Assembly (NCBI GenBank): GCA_963668025.2
Contig: CAXXTH010000010.1
Coordinates: forward strand, 608,001-672,000
DNA from: Candidatus Hydrogenedentota bacterium
GTDB lineage: Bacteria > Hydrogenedentota > Hydrogenedentia > Hydrogenedentales > SLHB01
DNA length: 64,000 nt
Direction: 5' to 3'
Position numbers and translations under genes: made by a program. Of the stretch, positions 1 through 64,000 are shown piece after piece (position 1 is the stretch's first letter; each line of letters opens with the position of its first letter). The notes beneath the pieces are model-generated. The model was not told the origin of the DNA. It saw nothing but the letters and a program-made list of their open reading frames with translations, and did not search any database.

Positions 1-1044
1 TTCGATCTCGGAACCGAACTGGCCTACGCGGCGGATATCGTCCAGTAGGGCTTCCGGCGCTATCAGCGTAGTCGAAATATGGCCGATCGAGACGCCTCTG
101 TCTTCAGGCGGCAATTCAAACAGGAGCAATGCTTTACGCGTGTAGCGCCGGATACACATGGCGTTATCCAACAAGATGACGCTTATATCGGTGGCGCGCA
201 AAAGATTGTTGATATCATTGGCTTGGCGTATAAGTTCGACGTGCTTTTGATCCACGAGGGCATTGATGGCGATGAGCTCTTCATTGCTCGATATTAGCTC
301 TTCATTCGCGGCCTGCAATTCCTCGTTGCTGACCTGCAATTCCTCATTCGCGGTCAATAATTCTAGGCTTTTCGCTTCCTGCTCTTCCTTGGCCGCTCGT
401 AATTCCAGATGAGTGCGTTCGAGTTCATTCTCGAGAGTGGCGGCGCGCGCGGCGGCATGGAAATACGTGCATAATGCAGCAGGCATCGATCCGGGCGGCA
501 TGGTGAAATCGATAAAATCATGAGCATCGCCACAGGCAGGCTTGAACGCATATGGTGCGTTTTTCCCGTCCGGGGCAAGGACCAGGCCGCCCGCTTCATG
601 AATGGCTTTGACACCTGCCCGTCCGCCATCGGTCAATAAAATAGCGGCGGCCTGTTCCCGCTGCTCCAATGCTAAGAAGTGTAAAAACACATCGAGAGCT
701 GTCGTATCATCCAGCGAATCGGAGCCGTCATGCTTGAACAAGCCATTTTCAATGCGAAGAAACTGGTCCACGGGGCATAGATAGAGAAGCCCCGCCTCTA
801 GCGGCATAGCCTCCCTCGCGAAACAAATCTGCTTCTTCCAGTGGCGTTTGATAAGCGCCAGCAATGGATCGAGTTCATTCGCAAACCCTTTGGGGATAAT
901 CACATACGCTAGAGCACCATGCGCGGGGAGGGCGGAAAGAAATTCTTCCAGCGCGCCTAGTCCTTCCATGGAAACTCCAATCCCAGCGATTCCAAGAGGC
1001 CGATGAAAAGCTAGGATAGGAGTAGTGCATCTCTCTTGTTGCAT
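1..1044 (-). CDS. CheB-like (degenerate methylesterase) domain + coiled coil + PAS-like protein, partial (runs off left edge)
   Basis: Manual translation, not in ORF track: MQQERCTT...GIAGIGVSMEGLGALEEFLSAL...GVKAIHEAGGLVL...ELLTANEELQVSNEELQAANEELISSNEEL...DINNLLRATDISVILLDNAMCIRRYT, motifs typical of CheB/CheR-fusion sensor proteins. Confidence 0.75.
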   Translation of the reverse strand, partial: MQQERCTTPILAFHRPLGIAGIGVSMEGLGALEEFLSALPAHGALAYVIIPKGFANELDPLLALIKRHWKKQICFAREAMPLEAGLLYLCPVDQFLRIENGLFKHDGSDSLDDTTALDVFLHFLALEQREQAAAILLTDGGRAGVKAIHEAGGLVLAPDGKNAPYAFKPACGDAHDFIDFTMPPGSMPAALCTYFHAAARAATLENELERTHLELRAAKEEQEAKSLELLTANEELQVSNEELQAANEELISSNEELIAINALVDQKHVELIRQANDINNLLRATDISVILLDNAMCIRRYTRKALLLFELPPEDRGVSIGHISTTLIAPEALLDDIRRVGQFGSEIE

Positions 1045-1325
1045 AGGAACGCTGAACCCTCTGCGTACATCTTCCTTAAGATGGAAAGCGCACCGTCAAT
1101 CAGACCACCAATTACCGGACAGTCATTTACGCTAATGTCTATTCATGCGTGGTGTCTTGTTTTTCAGGGCTCAATAGAAAACTGTTCGATCACACTCGAT
1201 TGTACTAAAAAAACAGGGATAGGGCAAGGGTAAAAGCAAGATGGCTCAGGGCTTTACGCGGGCATAAACATGCATATAATAGGTTTGCGCATTTTCAAGC
1301 GGCTGTTCAAGCTGCTTTCGGGGAA

Positions 1326-2000
1326 CTAATCCCGATGCGCCGTCGCGTAATGGGCTGTGGTTAAAGGATATGATTTAACAGATCCCATACGGGGTATTGG
1401 ATTATAGATGTAGCAAACCTGGCCGATAATCGAGGAGATGGAAGGACACAACACATCATCCGGCTCGACTCGGCTAGGCGGCGGGTCCGTGACAGAACGG
1501 TTCATCGAACGGTGCCGCAAACGCCATCCCCAAGACAAGCTGTCCTCACTCTCGTTGCGGTTGTCTCCGAGGACCATCACGCAGCCTTCCGGAACAGGAT
1601 ACGGCTGCAATATGGCGTTCATGGGCTCGCGGATATACGGTTCCGAGGCATATGCGCCATTAATGAACAAAGCGCCCCCATCGATATATACCGTCTGGCC
1701 AGGCAACGCGACGATACGCTTAACCACATGGGAGCCTGGCTCTTCGGGATCAGTGAGCACCACGATGTCGCCGGGTTGATATTCTTTCTGCGACAGTGTA
1801 ACAAGATAATCATTGGGCAGCAGCGTGGGCTCCATCGAGTGGGAGGGAACGAGGAAGAACCGGGCCTCTCGAACGCCAAACAGATAGGCGGCGCTGAGAA
1901 AAACGGCCAGCGCCAGTATGATGGAAGCAATCCATCGCCGACGAGACACAAGCCTGCGTCCCATGAAATCTCTCATGTGTCGTGTTCCTTGCCTATCCAC
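1326..2000 (-). CDS. lepB: Signal peptidase I (S26)
   Basis: N-terminal TM, VPSHSMEPTL (Ser), VKRIVALPG (Lys), LGDNRNESEDS. Confidence 0.92.
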   Translation of the reverse strand: MDRQGTRHMRDFMGRRLVSRRRWIASIILALAVFLSAAYLFGVREARFFLVPSHSMEPTLLPNDYLVTLSQKEYQPGDIVVLTDPEEPGSHVVKRIVALPGQTVYIDGGALFINGAYASEPYIREPMNAILQPYPVPEGCVMVLGDNRNESEDSLSWGWRLRHRSMNRSVTDPPPSRVEPDDVLCPSISSIIGQVCYIYNPIPRMGSVKSYPLTTAHYATAHRD

Positions 2001-2119
2001 GGAACCGCCACCGTTGGATACCCCACCCCACGGCGTAGCGCTTAGCCTCTCTGGCCTTTAGCTTTTACCGTCAAAAACATAACGTTCATGTACTTCATGC
2101 GTAACAATCGCAACCCGGC

Positions 2120-3025
2120 CTATTCATCCCGGAATTCCACTCCGGCGGGGACTAGCGGCTCCAAATGGGCGGGATCATATGCGATTCCGCCGCCTAACGG
2201 ATGCGCTTGGCTGTATGCCGCCCAATCCGCTTTTTTTTGGAGTTCACCCGCCGCGGGCCATATAGTCCGCAATGCCCCCGTGCATGCATTGCAGACCCGC
2301 AAGTCCGGCGCATCAAACACGGCGATGAGCACGGGCGCAAGCTCGACAGCGCCCAAAACGGCGGTCGAATTCGCCGCGGCCGCCTGCACTTCCGGTTGAT
2401 GATCAATCAAGCCTCGCGCGAGTAAATCCGTACTGCTTTTATCCCCAAGGCGCCCGATGAGTTCCATGGCCTTGGCCCGGGAAGCGGCGTCCGGGTCCGT
2501 GGCATGCCGGCGCACGAGGTTTTTTGCACGGGTGGGATCGATCTGGGCGGCAAGTTCAAGGACGCCAGGCACATATCGAGGCAGCAGGGCGGCAGAACAC
2601 CATTCAAAATAGCGGATCAGGTCCGCTTCTTGCGCCAGTTGCATGAATTTCTCCGTGGCGCGCGAGCGCACGGCGGAATCGCTCGATATCAGCTCCGCCA
2701 GCAGGGCCGTGACTTGGGCGCGCTGCTGGCCATTTAGCCCGGTTTCGCTTAATAGCTGGGCTTCCCGGGCTTCCGCTTCCGCACGCACCTTGTCTCGATC
2801 AATCACGCCAGTGAGCTCATTCTGCTCGATGCGAGCCACTTCTGATGCTTGTACGGCGACGGTTCGGTTGCCGATATTAATCTTGACCGCTTTGTCCGTT
2901 TGGCTGGACACCTTGCCTTCGATGCACACGCCTGATGTCAAGTAAATCGTATCGGCGTGCGCCGCCGCATACAAGCACAAGCCCGCCGCGAAGAACAACT
3001 TCCCCATAGAGCGCATGTCCGGCAT
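2120..3025 (-). CDS. Secreted HEAT-repeat protein
   Basis: Signal peptide, ADTIYLTSG..IEGKV small N-domain, HEAT-like repeats (D..VR..A...L). Confidence 0.7.
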   Translation of the reverse strand: MPDMRSMGKLFFAAGLCLYAAAHADTIYLTSGVCIEGKVSSQTDKAVKINIGNRTVAVQASEVARIEQNELTGVIDRDKVRAEAEAREAQLLSETGLNGQQRAQVTALLAELISSDSAVRSRATEKFMQLAQEADLIRYFEWCSAALLPRYVPGVLELAAQIDPTRAKNLVRRHATDPDAASRAKAMELIGRLGDKSSTDLLARGLIDHQPEVQAAAANSTAVLGAVELAPVLIAVFDAPDLRVCNACTGALRTIWPAAGELQKKADWAAYSQAHPLGGGIAYDPAHLEPLVPAGVEFRDE

Positions 3026-3040
3026 GATTTTCTTTCTCCC

Positions 3041-5383
3041 TTATGTTGCTGGAGCATACACCAACCGCCGGAACGCCACTTGCGTGGTGTCTTCCAGAGC
3101 CCAGAAAGCGCGCACCCGGCGATCGTACAGCAGTTGGAAACTCTTGCAGCCCGAGCTGTCCGGCCCGGCGACCAATACGCCGATGTCTGGACAAATGATC
3201 GCGCCGCGAACAAGCATCTTGCCATCCGTGTAAGAACCATGCCGCGTCCGGCTGCGCGTGATTGCGAAAATAGCGTTGTTGCTATACAACAGCCCGTCGA
3301 ACGAGAATGGCCTGCCGGATGATGGGCGTGTCTGTTCGTCGTTCCACCAGATCTGCCGGAGCGTCGTCTCACTGATCCAATTGCCAGAAGGATTCATATA
3401 GTGATACGCGGCCCGGTTTAAGATATCCAGGGAATAGCCTTTATACGTGAGATAATTGGTCAACGTACGTACGCCGGTGCCCGTCTCATCATACCGGACG
3501 GCGTGCTCATCTGGCGGCTTTTCATACGTGAAAAGATTGTTGGGCTGGGTGTCACGAAGGCCATAGAATCGAGGAGTATACGTCGAATCCTCCGCAGCCT
3601 TCTCCGCTTCTTTTATATTGAATAGCATCAATTCCGATTGGGTGAAGCTGAATTGCTGCCCCGTTCGGGTGACGGTGTTGCCGCTTGCATCCAGCATGGT
3701 GGACACGATGCCATTGGCGTCAATCACGCCTGGGTCGAAATAACCATATTTCAAGGTTTGCGTAACCGAATTCGTGGTGACGGACGTAGACTTGGTGCTC
3801 GTCCGGGTGAGGATGCTATACGACGTACTCGGGTATTTCGAGGTGTCCGCAGTGTGGTTTTTGCCCCGGATGGTGAGATAATCGCCCATCAGGATGCTGC
3901 CGCCGCTCACGATGGCAAGGGCGTTTTCGGTGCCATCCGTAGCGACGCCAAAACTGCCCGCTGCGTCCGCGTAGGTTACATCACCGGTGATATAGGTATT
4001 GCCGCGCACTAGCAACTGGCCATACCCTTTGACTTTTCCCGAAATGACCAGGTCGCCGTCCACCACTACCTTCCCGTCGATCAGGATCGGATTGGTTGTG
4101 GTGCCCACCAATATCAGATTGCCTTCATATGTTCCGTCGGATAGATCCGCGAGGGCCCCATTAGAAGAAGTAGGCAGGGCCGTGCCTGTGTAATAATCGC
4201 CTTCGGCCACGCCGACGGCGACACCGCCCGCGATGCTTCCATCCGCGACCCGGGAAATCTGTTCGAACTCGTCATCCTGGACATAGCGGTCTTCATTGTC
4301 ATCAGGAAACGGAGCGGGAAAATCTTCCGGCACGGTGCCATCCGTCATAAGCTTCGAGTCCGTCGGGTAGTTCTTATATAGATTTGCAAATTGTGTGAGC
4401 ATGCCATCCGAATCCGTGGTGGCGTTTTTCAAAGCCGTGGCGGTCATGGCGCCCGTGCTGCTCTGCGTGACCTTGCCGTTGGAGTTGCTGAACTGGTAAC
4501 TGCGCAATTGGGTGCAGCTTGCCAGAGTCGAGGCGCTTAACTCTGTTCCGGCTTCATTGGTCACGGCGCCACGGGTGTAAATAGTGCCCGCTATCTTGGA
4601 ATCCGCCGAACCGGTTCGGAACATGAGGGATTCGAGGGTGGCGACTTTGATGCGGTCAAAGGTGCCATACTTAGTGGTATCCGTGTTGAGCTCGAGGCTC
4701 AACGGGCGCATTTCGGCATGGCAAAGGATGCAGTTAATGTTATTCGCCAGCACCGCGAATTCAAATCCGGAGAACGGCGTTCCCGAGACGCGGATGGTCT
4801 GGTCCATCGAGCGCGTCACGACGGCGTCTGGATCACGCCTGGATGGGCTGGGGGCTTGGGCCGTGCTTCGGATCGTAATCACCATGCCTGTGGCGTCATC
4901 GGTTCGGGTAATGGTGACATCCGAAATCGAGGCGGGTGTTTGGCCATTGGGATTATTGCTGCCCAATGCAAGTGGGAAAGTTACACCGGCTCCCGCTAAA
5001 TTTTGCAGCGATATGGGTTCGCTAATATCGAAACTGTCGTCGCCATTCAGATCTGCTTCATCCGAATCTCTGGAGCCGTTTCCATTCAAATCTTCATTAT
5101 TCGGCACCAGATTATTGATGAACACCCGGTATGACGCCAGGTTGCCCGTGGTGTTTCCATTGCCGATCACATATTGGTTCCAGAGGCGCTCGATGGCGAG
5201 ATCCGCGCCCGCCTTGCACGCCTCATCAAGCAGTGTACTCTGCACGGCTTTATTGGTCATCAAGGCAGTGGATTGCACCTTGATGGTAACGACGGTGACG
5301 GCGCCCAATATGGCCAGGATCGCCAGCAAGACAAAAATGAGGGCCATGCCCTCTTGGCGTCGAGCAATGAAGCGGTTATTCAT
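3041..5383 (-). CDS. PilX-like large minor pilin / pilus assembly protein
   Basis: Prepilin-like leader RRQEG|MALIFVLLAIL, A.AGAD.A motif, C-terminal F...YD.R motif; downstream of two prepilins. Confidence 0.72.
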   Translation of the reverse strand: MNNRFIARRQEGMALIFVLLAILAILGAVTVVTIKVQSTALMTNKAVQSTLLDEACKAGADLAIERLWNQYVIGNGNTTGNLASYRVFINNLVPNNEDLNGNGSRDSDEADLNGDDSFDISEPISLQNLAGAGVTFPLALGSNNPNGQTPASISDVTITRTDDATGMVITIRSTAQAPSPSRRDPDAVVTRSMDQTIRVSGTPFSGFEFAVLANNINCILCHAEMRPLSLELNTDTTKYGTFDRIKVATLESLMFRTGSADSKIAGTIYTRGAVTNEAGTELSASTLASCTQLRSYQFSNSNGKVTQSSTGAMTATALKNATTDSDGMLTQFANLYKNYPTDSKLMTDGTVPEDFPAPFPDDNEDRYVQDDEFEQISRVADGSIAGGVAVGVAEGDYYTGTALPTSSNGALADLSDGTYEGNLILVGTTTNPILIDGKVVVDGDLVISGKVKGYGQLLVRGNTYITGDVTYADAAGSFGVATDGTENALAIVSGGSILMGDYLTIRGKNHTADTSKYPSTSYSILTRTSTKSTSVTTNSVTQTLKYGYFDPGVIDANGIVSTMLDASGNTVTRTGQQFSFTQSELMLFNIKEAEKAAEDSTYTPRFYGLRDTQPNNLFTYEKPPDEHAVRYDETGTGVRTLTNYLTYKGYSLDILNRAAYHYMNPSGNWISETTLRQIWWNDEQTRPSSGRPFSFDGLLYSNNAIFAITRSRTRHGSYTDGKMLVRGAIICPDIGVLVAGPDSSGCKSFQLLYDRRVRAFWALEDTTQVAFRRLVYAPAT

Positions 5384-5407
5384 GGCGTGCCCCTCCTCAG
5401 TCGGCGA

Positions 5408-6037
5408 TCAATTCATAATGTAGAACTGCCTGGATAACGTGCCGGTCACTAAGCTGATGCGGCGCGGGTCGATCTGTTTGGATGCGCTGAGCGCCACCGT
5501 TAACATGTTCCCGTCCGCATTCAAAATAAACTCTACGTTGCTGAGTTCATTCGCGGAGCCCAGCGGGATAGCTTCTCCCGGTTCGCTCGTATTTCCATTG
5601 CTATTTCGGTCTTGAATTCTCATGAGCCGCCGGGTCAGCAGGCCATCTCCGTCTAGGTCCTCGCCTTCATCGAGAATTCCATTGCTATTCGCATCTTCAT
5701 TCACAAAACGCAGGCGGATAGGCGTGCTCCACTGGGCGCCTTGGTTGTCGAGGGGCGTTTGAAACACGAGTTCTACTGGGCTGCCTGCCACGGGGTTTTC
5801 CACAACCGCGATCGCATCGAGATCGAGCATTTCATTTGCTGTTTTAGACGCCATAGGGATATCCATCGCGATAAGCGTCATGGTGTCGCGTAGATTTTGC
5901 TGCACGATATCTTCCGCCGAAGCCACGGCCGCGGACTCGGCCGAAGTCATTACCGCCACAAAAGCCAGCAAACCCACAATGGAGAGCAGGCTCATCGAGA
6001 ACAGCAGTTCGATCAAGGTAAATCCCTGGAAACGCAC
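5408..6037 (-). CDS. Prepilin-type N-terminal cleavage protein (PilW-like)
   Basis: GFTLIELL class III signal; DxNxNG repeats. Confidence 0.8.
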   Translation of the reverse strand: MRFQGFTLIELLFSMSLLSIVGLLAFVAVMTSAESAAVASAEDIVQQNLRDTMTLIAMDIPMASKTANEMLDLDAIAVVENPVAGSPVELVFQTPLDNQGAQWSTPIRLRFVNEDANSNGILDEGEDLDGDGLLTRRLMRIQDRNSNGNTSEPGEAIPLGSANELSNVEFILNADGNMLTVALSASKQIDPRRISLVTGTLSRQFYIMN

Positions 6038-6048
6038 GGTATAACCTC

Positions 6049-6522
6049 CTACTGATCCGTCAATAACGTGGTCATGCGGAGCGATATGGGGCGGTTGCGC
6101 GCATCACGCCAAGTCGCGATAACGCCGACCTCAAGAGGATTCGCCCCCGTATTGGTGTACCGAACGAGGATCTGCTCCTGGCGCAACTGTGTTTGCTGTT
6201 GCACAGGCAGCGATGCTTCCCATGCGAGCAAGCCATCTAAATCGACGCTTGACCCATCCGGCCAAGTATCCAAGATCACATCAGGAAAATCACCAGCGGC
6301 AGATTCGCGCACTTGGCGCATCTGGTTCAATACGATGGAGCAATGCTGCGTGGCAGTCATGCGTTCCCGTTGGACGGCCATCGCGCCGTAATACGTGATC
6401 AGGGCTTGCGCCACCGCCCCAAGCACGACAACAAAAATAGTAAAGGCCATCATGAGTTCGAGAAGCGAAAAACCTGTCCGGCCTTTCCGTGGTCGTTTCG
6501 CCTCGTTTTTGCACATGCTCAT
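6049..6522 (-). CDS. Prepilin-type N-terminal cleavage protein (PilV-like)
   Basis: GFSLLELM class III signal; start moved to MSMCKNEAK after an AAGGA RBS. Confidence 0.8.
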   Translation of the reverse strand: MSMCKNEAKRPRKGRTGFSLLELMMAFTIFVVVLGAVAQALITYYGAMAVQRERMTATQHCSIVLNQMRQVRESAAGDFPDVILDTWPDGSSVDLDGLLAWEASLPVQQQTQLRQEQILVRYTNTGANPLEVGVIATWRDARNRPISLRMTTLLTDQ

Positions 6523-6672
6523 AAATGGATGTCCTTGTGCTGGCGCATCGTAGGCGCCCCCCTTGCGGCAGCCACTCGCCCAACAAATATCAAGCAAGTT
6601 TTATACCATTTATAGAAAACCTGCTGCTCTTTTGCAACCTTAACAGCATCGGCTCCTATAATAAGCATATTC

Positions 6673-9618
6673 TCACCGCCGTTCCATCCGCATACAAAGG
6701 CGCATTTCCCGTATGGTGTAAAGAGAAGCGCAGGCAAGGAGCAAGGCTGTAACGGGCCAGCATAACGGCAGCGCCGGAATGCTGGATGCATCATGAGGAT
6801 CAGAGCCCGCTCGCATTTCCTCACCATCCGGTATGCCATCTCCGTCTGAATCTACATCTAGGTAATTCGGCAAACCATCCAGATCAATATCACATGCCTC
6901 GGTATCTTCCAGTCCGCCGCATGATTCATCCGCATCGCTCACGTCATCGCCATCAGAATCAAGATCTAGCCAATTGGGAGCGCCGTCTTGGTCTATATCG
7001 TCTCGTTCGGAATCGCCGGAGTGCTCGACGGAGTCGGGAATTTCGTCATCATCACTGTCAGGATCTTGCCAGTTTGGCAGATTATCGTTGTCAAAATCGC
7101 CATCGCCCTCTTCCGTATCGGAGATGCCATCGCCATCATAATCGCCGTTCGGATCGATGAGGGCGATATCGTCGATATTCCAGCCTTGGAAGGATAGACC
7201 AATATCGGAGGGCCCCATGGTCCAACGCAAATAGACTGTGGCCTGGTTGGCGGCGATGGCGGAGATATCGTAGGTGCATTCGGTCCAAGCGCTATCAATC
7301 AGGGTGTCGTCCGTATGCTCCCACACCGTGGTCCAGGAAGAACCGTTGGTGCTGGCTTCTATTGCCGCGTGATCATATTCCGCGCCTTCGATGCCCAGCC
7401 AGCGCCAGAAATGCAGTATGACGGTGTCGTGTCCCTGGCAGTCGATGGACGTGGAAGTAAGACGCCGGGGCGGCATGTTATCTGGGTAATTGCCTTCGAG
7501 GTTATACCCATATACCCGCAGCCCTGTATGGCCAAAGCTAGGATCCAACCCGCCAGTGCCTTTTCCCAGCGGACGCCCGTAGGCCCAATCGCCTTGAGCC
7601 GTCCAGCCGGGATCCGTGTCCAAAGAGAACCAGGCAAAGGAGCCCACGGGCTGTTCCGAGGAAATGCCCGCTAAAACGGAACGTTGCTGGGATATTTGGG
7701 AGGTTGCATTCATGAACTCGATGGCTTCCTCATACCCGCCAGGTGTTAGGCTGTAAAAGGACTCCGCCAGACTTATCGTAACAGGCTCGCTTGCGCCTGC
7801 GGCGAGGCTCCCGCCGGTGGAAGAGGTTTGCAGCCAATCGGGAAGGCTCGCAAGAGACCATTCAATCGGCGAATCGCCGGTGTTTGTAAGCGTATATACA
7901 ATGTGATCCGGGGCGAAATCGCCATTGGCCACGCCTTCAATGATAAACGAGCCGGCTGGATCAATAAGCAGCGTGTCAAGGTTAAGGGCAGTAAAATAGG
8001 CTTCGCCCGTTGCGCCGGGAGACACGGCAACCGCCGGATCGTTGGATACGGAGGAGTCATATGCGCCATCTCCGTCCAGGTCCGTATACAGTTCCGCGCT
8101 GGTGATTTCGCCAGCCGAGGCGGCTTCATTTGAGACCGACAATTGAACGAAGAAAGTGGCTTCATGAAAATCTGGCACATAGGGCAGGCCGTCCGTCAAA
8201 TCCACCGCCACTCGTTTCTCGTCGGTAATAGGCAGGTCTGTTCCGCCGTCGCGTTCCAGCACGGGCTTTGCGTTCCAGCCGGAGCTTGAATCGGTTCCCG
8301 CACCGCCTTTGACGGTTACATACCCGCGTTCGGCATGATTTACGCCCATCACGGCATAGATTTTGGGAGCGTATTGGCTGAGATCGTCACAATAAATGAT
8401 GGTGTCGAAGCATTCATCGTAATTCTTGAGGTATTCATATCCCAGCCACATGAAGCCTTTTGATGTGCCCGCCGTGTTATATACGCCCCAGCCGGAACTC
8501 CATGAGTTGGCGACGAGCACCGCGCCATACCGGGTGGCGGTTCCGTCAAAATAGGATATGTTGTCATCATACCCCACGATGGTTAAAACATGGCCGCCTT
8601 CATTGTTACCACTATTAGCGAAAAGCACGCCATTATTGATGCCTGTCGTGTCCGAGGGATAAAAATCATAAAAATTCGTGTATACAATGGTGTCCGTCAC
8701 TGCGATGTTGCCATTGGCCAGATGTTGTTTCAAGGCAGCCAGGCGGTCATCATCAAGGGCTTCATAATACGTAATCGCGTGCATCCCGCCCGTACGCCAC
8801 TTCAAGGCTTCGACCCACGCCTGTTCCGTAGGCCATGTGGTGGCGTCTTGGTCGCTGTAAGGCATGCGCGCCAGGCTGGCGCAACCGGTTTGGGCGAGGC
8901 GCGCCATGATATCGACGGGCCAGCTTCCTTCATCCACCCCATTATTAACCAGATGATACATAAAAGCGGGGCTCGAAATGTGGTCATCCGTAGCCGCGGA
9001 CACATTGTCATCCATGGCTTGAATGTACGTATGGTAATAATAACAAGTTCCCCATGCAGCGCAGGAGCCTTGGTTGGCTTGATTGCCAATGGGCGGGAAA
9101 TATATGGAGAGCGAATTGTCGGCCTGCGAGGGGAGGTCTTTCGTCCCCTCGAGCAGGGCGCGCTGGCGGCTTAACTTATTCGGTTCGACTTGCGCCACCG
9201 GTTCGAGCTGGCGCATTGCCGCAGTTTTCTCTTCCGCCGTGGGCTGGCGAAGGCCCATTGCGAAGGGGCCTGCTGGCGCTTCAACCGCTGCCGGGAGCGC
9301 TACGGACTCGATAGCCGATACGCCTGGCAGTCCTGCTTGAAGAGCAGCTTTTCCCTGGGGCACGCGGACAAGCAAGCGGCCCTCGGGCTCGAGGGCGAGG
9401 CAGCGGCCGCCACGGGCTTCTATGGCGCTCTTCAGCGCCGCTAAATCACTATCTGGAGCCAGCGAAAGCCAGTAACTAGTTGATGATGAAGCAGATGCCG
9501 ATTCCGCCGAGGATATGCCCGGAACCGTGAGGCAAATAGCCCACACCATACTGAACAAGAAAAAACACATGATGCTTTGCTTCCGCCTGCATGCCATAAT
9601 AAATCCTCCAGTCACCAC
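6673..9618 (-). CDS. Secreted C1 (papain-like) cysteine peptidase with Ig/BACON-like, jelly-roll and TSP3-like repeats and C-terminal anchor
   Basis: QANQGSCAAW (Cys), GGHVLTIVGYDD (His), ANSW (Asn); DSDGDG repeats; terminal TM + basic tail. Confidence 0.85.
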   Translation of the reverse strand: MVTGGFIMACRRKQSIMCFFLFSMVWAICLTVPGISSAESASASSSTSYWLSLAPDSDLAALKSAIEARGGRCLALEPEGRLLVRVPQGKAALQAGLPGVSAIESVALPAAVEAPAGPFAMGLRQPTAEEKTAAMRQLEPVAQVEPNKLSRQRALLEGTKDLPSQADNSLSIYFPPIGNQANQGSCAAWGTCYYYHTYIQAMDDNVSAATDDHISSPAFMYHLVNNGVDEGSWPVDIMARLAQTGCASLARMPYSDQDATTWPTEQAWVEALKWRTGGMHAITYYEALDDDRLAALKQHLANGNIAVTDTIVYTNFYDFYPSDTTGINNGVLFANSGNNEGGHVLTIVGYDDNISYFDGTATRYGAVLVANSWSSGWGVYNTAGTSKGFMWLGYEYLKNYDECFDTIIYCDDLSQYAPKIYAVMGVNHAERGYVTVKGGAGTDSSSGWNAKPVLERDGGTDLPITDEKRVAVDLTDGLPYVPDFHEATFFVQLSVSNEAASAGEITSAELYTDLDGDGAYDSSVSNDPAVAVSPGATGEAYFTALNLDTLLIDPAGSFIIEGVANGDFAPDHIVYTLTNTGDSPIEWSLASLPDWLQTSSTGGSLAAGASEPVTISLAESFYSLTPGGYEEAIEFMNATSQISQQRSVLAGISSEQPVGSFAWFSLDTDPGWTAQGDWAYGRPLGKGTGGLDPSFGHTGLRVYGYNLEGNYPDNMPPRRLTSTSIDCQGHDTVILHFWRWLGIEGAEYDHAAIEASTNGSSWTTVWEHTDDTLIDSAWTECTYDISAIAANQATVYLRWTMGPSDIGLSFQGWNIDDIALIDPNGDYDGDGISDTEEGDGDFDNDNLPNWQDPDSDDDEIPDSVEHSGDSERDDIDQDGAPNWLDLDSDGDDVSDADESCGGLEDTEACDIDLDGLPNYLDVDSDGDGIPDGEEMRAGSDPHDASSIPALPLCWPVTALLLACASLYTIREMRLCMRMERR

Positions 9619-9714
9619 ACACCTTCTTCACAACGACGCTATTATACATTAGCAGTCACATTATGTTTAATTGTACCACCTTATTGCGGAATTTGCCGGG
9701 TAATCCATATTTGC

Positions 9715-10434
9715 TCAGGCGGAGCGGACCAGCCGAGGCAATGCATCTATAAAGTGACGCCAGTCCATGAAGGTGTAACACGCCTGTGTAGCCCCTACGG
9801 AACGGGCATTCTCTCCCGCGAACAATACCGGGACGCCGCCCAGCGTATGGATGCCCAGGATGTCAGTCTCCTCGAGATCGCCGATGTGCATCAGCTCCGA
9901 TGGCGCTGCATCGAGGCCTTGAGCGGCCTTGTCGAACATGCTCCGGTGTGGTTTCGCATGGCCCACCTCGTCCGAAAAAGCGAGGACGCTCAAGTAATCG
10001 AGGAAGCCATTCCGTTCAAGTAGAACACGTAAGGAACGGCCTGGGCTGATGCCGGTATCGGATATGAGCCCCACCGGGCCATATGCGGCGGCCGCCCGCA
10101 CGGCTTCAAGGGCCCCCTCAATGGGTTCCGGCGAATGCTGGACGATGGCCGTGGCGAAAACCTTGGCAAGTTCATGCTGGATTTTATCGGGCAAATCCAT
10201 CTCCAGGCGCGCCAGGGCCATGCGAACGCCATCCAGGGGCGTTAGCGTTTGCTGATGGGCGATATGGTGCTGGTAGAACAACGGGGCAAGCGATTCAATC
10301 GCGTTTCGGGCTTCCTGTTCGGTGCAACCTGCCGCGGCCTTTAGGGCATCGATGCGAATCTGCTGCCTCGGAATGTTATTGGTGTCACGGAACAGTGTCA
10401 TCCAGAAATCAAAGGTGATCGCGCGAATAGCCAT
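9715..10434 (-). CDS. HAD-superfamily hydrolase
   Basis: ITFDFWMTL, LISDT, AKP, HIGD..ETDI motifs; AAGGAG RBS before MAIRAIT. Confidence 0.9.
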   Translation of the reverse strand: MAIRAITFDFWMTLFRDTNNIPRQQIRIDALKAAAGCTEQEARNAIESLAPLFYQHHIAHQQTLTPLDGVRMALARLEMDLPDKIQHELAKVFATAIVQHSPEPIEGALEAVRAAAAYGPVGLISDTGISPGRSLRVLLERNGFLDYLSVLAFSDEVGHAKPHRSMFDKAAQGLDAAPSELMHIGDLEETDILGIHTLGGVPVLFAGENARSVGATQACYTFMDWRHFIDALPRLVRSA

Positions 10435-10698
10435 GTAAAAACTCCTTGCATGATTTATGTTGATTAGGCTCACCGTGATGGAATATCGAATCCGTAGCAG
10501 CCGTTCCTATTTCCGGGCGGATGTTCCCTATATATTGTCTGATATGCATGGTTGAAGCAATCTCGGCATTGGCCTACGCCAGGCTTGCCTTATGATGTTG
10601 TTTTGAATACACTGCCGGGCCAACAAGCTGTATCATCGCGCGATATATGGTATATTTATGTAAGGCGCTTTATATAACAAGGGGAAAGTTCCGCCAAA

Positions 10699-11718
10699 AT
10701 GGGCGAAGATCATCTTGAAAAGCATATCGAAGTCAGCCAGCCTGCCATTGTCGAGATGCAAGGTGAGGTTTTTGGGCGGCCGGGAGACCGGTTTCGCACG
10801 AATATCCGTGGGTGGAGCACAGGCGAATATGTATTATTAGATTGGCCCGATGATCCCGCAAAATCCGTATTGATCCGCCGCCATGCACAATATCTCGTCC
10901 GTTTTTTGGCGGATGGCGTTGCATGTGGATTCTTAGCAAGCATTAGTGAGAGTGAGGTGACGCGCCGCTCCCATTTCCGGGTCACTTGGCCTGAACAAGT
11001 CGAAACGGTGCGCTTGCGCCGGCACGAACGCATGAACCTCACAACGCCATGCAGGGCTATTTTTCCTGATGGGGACGAGGTGGAGTGTGAACTAAACGAT
11101 ATTAGCGTAGGCGGATGCCGTTTATCATTCGATAGGCCCGTTGAAGAAGGAATCGAGCTCCGCTTATCTTTCTCGCTTGAACAAGGGCTGTTGATGGCGG
11201 GCATACGTGCGCTGGTTCGCAGTGTATGCGTCAAAGGCGAAATCACGCTGGCCGGATGTGAATTTGCTGGACTCGACGACCGCAGGCGGTATGATATCGA
11301 GTTTTATCTTGCCGCGGCTCAAGGGCATTCCCGCAAGCAAGAACGGAACGCCCCGCACATTTTGATATGTGAGCATGAACTCGAGCATTTGGCGGTCTTT
11401 CGCGAACAATTCGAGCAGAGCGGGCTCAATGTAGCTACCGCCACGAATCTGATCGATGCGTTCTATCTCCTTCGACTATCTCCACCAGACGTATTGGTTT
11501 TGCCCATGCAAATCGATGGCGTTTCCTGGCTGGAGATTTGCCACATCATACGGCAAAACCGCAACTTAAGTGAGCTGGTTATGGTGTTGTGGGTGTCGAA
11601 TGGAAAGATTCCCGATGATGCTTCCTTATCCCAGCTTGTCCAAGGCTGGTTTGTCCGGCTTGATCAGGCCCTCCAAACAGTTCAAGAAGTATTGCCTGAG
11701 ACGGCCAGGGAAACATAA
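10699..11718 (+). CDS. Flagellar-brake-like PilZ protein with C-terminal receiver-like domain
   Basis: RRHER (RxxxR) and DISVGG c-di-GMP motifs; ILICE...PDVLVL REC-like tail. Confidence 0.8.
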   Translation: MGEDHLEKHIEVSQPAIVEMQGEVFGRPGDRFRTNIRGWSTGEYVLLDWPDDPAKSVLIRRHAQYLVRFLADGVACGFLASISESEVTRRSHFRVTWPEQVETVRLRRHERMNLTTPCRAIFPDGDEVECELNDISVGGCRLSFDRPVEEGIELRLSFSLEQGLLMAGIRALVRSVCVKGEITLAGCEFAGLDDRRRYDIEFYLAAAQGHSRKQERNAPHILICEHELEHLAVFREQFEQSGLNVATATNLIDAFYLLRLSPPDVLVLPMQIDGVSWLEICHIIRQNRNLSELVMVLWVSNGKIPDDASLSQLVQGWFVRLDQALQTVQEVLPETARET

Positions 11719-11848
11719 CTATGTTTTGTTTCTGTTCCCAGATACTCTCGCTATCAATTTGCCGAATTGTTGTTTTCTTATGAGGATTTCCCTGAGAAAC
11801 CATTGCATATCAAATAGTTATGTCGGGACTATATAGGCGTATTCCTCC

Positions 11849-11942
11849 AGCGGTGGGGCAAGCCCCACCCTACAAATTTTAGTGTATTTAGTGTATTTGG
11901 TGGTCTCCAAATCCGGATCTTTAGTTGCGGCCATACCGCGTT
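11849..11942. repeat. REP-like palindrome module, copy 1
   Basis: AGCGGTGGGGCAAGCCCCACC identical to 54997-55017; reads GTAG+stem on the minus strand. Confidence 0.7.
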
Positions 11943-11973
11943 GCGTTTTTTATGGTCGAAAAATCCGCGCTGT

Positions 11974-13212
11974 TTACGGCTTCAAATTGAGGTTGTACAG
12001 CGCAATTGGGTTGTCCCAGAACCATTGCTTCACGATATCCAGCGCCTGCGACTCATTCATGCCGCCCTGCTCGATGCGCCGCGCAAGCACCCGCGCCACA
12101 TCTTCGCGCGCCATAACCAGGTGGCCGTAGACCTTCTCGACGGGCAGGCCGTAATCGCCGCCGAAGGCGATGATCTTGTTCATCGGGATCAGGTCGAGCA
12201 GTTCATCCAGGGCGATTTGGACGAACCGCTGCGAGATGATATGCGTCCAGCATAGGTTAAGCCATACGTTCGGGAATCCCTTGGCCAGCATGATGCATTC
12301 ACGCATCCAGGGATAGCCGAGGTGATATATGTCGAACCGGACCTTGGGGTGGCGTTGGAGGATGGGTATCATATGGAGCGGATCTAGGGTGCGGAAATCG
12401 CCCCAATAGCCCGTATGCACCGCCACCACCAGATTTTCCTCGCCCGCCAACCGGATGAGTTCATCCACCACGTAATCCCGCAGCGGATTCGGCTGCGGCA
12501 AGCGTTCGAGTTCGCCGGAGAGCAAGCGGTTGAAGATGGCGGCAGCCTCTTCGCGGCTGGCGCTCGTGAAGGGATTCGAGAACAGCTTCAATCCGACGGT
12601 GCCCTCGGCTTTCACCCGCAGCACATACGCTTTGGCGGCATTCAGATATTCATCCAGTGTTCGAGGGGACGTGCCCGGCGCAAATGGAGAGCTCGAAATC
12701 TCCGCGCCCGTTTCCATGCTATACGCCAGCGGCATCACGGGCGTCAGCAGATCCGTATCGCCCAAATCCGTGCGGCCGCATTGCGTGAGCGCGGTGCGGA
12801 TGCGGCAGGCCTTGCGCAGCACCCGTTCGTAGATGCCGGGCGTGTTGGCGGCCTGCATGGCTGCGGAGATCTCCGCATAATTGGTGTCGTCGATGAATGG
12901 CGCGTCGTAGAAGCGTTCCGCCGCGAGCAAGGCGGCGCGCGCGTAACATCCATGCTGAATGCGCTCCCAATAGGGGGCGAATGTGCGCCAGCGCGTATCG
13001 AGGGGTATCGAGCGGTCGAAGAGGCTCTCGTACTCCTGTGCGCTCATACCAGCGACTTCCAAGTCACCGCGCGTGTATTGCGAAAAGAGCGTGAATACAT
13101 CCACCGGCTCCGCCACGCGCACCGCCTCAGGCCCTAAGTGCTCATGGGCGTCAATGATGTCCATCGCCTCGATGGCCCGCACCAGGTTTCGCTCTAGATC
13201 ATTCAGCTTCAT
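11974..13212 (-). CDS. Amidohydrolase family protein
   Basis: IIDAHEH, VHTG, H-LGYP, FGGD metal-binding motifs. Confidence 0.88.
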   Translation of the reverse strand: MKLNDLERNLVRAIEAMDIIDAHEHLGPEAVRVAEPVDVFTLFSQYTRGDLEVAGMSAQEYESLFDRSIPLDTRWRTFAPYWERIQHGCYARAALLAAERFYDAPFIDDTNYAEISAAMQAANTPGIYERVLRKACRIRTALTQCGRTDLGDTDLLTPVMPLAYSMETGAEISSSPFAPGTSPRTLDEYLNAAKAYVLRVKAEGTVGLKLFSNPFTSASREEAAAIFNRLLSGELERLPQPNPLRDYVVDELIRLAGEENLVVAVHTGYWGDFRTLDPLHMIPILQRHPKVRFDIYHLGYPWMRECIMLAKGFPNVWLNLCWTHIISQRFVQIALDELLDLIPMNKIIAFGGDYGLPVEKVYGHLVMAREDVARVLARRIEQGGMNESQALDIVKQWFWDNPIALYNLNLKP

Positions 13213-13236
13213 GGAAATCTCCTGTTTCCGCCTGCT

Positions 13237-13413
13237 TCAACTTGCCTCCCAGAATTTCGACGAACTGCCGCCTTTGGCCACTTGGACCGTGAATGGCCTT
13301 GCGCATTTCGGGCACGCGCCTTTAAACGCCGTGCCGTCTTTGTTGAGGTAAACGCGCGTATAGACGTTGCAGCATTTGAACATCACATTCAAATAGGGGC
13401 GCGGCGCTTTCAT
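13237..13413 (-). CDS. Small Cys-rich putative zinc-binding protein (58 aa)
   Basis: Manual translation MKAPRPYLNVMFKCCNVYTRVYLNKDGTAFKGACPKCARPFTVQVAKGGSSSKFWEAS; ATGA overlap with upstream gene. Confidence 0.75.
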   Translation of the reverse strand: MKAPRPYLNVMFKCCNVYTRVYLNKDGTAFKGACPKCARPFTVQVAKGGSSSKFWEAS

Positions 13414-13562
13414 TTCGGAATTTTCTTTTCTTTGGCGGATGCCGCCTCTTTTTTGGCTTTAGGCTTAGGGGCCATGCTCTCGAACAAGCTCCAGCCGTAA
13501 TAGACTCCACCCGCTACAACAAATGCAAATAAGATTGAAATACCCAGCAGCATGCGGTTCAT
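13410..13562 (-). CDS. Small single-TM protein (50 aa)
   Basis: MNRMLLGISILFAFVVAGGVYYGWSLFESMAPKPKAKKEAASAKEKKIPK; ATGA overlaps at both ends. Confidence 0.62.
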   Translation of the reverse strand: MNRMLLGISILFAFVVAGGVYYGWSLFESMAPKPKAKKEAASAKEKKIPK

Positions 13563-14521
13563 GGCGATTCCTTCTTGTTGTTCCCGTCTTCGTCCAGCGC
13601 TTCGAATCGGGGCACCAGCGGCGATACCGGACGAACCGGTTGCGGACTGGGCGGCTCCATCGTAGCAGGTTCAGGCTTGGAAGCCGCTTCCGCGCGTTTC
13701 TCTTCAAGCAGCGCCTTCAAGGTCTCAATCTGTCCCCGCATCTGCTCGATGCGTTCTTGCAGCGCCGAATTGGAGTTCCGCAAACTCTCATATCGCTTTA
13801 GCATATCCTCATGTGATTGCAGGACTTTTGCAAGGGCTTCCTCTTGCTTGCTCAGCGGGATCTCGTTGGAAGCGGGCGTTTCCGGCGGCGTTGGGGTGGG
13901 GGAGGCCTCGGGCGTAGGAGCCGATGCTGTTTCTGGTTTCTTGATGATAACCGCAACAGGCGCTTTAGCAGGCTCCGGCGTTTCCTCGGGGGCGATTTCC
14001 ACACTCAGGCAGTCAAACCACACTGTCCCCTGGCCCTTGAGCACGCAGCGCACCATGATGTAATCCGTCTGCTCCGGCGCATCAAGCCGCATCTCGACAG
14101 GCTCCCAGTCGCTCGTGCCATACCGGGGCGTATCCGTGCTTGTCGTGGCGAAACCCGCCACGCTCCAAGGCGCGCGATGAATACACTGCACCCAAATGGC
14201 TGCTTCCGTGGCGTCTTTGGTCCGGATATACCCGCGAATCAGCAGTGTTTTTTTCGCCACTTGGGCGATGATGCTCTGGCTCCAATTGTTAATAGGCTCG
14301 TTCTCGTAGGGCTGCGGATTGTGCAGTTTCACGCAGAAACGCCCCTCCTGGGGCGCTTCTTCACTGAGTACGCCCTCCGCGCCGGGCATCGGCATGACAA
14401 AGGCGTTCCAGCGTGCAGGAACGGTTCCATCGAGCTGCTCGAAGCCCGGATTGGCCAGCAGATTCCGCGCCCCGCTGGGAAGCGAAAAGGAAAATAGTGC
14501 AAGTATGATTACGCGCCACAT
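13559..14521 (-). CDS. Secreted CBM-like (galactose-binding fold) protein with Pro-rich linker and coiled coil
   Basis: Signal peptide, NLLANPGFE...GTVWFD motif pair. Confidence 0.7.
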   Translation of the reverse strand: MWRVIILALFSFSLPSGARNLLANPGFEQLDGTVPARWNAFVMPMPGAEGVLSEEAPQEGRFCVKLHNPQPYENEPINNWSQSIIAQVAKKTLLIRGYIRTKDATEAAIWVQCIHRAPWSVAGFATTSTDTPRYGTSDWEPVEMRLDAPEQTDYIMVRCVLKGQGTVWFDCLSVEIAPEETPEPAKAPVAVIIKKPETASAPTPEASPTPTPPETPASNEIPLSKQEEALAKVLQSHEDMLKRYESLRNSNSALQERIEQMRGQIETLKALLEEKRAEAASKPEPATMEPPSPQPVRPVSPLVPRFEALDEDGNNKKESP

Positions 14522-14626
14522 GTAACGAGTCTACCAAGCGCCTTCGCCCCGATCAAAAGGAAGGAGGATGTTTCAAAGCATCCAAAGCGGCAGCTTGCCG
14601 CCGCTTTCATGTCCTTGCTTATGTAG

Positions 14627-17600
14627 CTAATACGTGCATACCACGCGGAATGGTTCTCCCGCTGTTTGAACCGTTACCACGCCATTCGCCGCCGATACCG
14701 TCTTGCCGTTTATAGATGTTTTACTGGGAAGCTTCCCCGAGGGATGCCGGAACACGATGCGCATCTCTACTTGCCCGGCGGGGGGGGTGATATCCGCCGT
14801 GATGGTGTTTTCGGTGGCCGTGGTGCGGAGCCCCATTTTACCAAAATAGGTTGGGGCGTCTTCCACCTTGATGGATTGTCCTGCGGCGAACCACCGCCTG
14901 GGGCATCCGCGCAGCAGCCACAACACATCCGGCTCCTGATCATCAATCACCATGCGGCGGAGCATATCGAGCAGGCGTCCGTTGCCCGATGCGTTGGGCT
15001 GGAAGGGCGAAAAGTTGGCGTCGCTGATGTGAATGCGTTCCACGGTCTGGTAGCAATCTTGCGAGAGGCCATAGGCCATGTTCGAGTAGAAAATGAGTAG
15101 CGCTTTTTCGATTTCGCCCCGGGCCAGGAAGTTTTGAAAATAGCCCCGTTCCGATAAATTGACATACCAGAATGGATTGCGCCTGCCCAATTCCTCTGGT
15201 TCATCCATGCGGTTGGTTAGGCCGATCAACGTGCCCCAGGTCTGCTGCAAATAAGAGAACATATCGTCAAAACGTTTGTCCGTTTGCGCGTCTAGGAGTC
15301 CGGTCGCGAACATGCAGGCTGGCCCGTCCGCCCACCACAGCCCGCCTTTTTCGCCTTCCTGCGTGGATACGAGATTCGGCACGAAACGCAATCCCGTCGC
15401 GGCGTCCACATACTCGGCCTTATGGACGGCGTCGAGCAGGCATTCGCGGTATTCGTCCGCTTCTTTCCGGAGGCGTTCCGCATCCGGGAGTCCCGCGGAT
15501 TGAAATGCCGCAGCCATCTCATCCATGCCTTTCCATGTAAAGACATCCGAGAAGAAGAAATATGACCATCCATTCCAATCATGTACCCGCCCTTTGGGCA
15601 GGAGCCCGTAATAGGCCGCCTTTTCGCCCGTATCGGTGAAGCGCCGCGTGCGCGCGCGTTCCGCCTGGATCCAATCCCAGGCCGACAGCATGCTGTCCCG
15701 GTTCTCCACCAACCATGCGGCATCTTGCGAATAGCGATATTTGGCGGCCATGGCCCACAATACGGAGCCGGTCTCGCATGTCCAGCGCAGCAGGAAGTTT
15801 CCCGAGTAGCAGCCGTAGGCGGACTTGGTTTCGCCTTCTGGCTTGCGCCCTGGCTCGGCGTATGGGCCTATGCCCGTTTGGCGTTCCGTGAAAAATTTAT
15901 AGGTGGGTTCGAGTTCCTGATGAAATCCAAGCGCGCACATGGGCGCGAGCATATGGGCGCATTCCCACGGCCACACGCCTTCCCATATGGGCGACTGATA
16001 GGGCTCATGCCATGGGCAATCGGGATTCTTTCGAAGGTTTCCGAGGCAGGAGAGAATCAACTGCCGGTAGACATCATTTAGCCGGGGTTCAGGGGTCTCC
16101 AGCTTCATGCCGGGCTCGAGCCCCTTGTCCCAGTACGCCTCCGCGCGCGCCAGCGCGGCGTCAAACGAGGTTTCGCGCATCAGGGCGGTTTCTTCCGCTG
16201 GGTATAGCTCGGGGGAACCCACCGCCACGAGGTCGAGTGTGGTGGTGGCGTTCGGCGGCAGGTCAAACTCGAACCGCAGTACATTTTTCAGTGTTTCCGG
16301 CATCAGGGGCTCGGTGGCGTGGGTGGCGAAGTCCGAGACAAAATCGACCGCGGCCTCGGCGCTGGTGTGATATGCCAAAAACGGCTTGCCATCGAGCAGC
16401 ACGGCATTTTGCCCCAGCGTTACGGGCATGCTGGGCTCCATCCATCGCGAGGCCGAAGCTAGGAAGGGCTGGTAGTTGGTGTTCTGCATATCCTGCATCC
16501 GGCCCATCAGCACATAAAGCGGCACTTTGCGCGATTCGGCGGAGGTGTTGCGCAGCGACATCCGCACCACCGTATATTGCGGCTCCTTTCCGGAGACTAC
16601 TTCCGCGTCCCGGGGGAGGATCGTGAAAGCCGTCTGGTTCACTTCGCAGGAATCCATCACCCACTGGCTCTCGACGATGGGTTGATACCCGTTGTGAAGC
16701 TTGCGCGTGACGGCGTACATATCGGGAAGCTGGAAAGGACTGCCGCAGGCGAATCCTATGCCGTACGCGTCGCAGGCCCGCCCCAACGCGATGGACATAT
16801 CCGGGTGGACATACACCACATCCGAGGAATAACGCGCTTCGATGGGCACGCGCTGCGACATGGGCGCGGCCATTCCCCCGAGTTCATCCCATCCCACTTC
16901 TAGGTGCTGTGTGGCCACCCCATCCAGCGTGGGGCCTTGCAGGAGCCGCTCCCATGCCTGCTCATACGCTGGAACCGCTTTTTTCTGGGACTGGGTATTG
17001 CGCGCCAAGGCTTTCTCATCTTCCCTCGCGGCCAGTCGAACGAGATCAAAACCAGGCATGTCAATCGCGTTCGACAATGTGAGGCTGTCGATGGCGGCAT
17101 CCGCCTCGTGGCCGTCCATCACTCCCAGCCAGCGCGTTACGCAAGGAAGCGAACCCACGTGGAACACCTTGGCCTCGCCTGGCATCTCAGCCGTGCTGTA
17201 GATGCGGTGGCGCAGTTGGCCGTCAATATACAGCGCGCGGCACTTCGAGGACTGCTCCCAGCATACCGTCACACGATGCCACTCGTTGGCGCGCCAATCC
17301 ACCTGGGCGGATAGGCCGCCAAGCGCGCCGTCTCCGCCGAAATAGACATGCCCCTTGTTGTTCCGGGACAGAAATCCCAATACTGTCCGGTTTTCTTTGC
17401 CCGGATCATGGTCTATGCCCCAAAAGAAACAGTCGTCCGATGGCTGCGCGCTGTCCCAGTTCGGGCGAATCCACATATCCAGCGTTCCGGCCTTCGGGTC
17501 AAAATGGCCTTCGGCGGGATAGGACAATAGAGCGCCCTTCATGAACAGGCCCGAATTCCCCTCTTTTCCGGGAGCGAGCAACACCGCGCTGGCGGTGGTG

Positions 17601-17824
17601 GGTTCTTCCACACTGTTGGCCTTCAGGCCTTCTTCAAATGAAAGCGTGAACATGTCTTTCTCCTTTTGGGCATGAGCATACCCACAGCTCACGAAAAAAC
17701 TGGCGGTTATGAGCATATGTATGCATATGGCCAAGACATGGCTACTGGGATTGGGCTGGCCGGTTCTTACAAGGATGTTCATGATATGGTTCCTTTCCCA
17801 TAGATTACACATATGCACAGACAA
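14627..17824 (-). CDS. LamG-like domain + six-hairpin glycosidase-like protein
   Basis: GTLDMWIRP/WHRVTVCW/LYIDG LamG motifs; C-terminal APTYFG motif; true start may be downstream. Confidence 0.7.
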   Translation of the reverse strand: MSVHMCNLWERNHIMNILVRTGQPNPSSHVLAICIHMLITASFFVSCGYAHAQKEKDMFTLSFEEGLKANSVEEPTTASAVLLAPGKEGNSGLFMKGALLSYPAEGHFDPKAGTLDMWIRPNWDSAQPSDDCFFWGIDHDPGKENRTVLGFLSRNNKGHVYFGGDGALGGLSAQVDWRANEWHRVTVCWEQSSKCRALYIDGQLRHRIYSTAEMPGEAKVFHVGSLPCVTRWLGVMDGHEADAAIDSLTLSNAIDMPGFDLVRLAAREDEKALARNTQSQKKAVPAYEQAWERLLQGPTLDGVATQHLEVGWDELGGMAAPMSQRVPIEARYSSDVVYVHPDMSIALGRACDAYGIGFACGSPFQLPDMYAVTRKLHNGYQPIVESQWVMDSCEVNQTAFTILPRDAEVVSGKEPQYTVVRMSLRNTSAESRKVPLYVLMGRMQDMQNTNYQPFLASASRWMEPSMPVTLGQNAVLLDGKPFLAYHTSAEAAVDFVSDFATHATEPLMPETLKNVLRFEFDLPPNATTTLDLVAVGSPELYPAEETALMRETSFDAALARAEAYWDKGLEPGMKLETPEPRLNDVYRQLILSCLGNLRKNPDCPWHEPYQSPIWEGVWPWECAHMLAPMCALGFHQELEPTYKFFTERQTGIGPYAEPGRKPEGETKSAYGCYSGNFLLRWTCETGSVLWAMAAKYRYSQDAAWLVENRDSMLSAWDWIQAERARTRRFTDTGEKAAYYGLLPKGRVHDWNGWSYFFFSDVFTWKGMDEMAAAFQSAGLPDAERLRKEADEYRECLLDAVHKAEYVDAATGLRFVPNLVSTQEGEKGGLWWADGPACMFATGLLDAQTDKRFDDMFSYLQQTWGTLIGLTNRMDEPEELGRRNPFWYVNLSERGYFQNFLARGEIEKALLIFYSNMAYGLSQDCYQTVERIHISDANFSPFQPNASGNGRLLDMLRRMVIDDQEPDVLWLLRGCPRRWFAAGQSIKVEDAPTYFGKMGLRTTATENTITADITPPAGQVEMRIVFRHPSGKLPSKTSINGKTVSAANGVVTVQTAGEPFRVVCTY

Positions 17825-17834
17825 TGGCCGTGAG

Positions 17835-18148
17835 CGGCTAACGTGTTCTCCTTCTATTATGAAATCCGCGACACTTTAGCGGACTGAAGCGAGAGCTACT
17901 TTTTTTAGACATGATTAACAAGATGAACAAGATTGGACAAGATCGCCAGGATTATGTATAGATTTAAAAGTTAATCTATGAAGTGTCCGGCCGCGTTCTT
18001 TTGTGTAGCAAAATTGCCATCAAAAAAATCTTGTCTCATCTTGTAAATCATGTCTAAAAATAAAAACCTCCATCATAGGCGGTTTATTATGTATTCTCAG
18101 TTCAAAAAATGTCCCGATGCTTTTACTTCAGTCGGCTAACGTGTTCTC
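17835..18148. repeat. Nested inverted/direct repeats (MITE-like intergenic structure)
   Basis: 16-bp direct repeat CGGCTAACGTGTTCTC at 17835 and 18133; IR pairs 17876-17889/18126-18139 and 17902-17934/18027-18060. Confidence 0.6.
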
Positions 18149-18159
18149 AAATCCGAATA

Positions 18160-19800
18160 TTAAGTTTTGCGCACCCAGACCGGGCTGGACCATGCCATTT
18201 CGCCATCCTGCCGCGTGACGCGCACATAATAGGAATCGGTCTCGCTGCCTGCGTTTATTTCAAATTCGCACCGGCATTCACAATCCCCTACATCCCGGCT
18301 GGCATAATCTTCGCCGTTTTTAACCAGTTCCACCGATGCCACGGGAATTTCGCTGGCGGCCATTACGCTGGCTGTAAGGGGACCATCGCCCCGCACTTCG
18401 CCGCCCATGGGCTGCCCCGCTATCTCGAACCGGAGCAGGATGCGCGCTCCGGTCGTGGCGTAGACACGCCGGTTCCACAACGCGTCGAAGACAGCGTGGC
18501 GGGCCAGCTTCGGACACCATACCGCCAACAGCCCGCCCGGCTGCACACTGCGGTACATGAGCGGTTCGGCCTGCCAATGGCTGATCACATTGCCCGGTCG
18601 GCCATCATGCACATCGCCCGAGCCGATGAATCCGTATCGGCGGCCCAAGCGCATGGCGTCGCAGATATGCTGTCCCATCCGTTCGCCGCCCATGTCTGCA
18701 TGGATAGGCCGTGGATTGCCTGCTTCTCCTGGCCGTTCACTGCTGCCCCAGCAGGAATAGATCTCCACGAGCCGCTCCAGCTCCGGGTCATGGCCAAGTT
18801 CCCAGTTCACCCCCATATCCGCGCTTGCCGAGTGGTGGGGAATAACCAGCGCGCCATGTTTCCTCGCGAACGCATACATCGCATCTATCTGCTCGTATTG
18901 GGGATCGGTCGCCCGGATCCGGGGCGCTTTCGAGTTCCGGTGGTATAAGTTCCTGTGGCCATACCGGCTCGTCCACTCTTGCGCCACCAGCGTCGCGAAC
19001 CGTCCTGGCGCATTGAAATCATTCGTGACCGCCGTCAGGTAATCCCACTGCCGGTCAGTCAAGTAAACTTCGGCGTGGTCAGACAGCGCACAGATGTCGA
19101 GAAAGGCCTCATCGCGCGCGAAGTAATAATATTCTTCCGGGCTACGAATGGCGTCCGTCAAGATGGTGTGGCCGTGGATGTCCCCCCAGTATAAACGCAG
19201 TTCAGGCGCGCCCGTGCTAACTTCGATGGGATTGCTTCTGGCCGCCACGCCGGTCTCGGGATCCGTGAGCGTGACGAAATGGATGCCTGGCGTGTTGAAT
19301 TGCATCGGCCCGATGCGGCGGATGGGACGCGAATCGTGCGGGTACGGGCCTTTGCCATCCGCGAACGAGACTTCCGCTGGCCCCATATATCCTTCACTAC
19401 TCGTGATTAGCAGCTTGCCCCGCCAGTCCGGCGGCACATTGTCCATGTACGAAATACCGCGTGGGGAAAGATTCGTACTGCTGGATACAGTAGGGTAATC
19501 TGTCGTGAAACAAAACAAAGGCGCGGTGTAAGGAGTTGATAATACCCGCACGCCTATCCGGAACTCTTCTCCCACGGCCACTGTGCTCGGGGCCGCCAGG
19601 AATAGGCCCACTACATCGCGAGAGGGTTCATAGGACCGAACCAGTTTGCCCTCCGGCCGATTTTTTGTCCAAGGGTGTTGATTCGCATCTTGGGATCGAG
19701 AGGCCTCCTGGGGTGTTTCCGCACATGCAATGCCCGCCCCAAGGCCAGCCAGCGCTCCTCCCCCCAGCAACATAAATCGCCGCCTATCTATCGTGTCCAT
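18160..19800 (-). CDS. Tat-exported PHP-like metallohydrolase (DUF3604/CehA-McbA-like)
   Basis: IDRRRFML Tat signal; YWGDIHGHT, SDH, EWT, GSGDVH, AWSSPVW. Confidence 0.82.
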   Translation of the reverse strand: MDTIDRRRFMLLGGGALAGLGAGIACAETPQEASRSQDANQHPWTKNRPEGKLVRSYEPSRDVVGLFLAAPSTVAVGEEFRIGVRVLSTPYTAPLFCFTTDYPTVSSSTNLSPRGISYMDNVPPDWRGKLLITSSEGYMGPAEVSFADGKGPYPHDSRPIRRIGPMQFNTPGIHFVTLTDPETGVAARSNPIEVSTGAPELRLYWGDIHGHTILTDAIRSPEEYYYFARDEAFLDICALSDHAEVYLTDRQWDYLTAVTNDFNAPGRFATLVAQEWTSRYGHRNLYHRNSKAPRIRATDPQYEQIDAMYAFARKHGALVIPHHSASADMGVNWELGHDPELERLVEIYSCWGSSERPGEAGNPRPIHADMGGERMGQHICDAMRLGRRYGFIGSGDVHDGRPGNVISHWQAEPLMYRSVQPGGLLAVWCPKLARHAVFDALWNRRVYATTGARILLRFEIAGQPMGGEVRGDGPLTASVMAASEIPVASVELVKNGEDYASRDVGDCECRCEFEINAGSETDSYYVRVTRQDGEMAWSSPVWVRKT

Positions 19801-20283
19801 AAAAGGCCCCCTTTATTTCACGCGTCGAAAACTCCCTGCGCCATTTATTTGCCCTGTTTTGTATGTCGCACGATATCTGTAGTTTGTTCCTGTTCAGATT
19901 GAGAGGTATTGTGTATTGTGTACGGAGAAATAGTCAATTTTCCCATTTATTCCCTAGTGGTTCATCTCATCTGGTTTTAACAAATCACAGGAACCCCCGG
20001 CCTCGTGAATAGGGGCGTTCATGACATAGAGTTGCGTATCGTCCCGTATTTTCATGCCATTTCGCAGCTCTTGTTTTCATGTTTCTTTCCCCGCCGCCCG
20101 ATGTTCTTCATTATGGAAAGCCGCTATGCGTCCAAGCTTCATGTGTTCACGAAGCATTTATTGCATCCCATCAGGATTCGTCCATTAACGGAAAGAGAGG
20201 AGTGATTCGCGATGCGTAAAGTCGAATATATTCTATTGTAAAATAAATTCCAATATATAATTTACGACAGTAAAAATTACATA

Positions 20284-20312
20284 TTGACAAATGTCAAATA
20301 CTCGGATATAAT
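20284..20312 (+). promoter_or_regulatory. Consensus sigma70 promoter
   Basis: TTGACA-N17-TATAAT upstream of the DUF1559 gene. Confidence 0.85.
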
Positions 20313-20375
20313 GATTGCTAGACCATTCAGATTCATTTTGAAAACCGGCGCACGAAACCAAAAGGGTTATATCGT

Positions 20376-21539
20376 ATGCAAAACAAGATGAGAAATAGGA
20401 AGAGTGGATTCACGCTCATTGAATTGCTGGTGGTTATCGCAATCATTGCCATTTTGGCAGCCATATTGCTTCCAGCGCTTGCCAGGGCTCGGGAAGCTGC
20501 AAGGCGGGCGTCTTGCGCCAGCAACCTCAAACAGTGGGGCGTCATTTTTAAAATGTATGCGGGGGAATCTAAAGATGGAAGGTTTCCTGGCGGCTCTCAA
20601 TATACCTATGTATCCAGCAAGATCGCGGAGGCGGGATTAGGCTCGCAGAACTGGCTGGCCATGGGGATCAACAGCTCCCAAGTGTATCCAGAATATTGGA
20701 ATGATCCGTCTCTCATGTCTTGCCCCTCGGATCCCCATACGGATGAGTTGGGCCTAGCGCTCTCGGATGAAGCGCCGGAATTGGCGCGCCATGCGGCGGC
20801 TTCGTTAAGTGGGCTTTCCGGAAGCGCCGACACCGCCAATACGGCGGCGTGGGGTGGAAAGCATTGTCTTCATTCACTGCTTTCCATGCCATGTTCATAC
20901 CTTTACATTCCCGTCGCCACGTATACGGCTTGCCAGTTATGCGCCGTGGTTTCCAGTTCATGGGATGAAGACACTGCCGCACAGGCGGGCGTGGGCGGCG
21001 TTTGGGGATGGCAAGGATGGGATAAGAGCGCTTGCGGAGTGGACGCGAAAAGCATGGAAGCGGCGGGATGCGGCTTTGGCGTGAATTATTGGTCTGGCCG
21101 TTTTCAATATGACCTGCCAAATCCACTGGACACCGGCAAAGCCTACGCAAAGGGCGTGCGTGGCTCTTATGTGATGTACAGCAGCAATGAACTCTACGAC
21201 GACGATGGAGCCACCCGCATGCCTTCCCGTTATTACCATCTCAAAGAAGGCGTCGAACGTTTTTTTATCACGGACATTAATAACCCCGCCGGTGGCGCCC
21301 GCGCCCAGAGCAGTATTTTCATCATGTTTGATGCGTGGGGAAAATCACAAACCGTACTCGAGATCAGCGCCATCAGCGCATTCAACCATGTGCCGGGCGG
21401 CTCGAATGTGCTCTACATGGACGGGCATGTGGAATTCAAAAAATATGGAAGCATGGCTCCTGTGGCGCAATTAGGCCTGGATGGTTCGTATGGAAGCACT
21501 GCGGGCTGGTTGTTGGGCATGGCGGGGGGCTTCGGCTGA
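20376..21539 (+). CDS. DUF1559 prepilin-type protein with H-X9-DG C-terminal motif
   Basis: [43 protein letters not shown]; [19 protein letters not shown]. Confidence 0.92.
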
Positions 21540-21645
21540 TACCCGGCAAGCTTTTAAAAAACATTAATAGTGAATTGCATACTTGTAAAGAGGTTGATGA
21601 AAGAAAAGTCGTGTTTGGGTGGGGTATCTGTAAAGGAGGCATAAA

Positions 21646-23292
21646 ATGATTCGTAGAATCTCAACAAGTCTAGTGATCTTTTGCCTGGCCTGCGTGGGAG
21701 CGCATGCAGGGACGGCGGTGTTCTCGGGTGATGATACGGTGAAAATGACTACCGGGGAAGGCGAGATCACATACAATGCCGATTCATTTGTATTCAAGAA
21801 TACGGATAATGGAACGTGGGGCAGTTGCATTGCAGCTACGGGCGACGCCCTCGGCCTGCAAGTCCTCAAAGATATGGGCCGTATAGAGTTTACTCTGCTT
21901 GATCGAAGCCAATTGACGGAATGGTGGCATTGGGTGGGACTTCGCTTGGTGGTTTGCGATCATGAGGGCGCAACAGTGTTGGGATACATCGAATGGCAAG
22001 TCCGGCAAAATGCCATGGTGCTCCAAGTGTATGATGCGGAATGGAATAATCTGTCGAATGACGAGATTCATGAATGGTCCATCGATCCTTCCTACCTCAA
22101 TCATTTCATGATCGATTTTTCGAGCACGCAAATCAAGACGTTTTACGATAAAGGCGATGGAGCCTTTACACAATCCGCCGCTATTGCGGATTTGACGAAT
22201 TTATATGCGCTCGGCGACGCCACGGCATCGGGGCAGGAGTATAAGGCATGGCTCTCGATCCGAACCGCTGGCGCAGCCAACGCACAAGTGACGTTTGATG
22301 AAATCGCTTTTACGGGTTCGGGATTTCCAGACGTGAATGCCAGCGGCGGCGGCGGCGGAGAATGCACGGGCGATCCGGGAACCGCCATCTTCACCAGCCA
22401 ATCGGATGCGGAGTTGTTAAGCGCCGTGTCCGGCGCGCTTACATATACCAACGACACATTCACGCTCACAACGTCAGACAACGGCGGCTGGGGCGAAGGC
22501 ATTGCGGAGATATCGAATCTCACCGGCGAACCGCAGTTTCAATGCTTGGGCGACATTCAACTGGAACTAGCGGATGTTAGCGCCGCCAATGAATGGTGGC
22601 AAGGTTTTGGAGTCCGCATCTATGCAAATTCGCATCCTATTGATTGCGTGTTTGTTCCGAATAATAATGGCGTATCTGGTGCGTTTATACGGATTGACGA
22701 TACCGAAGTGGCGAGTGAATGGAATCTGGCGTTCCCATTAACGCGCGGAATGGTGCGCGTGAGCGATTCAACGCTTACGCTCTACTATGATGCTGGAGAT
22801 GGGAATTGGGAATCCACCGTAGCCCAGATTGATCTTACCGCCGCCCCGCAAGGCTTAGGCGACATCTCCACATCCACAATATGGCTGCAACTCCGGACGG
22901 TGGGTTCCGCAAACATGGCGATGGGTTTCAACGAGGTGCGCGTTGAAGGCCCTGGCGTTCCGAATGTGAATAATACTGGGGATGCCGATGATGATAGCGA
23001 TGGGCTGGGCAACGCAGAAGAAGACGTACTCGGAACCGATCCGAATGATCCCGATACGGACGACGATGGCCTTAATGACGGCGATGAAGTGGCGCGGGGA
23101 ACAAACCCCCTTGTTGCCGACACGGACGGCGATGGCGTTAGTGATGGGGATGAAGTCGAGCAAGGGACGGACCCACTCGTGAATGAAGGCATGCAATTGC
23201 CAGTGCTTCACGTGCTAGGCCTTGGCTTTCTGGCGGCAGTCATCCTGCTAAAAGGCATTCGCGCTCACCAGCCTGCGGGCCGTTGTCGGTAG
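21646..23292 (+). CDS. Secreted surface protein with duplicated N-terminal domain, TSP3-like repeats and C-terminal anchor
   Basis: Signal peptide; two related ~200-aa units (TAVFS..DNGTWG / TAIFT..DNGGWG); DTDGDG repeats; LPV+TM+basic tail. Confidence 0.7.
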
Positions 23293-23313
23293 CCTTGCAT
23301 GCGTTCGTGCTAA

Positions 23314-23343
23314 CAAGCGGGCGGCCATCTTGCCGCCCGCTTG
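23314..23343. terminator. Intergenic stem-loop (terminator or mRNA stabiliser)
   Basis: CAAGCGGGCGGC-CATCTT-GCCGCCCGCTTG, 12-bp stem, weak U-tract. Confidence 0.5.
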
Positions 23344-23412
23344 GGTAAAAATCTCGTTATACAGATAATCCAACGTACTCGACAGTTATACTTCACTTGA
23401 AAAGGATAGCGT

Positions 23413-25752
23413 GTGGCGAAATTCTTGCGAATCAGTTTGGCTGTTCTTGCGGGCTTTATTATCATTTGGTCTTTTTACTGGTTTTGCACCCGCCCCTTGC
23501 GTAAAGCCCAGGAAGTGGGCGGGCGTACGGAAATATCCATTATTGTTTGGGCGAACCGCGACGAGGAACAGATCAACCAGACCATGTTCGCCACCGTGGA
23601 GCGGGAATATCCTGGAATAAAGATCCTGCCCATCAATGCAACAGCGGATTACTGGACGACCGTTCAGACAATGGTAGCCGGTGGCGATCCGCCGGATATC
23701 CTTTGCACCAACTCAAAGCAAATACCGCTATATGCCGGAAAAGGCGTCCTGCTCGATATTGAGCCGTACATTGAAGAAGACTTAAAGAATGGCACGATGC
23801 CCTTCGATTTCAATGATTATTACCCAAAAACCATCAACAGTTTCCGATTTGATGGCAAGACCTCTGGGCATGGTGCTTTATATGGGCTTCCCGTCAACTT
23901 CACACCGATGGGCTTCTATTATAACAAGGATTTATTCCGCCGGGCGGGCGTCGAATATCCCACCGATGACTGGACCTGGGAGGAGTTTGAGCAGAAAGCG
24001 CAAGCGATTGGCCGGTTGAATGGCTGTTATGGCGCCGATCTCTGGCTGAATGCCGACACCTTCCGTGCATTTCTAGGAACCTATGGCCTCGATATCTTCA
24101 CTCCCGGATTCACGGGCCTGCGGACATCGGAGCCGGAGGTCATCGCCGTATTGGAACGGCTTCGGAGCTGGCGCTTCGACCACGTGCGCATGGTGACGGA
24201 CTCCACGAGCCAGCTCCAGTCCGGCTCGGGGCTGTTCATGACTGGCAGGCTCGGGATGCTTGGGCCTATTGGCCGCTGGGCCGTGCCAAACTTGCGGAAG
24301 ATCGAGGCCTTTGATTGGGATTTCGCCCAGCTTCCCCGTGGCTCGGAACGTTCCAATATCCTGCATGTCGCAGGCTGGTGTATTACCAAATCGACCAAAC
24401 ACCCGAGGGAAGCCTATCTGGTGCTTCGCAGTTTGGCTTCGCCGGAGAACCAGCGGATTCTGTCCGGGCTGGGCCTGGCGTTGCCCGCGATGCAATCCGT
24501 CGCACGCAGTGATGTGTTTCAAGATCCCTGCGTGAAGCCGGAACGCGACGATCTTTACTTGGAGGCCGTCGAACGAGCAACGGCAATCGAGGAACCGGCG
24601 GACTCCAAGTTCTCCTCATACATGAACCGTGCATTGGATGACGCATACCGCATAGGCACCGTTGCCCCTAAAGACGCCCTGGCGTATGTCAAACAAGAAT
24701 GGGAGAAGGAGCAATATTCCCCCCTGAGCAGCAGCCGTTTTCCTCTCATGCCCTGGAAACGGCTGGCCGTGGCAACACTCTCGATATGCGGTGCCATCTT
24801 CCTAGCATTAGGCCTGCTCTGGTGGCGGTACCGGCCCGGCAAGGCGGCGCTGCTGGAAGAACTCACGGGATATGGGATGGTCGCTCCATGGGTCATTGGT
24901 TTTGTGGTGTTTACGGCGGGGCCAATGCTGGCGTCACTGTTCCTGGCGTTCAGCAAGTGGAGCGGCATCACGCCCATCGAAACCGCCCAATGGGTGGGAT
25001 GGGGCAATTTTAAGTTCATGTTCCAACAGGATGAGCGATTGTGGAAATCCCTGTGGGTGACGGCCCAATATGCCTTGCTGGCCGTGCCGGTGGGACAAGC
25101 CTCGGCGCTCGCCGTGGCGATGCTGATGAATTCCGAAGTGAAGGGGATTGGACTCTTCCGCAGCATTTGGTATTTACCGAGCGTGCTGGCGGGCGTGGGC
25201 ATGGCCGTAATGTGGCGCTGGGTGTTTGACACGCAAAACGGCTTGCTCAACGCCGTATTGCGGCCTCTGCTGTCATTCTTGGGTTTGACGCCGCCCGACT
25301 GGTTCGGCCTGCACGCCGGCATGGCCGCCATACCCGCTTTCGTGCTCATGAGTTTGTGGGGCGTTGGAGGCGGAATGCTGATCTACCTGGCAGGGCTGAA
25401 CGCGATTCCTCAAAGCTTGTATGAAGCCTCGCGAATCGATGGCGCTGGATGGTGGAGCCGGTTTTGGAATGTGACTATCCCCATGCTGAGCCCCGTCATC
25501 TTGTTCAATGTAGTGATGGCCGTCATCGGTTCTTTCCAGGTGTTCACGCAGGCGTATATCATGACGGGAGGAGGCCCCGGCGACGCTACGCTCTTCTATG
25601 TCTTATACCTGTTCCGCAGGGCTTTTGAATTCTACGATATGGGCTACGCATCGGCGATGGCGTGGCTCCTTTTCCTGATCACCTTGTTGCTCACCATGCT
25701 GGTGATACGGTTTAGCCGCCGAAGGATACATTATGAAGGACTACGGGGTTAA
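23413..25752 (+). CDS. Carbohydrate ABC transporter: solute-binding domain fused to permease
   Basis: SBP motifs (AGGDPPDI, YYNKDLF..AG) followed by a MalF-type permease with LYEASRIDGAG EAA loop. Confidence 0.9.
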   Translation: MAKFLRISLAVLAGFIIIWSFYWFCTRPLRKAQEVGGRTEISIIVWANRDEEQINQTMFATVEREYPGIKILPINATADYWTTVQTMVAGGDPPDILCTNSKQIPLYAGKGVLLDIEPYIEEDLKNGTMPFDFNDYYPKTINSFRFDGKTSGHGALYGLPVNFTPMGFYYNKDLFRRAGVEYPTDDWTWEEFEQKAQAIGRLNGCYGADLWLNADTFRAFLGTYGLDIFTPGFTGLRTSEPEVIAVLERLRSWRFDHVRMVTDSTSQLQSGSGLFMTGRLGMLGPIGRWAVPNLRKIEAFDWDFAQLPRGSERSNILHVAGWCITKSTKHPREAYLVLRSLASPENQRILSGLGLALPAMQSVARSDVFQDPCVKPERDDLYLEAVERATAIEEPADSKFSSYMNRALDDAYRIGTVAPKDALAYVKQEWEKEQYSPLSSSRFPLMPWKRLAVATLSICGAIFLALGLLWWRYRPGKAALLEELTGYGMVAPWVIGFVVFTAGPMLASLFLAFSKWSGITPIETAQWVGWGNFKFMFQQDERLWKSLWVTAQYALLAVPVGQASALAVAMLMNSEVKGIGLFRSIWYLPSVLAGVGMAVMWRWVFDTQNGLLNAVLRPLLSFLGLTPPDWFGLHAGMAAIPAFVLMSLWGVGGGMLIYLAGLNAIPQSLYEASRIDGAGWWSRFWNVTIPMLSPVILFNVVMAVIGSFQVFTQAYIMTGGGPGDATLFYVLYLFRRAFEFYDMGYASAMAWLLFLITLLLTMLVIRFSRRRIHYEGLRG

Positions 25753-25871
25753 AAACAGGCAATTGGGTAAAAGATAACAGCAACCATAAATACGCCACGG
25801 AAGGCGCAAGAAACGCAACACTTAAGGCGGTTCAAAATTGGATGTAAAAAAAGCAGATAGATTCTATTCTC

Positions 25872-25902
25872 CCGTGGCATGGACGGGACGCCCATGCCAC
25901 GG
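25872..25902. repeat. REP-like palindrome
   Basis: CCGTGGCATGG-ACGGGACGC-CCATGCCACGG; related to 55211-55234. Confidence 0.55.
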
Positions 25903-25995
25903 TGTTCAACACTGGTTTGAAACTATATGGCATGATAGGCGCTGCCGTACTACATGCTTGATCCATTCTATTGGCGTCTCTCGTGGCCAAAGGGG

Positions 25996-26901
25996 ATGAA
26001 AACCGTGCGGAAAACAGTTATCTACATACTCTTGTGCGCAGGCTCCGTGATCTTGTTATTCCCTTTGTGGTGGATGATAACGATCAGCCTGTCTTCCCAG
26101 GCGGACGCCATGGCCAGCGTGGCCGATATTTCCTCATTCCAATTCATGCCGCGTCATCCGCAATGGCGCAACTACGTCGACGCGTTTCGAGGGATGGGGA
26201 CCATTAAGGAAGTGGCCAGTAGCAAGGCGTATGTCGAGAAATCAGTGATTGGCGATTGGACGGGCTTCCTTGACGCGCTCAGCAACACCGTCGTGATCAC
26301 CGCGTTATGTGTGCTTGGGCAGATCCTCTCGTGCAGCCTGGTGGGATATGCGTTCGCCCGCCTCCGGTTTCGCGGTAATTCCACGTTGTTCGCGATTATG
26401 CTGTCCACGATGATGCTCCCGGGGCAGGTCACCATGATCCCGGTATTCGTTCTCTTTCGGTATCTGGGGTGGATCAACACCATCTTACCATTGGTGGTTC
26501 CTTCCTTTTTCGGGTCCGCGTTTTTCATTTTCATGTTCCGCCAGTTTTTCGCCCAGATCCCCCATGATTTGCTCGAGGCCGCGCGGATCGATGGCGCAAA
26601 CAATGTGGGTATTTGGTGGCGCATCATGCTGCCCATGTCACGGCCAGTCGTGGCCATCACCGCTGTATTCACCTTTATCGGACAATGGAACGATTTCATG
26701 GGGCCCCTGATTTACCTGCACACCAAAGATCAAGCGACGCTTGCCCTTGCGTTGAATTCGTTTCGCTCCCAATTTGGCATCGAGAAGCTCCACCTCCTCA
26801 TGGCAGCGAGCGTCACCACTATGCTCCCATGTGTATTACTGTTTTTTGTGGCGCAACGCCAATTCATCAAGGGATTGAATTTAGGGGCTGTAAAAGGTTG
26901 A
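25996..26901 (+). CDS. Carbohydrate ABC transporter permease (MalG-type)
   Basis: GYAFARL, LLEAARIDGA, WNDF, ends GAVKG; ORF open from 25954. Confidence 0.92.
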   Translation: MKTVRKTVIYILLCAGSVILLFPLWWMITISLSSQADAMASVADISSFQFMPRHPQWRNYVDAFRGMGTIKEVASSKAYVEKSVIGDWTGFLDALSNTVVITALCVLGQILSCSLVGYAFARLRFRGNSTLFAIMLSTMMLPGQVTMIPVFVLFRYLGWINTILPLVVPSFFGSAFFIFMFRQFFAQIPHDLLEAARIDGANNVGIWWRIMLPMSRPVVAITAVFTFIGQWNDFMGPLIYLHTKDQATLALALNSFRSQFGIEKLHLLMAASVTTMLPCVLLFFVAQRQFIKGLNLGAVKG

Positions 26902-26949
26902 AATAACGGGAATACCGAAGAAATTTCGTTCCATATCCCAACAAATGTA

Positions 26950-26978
26950 TTGACACAATTGGTATTTTATGTTACTCT
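26950..26978 (+). promoter_or_regulatory. sigma70 promoter of the LacI gene
   Basis: TTGACA-N17-TACTCT with TGn extended -10. Confidence 0.65.
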
Positions 26979-26984
26979 GTAAAC

Positions 26985-28099
26985 ATGGAAACTTTACACA
27001 TGTCAAATAAAGATGAGGCAAACAAGAAAAAAGGTATAACGACCGCGGATATCGCCCGTATGACGGGTCTTTCCCGGGCGACGGTCTCAGCGGTATTAAA
27101 CCGAAAGCCGGGAGTGAATCCAGAGACCCGGGAAAAAGTGTTTGATGTCATTCGTGCGACAGGTTACGAAACGGGCATGTTTTCGCGTTCGCTGCTGAGC
27201 CAGCTCTCACGCATGGTGATCGTGCTTTCCCCTGGCATATCGAATCCCTTTTATCACCAGTTTTTTGAGGGCATCGCCCGCACGCTGGAACCGGAAGGAT
27301 ACCATGTGCTGTTCCAGCATACCTGGTGGGGCGAAGAAGGCACGATGCCCGTATTGGAACGTATTCAATCGTATGGGCCAGCGGGAATCATCGTGCATGG
27401 CTCCTTGGAAGGCGCGCCTGCTGTGCTCGATTTTGGCGTGCCTTGCGTGGGGATAGAGGCTGATGCAGGGCTGCGTGCGCACCGGGTCTCTTTTGATGTG
27501 CCGAAAGCGGCGAAACTCATCACGGATTATGTAATTCAATGCGGGCATCGCCGGATCGCTTTTTTGGCGGGGCCGGAATGCGAGGCCACTCGCCAGCGCA
27601 AGGTGGGGATTATTGAAGCATTTGTTGACCGGGGAATCGAGTTAGTTAATCTAGTGGTAAGGTACAACTGCGACGATCCCGCTCATGGCTACCAGGAAGC
27701 GCTCCACTTGCTTCAAACACCGGAAACGCGCCCGACCGCCATCTTCTGCTACAACGACTATTGCGCCTTCGGCGTGTACCGGGCGGCGCACGATCTGGGA
27801 TTGCATATTCCGAATGATTTGAGCGTAACGGGATTCGACGGCATCGAGGTGGGTGAACTGCTCGGGCCGCCATTGACGACCGTCTCGATTTTTCCTCAGC
27901 GGCAAGGCGAAGAAGCGGCGCGCCTGCTGATACGGGCCATTCGGGGTGAAATCGGCCCCGAGCCCGTTGGCGTCATTATCGAACCCAAAGTGATCATACG
28001 GGAATCAGTCCGGGATTTAGCGGATGTGCCCTCGGGAAACGGACATGATCATGCATGTCATACAGACCTGGCGATACCTCTGGACGGAGCGGCATCCTA

Positions 28100-28100
<1 letters not shown>
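26985..28100 (+). CDS. LacI family transcriptional regulator
   Basis: TTADIARMTGLSRATVSAVLN HTH; IPNDLSVTGFDG, PPLTTV. Confidence 0.95.
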
Positions 28101-32988
<4,888 letters not shown>

Positions 32989-33063
32989 GCTTTTCGACTC
33001 GCTTCTTTGAGCCAAACCAGCAGCGTCATTAAGCGATATGCGCAATGCAAGGGAGGGGTATTT

Positions 33064-34392
33064 ATGTTCGCCGCAGTCTCAATGGCCATTCTGGCGGTGT
33101 TGCCGCTATCTCTAGCTGCCGATGATTCTCCGCCTTCGCCGCCGGTGTTGAAAGCCGTCGGAAAGCCATTCGTGCTACCGGTGAAAATGCCGCCATCGGA
33201 GCCTAATGGCGCATACACGGAAGTGCCCGCATGGGTAGCAACCGATGAATCAGGGCCGCGTTATTTCCTGCCGACCGGTTTCACCTATGTCGCGAAGCCG
33301 AAGCCAGGAAAATCCATACTCACCGACGCGGATGCGTTTGGCGATACGCCGGCCATATTAGCATCGCAAGAGGACACCCGCGCATCCGGGTATGCCGATC
33401 CGTCTAGGCTCAATCCAAATCTTGTGTGGCGGCGCAATTATTATGGCATCTATAGCGCCCATCTGCTGGAGCCAGGCCTTGACGGCAAGAGAGGTTATCT
33501 AGCGATCCTGCATGGTGAAAACAAGAACGAGGCCTTCCCAGATAAAAATCGGTATTATGACAATACCGTGCTTCCTTCCCGTTCCTACAAAATTCCCGAT
33601 GAGTACTCGGGATGGTTTGACGGCTCATACCGCGATTACTGGCCTGCATACTTTGCTTTTGTCTCGGCGGCTTGGAGCCCAGCAGATGAAAACGATGGAT
33701 GCAATTTCGACGCCCATGATCTTGGCCCCATCGTATGGCCTTCTGCAGGTTATGTCACCGCGAATGGCGGGAAGGCCGGCAATGGCCTGCGTGCGCCCAG
33801 CTCCATCATTGAAGGTGGATATATCTACGTCTACTATTTAGATGGATGCTCCACGGAGGTTGAAGGCCGTGAATCAGGTATTAAGGTCTCCCGTGCGCCA
33901 ATTTCCAATGATGGAATGCCTGGCCCGTTCATGAATTACTACAACGGTTCTTTCTCAGAGCCTTCGCTGCCCGCGGGATTCACGAAAGACAACGCGCGTG
34001 CGTTTCTCAGTTCATGTGGCGGGAAAAGCTCGAAGGTGCATCCCGATCTCGGCTGGAATACCAACCGCTTCAGTGTGGCGAAGCTAGAAGGAACAGACTG
34101 TTTTATCAGCGTCGAGGAGCGTTTTCAAAACCAGGACGGGTCAATGGTTTTCCTGGATTATTTAAGGCTCTCGAAGGATCTCGTGCATTGGAGTGAAGCC
34201 GCGGCGTTGCCAGGCACGGAATCACGGAATGGAACTGGTTTTGACAATCCTGTGCTGGCCAATGAAGATTTCACCTCGAACACCTTGGTTTCACCGAAAG
34301 CATTCTATGCCATCGGAAGCGGTTGGGTGGATGCCAAAATGAAAGCTATCAAGGTTTGTCTTGATATGGAAAAACAAGCCAAAGATAGTTGA
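33064..34392 (+). CDS. Secreted hypothetical protein, possible beta-propeller glycosidase-like
   Basis: GGAGG RBS, signal peptide, DLGPIV / PSSII..YIYVYY / SKDLVHW motifs. Confidence 0.55.
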   Translation: MFAAVSMAILAVLPLSLAADDSPPSPPVLKAVGKPFVLPVKMPPSEPNGAYTEVPAWVATDESGPRYFLPTGFTYVAKPKPGKSILTDADAFGDTPAILASQEDTRASGYADPSRLNPNLVWRRNYYGIYSAHLLEPGLDGKRGYLAILHGENKNEAFPDKNRYYDNTVLPSRSYKIPDEYSGWFDGSYRDYWPAYFAFVSAAWSPADENDGCNFDAHDLGPIVWPSAGYVTANGGKAGNGLRAPSSIIEGGYIYVYYLDGCSTEVEGRESGIKVSRAPISNDGMPGPFMNYYNGSFSEPSLPAGFTKDNARAFLSSCGGKSSKVHPDLGWNTNRFSVAKLEGTDCFISVEERFQNQDGSMVFLDYLRLSKDLVHWSEAAALPGTESRNGTGFDNPVLANEDFTSNTLVSPKAFYAIGSGWVDAKMKAIKVCLDMEKQAKDS

Positions 34393-35182
34393 AATCTTGA
34401 TTCTGTTTTTTACTCCATAGGCCGCTTATCCGATTATCTTGGTGTTGAAACCAAGAAAGGATGGCGGCCGTGGCACTCTACTTGCAGCCACTGGCCGATT
34501 TGCCCATCTTCAGGCGGCGGCCTTCAATGTCCATGTAGACTTCGCCTTCTTTCAACGTCTGGCGCTGCCGGTGGTTGTCGGCTCCATAAAGATTCTCGGC
34601 ATCAAGATCCACGACACTCTGATGATTCGCATGATGGATGTCCTACTCCACGCCGGTTCCCAACTTTCCGGCTGGCCCAAGGAATCAACGCCGCACTCCT
34701 ATTTGTATTATTTCACAAAAGGATTTATGGCTCTCTCGCAAACAGCCTGTTCCATCATCGCCTCGATTCCCTTATGCAAACCAACTCAAAACTGCAACGC
34801 GCTCATACCAATGCCGACATCCAAATACAGAAAATCATCCATTTACTTGAGGCCGCGTAAAATCGTGAGTAGAAAATTCTCAGATCCTTACGGGTAGAAT
34901 CTAACGATTGTTAATCCTTGTTAATCCTAAAGAGTTTCACGATTGTGGGATTGCACTCTAGCTGAAGCAACAATCCGGGAATCCAGGACAGTTCGAACAT
35001 GCCCGAAAAGCCCGCCGCGCCAATACCGGCCATCACCAAGCAGGCAGCCATCACTGCCCAGCCATGCCACATCGAAATGATTTGAAATTAAGCTTGCCGG
35101 GATACAAGCAGAATACAAAAGCAGTTCTAAAGAAAAAATCCCCAAGGACCCGTTTTTACAAGTCATTGAGGCTGAATACTTT

Positions 35183-35230
35183 AGGTGGTGGGCGGTACAG
35201 GACTCGAACCTGTGACCCCCTGCGTGTAAG
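35183..35230 (-). repeat. att site: 48-bp duplicate of tRNA-Val 3' half
   Basis: AGGTGGTGGGCGGTACAGGACTCGAACCTGTGACCCCCTGCGTGTAAG identical to 50173-50220. Confidence 0.97.
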
Positions 35231-35330
35231 TGAGTTATTGTTTGTATATTCGGTGTAACAACATGTTAGGGCAATATGCACAAAAAGCCTTGAGTTCCCT
35301 AGAGTTAAAGCCTGTTTTGTATTTTACCTC

Positions 35331-35359
35331 TTGACACATATCGTTACATGGTGTATGCT
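35331..35359 (+). promoter_or_regulatory. Integrase promoter
   Basis: TTGACA-N17-TATGCT. Confidence 0.7.
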
Positions 35360-35361
35360 TG

Positions 35362-35390
35362 AAAATGATCCATGAGTGATCCATGGATCA
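35362..35390. repeat. Putative integrase arm-type sites (TGATCCAT repeats), left
   Basis: AAAATGATCCATgagTGATCCATGGA matches 50082-50107. Confidence 0.7.
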
Positions 35391-35430
35391 GAATGCGGTT
35401 GATCACCGCGAGGCGAGAAAGGAAACAACC

Positions 35431-36708
35431 ATGGGAAAGGTCAACTTAACGGCAAAGGCAATTCGAGACGCCCTGCCTACTGAGCGGGAATATACGCTCA
35501 CCGATCTCGTTGTCCGAAACCTGGCTTTGCGTATCCTGCCTTCCGGCCAAAAAATCTACACGCTTTTATATATGGATCATGCAGGCCGCCGTAAACGCCT
35601 TACGCTTGGCAACGCAGATGTTCTGTCCGTTGCGCAGGTCCGAATACTCGCCAGGCAACGCCAGGCAGATATCGCGAAGGGCATTGACCCTTCCGAGGAA
35701 AAGAAAAAAGCCAAGCGCAATCTGACATTGCGGCAGTTCATGGACGAACACTACACGCCGTGGTTACTCAGTAATCTTAGAAGCGGTAAAGAGGTTGATA
35801 AATCTTTGCGGCGTGCGTTCAAGAGCCTTATGAATATGAAGTTGAGCGCCATATCCGCATTTCATGTTGAAAAAGTACGCGCCGAACTCACGAAAGCAGG
35901 CAAGCGCGTGGCCTCAAATCGATATAGTGCGCTATTTAAAGCTCTCGTAGCCCGCGCCCATAAATGGGAATTCCTCGAAACGAATATCATTGCCGGTAAA
36001 GTATCTCGCCACAAAGAAGACCGGGGGCGTGTTCAATATCTAGATGCGGCAGAAGAGGCCCGCCTGCTCGAAGCGCTCGACCGCAGGCAGAATAAGCAGA
36101 GGGAAGAACGCGCCCGTATGATTGCGTGGGCACAACAACGGCATCTCCCGACGTTGCCCGATCTGAATGGGCTCATCTATACCGATTATTTGAAACCGCT
36201 CATACTTGCAGTGTTGTACTCCGGTATGCGCCGGGGCGAAGCGTTCAGCCTGCTATGGTCTGATATCAATTGGGAACAGAATACCATCACCATCCGCGCG
36301 GAGTCCGCGAAGTCGGAGAAAATGCGGCATATCCCTATGTGCGCCGCGCTACGGCAGGTGTTGGAGCAATGGCAAGCCCAAAGTATGGGGCAAGGTCTTG
36401 TGTTTCCAAGCCTCAAGACTGGCGGACGCCTCGACAATATTCAAACATCATGGGAGCGTCTCATAAAGGATGCGAAGATTGAAGGCTTTCGATTCCATGA
36501 TCTGCGGCATTCGTTCGCATCAAGGCTGGCCATGGCGGGCGTGGACTTAAACACCATTCGTGAATTGCTGGGGCATTCGGATCTGAAAATGACTCTGCGA
36601 TATGCGCACCTATCACCGGCCCGGACGCAAGCGGCGGTGAATGTGCTCGACCGAATTGACAACGCGATCTCGTTCCCTGGCGTGAAGCAGGAAGGTAGCA
36701 CCTCATGA
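35431..36708 (+). CDS. int: Tyrosine integrase with N-terminal arm-binding domain
   Basis: SGMRRGE, K, FHDLRH, LLGH..MT.RY catalytic motifs; AAGGA RBS. Confidence 0.96.
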   Translation: MGKVNLTAKAIRDALPTEREYTLTDLVVRNLALRILPSGQKIYTLLYMDHAGRRKRLTLGNADVLSVAQVRILARQRQADIAKGIDPSEEKKKAKRNLTLRQFMDEHYTPWLLSNLRSGKEVDKSLRRAFKSLMNMKLSAISAFHVEKVRAELTKAGKRVASNRYSALFKALVARAHKWEFLETNIIAGKVSRHKEDRGRVQYLDAAEEARLLEALDRRQNKQREERARMIAWAQQRHLPTLPDLNGLIYTDYLKPLILAVLYSGMRRGEAFSLLWSDINWEQNTITIRAESAKSEKMRHIPMCAALRQVLEQWQAQSMGQGLVFPSLKTGGRLDNIQTSWERLIKDAKIEGFRFHDLRHSFASRLAMAGVDLNTIRELLGHSDLKMTLRYAHLSPARTQAAVNVLDRIDNAISFPGVKQEGSTS

Positions 36709-36855
36709 AGCGAGCGAACCGCCACGCCACGAACACGGTTTCGGACGGGTGCTTACACCACTCGCGCGAAGATCGTTGCTCTACGGCCATCCTACGAAGC
36801 CGTTTCGAGGAAGACGGGGTGCTATGTAATACCCGAATAAAGGAAGGAGTCCATC

Positions 36856-37245
36856 ATGTACAGTAATCGCCATAATCGAAAGGCGGAAAGAGAAGCCGCT
36901 TACGAAGCTATTCCTATGGAATCGACACCCCCCGCCCAATCCCTGTCCGCCGCCAAGCGCCTCCCTCGATACCTAAAAATTGGGCAGGTAGTAGCAGAAT
37001 ACGGCTTGTCTCCGCAGACATGGCGGAGGCTGGCGTTGGCGGGAAACATCACGGCGGTAGAACTCAAAAGCAACGAACGTGGTATATGCGGGAAAACCCA
37101 CTTTGCGTATGATCGCAGTAGCATTGAGGCGTATCTACAAGAAAATATTGTGCGTCCGCCAATACGAATCGATGATCGGCAAGCCGACAGAGAATGGCGT
37201 AAACGCTACGCGGCGGAAAACTACAGGAATGGAGGTAAAGGGTGA
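36856..37245 (+). CDS. HTH DNA-binding protein (excisionase-like)
   Basis: YLKIGQVVAEYGLSPQTWRRLALAGNI...DRSSIEAYL; AAGGAG RBS. Confidence 0.7.
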   Translation: MYSNRHNRKAEREAAYEAIPMESTPPAQSLSAAKRLPRYLKIGQVVAEYGLSPQTWRRLALAGNITAVELKSNERGICGKTHFAYDRSSIEAYLQENIVRPPIRIDDRQADREWRKRYAAENYRNGGKG

Positions 37246-37428
37246 TGGAATTCCAAATCGTAAGGGCGCAACGGAGCCTTTAGGTGAATGCTAAGGCATG
37301 ACCCGGCCATCGTGGCCGGTGAAAGCATAAAGGCCCCTGAGTGGTCGCAACACCCAGAGGCCACGGACGGGTAGGATTGCGGCTCCTACCCGCCCAGAGT
37401 ATAACAGCCGCGTGAAGGAACACGCACC

Positions 37429-37860
37429 ATGAACGCAGAGGCAGAAACCAAGCAGCCCGTAGGGGACCAACGGCCAATCACGGTTCATATCCCATCGCAT
37501 CTTCAAGGACGCCCCATCCATGTTTTCGCAATGGACGAAGGTGAACCAGACACATGGGACGTTATGCCAGACAAGCGCCGCTATGAACAGCAGTGCACGG
37601 CATGCGGAGCGGGCATGTTATTCAATCCCGTCCCGTACGGATTTTGTCCATTTTGCGGCGAGCCGCTAGACATTACTCTCGCAAAAGAGACCACGTGCGA
37701 TGATAATCTGCTTGAGGCCCGGCAGGAAGGTATGCGTGGATGCCTTATGTATATGGGCAACATCATGACGATGTTGAACCAAAGTTTTTATGACAACAAA
37801 CCGGATAGCGATGTAATTGCCGCTCTGCGCGAAGATTTACACAGGGAGTGGGATGTCTAA
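37429..37860 (+). CDS. Hypothetical zinc-ribbon protein
   Basis: CTAC...FCPFCG; AAGGA RBS. Confidence 0.6.
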   Translation: MNAEAETKQPVGDQRPITVHIPSHLQGRPIHVFAMDEGEPDTWDVMPDKRRYEQQCTACGAGMLFNPVPYGFCPFCGEPLDITLAKETTCDDNLLEARQEGMRGCLMYMGNIMTMLNQSFYDNKPDSDVIAALREDLHREWDV

Positions 37861-37968
37861 TTTTTTGGGCAGCGGGCTTGATCACCCGCGCGCGCGTGCG
37901 GGCACTGGCGCTACTCCTTTCGGCCCGGTGTCCGTATGCGGCCCACCTCGAATGGAGGATACCTTCTA

Positions 37969-38178
37969 ATGCCGAATTCATTGGCTTTGGCCGTCCTTGG
38001 TGTCATTTATGCTCACCCTGAGACTTTCGATTACTTCGTGAAGACTGGAAATCTTGTCGTCGAGAAACGAAATCCTGATATGCAGATCGATGTCTTCACA
38101 CTCAACGAAATCCGCCATGTTGCGAAGTGTGTCCGAGAGTACCGCAACAGGACTGCGCAGCCCGGCGTGACCCTCTGA
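37969..38178 (+). CDS. Hypothetical protein
   Basis: GGAGG RBS, co-oriented with neighbours. Confidence 0.45.
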   Translation: MPNSLALAVLGVIYAHPETFDYFVKTGNLVVEKRNPDMQIDVFTLNEIRHVAKCVREYRNRTAQPGVTL

Positions 38179-38192
38179 AAGGAGGTAATGAA

Positions 38193-38399
38193 ATGCGCAA
38201 AGCAAAATCAGCGCCATCTGAAAAGCCTAATAATTACTACGGGCTTAGGGGGCTAAAACTCACCCCACAAAAACGCATACTGGCTAAAATGGCCGTGCAT
38301 GCCGACGAGCTTATGGGTGCATGCACGGACATAAATACGGACACGAAAATTGTACGGCGACACATGAGGGCGCTGAATCGTCTACTGGCCCAAATCTGA
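38193..38399 (+). CDS. Small basic hypothetical protein
   Basis: AGGAGGT RBS before MRKAKSAP. Confidence 0.55.
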   Translation: MRKAKSAPSEKPNNYYGLRGLKLTPQKRILAKMAVHADELMGACTDINTDTKIVRRHMRALNRLLAQI

Positions 38400-38458
38400 C
38401 GGGCTGGCGTGTGCTGGCCCGCTTTTCGTGGCTCTGAATGGTGTAAGGAGCGTATGAC

Positions 38459-38818
38459 ATGAACCAAGAAACCGCCGAACGCGTGAAGTATGGGTATCTA
38501 GTAGTTGCCGCTTTGCTTTTTGCGCTATGGACTATAACTGGTTGTGGAGAAAAACAGTCATTACCGAGTAATGATCCATGGGCAACGCCAGGACCAAAAA
38601 TTATTACTCAACAGGAATATAATCAAATTACGCCAGGCATGGCGAAAAATGAGGTGATCCGTATAATTGGAAGCCCAGGGAAAGTACAGATGAATATCAA
38701 TGATAGTGACGGTGAAATGCTTGTCTTGATCTGGGATAATCCAGATTTAGGCTATGCTTGTGTAAGGTTTCAAAATGGAATAGCGCAAGATAAGAACTGC
38801 ATGGGCTTGGAGTGGTAG
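38459..38818 (+). CDS. Lipoprotein, BLIP/DUF3862-like
   Basis: Lipobox-like ITGC; ITQQEYNQITPGMAKNEVIRIIGSPG...V.FQNG motif. Confidence 0.7.
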   Translation: MNQETAERVKYGYLVVAALLFALWTITGCGEKQSLPSNDPWATPGPKIITQQEYNQITPGMAKNEVIRIIGSPGKVQMNINDSDGEMLVLIWDNPDLGYACVRFQNGIAQDKNCMGLEW

Positions 38819-39250
38819 GCGTGTGCGGTATCGCATATCCGCAACCAGCTAGGCCGCCGTAACCTGGACGTACCACAACGAGCGGCGCTGGCAGTGCGGC
38901 TGGAAAAGGTGCTCATGAAAGAGGCGCACGTACGTCAAGTATCCGCCTTAAAACAAAACAAAGAAAATCAAGAAAATACCGTTCCCGTCCATGGACGGGA
39001 ACGGAAGGATGTCCGCGAAAACGAAGCATCCGAGCAAGCAGCCAAAGCGTTTGACGTGAGCGGAGCAACAGTACAGCGGGCGAAGAGAGTAGAGAAAAAC
39101 GCCCCGGAGGTATTTCAGGAAATGGCAGACGGAAAAATATCCGTGCGGGCGGCGGAGGGACTGAGCAAGCTCCCGAAAGGCCAGCGCAAGGAGGCGCTGA
39201 AACTAACTACGCCACTTCCTGGACTTTCCGCCACGAACGCACTATACTGA
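38819..39250 (+). pseudogene. 5'-truncated ParB-like phage protein fragment
   Basis: HIRNQLGRRNL..QRAALA lies upstream of any start codon; AAKAFDVSGATVQRAK...GKISV.AA HTH. Confidence 0.6.
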
Positions 39251-39370
39251 TACGCAGACTTTAGGGTAGCCGAAAGCCGATTGCAACGGCCCGGCTCACG
39301 GGAACCGCCACCCCGGCAGCACTCCGCTAAGGGTGGCGGTTCCCGGCCCGCAACAATAGGAGTGCGAGTG

Positions 39371-40012
39371 ATGGAAGCCTACCAAATAAGCGAAGCACGC
39401 ATAGCCATTATCCACGAACGCGAGACAGCCATCTTTGAAAGCCTTGACGAAACGCCACGTAGTGCGAATATCGATATTGAAGAGTTGGCGGCATGGCTTG
39501 CGAAAGACGCACTCAACCAGATATCTCGATATGGACGTGGCTTCAATTTTAATGTAGATTTATGGGACGAAATTGAACGCGGGACATTCCAGCCCCTTCA
39601 CTACAAAGATGGCATACCAGTGCTTTGCCGCGCCGATGTACGGCGATTCTGCCGCGCCCATGGGATAAGTATTCCGCCCGTGTTTGTCGAAGATCCTATG
39701 CCACGGGACGAGATTATAAAGGAACTGATCAGGAAGGGATTCAAGCCGGACACAGCAAAACACAGCCATGATAGAGCCCGCGCAAGTGGTATTCTTACGG
39801 ACGATACTCCCGCATCCGAAGTAATGAGGTGGATAGACAGAAAGAACCCTCGAAAATACCAACATACCAAGAAACGCAAATGCGCCAGTTGCGAAGAGCT
39901 GAAACCAATCAGCGAATACAACGGCGACGGCCATACATGTAAGTCCTGCCTAAAATTGCGACCCCGCCCCGCCCAAACGCTGGCCGAAGCCTCCGCACGG
40001 GAGCGTCGTTAA
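39371..40012 (+). CDS. Hypothetical protein with C-terminal CxxC-CxxC
   Basis: AGGAG RBS; CASCEELKPISEY...CKSC. Confidence 0.6.
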   Translation: MEAYQISEARIAIIHERETAIFESLDETPRSANIDIEELAAWLAKDALNQISRYGRGFNFNVDLWDEIERGTFQPLHYKDGIPVLCRADVRRFCRAHGISIPPVFVEDPMPRDEIIKELIRKGFKPDTAKHSHDRARASGILTDDTPASEVMRWIDRKNPRKYQHTKKRKCASCEELKPISEYNGDGHTCKSCLKLRPRPAQTLAEASARERR

Positions 40013-40214
40013 TACCCGCCATTTCCCGAATCTGCACCTTGCATATCACTGAATAGCGCAGGGACAAAAAGGGGACATTTAAGTTTTTTATCCTAACAAA
40101 CCCTAATAAATATCGCAAAACACACCGTTTTTATTGGACATTCGCGTACCCCTTCAATATCCGTGGTAACATAATTACAGAAGTTGAAACACGGAATAAC
40201 ACAGGAGCAACGCG

Positions 40215-40466
40215 ATGACAAAAAAAATTCACGGACTTAGCCCAGAAGTGCGGCGCGAGGTTTGTATGCTCTCATTGCAAGACCTCGCGAAGGTTCTGCA
40301 TAGAAGCTATGGATATCTCCGCCGTCGTGTAATGGAAGGCCCACTCCCCGGGCGAATGCCCCTACCGCAATACACAAAAATCGGCAACCGCATTCTATTC
40401 AGACTTGAAGACGTTCAGGAATATATCAACGAACACATAGTGCATCAGCACGTGGTGGGCGAATAA
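40215..40466 (+). CDS. AlpA/excisionase-like HTH protein
   Basis: LSLQDLAKVLHRS...KIGNRILFRLEDVQEYI; AGGAG RBS. Confidence 0.75.
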   Translation: MTKKIHGLSPEVRREVCMLSLQDLAKVLHRSYGYLRRRVMEGPLPGRMPLPQYTKIGNRILFRLEDVQEYINEHIVHQHVVGE

Positions 40467-40469
40467 TAC

Positions 40470-40850
40470 ATGACTGAGCCCATCGACATTAACCGTGCCC
40501 GCCGACGGAAACGCCCTGGCCCAGCGGATTCAATGGAATTCCGCCGTTCCGAGTTATGTACGGAGTACAGCGGTTCGCGCGTGTTTGCAAATAAGTGCGG
40601 CTCGTTTGTGCGGTTCGTGAAAGGCCTCGGGTGGCTCCGTTGGACTGGAACGCATTGGGAAGAAGATCCCGAACGCGTGCGGTGTATGTGCATCGAGGTT
40701 GTTGGTCAATATTTCCGCGATACAGCCGGACAGTACGCGCGTGATGGCGATGACGCAGATTTAATCAAGCATATATTGGCATTTGCCAGAAAGTGCGAAA
40801 GCGCCAGTACTGTTGATGCAATATTGCGCATCTGTGAGGGGTATCTTTAA
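40470..40850 (+). CDS. N-terminal part of D5_N domain of P4-family primase/helicase
   Basis: VRFVKGLGWLRWTGTHWEED motif; TAATG overlap with next ORF. Confidence 0.7.
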   Translation: MTEPIDINRARRRKRPGPADSMEFRRSELCTEYSGSRVFANKCGSFVRFVKGLGWLRWTGTHWEEDPERVRCMCIEVVGQYFRDTAGQYARDGDDADLIKHILAFARKCESASTVDAILRICEGYL

Positions 40851-41893
40851 TGAAGATTGACGAATTTGATAGCCACCCATTTCTTGTAAATTTTAAAAAT
40901 TGCACGCTCGACTTCGAGCAGATGCAGGGTGAACTTCCAAAAGTAAAGCAGCACTGCCAGTCGGACTATCTGACTAAGTGCTTACCTTACGATTACAATG
41001 AAGGCGCACCGGCGCACCTTTGGGAGAGCGTCATCGAGCACGCCATACCAAACCCAGCCACACGTCGATTTCTTCAAAAAAGTCTCGGTTACTCCGTGCT
41101 CGGCACCTGCCGCGAGCAGTGCGCGTTCATAGCTTATGGGCCACCCGCGACTTGCAAGAGCACCGTTTTCGGAACCGTACTTCGTCTTCTGGGCCCATAC
41201 GGATCTAGATGCGCCACCCAGGCGCTATTAGAAAAGCCCGTGAATGGCGGAGCGTCACCCGACATTGCAGATCAGCGAGGCGTCCGGTTTCTCCTTGCAA
41301 GTGAAACGCCGGAAAATGGGCGATTAAATGAATCTCTGTTTAAAGAGCTCACTGGCCAGGACCGTATACGAGCGCGTCCGCTGTATAAACAAAGTATTGA
41401 ATTCGAGGCCACCGGGAAGTTGTGGATTTTGACCAACCATAAACCCGTAATCCGCGACACCACCGGAGCAGTATGGAGACGTATACGGCTTATCCCATTC
41501 GATGTTGTTATCCCAAAAAAAGAACGGGATAAAACCTTACCGGACCGGCTCTCGCGAGAATCAGAAGGTATTCTCCGTTGGCTCGTTGAAGGGGCGTGTA
41601 TGTATATGAAAGAAGGACTTGAACCTCCTGAGCAAGTCGAAGTTGAAACGGACAAATACCGCGAACAGCAAGACACGATTGGGCGCTTTATATCCGAATG
41701 CACGATCCAAGAGCAATACAAGCAGGTGTCGAAAACAGCGCTTTACGAGGAATACGAGAGATGGTCGCGTGACAGTGGGGAATATGCCGTGAACAAAAAA
41801 AAGTTCGGCGAGTACCTGTTTGAGCATGGGTTTGATGATTACAAGGGCACTGCCGGAAAGCGCTTCTGGCTAAACATAGGATTGATGGCATGA
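40850..41893 (+). CDS. P4-family/D5-like SF3 helicase (phage/plasmid primase C-terminal region)
   Basis: FD..P.LVNF.N, YGPPATCKST Walker A, ASE, KELTGQD.I.ARPLY, TNHKP, WRRI.LIPF. Confidence 0.9.
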   Translation: MKIDEFDSHPFLVNFKNCTLDFEQMQGELPKVKQHCQSDYLTKCLPYDYNEGAPAHLWESVIEHAIPNPATRRFLQKSLGYSVLGTCREQCAFIAYGPPATCKSTVFGTVLRLLGPYGSRCATQALLEKPVNGGASPDIADQRGVRFLLASETPENGRLNESLFKELTGQDRIRARPLYKQSIEFEATGKLWILTNHKPVIRDTTGAVWRRIRLIPFDVVIPKKERDKTLPDRLSRESEGILRWLVEGACMYMKEGLEPPEQVEVETDKYREQQDTIGRFISECTIQEQYKQVSKTALYEEYERWSRDSGEYAVNKKKFGEYLFEHGFDDYKGTAGKRFWLNIGLMA

Positions 41894-41991
41894 GTGGCGG
41901 GAGAGGCGCGTGTTTACATAACTTTCTATATAAATTCCCTTCGCGTAAGGAACTTTATAAAACACGTGCCACTTATGCCACCTTCGCCACT
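41884..41991. other. Putative replication origin (convergent iterons around an AT-rich core)
   Basis: Three 9-bp-phased (T/A)GGC units, AT-rich spacer, three 9-bp-phased GCCAC units. Confidence 0.6.
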
Positions 41992-42017
41992 CACAACCAA
42001 AAAAAAGGAAACTTACC

Positions 42018-42572
42018 ATGTGCAACGATTACCCAGTTCTATACGGTACCCCATACCGCGACCTAAACAACCATTCCATGATTGAGGTCTGGTGTCCCAC
42101 CTGCCGCGATATGCACCATCACGGATGGCCCGCCGATGCCAAACCCGGCCACCGGGAGCATCGGGCACCGCATTGCCTATCACGTCCCCGTGGTCTTGGC
42201 CAGCCATTCGAGAGCCCGAATCTAGACGGGTATTACATCATGGACGCCCAGGATGCCCCACAGGTTCCCATGGATGCACCGCCGCCCGTGGTGGAAGGGA
42301 GATTATTCAAGCAATGTGGCGAGCTCCGTGTGATGGTGACCGGCTGCCCATTTTGTGGCGGTTCGCATGTACACGGATGGAATCGGCCACAGACGGTATC
42401 GCAGCGGACCTCACATTGCAAATTGCCGAACCGGATTAAAGGCATGATCCACCGGTGGGGCGAATACGAAATCCATCTCAAGAGATCCACCACAGATCCA
42501 CAGCCCCATACGGAGCCAGCACCCAAATCTCTAACCCATTCATCCGCAACGATTTCCGAAGCGGATTTTTAA
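42018..42572 (+). CDS. Hypothetical protein with duplicated CPxC-HxHGW-HC motif
   Basis: CPTCRDMHHHGW..PHC and CPFCGGSHVHGW..SHC. Confidence 0.65.
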   Translation: MCNDYPVLYGTPYRDLNNHSMIEVWCPTCRDMHHHGWPADAKPGHREHRAPHCLSRPRGLGQPFESPNLDGYYIMDAQDAPQVPMDAPPPVVEGRLFKQCGELRVMVTGCPFCGGSHVHGWNRPQTVSQRTSHCKLPNRIKGMIHRWGEYEIHLKRSTTDPQPHTEPAPKSLTHSSATISEADF

Positions 42573-42614
42573 CGTAACCCATTGGTTAGGAACCAAATTT
42601 AAGGAGAAAAACGC

Positions 42615-42902
42615 ATGCATCCACGAATTATCCACAGGAGAACCAAAGACGCCCTTGACGCCCTTAACGCCGCGCTCGGGCAGATCTGTGCCGCGCTCGG
42701 CATTGAGCCCGCGCCGGTTGAGACGGCCAAACCGATGACATTGGCTATGCAGCCCGAATTACGGGAAATGTTCTTCACCGAGGCTGCCGCTATCACCGCC
42801 CAGGCGGCTGCATTGACTCTGGCGCGCCCCGTGGTGGCCAAGGCCGATGAACCAACACCAATGAAAGGAAAAGCCGTCAATGGCCAAAAAACCACATCCT
42901 GA
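42615..42902 (+). CDS. Hypothetical Ala-rich protein
   Basis: TAAGGAG RBS; operon context. Confidence 0.6.
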   Translation: MHPRIIHRRTKDALDALNAALGQICAALGIEPAPVETAKPMTLAMQPELREMFFTEAAAITAQAAALTLARPVVAKADEPTPMKGKAVNGQKTTS

Positions 42903-43185
42903 TATCACCTCGCTTCGGATGTATATGCGGGCGCATCGAGGGCTTCACGAAGCCGCTGAAATCGTCCTAGACGAGGTGGAGGCCATCGCGCCCCAGGAGA
43001 TCGCCCGTAGCGCGGCGCGCATTCGCCGGGCGCTTACCAGGCTGGCAACCGCCACATTCAGTGAGGCCGTCCGCGGTGCCCAGCGGTGCCCAGCGGGCAA
43101 TCGTGAGGCAAAAGCAGTCTTGGCGGTTGACGGCTTCAAATGGATTGAGCACCGCCGTGGAAATAAATCCCGAGGTGGCGCATGA
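42880..43185 (+). CDS. Hypothetical protein
   Basis: Overlaps both neighbours; ATGA coupling to terS. Confidence 0.55.
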   Translation: MAKKPHPDITSLRMYMRAHRGLHEAAEIVLDEVEAIAPQEIARSAARIRRALTRLATATFSEAVRGAQRCPAGNREAKAVLAVDGFKWIEHRRGNKSRGGA

Positions 43186-43757
43186 GACGACTGACCGCCA
43201 AGCAAACTGCATTTGTGCAGCACTACTCCATCACCGGCAACGCCACCCAATCCGCCAAGATGGCAGGCTATTCCGGCTCCACCGGCACGCTCAGCGTAAC
43301 CGGCGCGGAGAACCTAAGAAAGCCTAGTATTCAAGAGGCGCTCAGGTCGTTAACCGCACCACTCACGGACAAATTGAATACCAACAGAGCGGCGCGCGTG
43401 GCGTATTTGAGCGCTGTAATGCGAGGCGAAGTGGCCGAAGACGATGGCGCTATTCCCGCCGTTGCCGTCCGCGTGAGGGCTTGCGAAATTCTGGCCCGCA
43501 TCGAGGGTGACATGGTCACTCGCATCGAGGCGACGGTCCAGCGTGCGCCCGATCCGCAGTTCGACCTATCGAAGCTCACACGCGATCAAGTGGTGCTTGT
43601 GGAGTGCCTGCAAACCCGGGCATTGGTGAATCCTGATGAGCATAGTCGCTATCAGATGGCAATGCTACAAGAGGAATTCGACAGATGGCCGGATGAACGG
43701 AAGTTGGCTATTTTTGTGAAGAAACCCGAAATCGGCGAAACTACGAAGGAGAATTGA
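43182..43757 (+). CDS. terS: Terminase small subunit
   Basis: LTAKQTAFVQHY...NATQSAKMAGYS...GAENLRKPSIQ (Terminase_2-type motif). Confidence 0.9.
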   Translation: MRRLTAKQTAFVQHYSITGNATQSAKMAGYSGSTGTLSVTGAENLRKPSIQEALRSLTAPLTDKLNTNRAARVAYLSAVMRGEVAEDDGAIPAVAVRVRACEILARIEGDMVTRIEATVQRAPDPQFDLSKLTRDQVVLVECLQTRALVNPDEHSRYQMAMLQEEFDRWPDERKLAIFVKKPEIGETTKEN

Positions 43758-44296
43758 TGATGGCTTATGATGAAAATGGAACACGAATTGATCTACCACC
43801 GGTACAGATGCCGCGTTTCGTGAATGATACCGCCCGGCTTGTGGATGAACAGGCCGAAAAAGCGGGTGTGGCGCTTCACCCTATTCAAAGAATGCGCATC
43901 GTTGAAGATGTTCACGCCTATTGCCAGCAGAAAATCGATCATGGGCGCGCGCCTAGCCCGCAAGAATTCCACGACGCCATTCGTCGCGAAATTTGGCAAC
44001 TGACCCCGGTTGGCCGCAACGTGACGGAAGGCATAAAGCAGCGGCAAGCCGCCGCCGCCCAGGTCGCGGCCAAGCAAGCCGCCGATGCCGCCGCGAAGGC
44101 TGCCGCCGGGATTGAAAACGAAAAACAGGCGTTCCTTGCCAGTGCCCGGCGGGTATGGCCCGGTACTGATACGGATTTTGCCCAGAAAGCTGATGCACTT
44201 TGGGCTGACGAATGCGAGCGCCGCTGTGTCGCGCAGATGACCGGCGCGCAGGCCTGCCCCGCTGGCATACGCCGTGCTTACAAGGGGGCAATCTGA
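43757..44296 (+). CDS. Hypothetical protein with Ala/Gln-rich helix
   Basis: AAGGAG RBS, TGATG coupling at both ends. Confidence 0.6.
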   Translation: MMAYDENGTRIDLPPVQMPRFVNDTARLVDEQAEKAGVALHPIQRMRIVEDVHAYCQQKIDHGRAPSPQEFHDAIRREIWQLTPVGRNVTEGIKQRQAAAAQVAAKQAADAAAKAAAGIENEKQAFLASARRVWPGTDTDFAQKADALWADECERRCVAQMTGAQACPAGIRRAYKGAI

Positions 44297-44676
44297 TGAA
44301 ACCTCTCGATTTTGATGATAAAATGTGGCGTGTTATACGTCAAGACGTATGTGGGATCCTTGATGCTGACGCGGCAACCTTGTTTGGGTGTCGGCGCAAA
44401 GACATTTGGAAAGTTGTAACTGAGTATCCTGACCTTTTTGGGCCAGACATGTGTATCCGCCTCTCTGATAAAGAGCGCATCGTAATGGCCAAACAGGTCG
44501 GAATACGTCCGAAAGACACCATGCTTTTTTTCGTTGGCCACGGTGCCATTTATTGCGCACCATATATCGAAACCAAACGCGCACAGACCATCTACCGCAC
44601 CCTTGTGGAGCACTTCACAATTACCGGTATCGCTGAACTAACCGCCCGGCTGGCCGAAGCAACGAAAGGGGTATAA
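44296..44676 (+). CDS. ORF6N-like DNA-binding protein
   Basis: ILDADAATLFG...V...PDLF..D....LS..E resembles the ORF6N consensus. Confidence 0.6.
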   Translation: MKPLDFDDKMWRVIRQDVCGILDADAATLFGCRRKDIWKVVTEYPDLFGPDMCIRLSDKERIVMAKQVGIRPKDTMLFFVGHGAIYCAPYIETKRAQTIYRTLVEHFTITGIAELTARLAEATKGV

Positions 44677-44679
44677 CGC

Positions 44680-47484
44680 ATGGAACTTGGAACCTTAGCC
44701 ATTCGTTTTCAGTCTGACGGCCTAATCCAACTCAATAACGACATGTCGAATCTCCGCACGCAGGCAAATGCGAACTTCGGAGAGATCACCCGTACCGTGG
44801 GCGCAGGCATGACGGCGGCGGGTGCGGCCATCACCGGCGCGCTCGGGCTGTCTGCGAAGGCCGCCAGCGACTTTGGTGCTGGCTTGGCCAATCTTGGTAC
44901 GCTTGGCGTAACGAACCTGGATGAAATGGGTGAAGCTGTCCTGGATTACTCGGTCGCTATGGGGCAGGACGCATGCCAAGCAAACGAAAATCTATATCAA
45001 CTCGTTTCGCGCGACGTTCCAAAAGATAATTTGATCGATGTTCTGACCGCATCCGCTAAAGGCGCGGCAGTAGGCGTAGGCACAGTGAACGACTCGCTTG
45101 TGCTGGGCACTTCAGTATTAAACAACTACTCCCGGGACATGGTAAAAGGCGCGAATTACACAGAAAAGTTTGAGCAAGTCATGGGAATCGCGGCGTCTGC
45201 CATTCAAACAGGCGCTACCACGATGGGAGAGTTGGGCACCACGATTGGGCGGGTGGCCCCTATCGCGTCTAAGGCGGGCATATCCCTGGAAGACCTATTC
45301 GCATCGGTTGCGACGATTACATCCACAGGTACACAGACTAGCGAGGCGGTGTCCGGGCTGAAGGCCGCGATCTCGAACATCATATCTCCGACCAGTGAGG
45401 CCACAAAGGTTAGCGAGGCGCTTGGGCTTCAATTTGATGCGGCGGCCATCAAGTCTAAGGGATGGTCGGGATTCCTGCAAGAGCTGCAAACCAAGGTCAC
45501 TGAGGGCGTACCGAAACTCGGGCAGTATAAAGCGCAATTGCAGCAACAGGCCCAACAGATGGGGCTTACCGCCGAAAAGACCAAGGAATTGCGCACTCAA
45601 TTCAAGTCGCTTGAGGGCGTCTCAAATGACTCGCTCACGGTATTTGCCAACCTATTCCCCAGCGTTGAGGCCTTAAACGCAGCGCTTGCGCTCACGTCTG
45701 AAAGCGGGGCCAAGAAGATGGTTGCCGCTCAGAAGGACATGGCAAACGGCATGGAATTACTGAACGACCGCTACGGTGAGTGGGCAAAGAATAATCCCGA
45801 GCTTGCGTTCAAGCAGTTGAAGGCGGCCACGGCGGCGCTGGCGATTTCCGTTGGGCAGCTATTACTACCGGCGCTCACGAAGATAGTGAATGTCGTCCGG
45901 CCAGTGGTGAATGCGTTCCGAACATTCACGGACCACACAGGGGCGGCGGGCACAGCTATTGTATCGTTTATTGGTGGTGTCGGGTTACTCGGTTTTGCGT
46001 TTGGGCCAGTGATTTATTCCGCAACGAGCCTCGTTAGCGCCCTACGTCTTATTGCGCATCCGTCGCTGATACTGTCGCTGGGGCAAGCCGCCACCGGCGT
46101 GAAATCCATCGGCGTAGCAGCCACGGCGGCGCGTATTCCGATGCTCGCAATGGGCGGCAGCTTGACTGCAACAGCGGCGACCGCAGGCGCGCTTGCAATC
46201 GCCATAGGGGCGGCTGGAACATTTATCGCTGCCGATATCGTGATGTTCAAGAAGTGGCGCGATGCAGTTGAGCAGCGCAAAGAATCAGAGCAAAAACTTC
46301 AGGACAAGATCATTGAGCGCGCCAAGCAGCTCGAGGCCCAGGGCGTGTATATCGATTGGGCAGCCATGAAGGAAATGACCGCCGATCAGCAAGTCATGTA
46401 TATGAACGACCAGAAGGCAGCACAAGAAAAGCAACAATTCCAAGACTGGATGACACGCACTAACCAGAAAGCACTCACCGAAGAACAAGACGCCCAGCGC
46501 CACAACATCCAGCTAAACTGGAACCTAACCAGCGAAGAGGCCTACAACGCCTCACTGTCTGACGCTGACGCCGCCACGAAACTGAAGCTAGTCCAGGCCG
46601 ATGAAACGCACACGCAGCTTATCCTTGAACAACTCGGTATCCGCACAGCCGAAAGCCGCACACAGTTAAGCGAGCAAGCGCAGGCCGCCATTGCGGCTGC
46701 CGAACAGCAGAAGGCGGCAACTGAGACGGTGCTACAGTCACTTGACAAAAACATAGGCGCGATTACAGAACTCGGAACCGTTGCAGAGGCCACCGGAGAC
46801 GCCACGAAGACCGCCACGGAAACTATGAAGGACGGCTTCCAGGAAGCATCCAAAGATGTTCCGAAATACTGCAAGATCATCACGAGCGACAAAGACGGCA
46901 TCGTGATTATCAAGAAGTCATCCGCAGACCTGCGAGAAGAGATCGGCAACGTGCCCGGCGCTATGCGCAACGGCATGAGTGAGGCGGCGAAATACGTAAG
47001 CCAGTATTGCGCAGATATGAACGCCAGTATCCAAGAGGTGATCGACAAACTCAACTCCATAGACCCGTCCGTGCGGCATTCGCCCTCCATAAACGACCGT
47101 ATCGAGGTGGGCTTATCCCAGATGGGCGGCCTATTCAATTCCGCCTTGGACGGGATCACCTCGAAGTTCGCGAGTTCACGGAACACCATGGCCAGCCTGG
47201 CGGCGTCACTATCCGCCATGATGGGCAGCATAGGCTCTACGGGCTACACGGTGCGCAACGGCGACGTGGTGAAATCATCCAGCGCTACAGGCACAACGAC
47301 CGCCCCGGGTGCCGAAGCCCCGATATCGCCCGTTGGCAACACAAACCCTATCGGCATATACCCACCACAGGTGACCGTGAACATCAATCACCCGGTGCTG
47401 CATAAGGACGCGGATATCAACGTGTTGTTATCGAAGATGGGGCAGATGCTCCGCGCGCAGAAACTCGCTAAAGGGGTGGGGTGA
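44680..47484 (+). CDS. Phage tail tape measure protein (TP901 family)
   Basis: MELGTLAIRF N-terminus, TTMGELG..IG.VAP.A..AG.SLE, SEAVSGLKA core, Ala/Gly-rich helical body, HSPS motif. Confidence 0.9.
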   Translation: MELGTLAIRFQSDGLIQLNNDMSNLRTQANANFGEITRTVGAGMTAAGAAITGALGLSAKAASDFGAGLANLGTLGVTNLDEMGEAVLDYSVAMGQDACQANENLYQLVSRDVPKDNLIDVLTASAKGAAVGVGTVNDSLVLGTSVLNNYSRDMVKGANYTEKFEQVMGIAASAIQTGATTMGELGTTIGRVAPIASKAGISLEDLFASVATITSTGTQTSEAVSGLKAAISNIISPTSEATKVSEALGLQFDAAAIKSKGWSGFLQELQTKVTEGVPKLGQYKAQLQQQAQQMGLTAEKTKELRTQFKSLEGVSNDSLTVFANLFPSVEALNAALALTSESGAKKMVAAQKDMANGMELLNDRYGEWAKNNPELAFKQLKAATAALAISVGQLLLPALTKIVNVVRPVVNAFRTFTDHTGAAGTAIVSFIGGVGLLGFAFGPVIYSATSLVSALRLIAHPSLILSLGQAATGVKSIGVAATAARIPMLAMGGSLTATAATAGALAIAIGAAGTFIAADIVMFKKWRDAVEQRKESEQKLQDKIIERAKQLEAQGVYIDWAAMKEMTADQQVMYMNDQKAAQEKQQFQDWMTRTNQKALTEEQDAQRHNIQLNWNLTSEEAYNASLSDADAATKLKLVQADETHTQLILEQLGIRTAESRTQLSEQAQAAIAAAEQQKAATETVLQSLDKNIGAITELGTVAEATGDATKTATETMKDGFQEASKDVPKYCKIITSDKDGIVIIKKSSADLREEIGNVPGAMRNGMSEAAKYVSQYCADMNASIQEVIDKLNSIDPSVRHSPSINDRIEVGLSQMGGLFNSALDGITSKFASSRNTMASLAASLSAMMGSIGSTGYTVRNGDVVKSSSATGTTTAPGAEAPISPVGNTNPIGIYPPQVTVNINHPVLHKDADINVLLSKMGQMLRAQKLAKGVG

Positions 47485-47905
47485 TGGCGGATAATGCGTG
47501 GATCGAGTGGAACGGCGATGAATGTCTGATTCGGATCAAAAACGCCACCAAAGACAGCATCAAAAAGATCGCGCTGGCCGTCGAAGCACAGGCCAAGGCG
47601 AATATTGAGGAGCCGTTCCTGCATAAGCAAGGCCGTAAGCGCCGCGATGGCCGCGACGCACACGGGCGGTTTTTGGGTAGAGGCGCAAGTGACGAATCCG
47701 ATCTCATGCGCAGCCAGATCGACACGGGGGCGATGATCAATTCCACACGCGCCGTGTTTGACGGCTTGCCTTCCGGCGCAATGGCTGCCGTTATATCACC
47801 CCAGGAATACGCCCCGTACCAAGAAGCTATCCGCCCGTTCCTTATGCCCGCCGTTGATGAGGTCGTTTCAGATAAAGCGGAAGGGATCATTAAGAACCAG
47901 TTTAA
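47481..47905 (+). CDS. HK97-gp10-like putative tail component, 3' end interrupted by IS
   Basis: IDTGAMINS, EYAPYQE, RPFLMPA motifs; native last codons at 49602-49620. Confidence 0.7.
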
Positions 47906-49596
47906 CCTAAAAAAGGCAGTAGGAACTTGCTTTGGGATTTTTCCAGCCCAATTTTGTAAAGAAATAACTGTCCTGTCCCGCTCTTTACGTTGGCGCCGGC
48001 AGCAGGTTGGGGGTGGCCAGCGGCCTTCCCTCGAGTATTTTGGCGAAGATCCGGCTGAGGATCGTCCGCCATCGTTCGTTCCAGTTCAACTGCCGCGCAG
48101 TTGCTTTCATCTCCAATAAAAAGGCGTTTACGGATTTCAGAACTTGTTCCATAGCATGTCCTTGCGCATGCACGGGGGTGATGGTGAGCGTGGTTTGGCC
48201 TCCGTGGCGGGTCTGCTGTCCCACGCCGTAGAGCAGCAGAGGGCGGCTCGTGATCGCTTCGGCGTGGCGCTCCGGAATCGCCAAGCGCACGTACAAAGAC
48301 CACCAATTGTAAATCAGGGCTATGATTCGCGCCATGATTTGGCAGCGCTTCATATCGTGGGTGGTATACCCGCCCCACCCCCACTGGTTTTTCTGTTCAT
48401 CGTAGATGTTTTCCGCATCGCCCCGGTCGCGATAATGCTGGGCCAAGGCCGATAGGGGGTCTGTCAGCGAAGTGGCCAGCAGCGCGTATTCATACTGCTG
48501 CACGGCTCCCGCTTGGATCTCGATGAGCTGTAGTTGGGGGGAGGGGTCAGGCAATAGCGGCTCCGTTTCCAGAACGATACTCCCTTTGAGCTTGCGCCGC
48601 AGAACGATTACCCGGCGTTTGCTCGTCCATCCCATAAGCTCCAGACGGTCTTCCAAACCTTCCCAGCCTTGGCCTGCTGGCGTCCAGTCCTTAGAACAAA
48701 AGGCCTGCTGGATAAGCCGTTTCACGTTGCTGGTCTGCCGCAATTTGAACAGATAGGGCACTCCGCGCGCTTCGGCTTCGCTCATGTCGCGTTCGTTGCC
48801 GAAGGCGCAGTCGCCGCGAATCATGCCCGGCCAGGCCGCGCGCGGCAAGCCATCGAGAAAATGCCACAATCCAGGCATGGTGTATTTCGCCGCCGTCTCG
48901 TTGCCCGGCCGGACTTCCACGTCCAGCACCAAGCGCGTGTTCGCCATAAAATAGGTATGCAGCACATGAGAAGGACGGCCCTGTTTCGCCGGATTGTAGC
49001 CCAGCACGGCCCCTTCTTGATGGCCGAACAGGGGCTTCACGCTTGTATCCACGTCCAAAATCCAAGGCTCATAAAGCAACGGCTCATAACAGCGGCGCAG
49101 GTGCTTCTGTAGCCAGCCCGCGCAGGCTTCCCCGTCCGCCAGTATAAATGCCCGCCGCGCCGAGGAGGCGCTCATGATCTTGCTCATACCCAGCAAGCCC
49201 GGGTTCACCGCGTCGTAACGGACCGCGTCAATGTGCGCATAGCGGGTGTGGCCCGCCAGCACTGATAAAAATAGCGTGCCCAGCACATCCCTCTTGCGCG
49301 GCGCATTATTGCTGGCGTACGCCAGCGGACAGTCCTCCACCCACGCTTCAAAAAGCTCCGCCGTCTTGAGGAAATCGATAAAGAACGCCAACTGGCCAAA
49401 CGGCGTCGTTGCCGCCTCCCGGTCCCATTCCACATGCACCCGGCCCCCGTAGCTATCTACGAAAATCGGCGCCTCCAAAGACAACCATTCCTCCTCTCCC
49501 AATGGGGGAGCATCTTGCTGTTGCGATTCTGTTTCCATGTTCTTTATCTTGAACTACTTCCTGCTCGACACTCAAGATTCAACTGGCGTTTTTAGG
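47906..49596 (-). mobile_element. IS1380-like insertion sequence (1691 bp)
   Basis: Imperfect terminal IRs CCTAAAAAAGGCAGT / CCTAAAAACGCCAGT; 5-bp TSD TTTAA at 47901-47905 and 49597-49601. Confidence 0.88.
47985..49538 (-). CDS. tnp: DDE transposase (IS1380-like)
   Basis: LDVDTS, GYNP.K.G, IRGD, YRDRGDAEN.YDEQK. Confidence 0.9.
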   Translation of the reverse strand: METESQQQDAPPLGEEEWLSLEAPIFVDSYGGRVHVEWDREAATTPFGQLAFFIDFLKTAELFEAWVEDCPLAYASNNAPRKRDVLGTLFLSVLAGHTRYAHIDAVRYDAVNPGLLGMSKIMSASSARRAFILADGEACAGWLQKHLRRCYEPLLYEPWILDVDTSVKPLFGHQEGAVLGYNPAKQGRPSHVLHTYFMANTRLVLDVEVRPGNETAAKYTMPGLWHFLDGLPRAAWPGMIRGDCAFGNERDMSEAEARGVPYLFKLRQTSNVKRLIQQAFCSKDWTPAGQGWEGLEDRLELMGWTSKRRVIVLRRKLKGSIVLETEPLLPDPSPQLQLIEIQAGAVQQYEYALLATSLTDPLSALAQHYRDRGDAENIYDEQKNQWGWGGYTTHDMKRCQIMARIIALIYNWWSLYVRLAIPERHAEAITSRPLLLYGVGQQTRHGGQTTLTITPVHAQGHAMEQVLKSVNAFLLEMKATARQLNWNERWRTILSRIFAKILEGRPLATPNLLPAPT

Positions 49597-49659
49597 TTTA
49601 AAGCGGACGGCATAGATTAGCCCGACACCCGGGCGGCCCGTGATGCTACCCGGTTTTAT

Positions 49660-49700
49660 GCCCCCAGCGGTTCGCCCCCAGTGGGCCGCTGGGGGCTTTT
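49660..49700 (+). terminator. Intrinsic terminator closing the element's late operon
   Basis: GCCCCCAGCGG...CCGCTGGGGGC-TTTT. Confidence 0.75.
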
Positions 49701-50081
49701 GGTGTTTTCTAGGGGATATCCGCCGCACACTTGATCCACTATTGGGTTTATTTTCGGGCTGAATCGAACGGGTCTAAGTGATTAAATATAAACACGTTAC
49801 GTGCATTTTACGCCCTAATCCCGAACGCCTCGGCGGCAATCCGAGATGGGAATGTAGACTTTGGTGCAAGGTTGCACTAAGGTGCCATTGCCACAGTGAA
49901 GCTGGCGGCGCTGTACGCACCGGCGGCGCGGGAGAGGATGGAGGCGACGCAAGCCAATCCAGGCGAAAAAGTAGGAGCTAAGGCTGCTGCAACCTTGCAG
50001 CAACGGATTGACCCCAAAGAAATAACCTATCACTTCGCCCCCCTCACTGGTGAGTAGAATCCACACACCAGGATTCCTTTC

Positions 50082-50107
50082 AAAATGATCCATAACTGAT
50101 CCATGGA
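50082..50107. repeat. Putative integrase arm-type sites, right
   Basis: AAAATGATCCATaacTGATCCATGGA. Confidence 0.7.
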
Positions 50108-50121
50108 AGAATTTTAACGAT

Positions 50122-50162
50122 AAAAGGCCTCAAGGAACGACTTTTGTAAGTCCTTGAGGCCT
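50122..50162 (-). terminator. Hairpin/terminator downstream of tRNA-Val
   Basis: 12-bp stem AGGCCTCAAGGA/TCCTTGAGGCCT with short T run on minus strand. Confidence 0.6.
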
Positions 50163-50175
50163 AGCGCTTTAAAGG

Positions 50176-50252
50176 TGGTGGGCGGTACAGGACTCGAACC
50201 TGTGACCCCCTGCGTGTAAGGCAGGTGCTCTAACCAACTGAGCTAACCGCCC
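50176..50252 (-). tRNA. tRNA-Val(TAC)
   Basis: GGGCGGTTAGCTCAGTTGGTTAGAGCACCTGCCTTACACGCAGGGGGTCACAGGTTCGAGTCCTGTACCGCCCACCA; cloverleaf with anticodon TAC. Confidence 0.98.
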
Positions 50253-50303
50253 ATCTGTTTCCTGGCTTTCGTCATCGCTTCGTGATGGGGACTCAGCGGA
50301 GAT

Positions 50304-50332
50304 ATTATGCATGTATGGGCCTAGCACTTCAA
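50304..50332 (-). promoter_or_regulatory. Putative tRNA-Val promoter
   Basis: TTGAAG-N17-CATAAT. Confidence 0.5.
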
Positions 50333-50357
50333 TAGTAAGTTTTTCAGGTATGAAACA

Positions 50358-51803
50358 TTAGAATGGCACATCCTCATCATCGTAGCCAGCGGGAGGAACG
50401 TCATCGGAATCAGTGGCATGGGCGGCGGAGGGAGCAGCGCCTGCCCTGGCGATGGTCTTAAACCGCTGGATGGGGCGGTCAAACAGCAGATCGAATTTGC
50501 CCGTGGGACCGTTTCGTTGTTTGGCGATGTTGACACGGATCAAATTCTCATTGCCCTCGGTTTCGTGCGCGGGCGGGCGCGCGAGCATGATAACCACGTC
50601 GGCGTCTTGTTCGATGGCGCCTGATTCGCGCAAATGGAAGAGCTTAGGCATGCCGGTGTCGTCTTTTTCGGCTTCGCGGCTGAGCTGGGAAAGGGTGATG
50701 ACGGGCACGCGCAGTTCGCGGGCGATCCCCTTGATCGAGCGGCTGATTTCGGCGATTTCGATCTGGCGGCTTTCGGAACGGCCTGGCGCGCTCATAAGCT
50801 GGAGGTAGTCAATGATGATCACATCCACGTCGTGCTGGGCCTTATGCCGCCGGGCTTTTGACTTCAAATCGAGCACGCTGATATTGGGGGTGTCATCGAT
50901 ATAGAGTTTTGCCTGGCTCAGTGTGTCGGCGGCCCGCTGGAGTTTGGTGAATTCGGCGGACGCAAGGAAGCCCGTGCGGAAGCGGCTCGAATCGATTTTG
51001 CCTTCCATGCACAGCAGGCGTTGGGTGAGCTGTTCTTTCGACATTTCTAGGCTGAAGAGAAGCGAGGATTTGTGCTCCTGCACCGCCACATGCGACGCCA
51101 CATTCAAGGCGAATGCCGTTTTACCCACGGACGGCCGGGCCGCCAGCACAATCATGTCGGACGGCTGGAGCCCCGATAGCATTTCATCCAAGTCTTGGAA
51201 TCCCGTGGGCAATCCCGTGATGCCCGAGTGGGATTTCATCATTTCCTCGATGCGGTGAATGCTGGCTTCGAGGAGGTCGCCCACGCGGGAGATGGGATTG
51301 AGCTGGCGCTTTTCGGCGATGGAGAAAATGCCGGATTCGGCCCTGTCGAGCAAGGTGCTCGTGTCTTCGGGGACCGTGTAGGCTTCGTTGGCGATGTTCG
51401 TGCAGGTCGAGATGACTTTGCGCAGCACCGCCATGTCCAGGACGATTCGGGCGTAATATTCCACATTCGCGGAAGTGGGAACAGCGCCCATGAGCCCGGC
51501 GATAAAGCTTGTGCCGCCGATTTCCTCCAGCCCGCCGCCACGCGAGAGCTGGTCGCTGACGGTAGTGGCGTCCACGGGCGCTGAATTCTGAAACAGCGCA
51601 ACCGCCGCATCATAGACGCGGCGATGCGCTGGCACATAAAAAATGTCTTCACTATCACCGCCGAGGATCTCTATAGCCACGCCGACGGCGTCGTTATTGA
51701 TCAGCATCGCCCCTAGCACCGACCGCTCCGCATCAATGTTCTGAGGCGGGGTGCGGTCGAAGACGGCCTGGGGCTGAGGCTGCGGCTTAGGCTGCCTGGC
51801 CAA
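50358..51803 (-). CDS. dnaB: Replicative DNA helicase
   Basis: AARPSVGKT, FSLEM, IDYLQL, LRESGAIEQDAD, KQRNG. Confidence 0.98.
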   Translation of the reverse strand: MARQPKPQPQPQAVFDRTPPQNIDAERSVLGAMLINNDAVGVAIEILGGDSEDIFYVPAHRRVYDAAVALFQNSAPVDATTVSDQLSRGGGLEEIGGTSFIAGLMGAVPTSANVEYYARIVLDMAVLRKVISTCTNIANEAYTVPEDTSTLLDRAESGIFSIAEKRQLNPISRVGDLLEASIHRIEEMMKSHSGITGLPTGFQDLDEMLSGLQPSDMIVLAARPSVGKTAFALNVASHVAVQEHKSSLLFSLEMSKEQLTQRLLCMEGKIDSSRFRTGFLASAEFTKLQRAADTLSQAKLYIDDTPNISVLDLKSKARRHKAQHDVDVIIIDYLQLMSAPGRSESRQIEIAEISRSIKGIARELRVPVITLSQLSREAEKDDTGMPKLFHLRESGAIEQDADVVIMLARPPAHETEGNENLIRVNIAKQRNGPTGKFDLLFDRPIQRFKTIARAGAAPSAAHATDSDDVPPAGYDDEDVPF

Positions 51804-52325
51804 TTACTCGGAATCCTCGTCCTCGTCTTCGTAGACCGCGTTGACCGGTTCCTCATCTTCTTCCACGGGAACCTCGACGGGCTGCTCGGAGGCGACCCAC
51901 ACCTTGATATGGGCTTCGACGCCGCTTCCCAGTTTCACGCTGACCGTGAAGATGCCGAGGTTTTTGATGGGCTCTTCGAGCTTGATGCTCTTGCGGTCCA
52001 CTTCATACCCTTTGGCTTTGAGCTGTTCGGCGATCATGGCCGATGTGATGGAGCCGAAGAGTTTTTCGTCTTCACCGGCGCGGGCCTTGAATTCGAGCGT
52101 CAGCTCTTCCATGGTCTTGGCCACTTCCTGGAGCTTGGCGCGCACTTTTTCTTCGCGGCGCTTGATCTGGCGCACTTCGTGTTCGACTTGCTTGGCGCTC
52201 GCCGAATCCAGGCTCACGGCCATCTTGCGCGGAATCAGGTAATTGCGCGCGTAGCCGTCGGCCACTTTCACGGTCTGGCCCATGTCGCCCAGACTCGCCA
52301 CGTGTTCGCATAAAATCACTTTCAC
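51804..52325 (-). CDS. rplI: 50S ribosomal protein L9
   Basis: MKVIL, VADGYARNYLIP, LFGSIT. Confidence 0.98.
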   Translation of the reverse strand: MKVILCEHVASLGDMGQTVKVADGYARNYLIPRKMAVSLDSASAKQVEHEVRQIKRREEKVRAKLQEVAKTMEELTLEFKARAGEDEKLFGSITSAMIAEQLKAKGYEVDRKSIKLEEPIKNLGIFTVSVKLGSGVEAHIKVWVASEQPVEVPVEEDEEPVNAVYEDEDEDSE

Positions 52326-52408
52326 CGTAGGAACCTCCCTGCTTCGGAGCGCCTTTTGCGGCGCTCTCGCTATTACGCTTCAGATCATTCTGTATAATCG
52401 TTTTTGCA

Positions 52409-53461
52409 TTACGCGTCGCCGCCGGAGTTGCGCGCTTGGTCCCTGGCTGCTTTCCATATTTCGAGCTTCCGCCGGAAATCGAACCAGGTATCAAACAGGC
52501 CTATGCTCAAGGGCAGCAACCGGCCTGCATATGCCATCAGCACCAAAAAGAGCGCCAAAACCACGATGGTGGGCAACTGCCAAATCCGAAACGCGAACAA
52601 CGCGATGGCCGTTCCGTTTAGCCAATAAATCAGAGCCAACGCGACCGCCGTATTCCATACAAATGGGCGCAGCCCCCATTCGGGCCAGCGCACGTCCGCA
52701 TACCAAAGACCCACCGCAAGTATGGCTGCCCATACGAGCCATTCCGGCGGGCGCATTTGGCTGAATCCGCCTTGGATGCCTTGGCCCGGCAACCGGGTCT
52801 GCACCCAGCGCGCCGTCATGGACACGCAAAAGCAGAACATGAGGACCACCCAGCAGAATACCATGCCCAGGCCCACATCGCCCCAATGCTCCAACAATAG
52901 CCATTGAAACATCCGCGTGGCGATTTCCCCATTTTCGCCTTGTTGTTCAGCGAATTTGAGGCTTACTGCATCTTGGTACGCCAATGCAGCGCGTTCCAGC
53001 CATTGGGGCCATGCCCACACGGCGGCAAGCACAATGCCCGTCATGGCCAAACCGGACGCCATCGCGACAACGCGCCCATAAGTCCACCGCCGCACCATGC
53101 CATATCCAATGATTAGGCCAAGGGCCGCAGCGCAGCCATCGAATAGCACTACAAACCACACCGGCCACGCCATATGCACGCCCAAAGAGGCCGCAATTGG
53201 CCTGGATAACGCCTGGCCCAGGAACGCCCCGATCACGGTGGCCCCTATCAACGCCACGCTCATCCAGCGGCGTCCAGCGGCAATGGCAGCCGCCACTTGT
53301 ATGGGCAGAACGGCAAACTCGATATTGCCGCTGACGCCGCCCATTGCAAACGCCAGCCCCGCCATTCCTTGTGCGGCTATGGCCAGCAAGTACATGATAT
53401 GATCCCTAGCGAAGCGTTTGGCGCTTCGCTGGCCCTGCGGGCCGGCTTCCAACCGAATCAA
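52409..53461 (-). CDS. DUF2232/YybS-like membrane protein
   Basis: Multi-[14 protein letters not shown]-terminal motif, position between rpsR and rplI. Confidence 0.85.
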
Positions 53462-53715
53462 TCTGCGACAAATGGCAGCAGAGCGATCTGGCGGGCGCGC
53501 TTGATGGCTTCCGTAAGCATGCGCTGATGCCGCGCCGTAGCGCCCGTGATCCGGCGGGGGATGATCTTCCCGCGCTCGGTGATGTAGTGTTTCAACATCG
53601 CCGTATCTTTATAGTCGATGTATACGACCCGGTCCACCGTCAGCCGGCAAACTTTATTTCCCGGCGAAGTACGCCGTTTCGCTTTTTCTTTGGTACGTGT
53701 TTTGAATCGCGCCAT
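53458..53715 (-). CDS. rpsR: 30S ribosomal protein S18
   Basis: [29 protein letters not shown]. Confidence 0.98.
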
Positions 53716-53762
53716 GATAATCTCCTGCTCACCCGTTCGATGCCCGCCTCGATGGAGGGGCC

Positions 53763-54240
53763 TCAGAAGGGGATGTCATCTTCCGGTATCGGTTCTTCGA
53801 TTGTGCGAGGCTGAGGCCTTCCCTGCTGCCCGCTACTACTGCTTGCTCCGCTGCTGCTGTTTGCGCCGCTGCCGCCTCCGCCACTACGGTCATCCCAATC
53901 CAAAATGTGAACCCGTGTGGCGTTCACTTTAATGGTGGTCCGTTTCTGGCCGGTATTTTTATCTTCCCACTCTTCGCCGCGGAGTTCTCCCTCGACGAGA
54001 ATGGGCCGGCCTTTTTTGAGGTATTGGCCGCAATATTCGGCGCTTTTATCCCACGACTTGACGTTGATAAACAGGGTGTCGTTTTTTTGTTCCCCGTCTT
54101 TTGACTTGTATCGCCGGTCTACCGCTAGGCCCATCTCACAGACGGCCATACCCGAAGACAAATAGCGGAGATCCGGGTCGCGCGTCAGGCGGCCTGACAA
54201 AAAAAACGCGGTTCAGTTCCGGCATGCGCAGATCTGACAT
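53763..54240 (-). CDS. ssb: Single-stranded DNA-binding protein (apparent extra base in T8 run at 54199-54206)
   Basis: [13 protein letters not shown] / [13 protein letters not shown]...EDDIPF in two frames. Confidence 0.93.
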
Positions 54241-54265
54241 TCCTCAACCCTCCCGCGGTTTAATT

Positions 54266-54700
54266 CTAATCGTTATCGTCGTCATCATCGTCGTCATCGC
54301 GGCGGCGGCGATGGCGCGGGCGGCTGTCGCCGTCATCATCATCGCGGGAAGCCGCGCTGGCTTGAATTTCAGCTTGTTTTCGCTTGGCTTGTTCTTCTTC
54401 CAAACGCAGCGTCTGCTCATCAAAATGTATGACCAGATGGCGGATAATCGGCTCTTCGAGCCGGAAGTACGTTCCCAGACGCGCAACGAAAGAAGGGGCG
54501 GCGGTGAACCGCAGCAGCACGTAACAGCCTTCGGTAAATTGCTTTACCTTATAGGCCAGCTTGCGTTTACCCCAGATTTCGGAGCGCACGATAGCACCAC
54601 CGGCGTCTACCGCCATGGCTTCCACTTTCTTCGCTATCGCCTGGATCTCATCGTCCCCCAGGTCTGGGCGGACAATGTAGAGCGCTTCGTAAGTCCTCAC
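54266..54700 (-). CDS. rpsF: 30S ribosomal protein S6
   Basis: YEALYIVRPDL, WGKRKLAY; AAGGAGG RBS. Confidence 0.97.
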   Translation of the reverse strand: MRTYEALYIVRPDLGDDEIQAIAKKVEAMAVDAGGAIVRSEIWGKRKLAYKVKQFTEGCYVLLRFTAAPSFVARLGTYFRLEEPIIRHLVIHFDEQTLRLEEEQAKRKQAEIQASAASRDDDDGDSRPRHRRRRDDDDDDDDND

Positions 54701-54996
54701 GTTCGTTTAACCTCCTTATAGGTTTAGCCAATCATCTCCCGCCAGACGGGCGGGAAGCCACGTATCCTATCAAAAATGCCCCGCCCGCCTCAACCTTTTA
54801 ACGGAATGCAAAATAATCCCGGGGCGCAACGGTATACTCCGAATCGATACTGGCCATTTATTTGATTTTTGTATATGCCGAATCATGCCGGTAATGTAAG
54901 CGTGTCCCGAAGGGACAACCCATCATACCCAGGGCCGGCCGCCGCCCGAAGGGCAAGGGAGCCCATGGGAGCAAGCGGACCCTACCACGCGCCCTG

Positions 54997-55325
54997 AGCG
55001 GTGGGGCAAGCCCCACCTCACAAGATTTTAGTGTGTTTAGCGTATTTAACGGCCTAAAAATGCAGACCTTATGATTGCGGATATGCTGCGCCAGGCTACT
55101 ATATAGCAGACACTGTTTTCTTGCGAAGATTCTAGATTCAAATCCTGTCACATCATATAGTTGCATATCTCGGTTCTTTACATGGCGTTTTGCTTGAGTC
55201 TTACTCATCACATGGGCGAGACGCCCATGCTACGTGAGTAAAACCTCTGGAAAAATTTATTGGCGTTCATTCGCGTCCATTCGCGGTTTAAAACGGGCTG
55301 TTTGGTTGCGGCCATGCCGCGTTAA
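54997..55325. repeat. Cluster of REP-like palindromes
   Basis: Copy of the 11849 module, CATGGGCGAGACGCCCATG palindrome, TTGGTTGCGGCCATGCCGCGTT motif. Confidence 0.65.
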
Positions 55326-55348
55326 GTTCATCAGTGGTTGCATTCCTA

Positions 55349-56926
55349 TCATTTAGCCGTTGGCGGCGAATGATCGGCGTTCTTGCTGGTCATCTCTCCA
55401 GAAAAGCGCACTTCGCCTAAGGGCGCATCTTCCATGTTGGGTGAGCCGGACCAGGACGAATTCTCTTTGGCGACATTGCAGCGGTGGCGAATAAACTCGA
55501 TACGCCATGTTTCACCTTCGCGGGGTGCGCGGATGAGATCGGGGAATGGAATGGCCAGCTCCGCCGCCCATCCAGTGGGATAATCTTTCACGGCGGCGCG
55601 CCAAGAGCTGTCCCAAGACGCATCGCCATTCATGCTGTCGAATTGGCTGCCGCGCGCATTGAGCACGAAGCGATACAGGGGCCCTTGGGGCGGCGACGCC
55701 AGCACCTCGAAGGATTCTTCCTCCCACAGAGCGGCGTCACGGGGATGCTCTTGCGCCGCCAAGGTATCCATGCGCGGCTCGCGCAGATAGGCGGCGATGT
55801 AGAGTGCGTCCGCATCATGGGCGATGCGGATCGTCGTTTGGGCTTCCGCGAAGGCATCTTCGCCTTGGAGGACAAATCCTTCTGCCTGGGCCTTGCGCGG
55901 CCAGGCAGGCTCCTTGAAGTCGGCGTCCAGTTTTGGCGGGGCGGCTGTATACGCACTTTCCGTGGCGGCGGCGGGCTTCAACGCAAACACGCGCGGATTG
56001 CGCAACACTGCTGATTCCGCGGCCGAGACGGCGGTGATGCGTAAAAAACGGGCGTCCACGGGTTTGCTGGGAAGGACGGGGCCTTGGACTCCGCCGGGCT
56101 GTGCAGAAGTCCACTGTTGGATTAGCGCATATTGCTGGCCGTCTTTGCTCGATTCCAGGCGTACTTCCGTCGAGCCCGCCGTGTCGAAGTCGGCGCGGCA
56201 TATGGGCCCTGGCGGTGACAAGAAATCGAACACCGCCCGCGCTTCATGCTCGATATCCGTGAATTCGGGCTTGCCTCGAAATTCGAGGACGCGGCAGCCC
56301 GGCGGGATATTCAAAGGGCGGTAGGGCAGGATGAAACTGCGGAACAGCACTGTTGAAGGTGCGAACAGGTTTCTCGAGCGAATGGTCTCGATGATGTCCT
56401 TGCGGCGCGCATCATCGAAATCCGGGTCCAGCTTCGCCTGCGCTTCTACGATATCCACGAGGCGGCCCGTATCAAATGTGTCCGTGGCCTGGGCGCGCTC
56501 CATTTCGAGAAGCTGCCAGCGCACCATGTTCTCATATAAATCCACTACCGGGCGAATGGCCTCTTTGCCATACCGTTTCTCGATTGCATCCGCCTGGCTC
56601 TTCACTCGCTGGAGGGCTTCACGAGGCTCGATATTGCGCAAGGTTTGGCGGTTGGCATATGCGGTCAGCGCGGCAAGCACGTCGCTGTAATCGGGCTGTT
56701 CCAGCCGCGCCCCGAAACAGGCGTTCAGCCCGCCAGGCCACGGGTCCGTGGAATTGCCGCGCGGTTCTTTGGTTGTTTTTTCTGTTTTTAGGCTGGGCGC
56801 GGAAACCGCTGGCGCGGTTTTGTTCGGGGAGAAGACGCCTTTATTGCCTGAAGGCCCGGCTGCCGCCTGAGTGGCGCATAATGCAATGAGGGCGGCGCAA
56901 GCAGTGGCGGGACAGAGCCATTTCAT
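55349..56926 (-). CDS. Secreted protein with C-terminal CBM9-like sugar-binding domain
   Basis: PPKLD..F.E.AW, D..ALYIA, LWEEESFE, GWAAELAIP. Confidence 0.75.
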   Translation of the reverse strand: MKWLCPATACAALIALCATQAAAGPSGNKGVFSPNKTAPAVSAPSLKTEKTTKEPRGNSTDPWPGGLNACFGARLEQPDYSDVLAALTAYANRQTLRNIEPREALQRVKSQADAIEKRYGKEAIRPVVDLYENMVRWQLLEMERAQATDTFDTGRLVDIVEAQAKLDPDFDDARRKDIIETIRSRNLFAPSTVLFRSFILPYRPLNIPPGCRVLEFRGKPEFTDIEHEARAVFDFLSPPGPICRADFDTAGSTEVRLESSKDGQQYALIQQWTSAQPGGVQGPVLPSKPVDARFLRITAVSAAESAVLRNPRVFALKPAAATESAYTAAPPKLDADFKEPAWPRKAQAEGFVLQGEDAFAEAQTTIRIAHDADALYIAAYLREPRMDTLAAQEHPRDAALWEEESFEVLASPPQGPLYRFVLNARGSQFDSMNGDASWDSSWRAAVKDYPTGWAAELAIPFPDLIRAPREGETWRIEFIRHRCNVAKENSSWSGSPNMEDAPLGEVRFSGEMTSKNADHSPPTAK

Positions 56927-58152
56927 GAATGCTTTTCCTTCTTCTTGGCAATGGGCTTCTTTTTCCCCGGTTCAGGAGGCGCGGGCGGTTCGGGAGGTTT
57001 CGGGCTTGCAGGCTCGGCGGCTTCGATGCCATACGGGCGCACGATAATGCGGCGCAGAACGCCTTCTCCGGCGGCGGGTGTTTGGATGCTGAGGGTCTTG
57101 CCCCAAGGAGCGCCGCCCACCAGCCGGGGCTTCTGTTCCTCTTCCGGCGCATCGGGGTTGGGCTTCCATGGGGCCGCTCCCGTGCAAATCGCATCGAGGG
57201 GATCGTCAATAAACAGCGTCAATTGCTCGCGCATGGGCATGAGGGCGGCGGGGCGCGCCCCGAAGCCGATGCTCCACCGCGCGCCGATCAGGGCGCGCCG
57301 TTCTTCATGGATGCGCCCACTATCCGGCCCTAGGCTGGCTTCCGTGAAGGTGGAGATATATCCGTCTTGGCCATACGTGAAAGCATACACGGGTTCGCCA
57401 AAATAGGCGGAATACGCCGCCTGGCCATCCGCGCCCGGCGACAGATATGCCGGCAATGGGCATGCTTCAATCAAGGCGTATACACGTTGAAATTCTTCTT
57501 CCGAGCCATGGGCCGTCAGGGGGCCTGTTACTAAAACAAACGCCGGGGCGGGCGGCGGCTCGGGAGGCGCTTGCTCCGTTTCCGTCTCAGGCGCGGCGGC
57601 GGCTTTCTCTTGCGGTGCGGGATTGAGCGCAGGCTTGGGCGCGTGCGCTTCGGGCTTGGGCGGCTCCGGCAGGGGCGCGCAGGCTTCTTCGAGCAGCGCC
57701 GCGAACACGGCGTCCGGCGTTTCCCCGATGCGCGGCCCTGCGATATGAATCACGGCATACGAGTCCGGAAACGATGCAACTACGAAAACAGCCTTGTTTA
57801 AGCGTATGCCGCCCGGTTCCACGTCCATCACAAGGGAGTACGCACCTGGTGTCGCTTGCGCGGGAATATGGCACAGCGCCACGGCATGAACGCCTTTCGT
57901 GGTCCATTCCACTTCGAGCGGGAGCGGCGAGGTTCCTTCTGGCCCTTCCAGTCGCAATGCGGGCTGCCCGCTGGCCGCATCTGGCTGGGCCTGCACCTCG
58001 AATGCGCCGCCGGGCAATACGATGGCGGGCATGCCCACATGCGGTGATTGGATTTGCGCCAAATGGCTGGGCTGGCCTTGCACCGCCGTGCTAACCGCCG
58101 TTAATAGAAAAATCGCGAGCCACCGCGTCATGGCTTGCTCCTTGGACGCCAT
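56923..58152 (-). CDS. Secreted metallophosphoesterase-fold-like protein (degenerate)
   Basis: VIHIAG, FVLVTGPLT, YLSPG, YAFTYG pattern. Confidence 0.5.
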   Translation of the reverse strand: MASKEQAMTRWLAIFLLTAVSTAVQGQPSHLAQIQSPHVGMPAIVLPGGAFEVQAQPDAASGQPALRLEGPEGTSPLPLEVEWTTKGVHAVALCHIPAQATPGAYSLVMDVEPGGIRLNKAVFVVASFPDSYAVIHIAGPRIGETPDAVFAALLEEACAPLPEPPKPEAHAPKPALNPAPQEKAAAAPETETEQAPPEPPPAPAFVLVTGPLTAHGSEEEFQRVYALIEACPLPAYLSPGADGQAAYSAYFGEPVYAFTYGQDGYISTFTEASLGPDSGRIHEERRALIGARWSIGFGARPAALMPMREQLTLFIDDPLDAICTGAAPWKPNPDAPEEEQKPRLVGGAPWGKTLSIQTPAAGEGVLRRIIVRPYGIEAAEPASPKPPEPPAPPEPGKKKPIAKKKEKHS

Positions 58153-59273
58153 GCCGGGGCGTATACAGGCCCGCTGGCGTCGAGTAATCTGCGCGGCTCT
58201 TGGCCATTCGAGTGGGATACATACACGGCGGATGCGCCGTTTTCATCGCTGGCGTAGGCCATCCATGCGCCATCGGGCGACCAAGACGGCCCCCAGCAGT
58301 CGCTATCCGCATGAACCGCGATAGGATAAGCCAGCGCCGTATCGGTATTCACCCGATAAATGCCCCGGCGGCCCGAACGGAACGATTCGAACGCCAGCCA
58401 GTCTCCCTTGGGCGACCACACGGGATTCCAGTCTCCTGCGTGATGATTCGACACATCTAGCGCACCCTTGTACGACAACACGAAGAGCTCCCGGTCGCCA
58501 CCGTCATTAGACTCGAACGCCACTTTGCTCCCGCCGGGATGCATCGCCGGATTCCACTCCGCATAACTGCCCACGGAAGGCATCACCTTCGATGGCAGCG
58601 GCAAAGCGTGTTCCGGCGTCACCACGAAGATATCCGTGCTCAAGCCTCCTGCCGAGTCCATGCGAAGCCCAATGGCGAGCAGCGTATTGGCGGGATTGGG
58701 ATGTATTGCCGCCCACGCTTGGGCTTCGGGGCCGCCCATCGTTTCGAGCTGGTCCTGCAATGCGGCAATGAGAAGCGACTCCTCGCCTAGCCATACGGGC
58801 CGCATCAGCCCTTTTTGCCCCCCGCCCCATACGGCCTCTTGGTTTGTATCCATATCCCAGACATGGATGGTAGAGGCCTGCGGCTCGCCATCGTGGGCGG
58901 AATAGGCGATGCGCGGATGGTATTCCCGCCCCTTTTCCTCCGGGAGTGACGACCACGCCGGGTCTTGGCTCCAAGGCGTCTGGGCGGGCAGCATGCGCCC
59001 TCCGGTGTTATCCGGGCGGACGGCATAAATGCCCGATTGGCCATTCGAGCCGCATTCGAAGGCTATCCACGCCCCATCGGGCGACCACACGGGCGGGCCA
59101 ATGGAGTCGCTGGGCGCGCCCATATAGGCCACCTGCAGATCCGCCAGTGAAACGACGCCAGCTTGCCGCCCCTCGATGCCGCGCTCGAAGACGCACGCAA
59201 TATGCCCTTCAGGCTCCGAAGCGCACAAAGACGCTATGATCAAAAAAATCGTTTGAGACAACATGGCGGGCAT
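58128..59273 (-). CDS. TolB-like PD40 beta-propeller protein
   Basis: Repeated P.WSPDG..IAF motifs. Confidence 0.85.
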   Translation of the reverse strand: MPAMLSQTIFLIIASLCASEPEGHIACVFERGIEGRQAGVVSLADLQVAYMGAPSDSIGPPVWSPDGAWIAFECGSNGQSGIYAVRPDNTGGRMLPAQTPWSQDPAWSSLPEEKGREYHPRIAYSAHDGEPQASTIHVWDMDTNQEAVWGGGQKGLMRPVWLGEESLLIAALQDQLETMGGPEAQAWAAIHPNPANTLLAIGLRMDSAGGLSTDIFVVTPEHALPLPSKVMPSVGSYAEWNPAMHPGGSKVAFESNDGGDRELFVLSYKGALDVSNHHAGDWNPVWSPKGDWLAFESFRSGRRGIYRVNTDTALAYPIAVHADSDCWGPSWSPDGAWMAYASDENGASAVYVSHSNGQEPRRLLDASGPVYAPAWRPRSKP

Positions 59274-59382
59274 TCTACCAGAGCCAGGCGGTGGACTTCA
59301 CGGAGAAGAGGAAGATACATTGGGAAGTTGTTCAGACGAATAGGATCTTTTACACTAGCAATGGATGGCAGGAGGATGAATT

Positions 59383-60477
59383 GTGGATACGCCAAAGCCG
59401 AAACGGCTAAGATTGCAACGTCTAGAGATTCAAAACATAAAAGTTTTGGATTCTTTTGAGATCGATCTACCAGCTCCCAGCATGGCAAACGAGCCAGATG
59501 TATTTGTCTTCGGAAGCAAGAACGGATTTGGGAAAACGTCTTTTCTTGAATCATGTGGATTGTTGCTTCTCTTGGGGATGTATGAGAAAGGAAGGTATGA
59601 GTTTAAAGAATATAGTGATAGGCATGTAGATTTGATAGATATCCTTGTACGGTCCGGAGAAAAAGTAGCGCAGATTAATGGGAGAATTGACATAAATCTA
59701 CAATGTATTGATATTGCTATTTCTTTAGACAGATCAGGTAAAGTGAAAATAAGCGGCGATAGCAGAATTCTTCAAGAGATATATAAGCCACCTGGAGTAT
59801 ATTCAAACGAGATTCTAAATCAATTCCTTTTTTCTTTGTTTGGATTTGACGGGGAACCGCTTATTTTGCCGGGCTTGGTTTTTTTGCATAGTTATCGCAA
59901 AATCCAGGAAGGGAACCCAGAACTAGGGATTATGGTTTCCGCCGAACGCCAATATGAAAGATCTATTCGGTTTTTTCCGAAAAAATGGGAATCTTCGGTT
60001 AATAGATTTAAACTTGAAGTTCTCCGTTTCATGATGGCCAAAGCGAATTTATTTGAAAATAACGAGCATGATCAATCACAGGATGAATTGCAGCAGCTAA
60101 ACGAACTCGTACGTCGCTATACAGGTGGCACGATTGAAAAGTTACGTCCTTCTCCGGACAACACATTAGGTTTAAGGGTTACGCCAACAAATGGTGGCCC
60201 CTCATTTGCGTTTGATGGCCTTAGCTCCGGTCAGAAAGAAATCATTTCGACGTTGTTTCTTATCTGGTTTTCCTCAAAGAACCAGCCATGTATTGTGTTG
60301 ATCGATGAACCGGAATTACATTTGAATGCGGAATGGCAGCGAGATTTCGTGCGCCAGCTTCATCAATTAGCCCCATGGAACCAGTATATCATCGCGACGC
60401 ATTCACAAGATATTTTTGAATCCGTTCCACAGGAGCGGCGCTTCTTGCTCGTTGCTGGCAAGGATGGCAAAGCATGA
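59383..60477 (+). CDS. ABC-type ATPase (AAA_21-like; PARIS AriA-like)
   Basis: GSKNGFGKT, LSSGQKE, VLIDEPELHL, IATHS; AT-rich. Confidence 0.85.
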   Translation: MDTPKPKRLRLQRLEIQNIKVLDSFEIDLPAPSMANEPDVFVFGSKNGFGKTSFLESCGLLLLLGMYEKGRYEFKEYSDRHVDLIDILVRSGEKVAQINGRIDINLQCIDIAISLDRSGKVKISGDSRILQEIYKPPGVYSNEILNQFLFSLFGFDGEPLILPGLVFLHSYRKIQEGNPELGIMVSAERQYERSIRFFPKKWESSVNRFKLEVLRFMMAKANLFENNEHDQSQDELQQLNELVRRYTGGTIEKLRPSPDNTLGLRVTPTNGGPSFAFDGLSSGQKEIISTLFLIWFSSKNQPCIVLIDEPELHLNAEWQRDFVRQLHQLAPWNQYIIATHSQDIFESVPQERRFLLVAGKDGKA

Positions 60478-61364
60478 CCACCATCCAGAGAAATGTCCAA
60501 GGCGAAGATATCCGGCAAAGCGCCAAGCATGTGTTATTTGTTGAAGGGAACGATGATAACGGCCTAGATCCTCTGGTATTATCCGAACTATTGCCTATAG
60601 AGATTTCGGTAAAACCCTTGGGAGCGTCGTATCATATCCGTAGCGCTGCCGAAGCCCTTCATAAGCACCATCCCAGTTATTATTTCTTGATTGATCGCGA
60701 CCACCATGAAGATGATTTCATAAACAATTGCTGGAAGAATTTTCCAGATGAATCGAAATCAAATCTCCTGGTGTGGTTCCGGCGGGAATTAGAAAACTAC
60801 TTTCTCATTCCAGAATATCTTAAGCATTCGAAATATTTAACCGCTACGTCAAAAAAATTGCTCGATTCCATTCGCAAGCACTGCCAGCAGCGGTTATACT
60901 TGGACGTTGCCAACCAAGTCATTGTTTCTCTCCGTGAAGATTTCAAATTGAAATGGATCGATTTTTTTGAGAAGATTAAGGGATTTGAATCAAAGGAACT
61001 CGCTCTCAAGCAACTCAAGGAAAGGCCAGAATTTAAAGCAAAAATAGAAACCACCTCGTCCGCCCTGGATATTTTGGAGGTGGAGCGAAGATTCCATGCT
61101 AAGCTCCATGATTTTACTGAAGGAAACGAAAATCTCGACTACGGCAGTGGCCGTTGGCTGGAGCTGGTCCGAGGAAAGAAAGTATTACCTTCGGTCATAA
61201 AGGAGTGCTTCACAGTTGCAGATGCGCAGGGAACGCCTCTTCAAGCAGGCCGTGAAAGCATTAAGGAAATCGCTAAAGATCTGCTGGGTAAAGGCTTGGA
61301 TAAGCAACCAGATGATTTTCAGCGTCTGTATAAAATTATTTCGGCTAGAATAGCATCATCCTAA
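60474..61364 (+). CDS. TOPRIM-like DUF4435 protein (PARIS AriB-like)
   Basis: LFVEG..D, IDRD, RRELENYFL, RGK; ATGA overlap with ATPase. Confidence 0.72.
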   Translation: MTTIQRNVQGEDIRQSAKHVLFVEGNDDNGLDPLVLSELLPIEISVKPLGASYHIRSAAEALHKHHPSYYFLIDRDHHEDDFINNCWKNFPDESKSNLLVWFRRELENYFLIPEYLKHSKYLTATSKKLLDSIRKHCQQRLYLDVANQVIVSLREDFKLKWIDFFEKIKGFESKELALKQLKERPEFKAKIETTSSALDILEVERRFHAKLHDFTEGNENLDYGSGRWLELVRGKKVLPSVIKECFTVADAQGTPLQAGRESIKEIAKDLLGKGLDKQPDDFQRLYKIISARIASS

Positions 61365-61573
61365 CGCTGAAGCACTCTATTTGCAGCTTATCAGCCCGGG
61401 AGTGTTTTCTAGGTCCAGCGAGAATTGGCCACCGCGTCCAGTGATAAAACTGCCTGTAAAAAATAAAAACTTGCCCTCATACAGAAAAAATTTTAACTAC
61501 AATGTCCTGGATGCCATGAACGTGCAGTTGGAAGCTCTGGCCGGAGCAAGCGTGCATTGGGGCTTTTCGCGCC

Positions 61574-62881
61574 CTATGCCTTGCGGGAAATAGCGTGAAC
61601 CAGCAGCGATTGTTTCCCCTTTTCCTGGAGGGACTCATCGAGAAAAGCAATCTCGTCGTCGTTCACGATGGTGTAGGGGAATTGTTTCACTCCCTTTTTA
61701 TCCAACAAGAAGACAAAAGACTTTTCGAAAGCAGCCTTACCAGCGGCGACTACTTGGCACCCAAGTGAGACATTCTCCTTGAGCGGCGTTTCACTCGTAA
61801 TGGCCTGCTTCGCATACGCCGAGTGTATGTTTGCGCCGGTAATCTGGTAGTTCCCTTTCATCTCGGCGCGCGTGCCCTCCGCGCTTCCCGTTTTCAAGCG
61901 ATATCCGGGGTCTTTTCCACGATGAAGGCCCCGCACGTAGGTGACTTGCTTTGAGTCTAGCCGCCCGACACCCTGCTTCGTGCTGCTGGATTCTGTCGTC
62001 ATGCGGTATTCATACACTTCGAATCCGCCATTCGCGTCCTCTATAATAACGAACATCGTGTCGTCATATCGTTGATTGGTGTTGTTTTGCAGGCCTTCTG
62101 TCCAGTCCAGGCCGCGAACGGCGATAGCGTTGGCCGCGCAGCCTGAGCCGTTCGCCTCCACCCATGCACCACCTTTTAGCGTCACGATGAGTTTTGCCTC
62201 CATGGCAATGGCGCTTGCCTCCTTGCCCTCATATGAACGCACAAATCCTTGTGACTCTACTGGAACGATGGGGGACGGCACATCGGTGTACAGGGCAAGG
62301 GTGAGATCTTCCTCACAGACGAGTGCGTGCATCTTGGCGCGATTCGACGGCAACACAAGTTGGCGGAGTTCACGGGTTTCCACGGGGACAGCAACTTCCA
62401 CCATGTTTCCTTCTTCATCGACCGCCTCCAGCGGAATAGACTCCGTCTGTAGGGATGCCATCACGCCGAAATCTTGTTCGATTCGCGCCATGAGATCCGC
62501 ATGAATCCGTTGGCGCAGTTGATTGACAAGCTCCAAGCCGCGCTGCACAAGATCCTCTCCAGACTTCGGAGGCCCTTCGTTGCGGTCCGATTGTTTGCCC
62601 GGTTGTCCTGTCTTAGATTGCCCTTGGCACTCCCGTAGGTACTCGTCCAGATAGGCTTGGATTCCCTGCTGGAGTTCGTCCACGCTCATATCGGCCCGCA
62701 ATGGGGTTGTTTTGTCCTGTTTCTTGTCCGGGATACTCGCCTTCTTGGGTGGCGTGCTTGCGCAGTGGGCTGTCGTGAGCGCCAACACAAGGACAAAAGC
62801 CAGATTACGTATTCGCCGCATGCTCCACATGTTCTCGCCCTCATCAAGCGGCAGGCCCAATCGCCCACCGGGATTTTCCAT
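61574..62881 (-). CDS. Putative lipoprotein with L,D-transpeptidase-like C-terminal domain
   Basis: Signal ending TAHC; GANIH...SLGCQV His/Cys motif; likely start at MWSMRR. Confidence 0.55.
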   Translation of the reverse strand: MENPGGRLGLPLDEGENMWSMRRIRNLAFVLVLALTTAHCASTPPKKASIPDKKQDKTTPLRADMSVDELQQGIQAYLDEYLRECQGQSKTGQPGKQSDRNEGPPKSGEDLVQRGLELVNQLRQRIHADLMARIEQDFGVMASLQTESIPLEAVDEEGNMVEVAVPVETRELRQLVLPSNRAKMHALVCEEDLTLALYTDVPSPIVPVESQGFVRSYEGKEASAIAMEAKLIVTLKGGAWVEANGSGCAANAIAVRGLDWTEGLQNNTNQRYDDTMFVIIEDANGGFEVYEYRMTTESSSTKQGVGRLDSKQVTYVRGLHRGKDPGYRLKTGSAEGTRAEMKGNYQITGANIHSAYAKQAITSETPLKENVSLGCQVVAAGKAAFEKSFVFLLDKKGVKQFPYTIVNDDEIAFLDESLQEKGKQSLLVHAISRKA

Positions 62882-63462
62882 ATGGTCAAGCCTGAAAAAC
62901 CTGGCAATGCGCTTAGATAACTCCTATGAGTATTGGGAAACAGTCTTCAACTCCCGTTTCAATTTGTTTCGCCCTTCAAGCGAGTGTTTCACAAGCATGA
63001 AGAGTCTATCAATTCGATGCGCTCTTGAAGAGAGGTGGGGCGTCAACGGTTCACCCCAGACAACAGCGCATCTTCTTGATGACACCCGCCGGGCAATCCT
63101 TTGGCCGGTTGCCCGCCAGCAAAAACAGCCTCCGTTTCACCGGGCAATGCCAGTTTAGCACAGCTTTGGTTGTTTCGAGGCGTGTGTTTTTTTCTTGGGG
63201 CTTTCGGCAAAAAAGTAACGAGATGCCTCCGAATGATGTTTCTCGCCCGAAAGGCGCATATAAAGCCTGGCGTGGGTATTGCCCACCACCCAATGGAATG
63301 CCATGAATCTGGCGGTTTTCGCACCCGTTAAACCATTGCAAAAAAAGTCACTTGCGTTCGTAGGCGAAAAACTTCTTGTTTATTCTTACAGAAGCTGGAG
63401 CGTAAGGTGCTGACTCAAGGATTTAGAACGTCTATGGCACGCTTCCGGCGGCGTATGTGCGC

Positions 63463-64000
63463 TTATAGATGGGCTGGCCTATTCGCGTGTGCGCGAATCG
63501 CCGGGGTGAGGAATGCCATGCAGACAAATCCGGCGACACTCAGTAGTCCTATGCATGCGAGAATAGGTATCATGAATGAGCCCCGGGCATCATAAGCGTA
63601 TGCGGCAACGACGGGGGCGAAAGAGGCGGGAATGTTGCTAGACATCATCCATCCATACAGGTGGCCGACCCGGCGGGCGCCCCAGATTCTGGATACGGAA
63701 GCGGCAAAGAGCACGAGCACGCCGCCGTAATTCGCTCCCGCCAAAAACGCAAAACAGAGGAATCCGGCCATGGAGCGGGATAACATGAAAAAGAGAGACA
63801 ATACAAAGGCTTGAGCGAGCAGATTAACGTGAATAAGCCAGCCGCCGTGCGTGCGATCAAACCCAAGCCCCCAGCCTACACGCCCCATCGCATTTCCCAA
63901 GGCGAATAGGGACACCGCCGCCGCTCCGGCCGAGGCGGTCGAACCGGCGACGAGTTGTTTGAGATTCGCATTCACTAGGAAACCGGCGCAAAGCCCCGAG
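63463..64000 (-). CDS. MFS transporter (OFA/MCT-like), partial
   Basis: GNAMGRVGWG..FDR, G.NYGG, AYDARGSF; frame open to right edge. Confidence 0.85.
   Translation of the reverse strand, partial: SGLCAGFLVNANLKQLVAGSTASAGAAAVSLFALGNAMGRVGWGLGFDRTHGGWLIHVNLLAQAFVLSLFFMLSRSMAGFLCFAFLAGANYGGVLVLFAASVSRIWGARRVGHLYGWMMSSNIPASFAPVVAAYAYDARGSFMIPILACIGLLSVAGFVCMAFLTPAIRAHANRPAHL

Follow-up and report, generated by a model that had tools for sequence, protein, structure and literature searches.

A probable PICI-like phage satellite with its own tape measure and tail completion genes in a Candidatus Hydrogenedentota bacterium

We analysed a window of 64,000 nt (contig CAXXTH010000010.1, positions 608,001-672,000, assembly GCA_963668025.2, Candidatus Hydrogenedentota bacterium) and propose that the element at window positions 35183-50220, here called E1, is probably a PICI-like satellite, slightly damaged now, that redirects packaging through its own small terminase subunit (TerS) and brings its own tail-lumen pair, a tape measure protein (TMP) and a tail completion protein (TCP). 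None of its ORFs, the largest unassigned one being 243 aa, has a Pfam or PHROG match to capsid, portal, TerL, tube or lysis genes, and judged from its gene content E1 appears to lack the genes for an autonomous virion. An earlier note on this DNA had proposed a PICI-sized satellite with its own TMP and tail-completion protein; the backbone and a rearranged, conserved tail-gene block support this in part, but its novelty was overrated.

E1 is integrated site-specifically at tRNA-Val. Its borders are 48-nt direct repeats, 100% identical, with attL at 35183-35230 and attR at 50173-50220, the latter inside tRNA-Val(TAC) (50176-50252, minus strand), the sole tRNA of the window, whose 3' part it covers. 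Subtraction of one repeat and of a 1,696-bp insertion sequence (IS) from the 15,038 bp leaves a net size of ~13.3 kb. Paired TGATCCAT octamers stand on the plus strand in the left arm (35359-35387, the 29-nt repeat D2, overlapping the int start codon) and again in the right arm (50079-50107). Two copies of the octamer lie near each end of both E1 and E2, a second copy of the element in the same host genome, and four of the six plus-strand copies in the 64-kb window are at the E1 ends; we take these pairs as likely candidates for arm-type Int sites. The contigs of the public runs X1 and X2 contain no attL-attR joint. All native genes are on one strand (+), with int at one end, and the terS-to-TCP operon is closed by an intrinsic terminator (49660-49705, +) with a stem of 16 pairs, 12 of them GC (49660-49696), and a T-rich tail, the strongest among 25 terminator-like sites (shuffle mean 19.2). 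The clean borders, the net size and the closing terminator had all been read in this way in the earlier note, and they stand; of its SF3 helicase plus ori, the helicase is confirmed, but neither an ori nor iterons were found when looked for in E1.

The backbone opens with a tyrosine integrase with an arm-binding domain (35383-36708, +; Phage_integrase, PF00589, 1.5e-30; Arm-DNA-bind_3, PF13356, 7.1e-15), which shares 97% amino acid identity with that of E2. The two HTH/Xis-like genes predicted along with it are supported by profiles: the gene at 36856-37245 (+) matches phrog_66, labelled 'excisionase and transcriptional regulator', at 2.6e-8, its Pfam match to HTH_17 (E 4.3e-4) being below cut-off, and an AlpA/Xis-class HTH_17 regulator upstream of the helicase (40215-40466, +) matches PF12728 above cut-off (1.3e-7). 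Small accessory or regulatory genes at 37429-40012 (+) have weak Pfam and PHROG matches only; they include a 143-aa Zn-ribbon-like ORF, a 119-aa putative lipoprotein (38459-38818; so named from a lipobox recognised visually), a 118-aa ParB-HTH-like ORF (38894-39250) and a 243-aa ORF (39281-40012) with HTH-like Atlas leads scoring below 0.9, and PADLOC matched none of the six ORFs scanned there. The helicase is spread over two ORFs (both +), a 126-aa N-terminal D5_N piece (40470-40850; D5_N profile positions 3-78), 71% identical to the start of an intact 478-aa paralogue on contig C6, and a 347-aa ORF (40850-41893) with the D5_N remainder and the SF3 helicase (DUF5906, Pox_D5), whose ATG overlaps the preceding stop codon. 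The split is a 1-nt deletion relative to the intact paralogue; across 39298-42006 an independent contig from run X1 has 0 differences. E1 showed no primase domain. Downstream of the helicase no unknown ORF exceeds 184 aa: the ORF of that length (42018-42572, +), with a duplicated Cys/His motif recognised by eye, has no Pfam, PHROG or PADLOC match and leads in Atlas to unnamed clusters only, and two small overlapping ORFs of 95 and 101 aa (42615-43185, +), without a family at E <= 0.001 in Pfam, PHROG or PADLOC, lead into terS with a 4-bp overlap.

From terS to the TCP gene the ORFs are joined by stop/start overlaps and one 3-bp gap, a close packing already described and here read directly; their translation is coupled, and Shine-Dalgarno motifs are present. 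TerS (191 aa, 43182-43757, +), rightly named before, matches Terminase_2 (1.5e-15) and phrog_51 (1.3e-20), the family match being confined to residues 1-87, and its residues 3-86 match the TerS structures 3zqp/2cmp in the PDB at 1.3e-5. Outside the host genome its nearest relatives share 39-52% identity over 32-55% of the protein, and TerS combines an SF6/SPP1-type N-terminal DNA-binding domain with a unique C-terminal half. ORF A (179 aa, 43757-44296, +) is an orphan all-helical protein (AF2 pLDDT 78.8), present in E1 and E2 only among 5.8 billion proteins and 1.84 billion representatives. Its model has no fold match at E <= 0.001 in PDB or BFVD; thus the capsid, portal or TerL fold that the earlier note had asked after among the unknown ORFs is not seen in ORF A, the one modelled. 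ORF B (126 aa, 44296-44676, +), previously called ORF6N-like, resembles ORF6N only weakly, and we describe it as a divergent ORF6N/KilA-N-like protein: its Pfam ORF6N match is below cut-off (E 0.0066), in BLASTP it matches a true ORF6N protein of E2 at 6e-8, and an ORF6N gene on L011 shares 30% identity with it. Neither ORF A nor ORF B has a TAC or hub match among profiles or, for ORF A, among the folds of PDB and BFVD.

The assignment of the 934-aa TMP (44680-47484, +) on first reading is confirmed: the protein matches PhageMin_Tail at 1.1e-24 and its best PHROG at 1.2e-35, 14 of its 15 PHROG matches are named tape measure, and it is full length relative to phage homologues, with 48% identity to an IMG/VR siphovirus over residues 3-932. 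The TCP gene (HK97 gp10/Neck1 class; 47484-47905, +) starts on the TMP stop codon in both E1 and E2. Its putative identity rests on one PHROG match (phrog_5, 'tail completion or Neck1', E 1.7e-5) and on the synteny of phage homologues; the phage homologue falls in phrog_5 too. A PDB profile search gave no match, the AF2 model (pLDDT 49) is too poor for use, and in the alignment TCP has a 23-residue basic insertion missing from phage homologues. Seven codons before the TCP stop lies the 1,696-bp IS (47906-49601, minus strand; transposase 47985-49538, DDE_Tnp_1_4 8.6e-19; 29-nt terminal inverted repeats), which has displaced the last codons and the stop to 49602-49620 (+), read by eye across the IS. 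This IS is an insertion foreign to native E1: the host genome has 21 further full-length copies and none at the matching site in E2, the IS-less joint 47899 -> 49596 is present in runs X1 and X2, and the IS-less TCP reading ends like the intact TCP of E2. The gp10-like gene of the earlier note therefore stands, with its last seven codons severed. With the helicase frameshift and the IS in the last TCP codons, the E1 copy is slightly damaged and may not be fully autonomous.

The same terS-A-B-TMP-TCP block is found in E2, 400 kb away at tRNA-Val(GAC), a heavily decayed copy riddled with IS elements (three), with a truncated TerS and without a helicase. Between the two copies amino acid identity is 94% for TMP, 82% for TCP, 78% for ORF A and 45% for ORF B, and the TMP ORF is intact in both and 934 aa long in E2 also. 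The dN/dS check that had been suggested for TMP points to purifying selection (0.19), and the other values are 0.19 for int, 0.25 for TerS, 0.43 for ORF A, 0.23 for ORF B and 0.19 for TCP; depending on the gene, dS lies anywhere between 0.15 and 2.2, and this implies exchange with unseen relatives. The capsid-less block is older than the E1/E2 split and was kept under purifying selection. In a host of a different family of the same order, a third, divergent element (L137) has int, a Toprim-D5-SF3 helicase, a MuF-like gene and an HTH_23 protein, then a TMP that runs off the contig end, with an HTH/TerS-like gene directly adjoining the TMP. Conservation of the gene set elsewhere, which the earlier note had asked about, thus extends to the block of E2 and the divergent L137, but the block was found in only one of 135 genomes of the phylum and in none of 80 TMP loci and 49 helicase loci of IMG/VR.

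Foreign TMP and TCP, together with ORFs A and B, might instead poison siphovirus tail assembly or DNA delivery, E1 then being a defence or decoy island that remains chromosomal or moves in some other way, without travelling in particles itself. PICIs, prophages and P4-like satellites commonly interfere with tail assembly according to the available text of PMC11364771, PLE11 Rta targets the helper TMP (PMC12987554, available text), ORF A is an orphan without a structural-protein fold, and the search of the host for a helper siphophage, as the earlier note had advised, found no resident helper prophage. We nevertheless consider this unlikely, because a TerS whose DNA-binding domain is intact serves packaging and not defence, a full-length TMP of exactly 934 aa in each copy points to a role as structural ruler, and PADLOC has 0 matches among the ten ORFs scanned; besides, defence and transfer are not exclusive, and PLE does both.

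The phages closest to E1 in TMP and TCP are the metagenomic siphoviruses L043, L046 and L047 of IMG/VR and a prophage fragment of genome G128 (TMP 37-48%, TCP 38-47% identity to E1). Five phage loci hold both genes (L043; L044; L046, whose contig is also that of L022; L047; and contigs C455 and C580 of G128). In all five, TCP is found 2.4-2.7 kb upstream of TMP, separated from it by major tail and chaperone-position genes, the canonical order in L043, L046, L047 and G128 being TCP, a 141-146-aa gene, the major tail protein, two chaperone-position genes, TMP and Dit. E1 and E2 have TMP then TCP, the reverse of all five, so that the block must have been rearranged, as deletions alone cannot produce this order. 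The earlier note's view that no deletion scar is visible and that E1 is not a simple deletion remnant is thereby strengthened, and the complete prophages with the same junctions that it had asked about were not encountered among the phage relatives. L043, L046, L047 and G128 have complete structural modules, without E1-type TerS, helicase or integrase. Four related phage records have neither a Terminase_2 TerS nor a match to the E1 TerS, and the TerS and the tail genes may therefore point to different helpers. Of the 71 ORFs examined from this lineage, TMP and TCP alone have counterparts in E1 and E2, and 69 have no homologue in either. Elsewhere in the genome, on contig C17, there are two weak matches of other phage-lineage ORFs. 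It appears from these comparisons that TMP and TCP were captured selectively from a siphovirus lineage and, since G128 belongs to the host's family, that the donor lineage infects this family.

These comparisons bear on whether E1 is a decayed prophage, that is, a temperate siphovirus with its head, tube and lysis genes deleted and bounded now only by its integrase. TMP, TCP and TerS are phage genes, both E1 and E2 contain IS elements and broken genes, the genome is IS-rich (with the 21 other copies of the E1 IS), and no helper is known, all of which such decay would accommodate. Yet we regard it as quite unlikely. The colinear order expected of a siphovirus prophage, intact or decayed, is absent along with nearly the whole lineage gene set, the terS-to-TCP genes are still coupled, the capsid-less block predates the E1/E2 split with its 934-aa ORFs intact, each copy occupies a tRNA-Val gene of its own, and the int/helicase backbone is missing from the related phage records. 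An integrative mobilisable element, mobilised for example by conjugation, with a phage tail fragment as passive cargo is very improbable: int and D5-type helicase islands without phage genes do exist on C6, C17, C18 and C19 of the same genome, but purifying selection in two diverged copies would be unexpected for passive cargo, the cargo is fused with terS in one coupled operon ending in a strong terminator, and no relaxase or oriT-type gene is among the Pfam matches.

Returning to the PICI-like satellite, the late operon of E1 would hold, instead of capsid-remodelling genes, a matched siphovirus tail-interior pair, accompanied by the orphan helical ORF A and a divergent ORF6N-type DNA-binding protein. 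We infer the following course. Infection by a siphovirus of the TMP/TCP donor lineage would lead to excision and replication of E1; its TerS would recruit the helper TerL and bring satellite DNA into helper heads; its TMP would nucleate tails using the helper's tip complex, tube and terminator, with the cognate TCP capping the TMP N-termini and holding the packaged DNA end; and the product would be chimeric particles with a satellite-made tail lumen. Such an exchange might fix the length of the tail, evade tail-assembly interference or impose it, or get round entry blocks directed at the helper TMP. In 80alpha/SaPI1 necks, as described in the available text of PMC11661146, a monomeric TCP caps the DNA end and joins the three TMP N-termini in a beta-sheet, and this contact would explain why TMP and TCP travel together; E1 also points to the pair, whose members touch each other and the DNA end in those necks, as a swappable unit. 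Still more tentatively, and we would not count on it, E1 and E2 may stand for a family of capsid-less satellites, from a phylum with hardly any cultured members, in which the whole siphovirus tail interior is exchanged for satellite products, namely a TMP trimer and a single TCP that has a satellite-specific basic insertion, caps the TMP N-termini and holds the DNA end. If so, the satellite would govern the length of the tail, the docking of the DNA end and which proteins enter the next cell first; PLE chimeric tails would gain their first counterpart among siphoviruses, a satellite that swaps TCP would be known for the first time, and ORF A would be a candidate factor excluding the helper's own TMP.

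Lastly, E1 needs to be placed among known satellites. Until 2025, phages were told from satellites by tail genes. The PICI core set has five components (de Sousa et al., NAR 2023, PMC10085698, available text), and the E1 backbone appears to hold four of them: an integrase, a primase-replicase module of the primase-helicase class (the gene split by a frameshift), TerS and, as candidates for the regulator (an alpA, merR or stl homologue), HTH_17 proteins and the gene with the phrog_66 match, judged on Pfam and PHROG profiles. For the fifth, a capsid morphogenesis gene, no E1 ORF has a head-related Pfam or PHROG match; according to the same text this gene is optional, Type B PICIs being without one. 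Tail and holin genes are, again in the available text of that source, forbidden components of the SatelliteFinder PICI model (PMC10085698), and E1 has TMP and TCP. E1 therefore has a PICI-like backbone and is outside PICI by the SatelliteFinder definition; the model would presumably reject it, and satellite finders forbidding tail genes will miss E1-like elements. With PICIs and SaPIs, as far as the available sources describe them, it shares its size, the terminal position of the integrase, a putative regulator of the AlpA/Xis class, a gene of the primase-replicase class, a TerS opening the hijack operon and the one-strand organisation. The cf-PICIs are said to have putative tmp genes (Extended Data Fig. 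10, PMC12987554, available text); they build their own capsids with portal, capsid and connector genes, whereas E1 has none of these.

That TMP-encoding satellites are 'only sparsely described', as the earlier note had it, overrates the novelty, as PLEs (PMC12987554) and EPIPs (PMC12822802) are already published. PLEs of Vibrio cholerae contribute a TMP, TAC and hub to chimeric tails, and in virions the PLE TMP takes the place of the helper's, transduction depending on it (Mathur, Boyd et al., Nature 2026, PMC12987554, available text). By analogy the E1 TMP may play such a role. PLEs, to the extent covered by that text, and E1 are both integrated, lack tail tube and fibres and have their own TMP beside helper-independent small genes. 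However, the PLE helper is a myovirus, ICP1, and PLEs bring TAC and baseplate hub genes as well, whereas E1 has a siphovirus-type TMP and TCP and no recognisable TAC or hub; the backbones differ, the TerS of E1 being of the Terminase_2 type, and so does the host phylum. EPIPs of Mycolicibacterium have a TMP and altered tail length in particles (Qian et al., preprint 2025, PMC12822802); like E1 they are small satellites (~11 kb versus ~13 kb) with TerS and TMP, but their reported genes include those for a serine integrase, head-to-tail adaptor, stopper, scaffold and major capsid protein (PMC12822802), in contrast to the tyrosine integrase, D5/SF3 helicase and TCP of E1, which is without head or connector genes. 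Compared with these systems, E1 would extend tail manipulation on three counts: the helpers would be siphoviruses, the backbone is PICI-like and capsid-less, and the phylum is a remote one, known mainly through metagenome-assembled genomes.

The candidate satellite E1 is bounded by perfect 48-nt direct repeats at 35183-35230 and 50173-50220 of the window, the right copy overlapping the 3' part of tRNA-Val(TAC) (50176-50252, minus strand), the sole tRNA in the window. The earlier note, made from the sequence alone, had described a cleanly bounded element at tRNA-Val of about 13.3 kb net with all native genes on one strand, and each of these points holds: the repeats are 100% identical, every native gene between them in the ORF list lies on the plus strand, and subtraction of one repeat and of a 1,696-bp insertion sequence (IS) leaves about 13.3 kb. 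Paired TGATCCAT octamers just inside both ends of E1, and likewise of a second copy, E2, are likely arm-type integrase sites. The IS (47906-49601) is inserted 7 codons ahead of the stop codon of the gene for the tail completion protein (TCP), and has 29-nt terminal inverted repeats and a DDE transposase (DDE_Tnp_1_4) gene on the minus strand; its 21 other full-length copies in the same genome, at identities of at least 98.9%, together with 4 partial matches, look like a recent expansion. Left of attL, the GC content at 33500-35500 is 0.47-0.50 compared with 0.55-0.60 around it; the ORFs there (33007-34392 and 34439-34897) are without Pfam match, and the stretch may be the remnant of an older island.

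The genes of E1 encode, in order, a tyrosine integrase with an arm-binding domain, an HTH_17/excisionase-like protein, several small products without assignment, a second HTH_17 protein, a D5_N/SF3 helicase, three small ORFs without known family, the small terminase subunit (TerS), ORF A (179 aa), ORF B (126 aa), a tape measure protein (TMP) of 934 aa and the TCP. The landmarks named before, TerS, the 934-aa TMP, a gp10-like gene and a terminator, were all recovered: residues 1-87 of TerS match Terminase_2, phrog_51 and a solved SF6-type TerS DNA-binding domain; the TMP matches PhageMin_Tail (1.1e-24), with 14 of its 15 PHROG matches named tape measure; the gp10-like gene, the TCP, matches phrog_5 'tail completion or Neck1' (E = 1.7e-5); and a terminator-like site at 49660-49696, the strongest of the region, closes the operon. 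The tight spacing claimed from terS to the gp10-like gene was confirmed by reading the start and stop codons directly; from 42880 to the end of the TCP gene every start codon, each preceded by a purine-rich Shine-Dalgarno-like motif, overlaps the preceding stop or sits 3 bp beyond it. The presence of TerS argues against the idea that E1 is a defence or decoy island without transfer of its own, which we consider unlikely, while noting that a defence role as such would be compatible with a satellite.

Two gene-level claims stood only in part. An 'SF3 helicase plus ori' had been proposed; the helicase is there, split by a 1-nt deletion, and no iterons or ori were found in E1. The downstream helicase piece retains an ATG on the stop codon of the upstream piece, and the region is identical in an independent contig of sequencing run X1; a natural two-gene arrangement was ruled out, since the paralogue on contig C6 is one intact 478-aa ORF, relative to which E1 has the 1-nt deletion. 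The 'ORF6N-like' gene, ORF B, is indeed related to ORF6N, but only as a divergent relative. It starts with its own ATG on the ORF A stop codon, and this ATG, its Shine-Dalgarno sequence and its ORF6N likeness led us to reject a G/GT chaperone frameshift pair as the explanation for the ORFs upstream of the TMP gene. ORF A has no relatives among 5.8 billion proteins or 1.84 billion representatives, and its predicted structure is all-helical (pLDDT 78.8) and matches no fold in PDB or BFVD at E ≤ 0.001; as far as could be tested, with ORF A as the one modelled, no unassigned ORF was seen to fold as a capsid, portal or TerL, the result that the earlier note had named as counting against its reading. 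No unassigned ORF downstream of the helicase exceeds 184 aa, and PADLOC gave no match among the 10 ORFs of E1 scanned. A 184-aa ORF (42018-42572) carries a Cys/His pattern twice (CxxC, then HxHGW, then HC) and could represent a zinc-ribbon module that was duplicated; it is without family match in Pfam, PHROG or PADLOC, and remote-homology leads were uninformative for it and for a 243-aa ORF.

The two tail proteins deserve separate comment. The alignments of PHROG profiles with the TMP begin near position 200, as if its N-terminus were truncated; this was ruled out, as the phage homologues begin at the same residue. The TCP was assigned, with modest confidence, from a single PHROG match and the synteny of its phage homologues; its fold model is poor (pLDDT 49) and a profile search of PDB gave no match. 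In both E1 and E2 the TCP contains a 23-residue basic (Arg/Lys-rich) insertion (47640-47710, residues about 53-77) that is missing in all three phage homologues aligned.

E2 lies on the same contig as the window (C10:608001-672000), about 400 kb off at C10:1045174-1059968 (positions 2174-16968 of the fetched locus L009), in tRNA-Val(GAC) and flanked by 48-nt repeats with 94% identity. The gene order and coupling of the block are alike in the two copies. Amino acid identity between them is 97% for the integrase (dN/dS 0.19), 94% for TerS over residues 33-187 (0.25), 78% for ORF A (0.43), 45% for ORF B (0.23), 94% for the TMP, which has 934 aa in both (0.19), and 82% for the TCP, intact in E2 at 148 aa (0.19), with dS ranging from 0.15 to 2.2 depending on the gene. 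The dN/dS check that the earlier note had suggested for the TMP thus came out in favour of purifying selection. Taken with the spread in dS, these ratios indicate that the capsid-less block is older than the E1/E2 split and has been under purifying selection, and the spread itself points to exchange of modules between the E1/E2 block and unsampled relatives. Both copies are damaged: E2 has acquired three different IS elements, one of which took out the N-terminus of TerS, and it is missing the helicase. Next to int, E2 also has a bona fide ORF6N/Rha-like gene, and near attR one of the HTH_3 type.

Outside this genome the nearest TMPs are 35-48% identical, and the best relatives lie on the IMG/VR siphovirus contigs L043, L044, L045, L046 (the same contig as metagenome locus L022) and L047. 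The TMPs of the phages measure 788-1148 aa, against 934 aa in E1. All of the contigs just named except L045 also carry a TCP homologue (38-47% identity), its gene lying 2.4-2.7 kb upstream of the TMP gene in four of four cases; L043 has, in this order, the phrog_5 gene, 141-aa gene, major tail protein, two genes in chaperone position, TMP, Dit and fibre. The same TCP/TMP arrangement, with head genes upstream, is spread over two contigs of G128, a genome from the host's own family, indicating that this phage lineage, hereafter the donor lineage, infects that family. E1 and E2 reverse the order of TMP and TCP relative to the phages, and the genes abut, which cannot be obtained by deletions alone. 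When 71 donor-lineage ORFs were compared with the host genome by tblastn, homologues were found in E1/E2 for the TMP and TCP only, beside two weak matches on C17 unrelated to either element; no E1-type helicase, TerS or Terminase_2 turned up in four phage records, one of them 98% complete. Judged by such sequence comparisons the backbone of E1 is foreign to donor-lineage phages, and different phage types may have been the source of its TerS and of its tail genes. That E1 is a decayed prophage seems quite unlikely to us, given the foreign backbone, the reversed gene order, the two insertion sites and the purifying selection on the block. Selection on the block, together with its operon structure, makes it very improbable that E1 is an unrelated mobilisable island carrying the tail genes as passive cargo. 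Separately, several (pro)phage TMPs in the host's bacterial family (L136 on G128:C580, L138, L139 and L140) match the E1-type TMP in its C-terminal half only (profile positions about 385-968) and differ in their N-terminal parts, so TMPs in this host group appear modular.

The satellite reading calls for a helper, and the search of the host for a helper siphophage, proposed in the earlier note, found none resident. The genome (93.75% complete, 24 contigs) has no match to Phage_capsid, Phage_portal, Terminase_6N, TerL_ATPase or the donor-lineage major tail protein; it holds two TMPs in total, those of E1 and E2, and a single above-threshold match to Terminase_2. Donor-lineage contigs L043, L045, L046 and L047, even the 98%-complete record, give no match to Phage_capsid (PF05065) or Terminase_2 (PF03592), and their head and packaging genes belong to other or undescribed families. 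Searches with these two profiles, being blind to the donor lineage, cannot exclude a donor-lineage helper in the genome, and the tblastn search with the 71 lineage ORFs is the better control. The suggested check for attP circles was likewise negative: neither an attL-attR nor a circle joint occurs in Logan contigs of four runs, in which rare excision would not be visible. An IS-less joint seen in runs X1 and X2 may derive from E2 or from another strain; run X4 shows the same strain, at low depth, and does not count as independent. In X5, a wastewater metagenome of a different study, pieces 91-96% identical to the xis region, helicase, TMP and post-IS region weakly hint at a further relative of E1.

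As to conservation of the gene set elsewhere, the block is kept in E2; of the 135 genomes of the phylum a single one was found to have the exact block terS-A-B-TMP-TCP, and none of the IMG/VR loci examined has it. A third, distant element, L137, lies on a 10.3-kb contig from a genome of another family in the same order. Its integrase gene is truncated by the contig start and is followed by genes for a DUF1580 protein, an 846-aa Toprim-D5_N-SF3 primase-helicase, a 184-aa ORF, a Mu-F-like head morphogenesis protein, a 113-aa ORF and an HTH_23 protein; immediately after this last gene comes that of a TMP, 35% identical to that of E1, which runs past the contig end. Among the 135 species genomes of the host phylum, 133 of them in one order, profile matches to the TMP occur in 11, to the TCP in 2 and to TerS in 5. 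A TMP-alignment search of genome contigs gave 8 distant loci (TMP identity 29-33%), to which the other E1 proteins had a single match, a 35% identical integrase in L021, and a metagenome search with the TMP gave 21 loci, all phage-like or too short. In IMG/VR, the TMP search gave 144 loci, of which 80 were kept, TerS gave none, the TCP alignment gave 4, every one an already known phage, and the helicase alignment gave 49, none with an E1-like TMP, TerS or TCP. Among the weak TerS matches is the 2,661-bp contig L206 (G076:C275), which is too short to judge; it has a 184-aa TerS-like gene (32% identity to E1 TerS across 107 residues) adjoining an integrase, and may represent a further type of satellite in the same order. 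The host genome itself has four more islands with related integrases (33-80% identity): L010 (C6), with tRNA-Pro, an intact 478-aa helicase and a 2,161-aa ORF; L011 (C18), with tRNA-Asn, an ORF6N gene and an integrase match in two pieces, the gene perhaps being broken; L012 (C19); and L013 (C17). Three of the four have HTH_17 genes and none has TerS or a TMP.

We propose that E1 probably integrates, regulates, replicates and redirects packaging in a PICI-like way. Heads, tip complex, tube and terminator would come from a helper siphovirus of the donor lineage; the satellite would contribute TerS, to direct packaging, and the TMP-TCP pair, to form the tail interior. The pay-off might be control of tail length, protection from an interference with the helper TMP that comes from the satellite itself, or escape from entry blocks targeting the helper TMP. 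In a structural study of the 80alpha/SaPI1 neck (PMC11661146), a TCP of the HK97-gp10 class lies inside in single copy, closing off the end of the DNA and joining the N-termini of three TMP copies in a beta-sheet; such contact would explain why the TCP travels with the TMP, and by these roles E1 would encode exactly both proteins that fill the tail lumen.

How does E1 compare with known satellites? In the definition of de Sousa et al., 2023 (PMC10085698), a PICI has five core components and tail genes are 'forbidden'; E1 appears to have four of the five and carries tail genes, and so is PICI-like, yet no PICI by that definition. Full-text literature searches, within the terms used, found no reported satellite with a TCP plus a TMP. 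Tail-manipulating satellites as such are known: PMC12987554 describes Vibrio cholerae PLEs whose own TMP, chaperone and baseplate hub go into chimeric tails, with PLE transduction requiring the PLE TMP and, in PLE11, a further protein, Rta, blocking the TMP of the helper, and the legend of its Extended Data Fig. 10 mentions putative tmp genes in PLE-like elements and cf-PICIs; Mycolicibacterium EPIPs combine TerS and TMP with longer tails (PMC12822802). With TMP-bearing satellites now known, E1 is less surprising than it would have been before 2025. The observation behind the tail-remodelling satellite of the earlier note is borne out, and the interpretation is partly supported; E1 would be a variant of the TMP-encoding, tail-manipulating satellites already described. 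What sets E1 apart is the combination of a capsid-less PICI-like backbone, a siphovirus-type TMP, a co-captured TCP whose insertion is satellite-specific, and the host lineage.

Follow-up and report, generated by a model that had tools for sequence, protein, structure and literature searches.

The 64,000-nucleotide stretch that we analysed (the window; Candidatus Hydrogenedentota bacterium, GCA_963668025.2 CAXXTH010000010.1:608001-672000) contains an island of 14,990 bp, bounded by exact 48-nt att repeats at a tRNA-Val gene, in which a tail tape measure protein (TMP) gene is followed by a gp10-like gene (Table 1). Without its resident insertion sequence (IS) the island measures about 13.3 kb. 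A second copy (island 2, the one in the window being island 1) is present in the same genome at tRNA-Val(gac), where the 48-nt att repeats are 94% alike.

Table 1. Features of island 1, in window coordinates
Feature	Position	Strand	Evidence
attL	35183..35230	.	48-nt exact copy of tRNA-Val 3' end; repeat family D2, 100% identical to 50173-50220
29-nt repeat, tandem ATGATCCAT-type motif	35359..35387; copy 2 at 50079-50107	.	Repeat families D1 and D5, 90% identical
Tyrosine integrase with arm-DNA-binding domain	35383..36708	+	PF00589 E 1.5e-30; PF13356 E 7.1e-15; phrog_1 E 2.3e-60
Xis/AlpA-like HTH protein	36856..37245	+	phrog_66 'excisionase and transcriptional regulator' E 2.6e-8; HTH_17 E 4.3e-4, under Pfam cut-off
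HTH_17 (MerR/AlpA-type) regulator, immediately 5' of helicase	40215..40466	+	PF12728 E 1.3e-7, 32.2 bits (cut-off 27)
D5_N + SF3 helicase replication gene, split by frameshift	40470..41893	+	phrog_1156 E 1.2e-89
terS (small terminase subunit), opens coupled late operon	43182..43757	+	PF03592 E 1.5e-15; phrog_51 E 1.3e-20
p180, ORFan; start overlaps terS stop	43754..44296	+	No Pfam or PHROG match
p127, ORF6N-like; ATG overlaps p180 stop	44293..44676	+	28% identical (E 6e-8) to the bona fide ORF6N protein encoded by island 2
Tail tape measure protein, TP901-type, 934 aa, intact	44680..47484	+	PF10145, PHROGs, island 2 copy 94% identical
gp10-like / tail completion (Neck1) gene, native first 141 codons	47481..47905	+	ORF continues into IS up to 48119; start overlaps TMP stop
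IS	47906..49595	-	Transposase 47985-49538, DDE_Tnp_1_4 E 8.6e-19; 6-bp target duplication 47900-47905 / 49596-49601
Displaced last 6 codons and stop of gp10-like gene	49602..49620	+	Read against intact island 2 gene
Strong intrinsic terminator, closes operon	49660..49696	+	16-bp stem, 12 G-C pairs, T tail
attR, inside tRNA-Val(tac) 50176-50252	50173-50220	-	ARAGORN and repeat family D2

Gene content of the island

The two copies of the 29-nt repeat, each about 100-130 nt inward of an att site, are possibly arm-type recombinase sites. The replication gene is broken into ORFs of 126 and 347 aa by a 1-nt deletion at about 40846-40850 (visible as a 1-nt gap in the alignment to its paralogue), and the D5_N profile match is divided between them (3-78 and 85-141). 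That paralogue, a single 478-aa ORF on contig C6, lies in a paralogous island where the pairing of HTH_17 regulator and helicase recurs. A primase domain is absent from the island 1 gene.

The late operon comprises, in order, terS, the ORFan p180, the ORF6N-like p127, the TMP gene, the gp10-like gene and a strong terminator. Stop and start codons overlap at the terS/p180, p180/p127 and TMP/gp10 junctions, and p127 and the TMP gene are 3 nt apart. The sole match to p180 among 1.84 billion representatives was its island 2 copy (78% identical), and Pfam, PHROGs and the Atlas gave no lead to its function. The p127 frame is -1 relative to p180 and is open for 84 nt ahead of the stop. We rejected p180/p127 as a G/GT-type frameshifted chaperone, since neither island has an X_XXY_YYZ slippery site, and the ATG of p127, together with its likeness to ORF6N, ruled it out as a chaperone extension. 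BLASTP of both proteins against 29 TMP-flanking ORFs in seven related loci returned nothing below E 0.03.

The pair at the end of the operon is as the original prediction had described it, an intact TMP followed only by a gp10-like gene: the 934-aa ORF is free of stops, the gp10-like gene begins at 47481, and the terminator follows. The end that had been given for the pair, 47905, proved to be the edge of the IS, which pushes the last six gp10-like codons to 49602-49620. This IS has 21 further full-length copies in the genome (22 in total) at 99-100% identity, and its site is empty in island 2. Island 2 matches the 117 nt around the terminator at 97% identity, and the position of the terminator's 16-bp stem directly after the gp10-like gene indicates that no operon gene is missing downstream.

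Among the 19 island ORFs of at least 83 aa, Pfam and PHROGs gave no match to a capsid, portal, TerL, tube or lysis family; the predicted lack of tube, chaperone, Dit and Tal genes likewise held for these families and ORFs. No head or tube pseudogene fragments were detected in the island with the same two resources. The small ORFans p90, p95, p101, p143, p184 and p180 have no family match. The description of the TMP as an 'orphan' stands, and the integrase, regulators, helicase, terS and att sites, with no head or tube genes, fit a helper-dependent satellite.

Four of the five core components of phage-inducible chromosomal islands (PICIs), taken from the part of the SatelliteFinder definition cited here (PMC10085698), are present: an integrase (PF00589, with att repeats), HTH regulators (HTH_17 and phrog_66), a helicase and terS (PF03592). 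The primase-replicase module would be represented by the frameshifted D5_N + SF3 helicase in island 1, is missing in island 2, and takes the form of a full Toprim/D5 gene in a third island described below. The layout is that of a PICI-like satellite rather than random prophage scrap. Since the TMP is a tail component, a class listed as 'forbidden' in the SatelliteFinder PICI model (PMC10085698), such a model would reject the island, which is thus not a PICI in that strict sense.

The tape measure and gp10-like proteins

The TMP matched PF10145 (PhageMin_Tail) over residues 93-273 with an E-value of 1.1e-24 (87.8 bits, against a cut-off of 33.2), and its island 2 counterpart did so at E 3.8e-25. 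It also matched 15 PHROG families, 14 of which are named tail length tape measure protein (best E 1.2e-35), and contains three hydrophobic segments (residues 382-403, 421-452 and 498-524). Full-length relatives (P0002-P0004; 979-990 aa) are 35% identical and align over 90-99% of the query, P0002 being encoded on a contig of 15.4 kb, and the nearest phage TMPs are just 36-48% identical, over the N-terminal part alone. PDB sequences yielded no match. TMPs fix tail length at about 0.15 nm per residue, and 934 residues would correspond to a tail of about 140 nm.

TMP genes are usually preceded by frameshifted chaperone genes and a tube gene and followed by Dit and Tal. This arrangement is present in the related phage contig L016, whereas the island TMP lies outside it, with an ORFan and an ORF6N-like gene upstream (and no slippery site) and the gp10-like gene and terminator alone downstream. 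In the whole genome (93.75% complete), PF10145 genes number two, each inside an island of this type, and neither the capsid family PF05065 nor the portal family PF04860 was matched. No helper phage was pinpointed; this, and the lack of any other TMP or HK97-type capsid or portal match in the genome, counts against the satellite reading.

The gp10-like protein matched phrog_5 ('tail completion or Neck1 protein') weakly, at E 1.7e-5; remote prophage proteins (14-21% identical) at the same position in related genomes matched it at E 4.8e-10 and 4.3e-9. Pfam HK97-gp10_like (PF04883) matched one of seven family members at a non-significant E-value of 0.03, so that the gp10 label stands on PHROG and synteny. 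Genes that occupy the tail-completion position in four phage contigs share 38-48% identity with it, the one in L016 among them (38%, E 3e-32). In the island proteins there is a basic insertion, about 19 residues long, which all three close phage homologues lack.

An AF2 model of the gp10-like protein, of low confidence (mean pLDDT 54.3), places a long N-terminal helix, a loop with short strands and a long C-terminal helix in that order. Searches of the PDB gave no sequence match and no Foldseek match at E <= 0.001 (best E 2.1); Foldseek in BFVD reached a best E of 0.18, and 7 of the 50 weak matches listed named the HK97 gp10 family. In 80alpha/SaPI1 virions, as described in the part of the report by Kizziah et al. 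cited here (bioRxiv 10.1101/2024.12.10.627806), a single tail completion protein (TCP) monomer attaches to the N-termini (residues 1-37) of three TMPs and caps the DNA end, and this TCP is described as the equivalent of HK97 gp10, lambda gpZ and SPP1 gp16.1. The order of secondary structure in our low-confidence model agrees with that description. The 80alpha protein gp51 (TCP) and the N-termini of gp56 (TMP) form one physical neck unit, to which the pair kept by the island would correspond; both proteins are phage-encoded and borrowed by SaPI1, whereas the island encodes its own (bioRxiv 10.1101/2024.12.10.627806).

Complex prediction with one gp10-like chain and three copies of TMP residues 1-90 gave a score of 0.33 (runs 0.40, 0.33 and 0.30) against 0.00 for the best of three controls, in a job whose own alignments and multi-copy set-up differ from those of the calibration. 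The runs agreed in at least 50% of contacts, with partner pLDDT of at least 61. In the calibration, 116 of the 157 solved complexes passed the mark, as did 2 of the 215 mismatched pairs; scores of 0.60 or below accounted for 18 of the 157 solved complexes and for both passing mismatches. As a like complex has already been solved, the pass may reflect likeness. The prediction lends weak support to a gp10-like protein that would bind a trimer of TMP N-termini.

Selection, gene order and related islands

Island 2 retains a 934-aa TMP (94% amino acid identity) and an intact 148-aa gp10-like protein (82%). Neutral evolution of the TMP, named beforehand as an outcome that would refute the original prediction, was not seen: in this single pair of copies dN/dS was 0.19 for the TMP and 0.185 for the gp10-like gene (at dS 0.73), with a synonymous excess in both (Fisher P 4e-30 and 4e-12, respectively). 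Values for TMP codons 1-400 ranged from 0.06 to 0.16 at dS 0.13-0.64; codons 501-934 are near-identical (three synonymous and three non-synonymous changes) and therefore uninformative on selection. The TMP and the gp10-like gene are under purifying selection.

Both copies are damaged. Island 1 has the frameshifted helicase and the IS in the last gp10-like codons, and in island 2 there are three transposase genes, the replication module is missing and terS lacks its first 32 codons. The ORFs that had suggested a 'swapped replication module' in island 2 turned out to be the transposases. Given this recent damage, neither copy is probably fully mobilisable at present. The damage counts against the satellite reading, as do the weak gp10/TCP label and the 36-48% identity of the nearest phage TMPs.

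The nearest relatives of the TMP and of the gp10-like gene share the phage contigs L016, L017, L018 and L020. In all four, the gp10-like gene is found upstream of the TMP gene at a distance of about 2.3-2.4 kb, with other genes between them (in L016, the tube gene among these). The tail-completion position is held by the phage homologues and not by the island gene, which comes after the TMP. The adjacent, reversed pair of the island must accordingly have been assembled, since its order is not attainable from the phage order by deletion alone. Both genes derive from one siphovirus lineage and were later rearranged into an adjacent pair.

Islands of this type were found three times among 135 genomes of the phylum. 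The third (locus L094), from the same order and another family, encodes an integrase, a ParB-like HTH protein, DUF1580, an 846-aa Toprim/D5 primase-helicase, a Mu F-like protein, an HTH protein and the N-terminus of a TMP, which lies at the contig end; no head or tube gene occurs between primase-helicase and TMP. A planctomycete host, which DUF1580 had suggested, was rejected, since named DnaB relatives with 63-70% identity belong to Candidatus Hydrogenedentes or Hydrogenedentota. Order- and phylum-wide searches yielded genome G131 as the sole addition, and in that genome (63% complete) the rest of the TMP and any gp10-like gene were not found. A search of genome contigs returned four loci, one with head genes upstream and the others short or weak, and a search of metagenome contigs returned two. 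Scans of viral contigs gave no relatives of the island with terS and two phage contigs, both unrelated, with the helicase. Across 65 loci screened with tblastn, a helicase or primase adjoined a TMP in none but those of this genome.

These data bear on whether the pair is instead the leftover of a decaying siphovirus prophage, devoid of present function and conserved through youth or past selection. The genome is rich in IS elements (22 copies of this one), both islands have IS insertions or deletions and one a frameshift, and the two genes are plainly of phage descent, all as a remnant would predict. However, deletion from the order of the four phage contigs could not have produced TMP-then-gp10; the gene junctions overlap and a terminator closes the operon, with no head or tube fragments detected; and an equal reduced gene set occupies two tRNA-Val genes at dS up to 0.73 with dN/dS about 0.19. 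The similar reduced layout of the third island, in another family, also speaks against a remnant, which we regard as unlikely.

A possible contribution to chimeric tails

We propose, with moderate confidence, that the TMP and gp10-like genes are the final late-operon genes of a PICI-like phage satellite and supply the lumen and neck proteins of chimeric tails. Infection by a siphovirus helper, or its induction, would lead to excision of the island via the integrase and the Xis-like HTH protein, and the D5-type helicase would replicate it. The island TerS would divert packaging to island DNA. The island would then provide tail-lumen and neck proteins, namely a TMP trimer setting tail length and a TCP capping the TMP N-termini and the DNA end, while the helper would contribute tube, terminator, tip, capsid and TerL, so that tails would be chimeric as in the Vibrio PLEs. 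That the island depends on a helper, that its proteins enter virions and that it gains from this are what we infer from its genes.

Chimeric satellite tails as such are already known from PLEs: in the part of the account by Mathur, Boyd et al. cited here (Nature 2026, PMC12987554), TMPs encoded by PLEs become part of chimeric tails, and deletion of tmp lowers transduction by 96-99.9%. Like the island, the Vibrio cholerae PLEs are described there as integrated satellites with their own TMP and without tube or fibre genes. They are parasites of myoviruses and carry the TMP with a tail assembly chaperone and a baseplate hub, whereas the island pairs a TMP of siphovirus lineage with a tail-completion-type protein (PMC12987554). 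The island, known from its genes alone, further differs from the PLEs in having no recognisable chaperone or hub, unrelated sequences and a different host phylum; that PLEs carry a chaperone and the island has none recognisable counts against the satellite reading.

The original prediction had offered two options, templating of chimeric tails or a dominant-negative decoy. By analogy with the PLE precedent (PMC12987554), the former is the better supported, whereas the decoy found no specific support. As a decoy, the island TMP, with or without the gp10-like protein, would be a scaffold that poisons helper tails and so shields the host population instead of aiding transfer of the island. Tails are indeed a known target of satellites, in that PLE11 Rta stops ICP1 tail assembly via its TMP (as outlined in PMC12987554) and PICI-borne Tai systems also stop tail assembly (as outlined in PMC11364771); the basic insertion of about 19 residues could, moreover, change neck function. 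Yet a full-length 934-aa TMP, most tightly constrained over its N-terminal 400 codons and accompanied by a cognate partner, goes beyond what a decoy needs. The TMP also shares an operon with terS, a transfer function, and the PLE TMP is reported to be structural and required for transduction (PMC12987554). A decoy therefore seems to us quite unlikely.

A further alternative follows the self-immunity logic shown for PLE11 in the same account (PMC12987554): an unrecognised small, Rta-like inhibitor of the helper TMP would be combined with a resistant TMP and TCP, so that tails form for island particles only. Several small ORFans without a family match (p90, p95, p101, p143, p184 and p180) could hold such an inhibitor, but none is a candidate with supporting evidence, and Rta is described as confined to one PLE variant whereas tmp is general in PLEs (PMC12987554). 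We consider this very unlikely.

Two other groups of satellites resemble the island in part. The EPIPs of Mycolicibacterium aichiense are, in the part of the report cited here (bioRxiv Dec 2025, PMC12822802), satellites of small size that carry terS and a TMP along with neck-type proteins, as in the island, and their tails are altered in length relative to those of the helper. They have a serine integrase and adaptor, stopper, scaffold and major capsid protein genes (PMC12822802), whereas the integrase of the island is a tyrosine one, its helicase is of D5 type, head genes are missing and its neck gene is of TCP rather than adaptor or stopper type. With PICIs, as defined in the part of de Sousa et al. 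(2023, PMC10085698) cited here, it shares an integrase, an alpA/merR-type regulator, a putative replication module and terS in order, a length near the usual size range, and the absence of capsid, portal and lysis genes. It differs from them in that no capsid-morphogenesis gene is recognised and a tail component is added (PMC10085698).

Within the chimeric-tail reading we tentatively suggest, as an unlikely but specific form of it, a 'tail-core cartridge' that would provide lumen and neck proteins alone (a TMP trimer and a capping, DNA-docking TCP), drawn from two non-adjacent phage genes. The lumen swap would mark helper-built tails as the satellite's, and the basic TCP insertion might adapt docking or ejection of the DNA end or exclude helper heads. 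As such a cartridge has no chaperone of its own, the helper's chaperone would have to accept the foreign TMP. If true, chimeric tails would have evolved independently a second time, by a simpler route than through the TMP, chaperone and hub of PLEs.

Before 2025 satellites were believed to use helper tails unaltered, and PLEs and EPIPs have since shown satellite TMPs (in the parts of PMC12987554 and PMC12822802 cited here). The island adds Hydrogenedentota, a phylum that has hardly been studied, to the range of satellite TMPs, in a gene set that is different and smaller. If the chimeric-tail reading were confirmed, replacement of the tail core would be a recurrent satellite strategy, satellite finders should no longer bar TMP-bearing elements, and the island would make it possible to ask, in a natural system, which TMP contacts tube assembly requires.

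We also observed parts of the island in Logan contigs. Apparent joints at 50245, 50176 and 35186 were rejected as excision or circular forms, as they correspond to other tRNA genes. In run X5, labelled as a wastewater metagenome, there are short contigs with about 90-96% likeness to parts of the island, covering the p127/TMP junction and the TMP 3' end among others; given their low depth, these do no more than hint at a third island variant. An IS-less junction joining 47899 to 49596 is present in runs X1 and X3, consistent with island 2.

Organization of the island and its tape measure gene

Island 1, the att-bounded element of the window, spans 14,990 bp (∼13.3 kb without its insertion sequence, or IS) between exact 48-nt direct repeats (35183-35230 and 50173-50220) that correspond to the 3' end of tRNA-Val(tac) (50176-50252). 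Its own genes all run in the + direction. Some 100-130 nt inside each att site is a 29-nt repeat carrying a tandem ATGATCCAT-type motif (35359-35387, where it overlaps the integrase start codon, and 50079-50107); these may be arm-type recombinase sites. Three ORFans (42018-42572, 37429-37860 and 39281-40012), none of which matches a family, contain paired CxxC motifs and may be zinc-ribbon proteins; a 184-aa member of this group carries two copies of a CPxC...H.HGW-like unit.

Features of island 1 and amino acid identity to their counterparts in island 2
Feature	Coordinates	Strand	Remarks	Identity to island 2
Tyrosine integrase	35383-36708	+	arm-binding domain	97%
Xis/AlpA-like HTH protein	36856-37245	+
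Several small unknowns, ParB-like HTH protein		+	between Xis/AlpA-like gene and HTH_17 regulator
HTH_17 regulator	40215-40466	+
D5_N/SF3 helicase	40470-41893	+	followed by further unknowns
Small terminase (terS)	43182-43757	+	PF03592, E 1.5e-15	94% (residues 33-187)
p180		+		78%
p127		+		45%
Tape measure protein (TMP)	44680-47484	+	934 aa, frame uninterrupted	94% (both 934 aa)
gp10-like gene	start 47481	+	start overlaps TMP stop	82% (island 2 copy intact, 148 aa)
Insertion sequence	47906-49595		1,690 bp, 6-bp target duplication on both sides
Transposase	47985-49538	-	within the IS
Terminator	49660-49696		16-bp stem, directly 3' of original gp10-like gene end

The late genes, from terS through p180, p127 and TMP to the gp10-like gene (a candidate tail completion protein, TCP or Neck1), are joined by stop/start overlaps or a 3-nt gap and are predicted to be translationally coupled. 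The TMP matches PF10145 (PhageMin_Tail; E 1.1e-24), scoring 87.8 bits where the cut-off is 33.2, and has three hydrophobic segments within residues 382-524. Of the 15 PHROG families that it matches (best E 1.2e-35), 14 carry the name tail length tape measure protein. The gp10-like protein matched phrog_5 (‘tail completion or Neck1 protein’) at E 1.7e-5 and no Pfam family, and its label is weak. The original prediction of an intact TMP followed only by a gp10-like gene, with no tube, chaperone, Dit or Tal, was nevertheless borne out: the TMP frame contains no stops, and none of the 19 ORFs of at least 83 aa between the att sites matched a tube, chaperone, Dit, Tal, capsid, portal, TerL or lysis family in Pfam or PHROGs, with the caveat, beyond the weak label, that the gp10-like gene is clipped.

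The clipping is due to the IS, which splits the gene at 47906 and displaces only its last six codons (now at 49602-49620). The terminator immediately past the original gene end argues that the module is complete as it stands, its 3' end having lost no tail gene. The genome carries 22 full-length copies of the IS (DDE_Tnp_1_4 transposase), this one included, at 99-100% identity, a sign of a recent burst in which mobile elements are being actively disrupted.

p180 is an ORFan: searched against 1.84 billion representatives, it matched nothing but its own paralogue. p127 shares 28% identity (E 6e-8) with a bona fide ORF6N protein and is a diverged member of that domain family. A lambda G/GT-style frameshift between p180 and p127 was rejected, with no slippery site found in either island.

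Phage relatives and related loci

The nearest non-self full-length relatives of the TMP are 35% identical, and the protein is isolated in sequence space. Four IMG/VR contigs (L016, L017, L018 and L020) hold its best phage relatives, which align over the N-terminal 416-625 residues with 36-48% identity. For the gp10-like protein, a set of 5.8 billion proteins yielded only six relatives; its phage homologues come from the same four contigs (38-48% identity), and a basic insertion of ∼19 residues in the island proteins is not found in the three close phage homologues. Each of the four contigs has its gp10-like gene upstream of the TMP gene, at a distance of ∼2.3-2.4 kb; in L016 a tube protein and two small ORFs separate the two, and Dit and fibre-like proteins come after the TMP. 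Because the island has the TMP first and the gp10-like gene second, deletion alone cannot produce its arrangement. By these comparisons, two non-adjacent genes of a single phage lineage were joined in the island.

The host belongs to Candidatus Hydrogenedentota: a neighbouring DnaB shares 63-70% identity with proteins assigned by name to that phylum. TMP matches at E <= 1e-12 occur in 8 of 135 genomes of the phylum. In the three of these whose loci were inspected (G019, G028 and G030), the TMP belongs to an ordinary prophage tail module; three islands of the TMP-bearing type were found. The third, contig L094, is an independent case from a 63% complete genome of the same order and a different family. 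Along it, an integrase, a ParB-like HTH protein and DUF1580 come before an 846-aa Toprim/D5_N primase-helicase; next is a Mu F-like protein with unknowns of 184 aa before it and 113 aa after it, then an HTH protein, and last a TMP N-terminus with 35% identity to the island TMP, at which the contig stops; the remaining TMP part and a gp10 homologue were not found in that 63% complete assembly. The Mu F-like (minor head/head morphogenesis) gene, at 8028-8780 between primase-helicase and TMP, adds another virion component taken up by a satellite-like element.

Two other loci are of note. A prophage TMP in G028 (L091, 2319-4871, contig C580) matches the island TMP model at 1-68 and 385-940 and not over the PhageMin_Tail core between, a pattern that suggests modular exchange within TMPs. 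On contig C6 of the island's own genome, a ∼19-kb island at tRNA-Pro (∼88.5-107.7 kb) with a related integrase (38%) holds the same HTH_17 and D5 helicase pair as island 1, no terS or TMP, 2,161-aa and 442-aa ORFs without a family match, and an HTH-Peptidase_M78 gene.

A paralogous island: damage and selection

Island 2 (L009 5174-19968; ∼14.7 kb) lies on the same contig at tRNA-Val(gac), between 48-nt att repeats that are 94% alike, and shows the empty site for the IS that clips the gp10-like gene of island 1. It is heavily damaged, with three different transposase genes, the regulation and replication segment wholly gone, and terS lacking its first 32 codons. An ORF6N protein adjoins its integrase and a HigB/HigA pair lies just inside attR. 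In island 1, a 1-nt deletion splits the D5_N domain of the helicase, as compared with the intact 478-aa paralogue on contig C6. With both copies damaged, the element may already be dead in this genome.

Between this one pair of copies, dN/dS is 0.19 for the TMP (0.06-0.16 in codons 1-400, where dS is 0.13-0.64), 0.185 for the gp10-like gene (dS 0.73) and 0.19 for the integrase, with a synonymous excess in each (Fisher P 4e-30, 4e-12 and 2e-11, respectively). TMP codons 501-934 (46180-47484 versus L009 15275-16579) differ by only six substitutions in all, against a dS of 0.13-0.64 in codons 1-500; that half of the gene is therefore uninformative on selection, and the pattern suggests recent recombination or gene conversion between the islands. 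A prophage remnant without function, for which the damage to both copies speaks, is an unlikely reading of genes that show this synonymous excess and an order that deletion does not explain.

A proposed satellite-encoded tail core

The reported neck of 80alpha/SaPI1 contains a single tail completion protein monomer, equated by its authors with HK97 gp10, lambda gpZ and SPP1 gp16.1, which caps the DNA end, binds the N-termini (residues 1-37) of three TMP copies and makes few outer-ring contacts (bioRxiv 10.1101/2024.12.10.627806). By analogy, the island would keep precisely the assembly that occupies the tail lumen. PLE satellites are described as building their own TMP, plus a chaperone and hub protein, into chimeric tails, with tmp deletion lowering transduction by 96-99.9% (Mathur, Boyd et al., PMC12987554). 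Framed by these two precedents, we put at about even the chance that island 1 is a helper-dependent, PICI-like satellite that would supply the tail core (TMP and TCP) and take all else from a putative siphovirus helper. Counting against this reading are the lack of a known helper, with no TMP beyond those of the two islands and no HK97-type capsid or portal matched in this genome, the damage to both copies, the absence of a recognisable chaperone in the island, the finding of three islands only, and estimates of selection drawn from one pair.

The gp10-like protein, modelled as a complex with three TMP N-terminal fragments (residues 1-90), scored 0.33 (runs 0.40, 0.33 and 0.30; best of three controls, 0.00), from a multi-copy job with its own alignments that differs from the calibration, in which 116 of 157 solved complexes reached the mark, against 2 of 215 mismatched pairs; passing scores of 0.60 or less came from only 18 of the 157 and from both mismatches. 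Runs shared at least 50% of contacts, with partner pLDDT of at least 61. The prediction weakly supports the pair, and its pass may reflect likeness to a solved complex of this kind. The gp10-like monomer model is poor (pLDDT 54.3) and gave no significant match in fold searches; its helix-loop-strands-helix order is that of the published tail completion protein description. The PLE deletion phenotype would fit a working tail part; that the TMP is instead a dominant-negative decoy, also offered in the original prediction, we consider quite improbable. Pairing of the TMP with an unrecognised anti-TMP factor for self-immunity strikes us as a long shot.

As for the helper-dependent satellite reading, the five core components of the PICI standard as set out in PMC10085698 provide a comparison: island 1 shares the integrase, regulator and terS and has a replication gene, here a frameshifted D5_N/SF3 helicase with no primase domain, whereas it has no recognised capsid-morphogenesis gene and its TMP is a tail component ‘forbidden’ in that model. 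It is thus PICI-like, yet no PICI by that model. Its tail strategy would work like that of PLEs, although the two have no genes in common. Satellite-encoded TMPs are already known from PLEs and from EPIP satellites of Mycolicibacterium, reported to have longer tails (PMC12822802), and putative tmp genes are indicated for PLE-like elements and cf-PICIs (PMC12987554, Extended Data Fig. 10 legend); what is new here is a tail gene set different from, and smaller than, that of PLEs.
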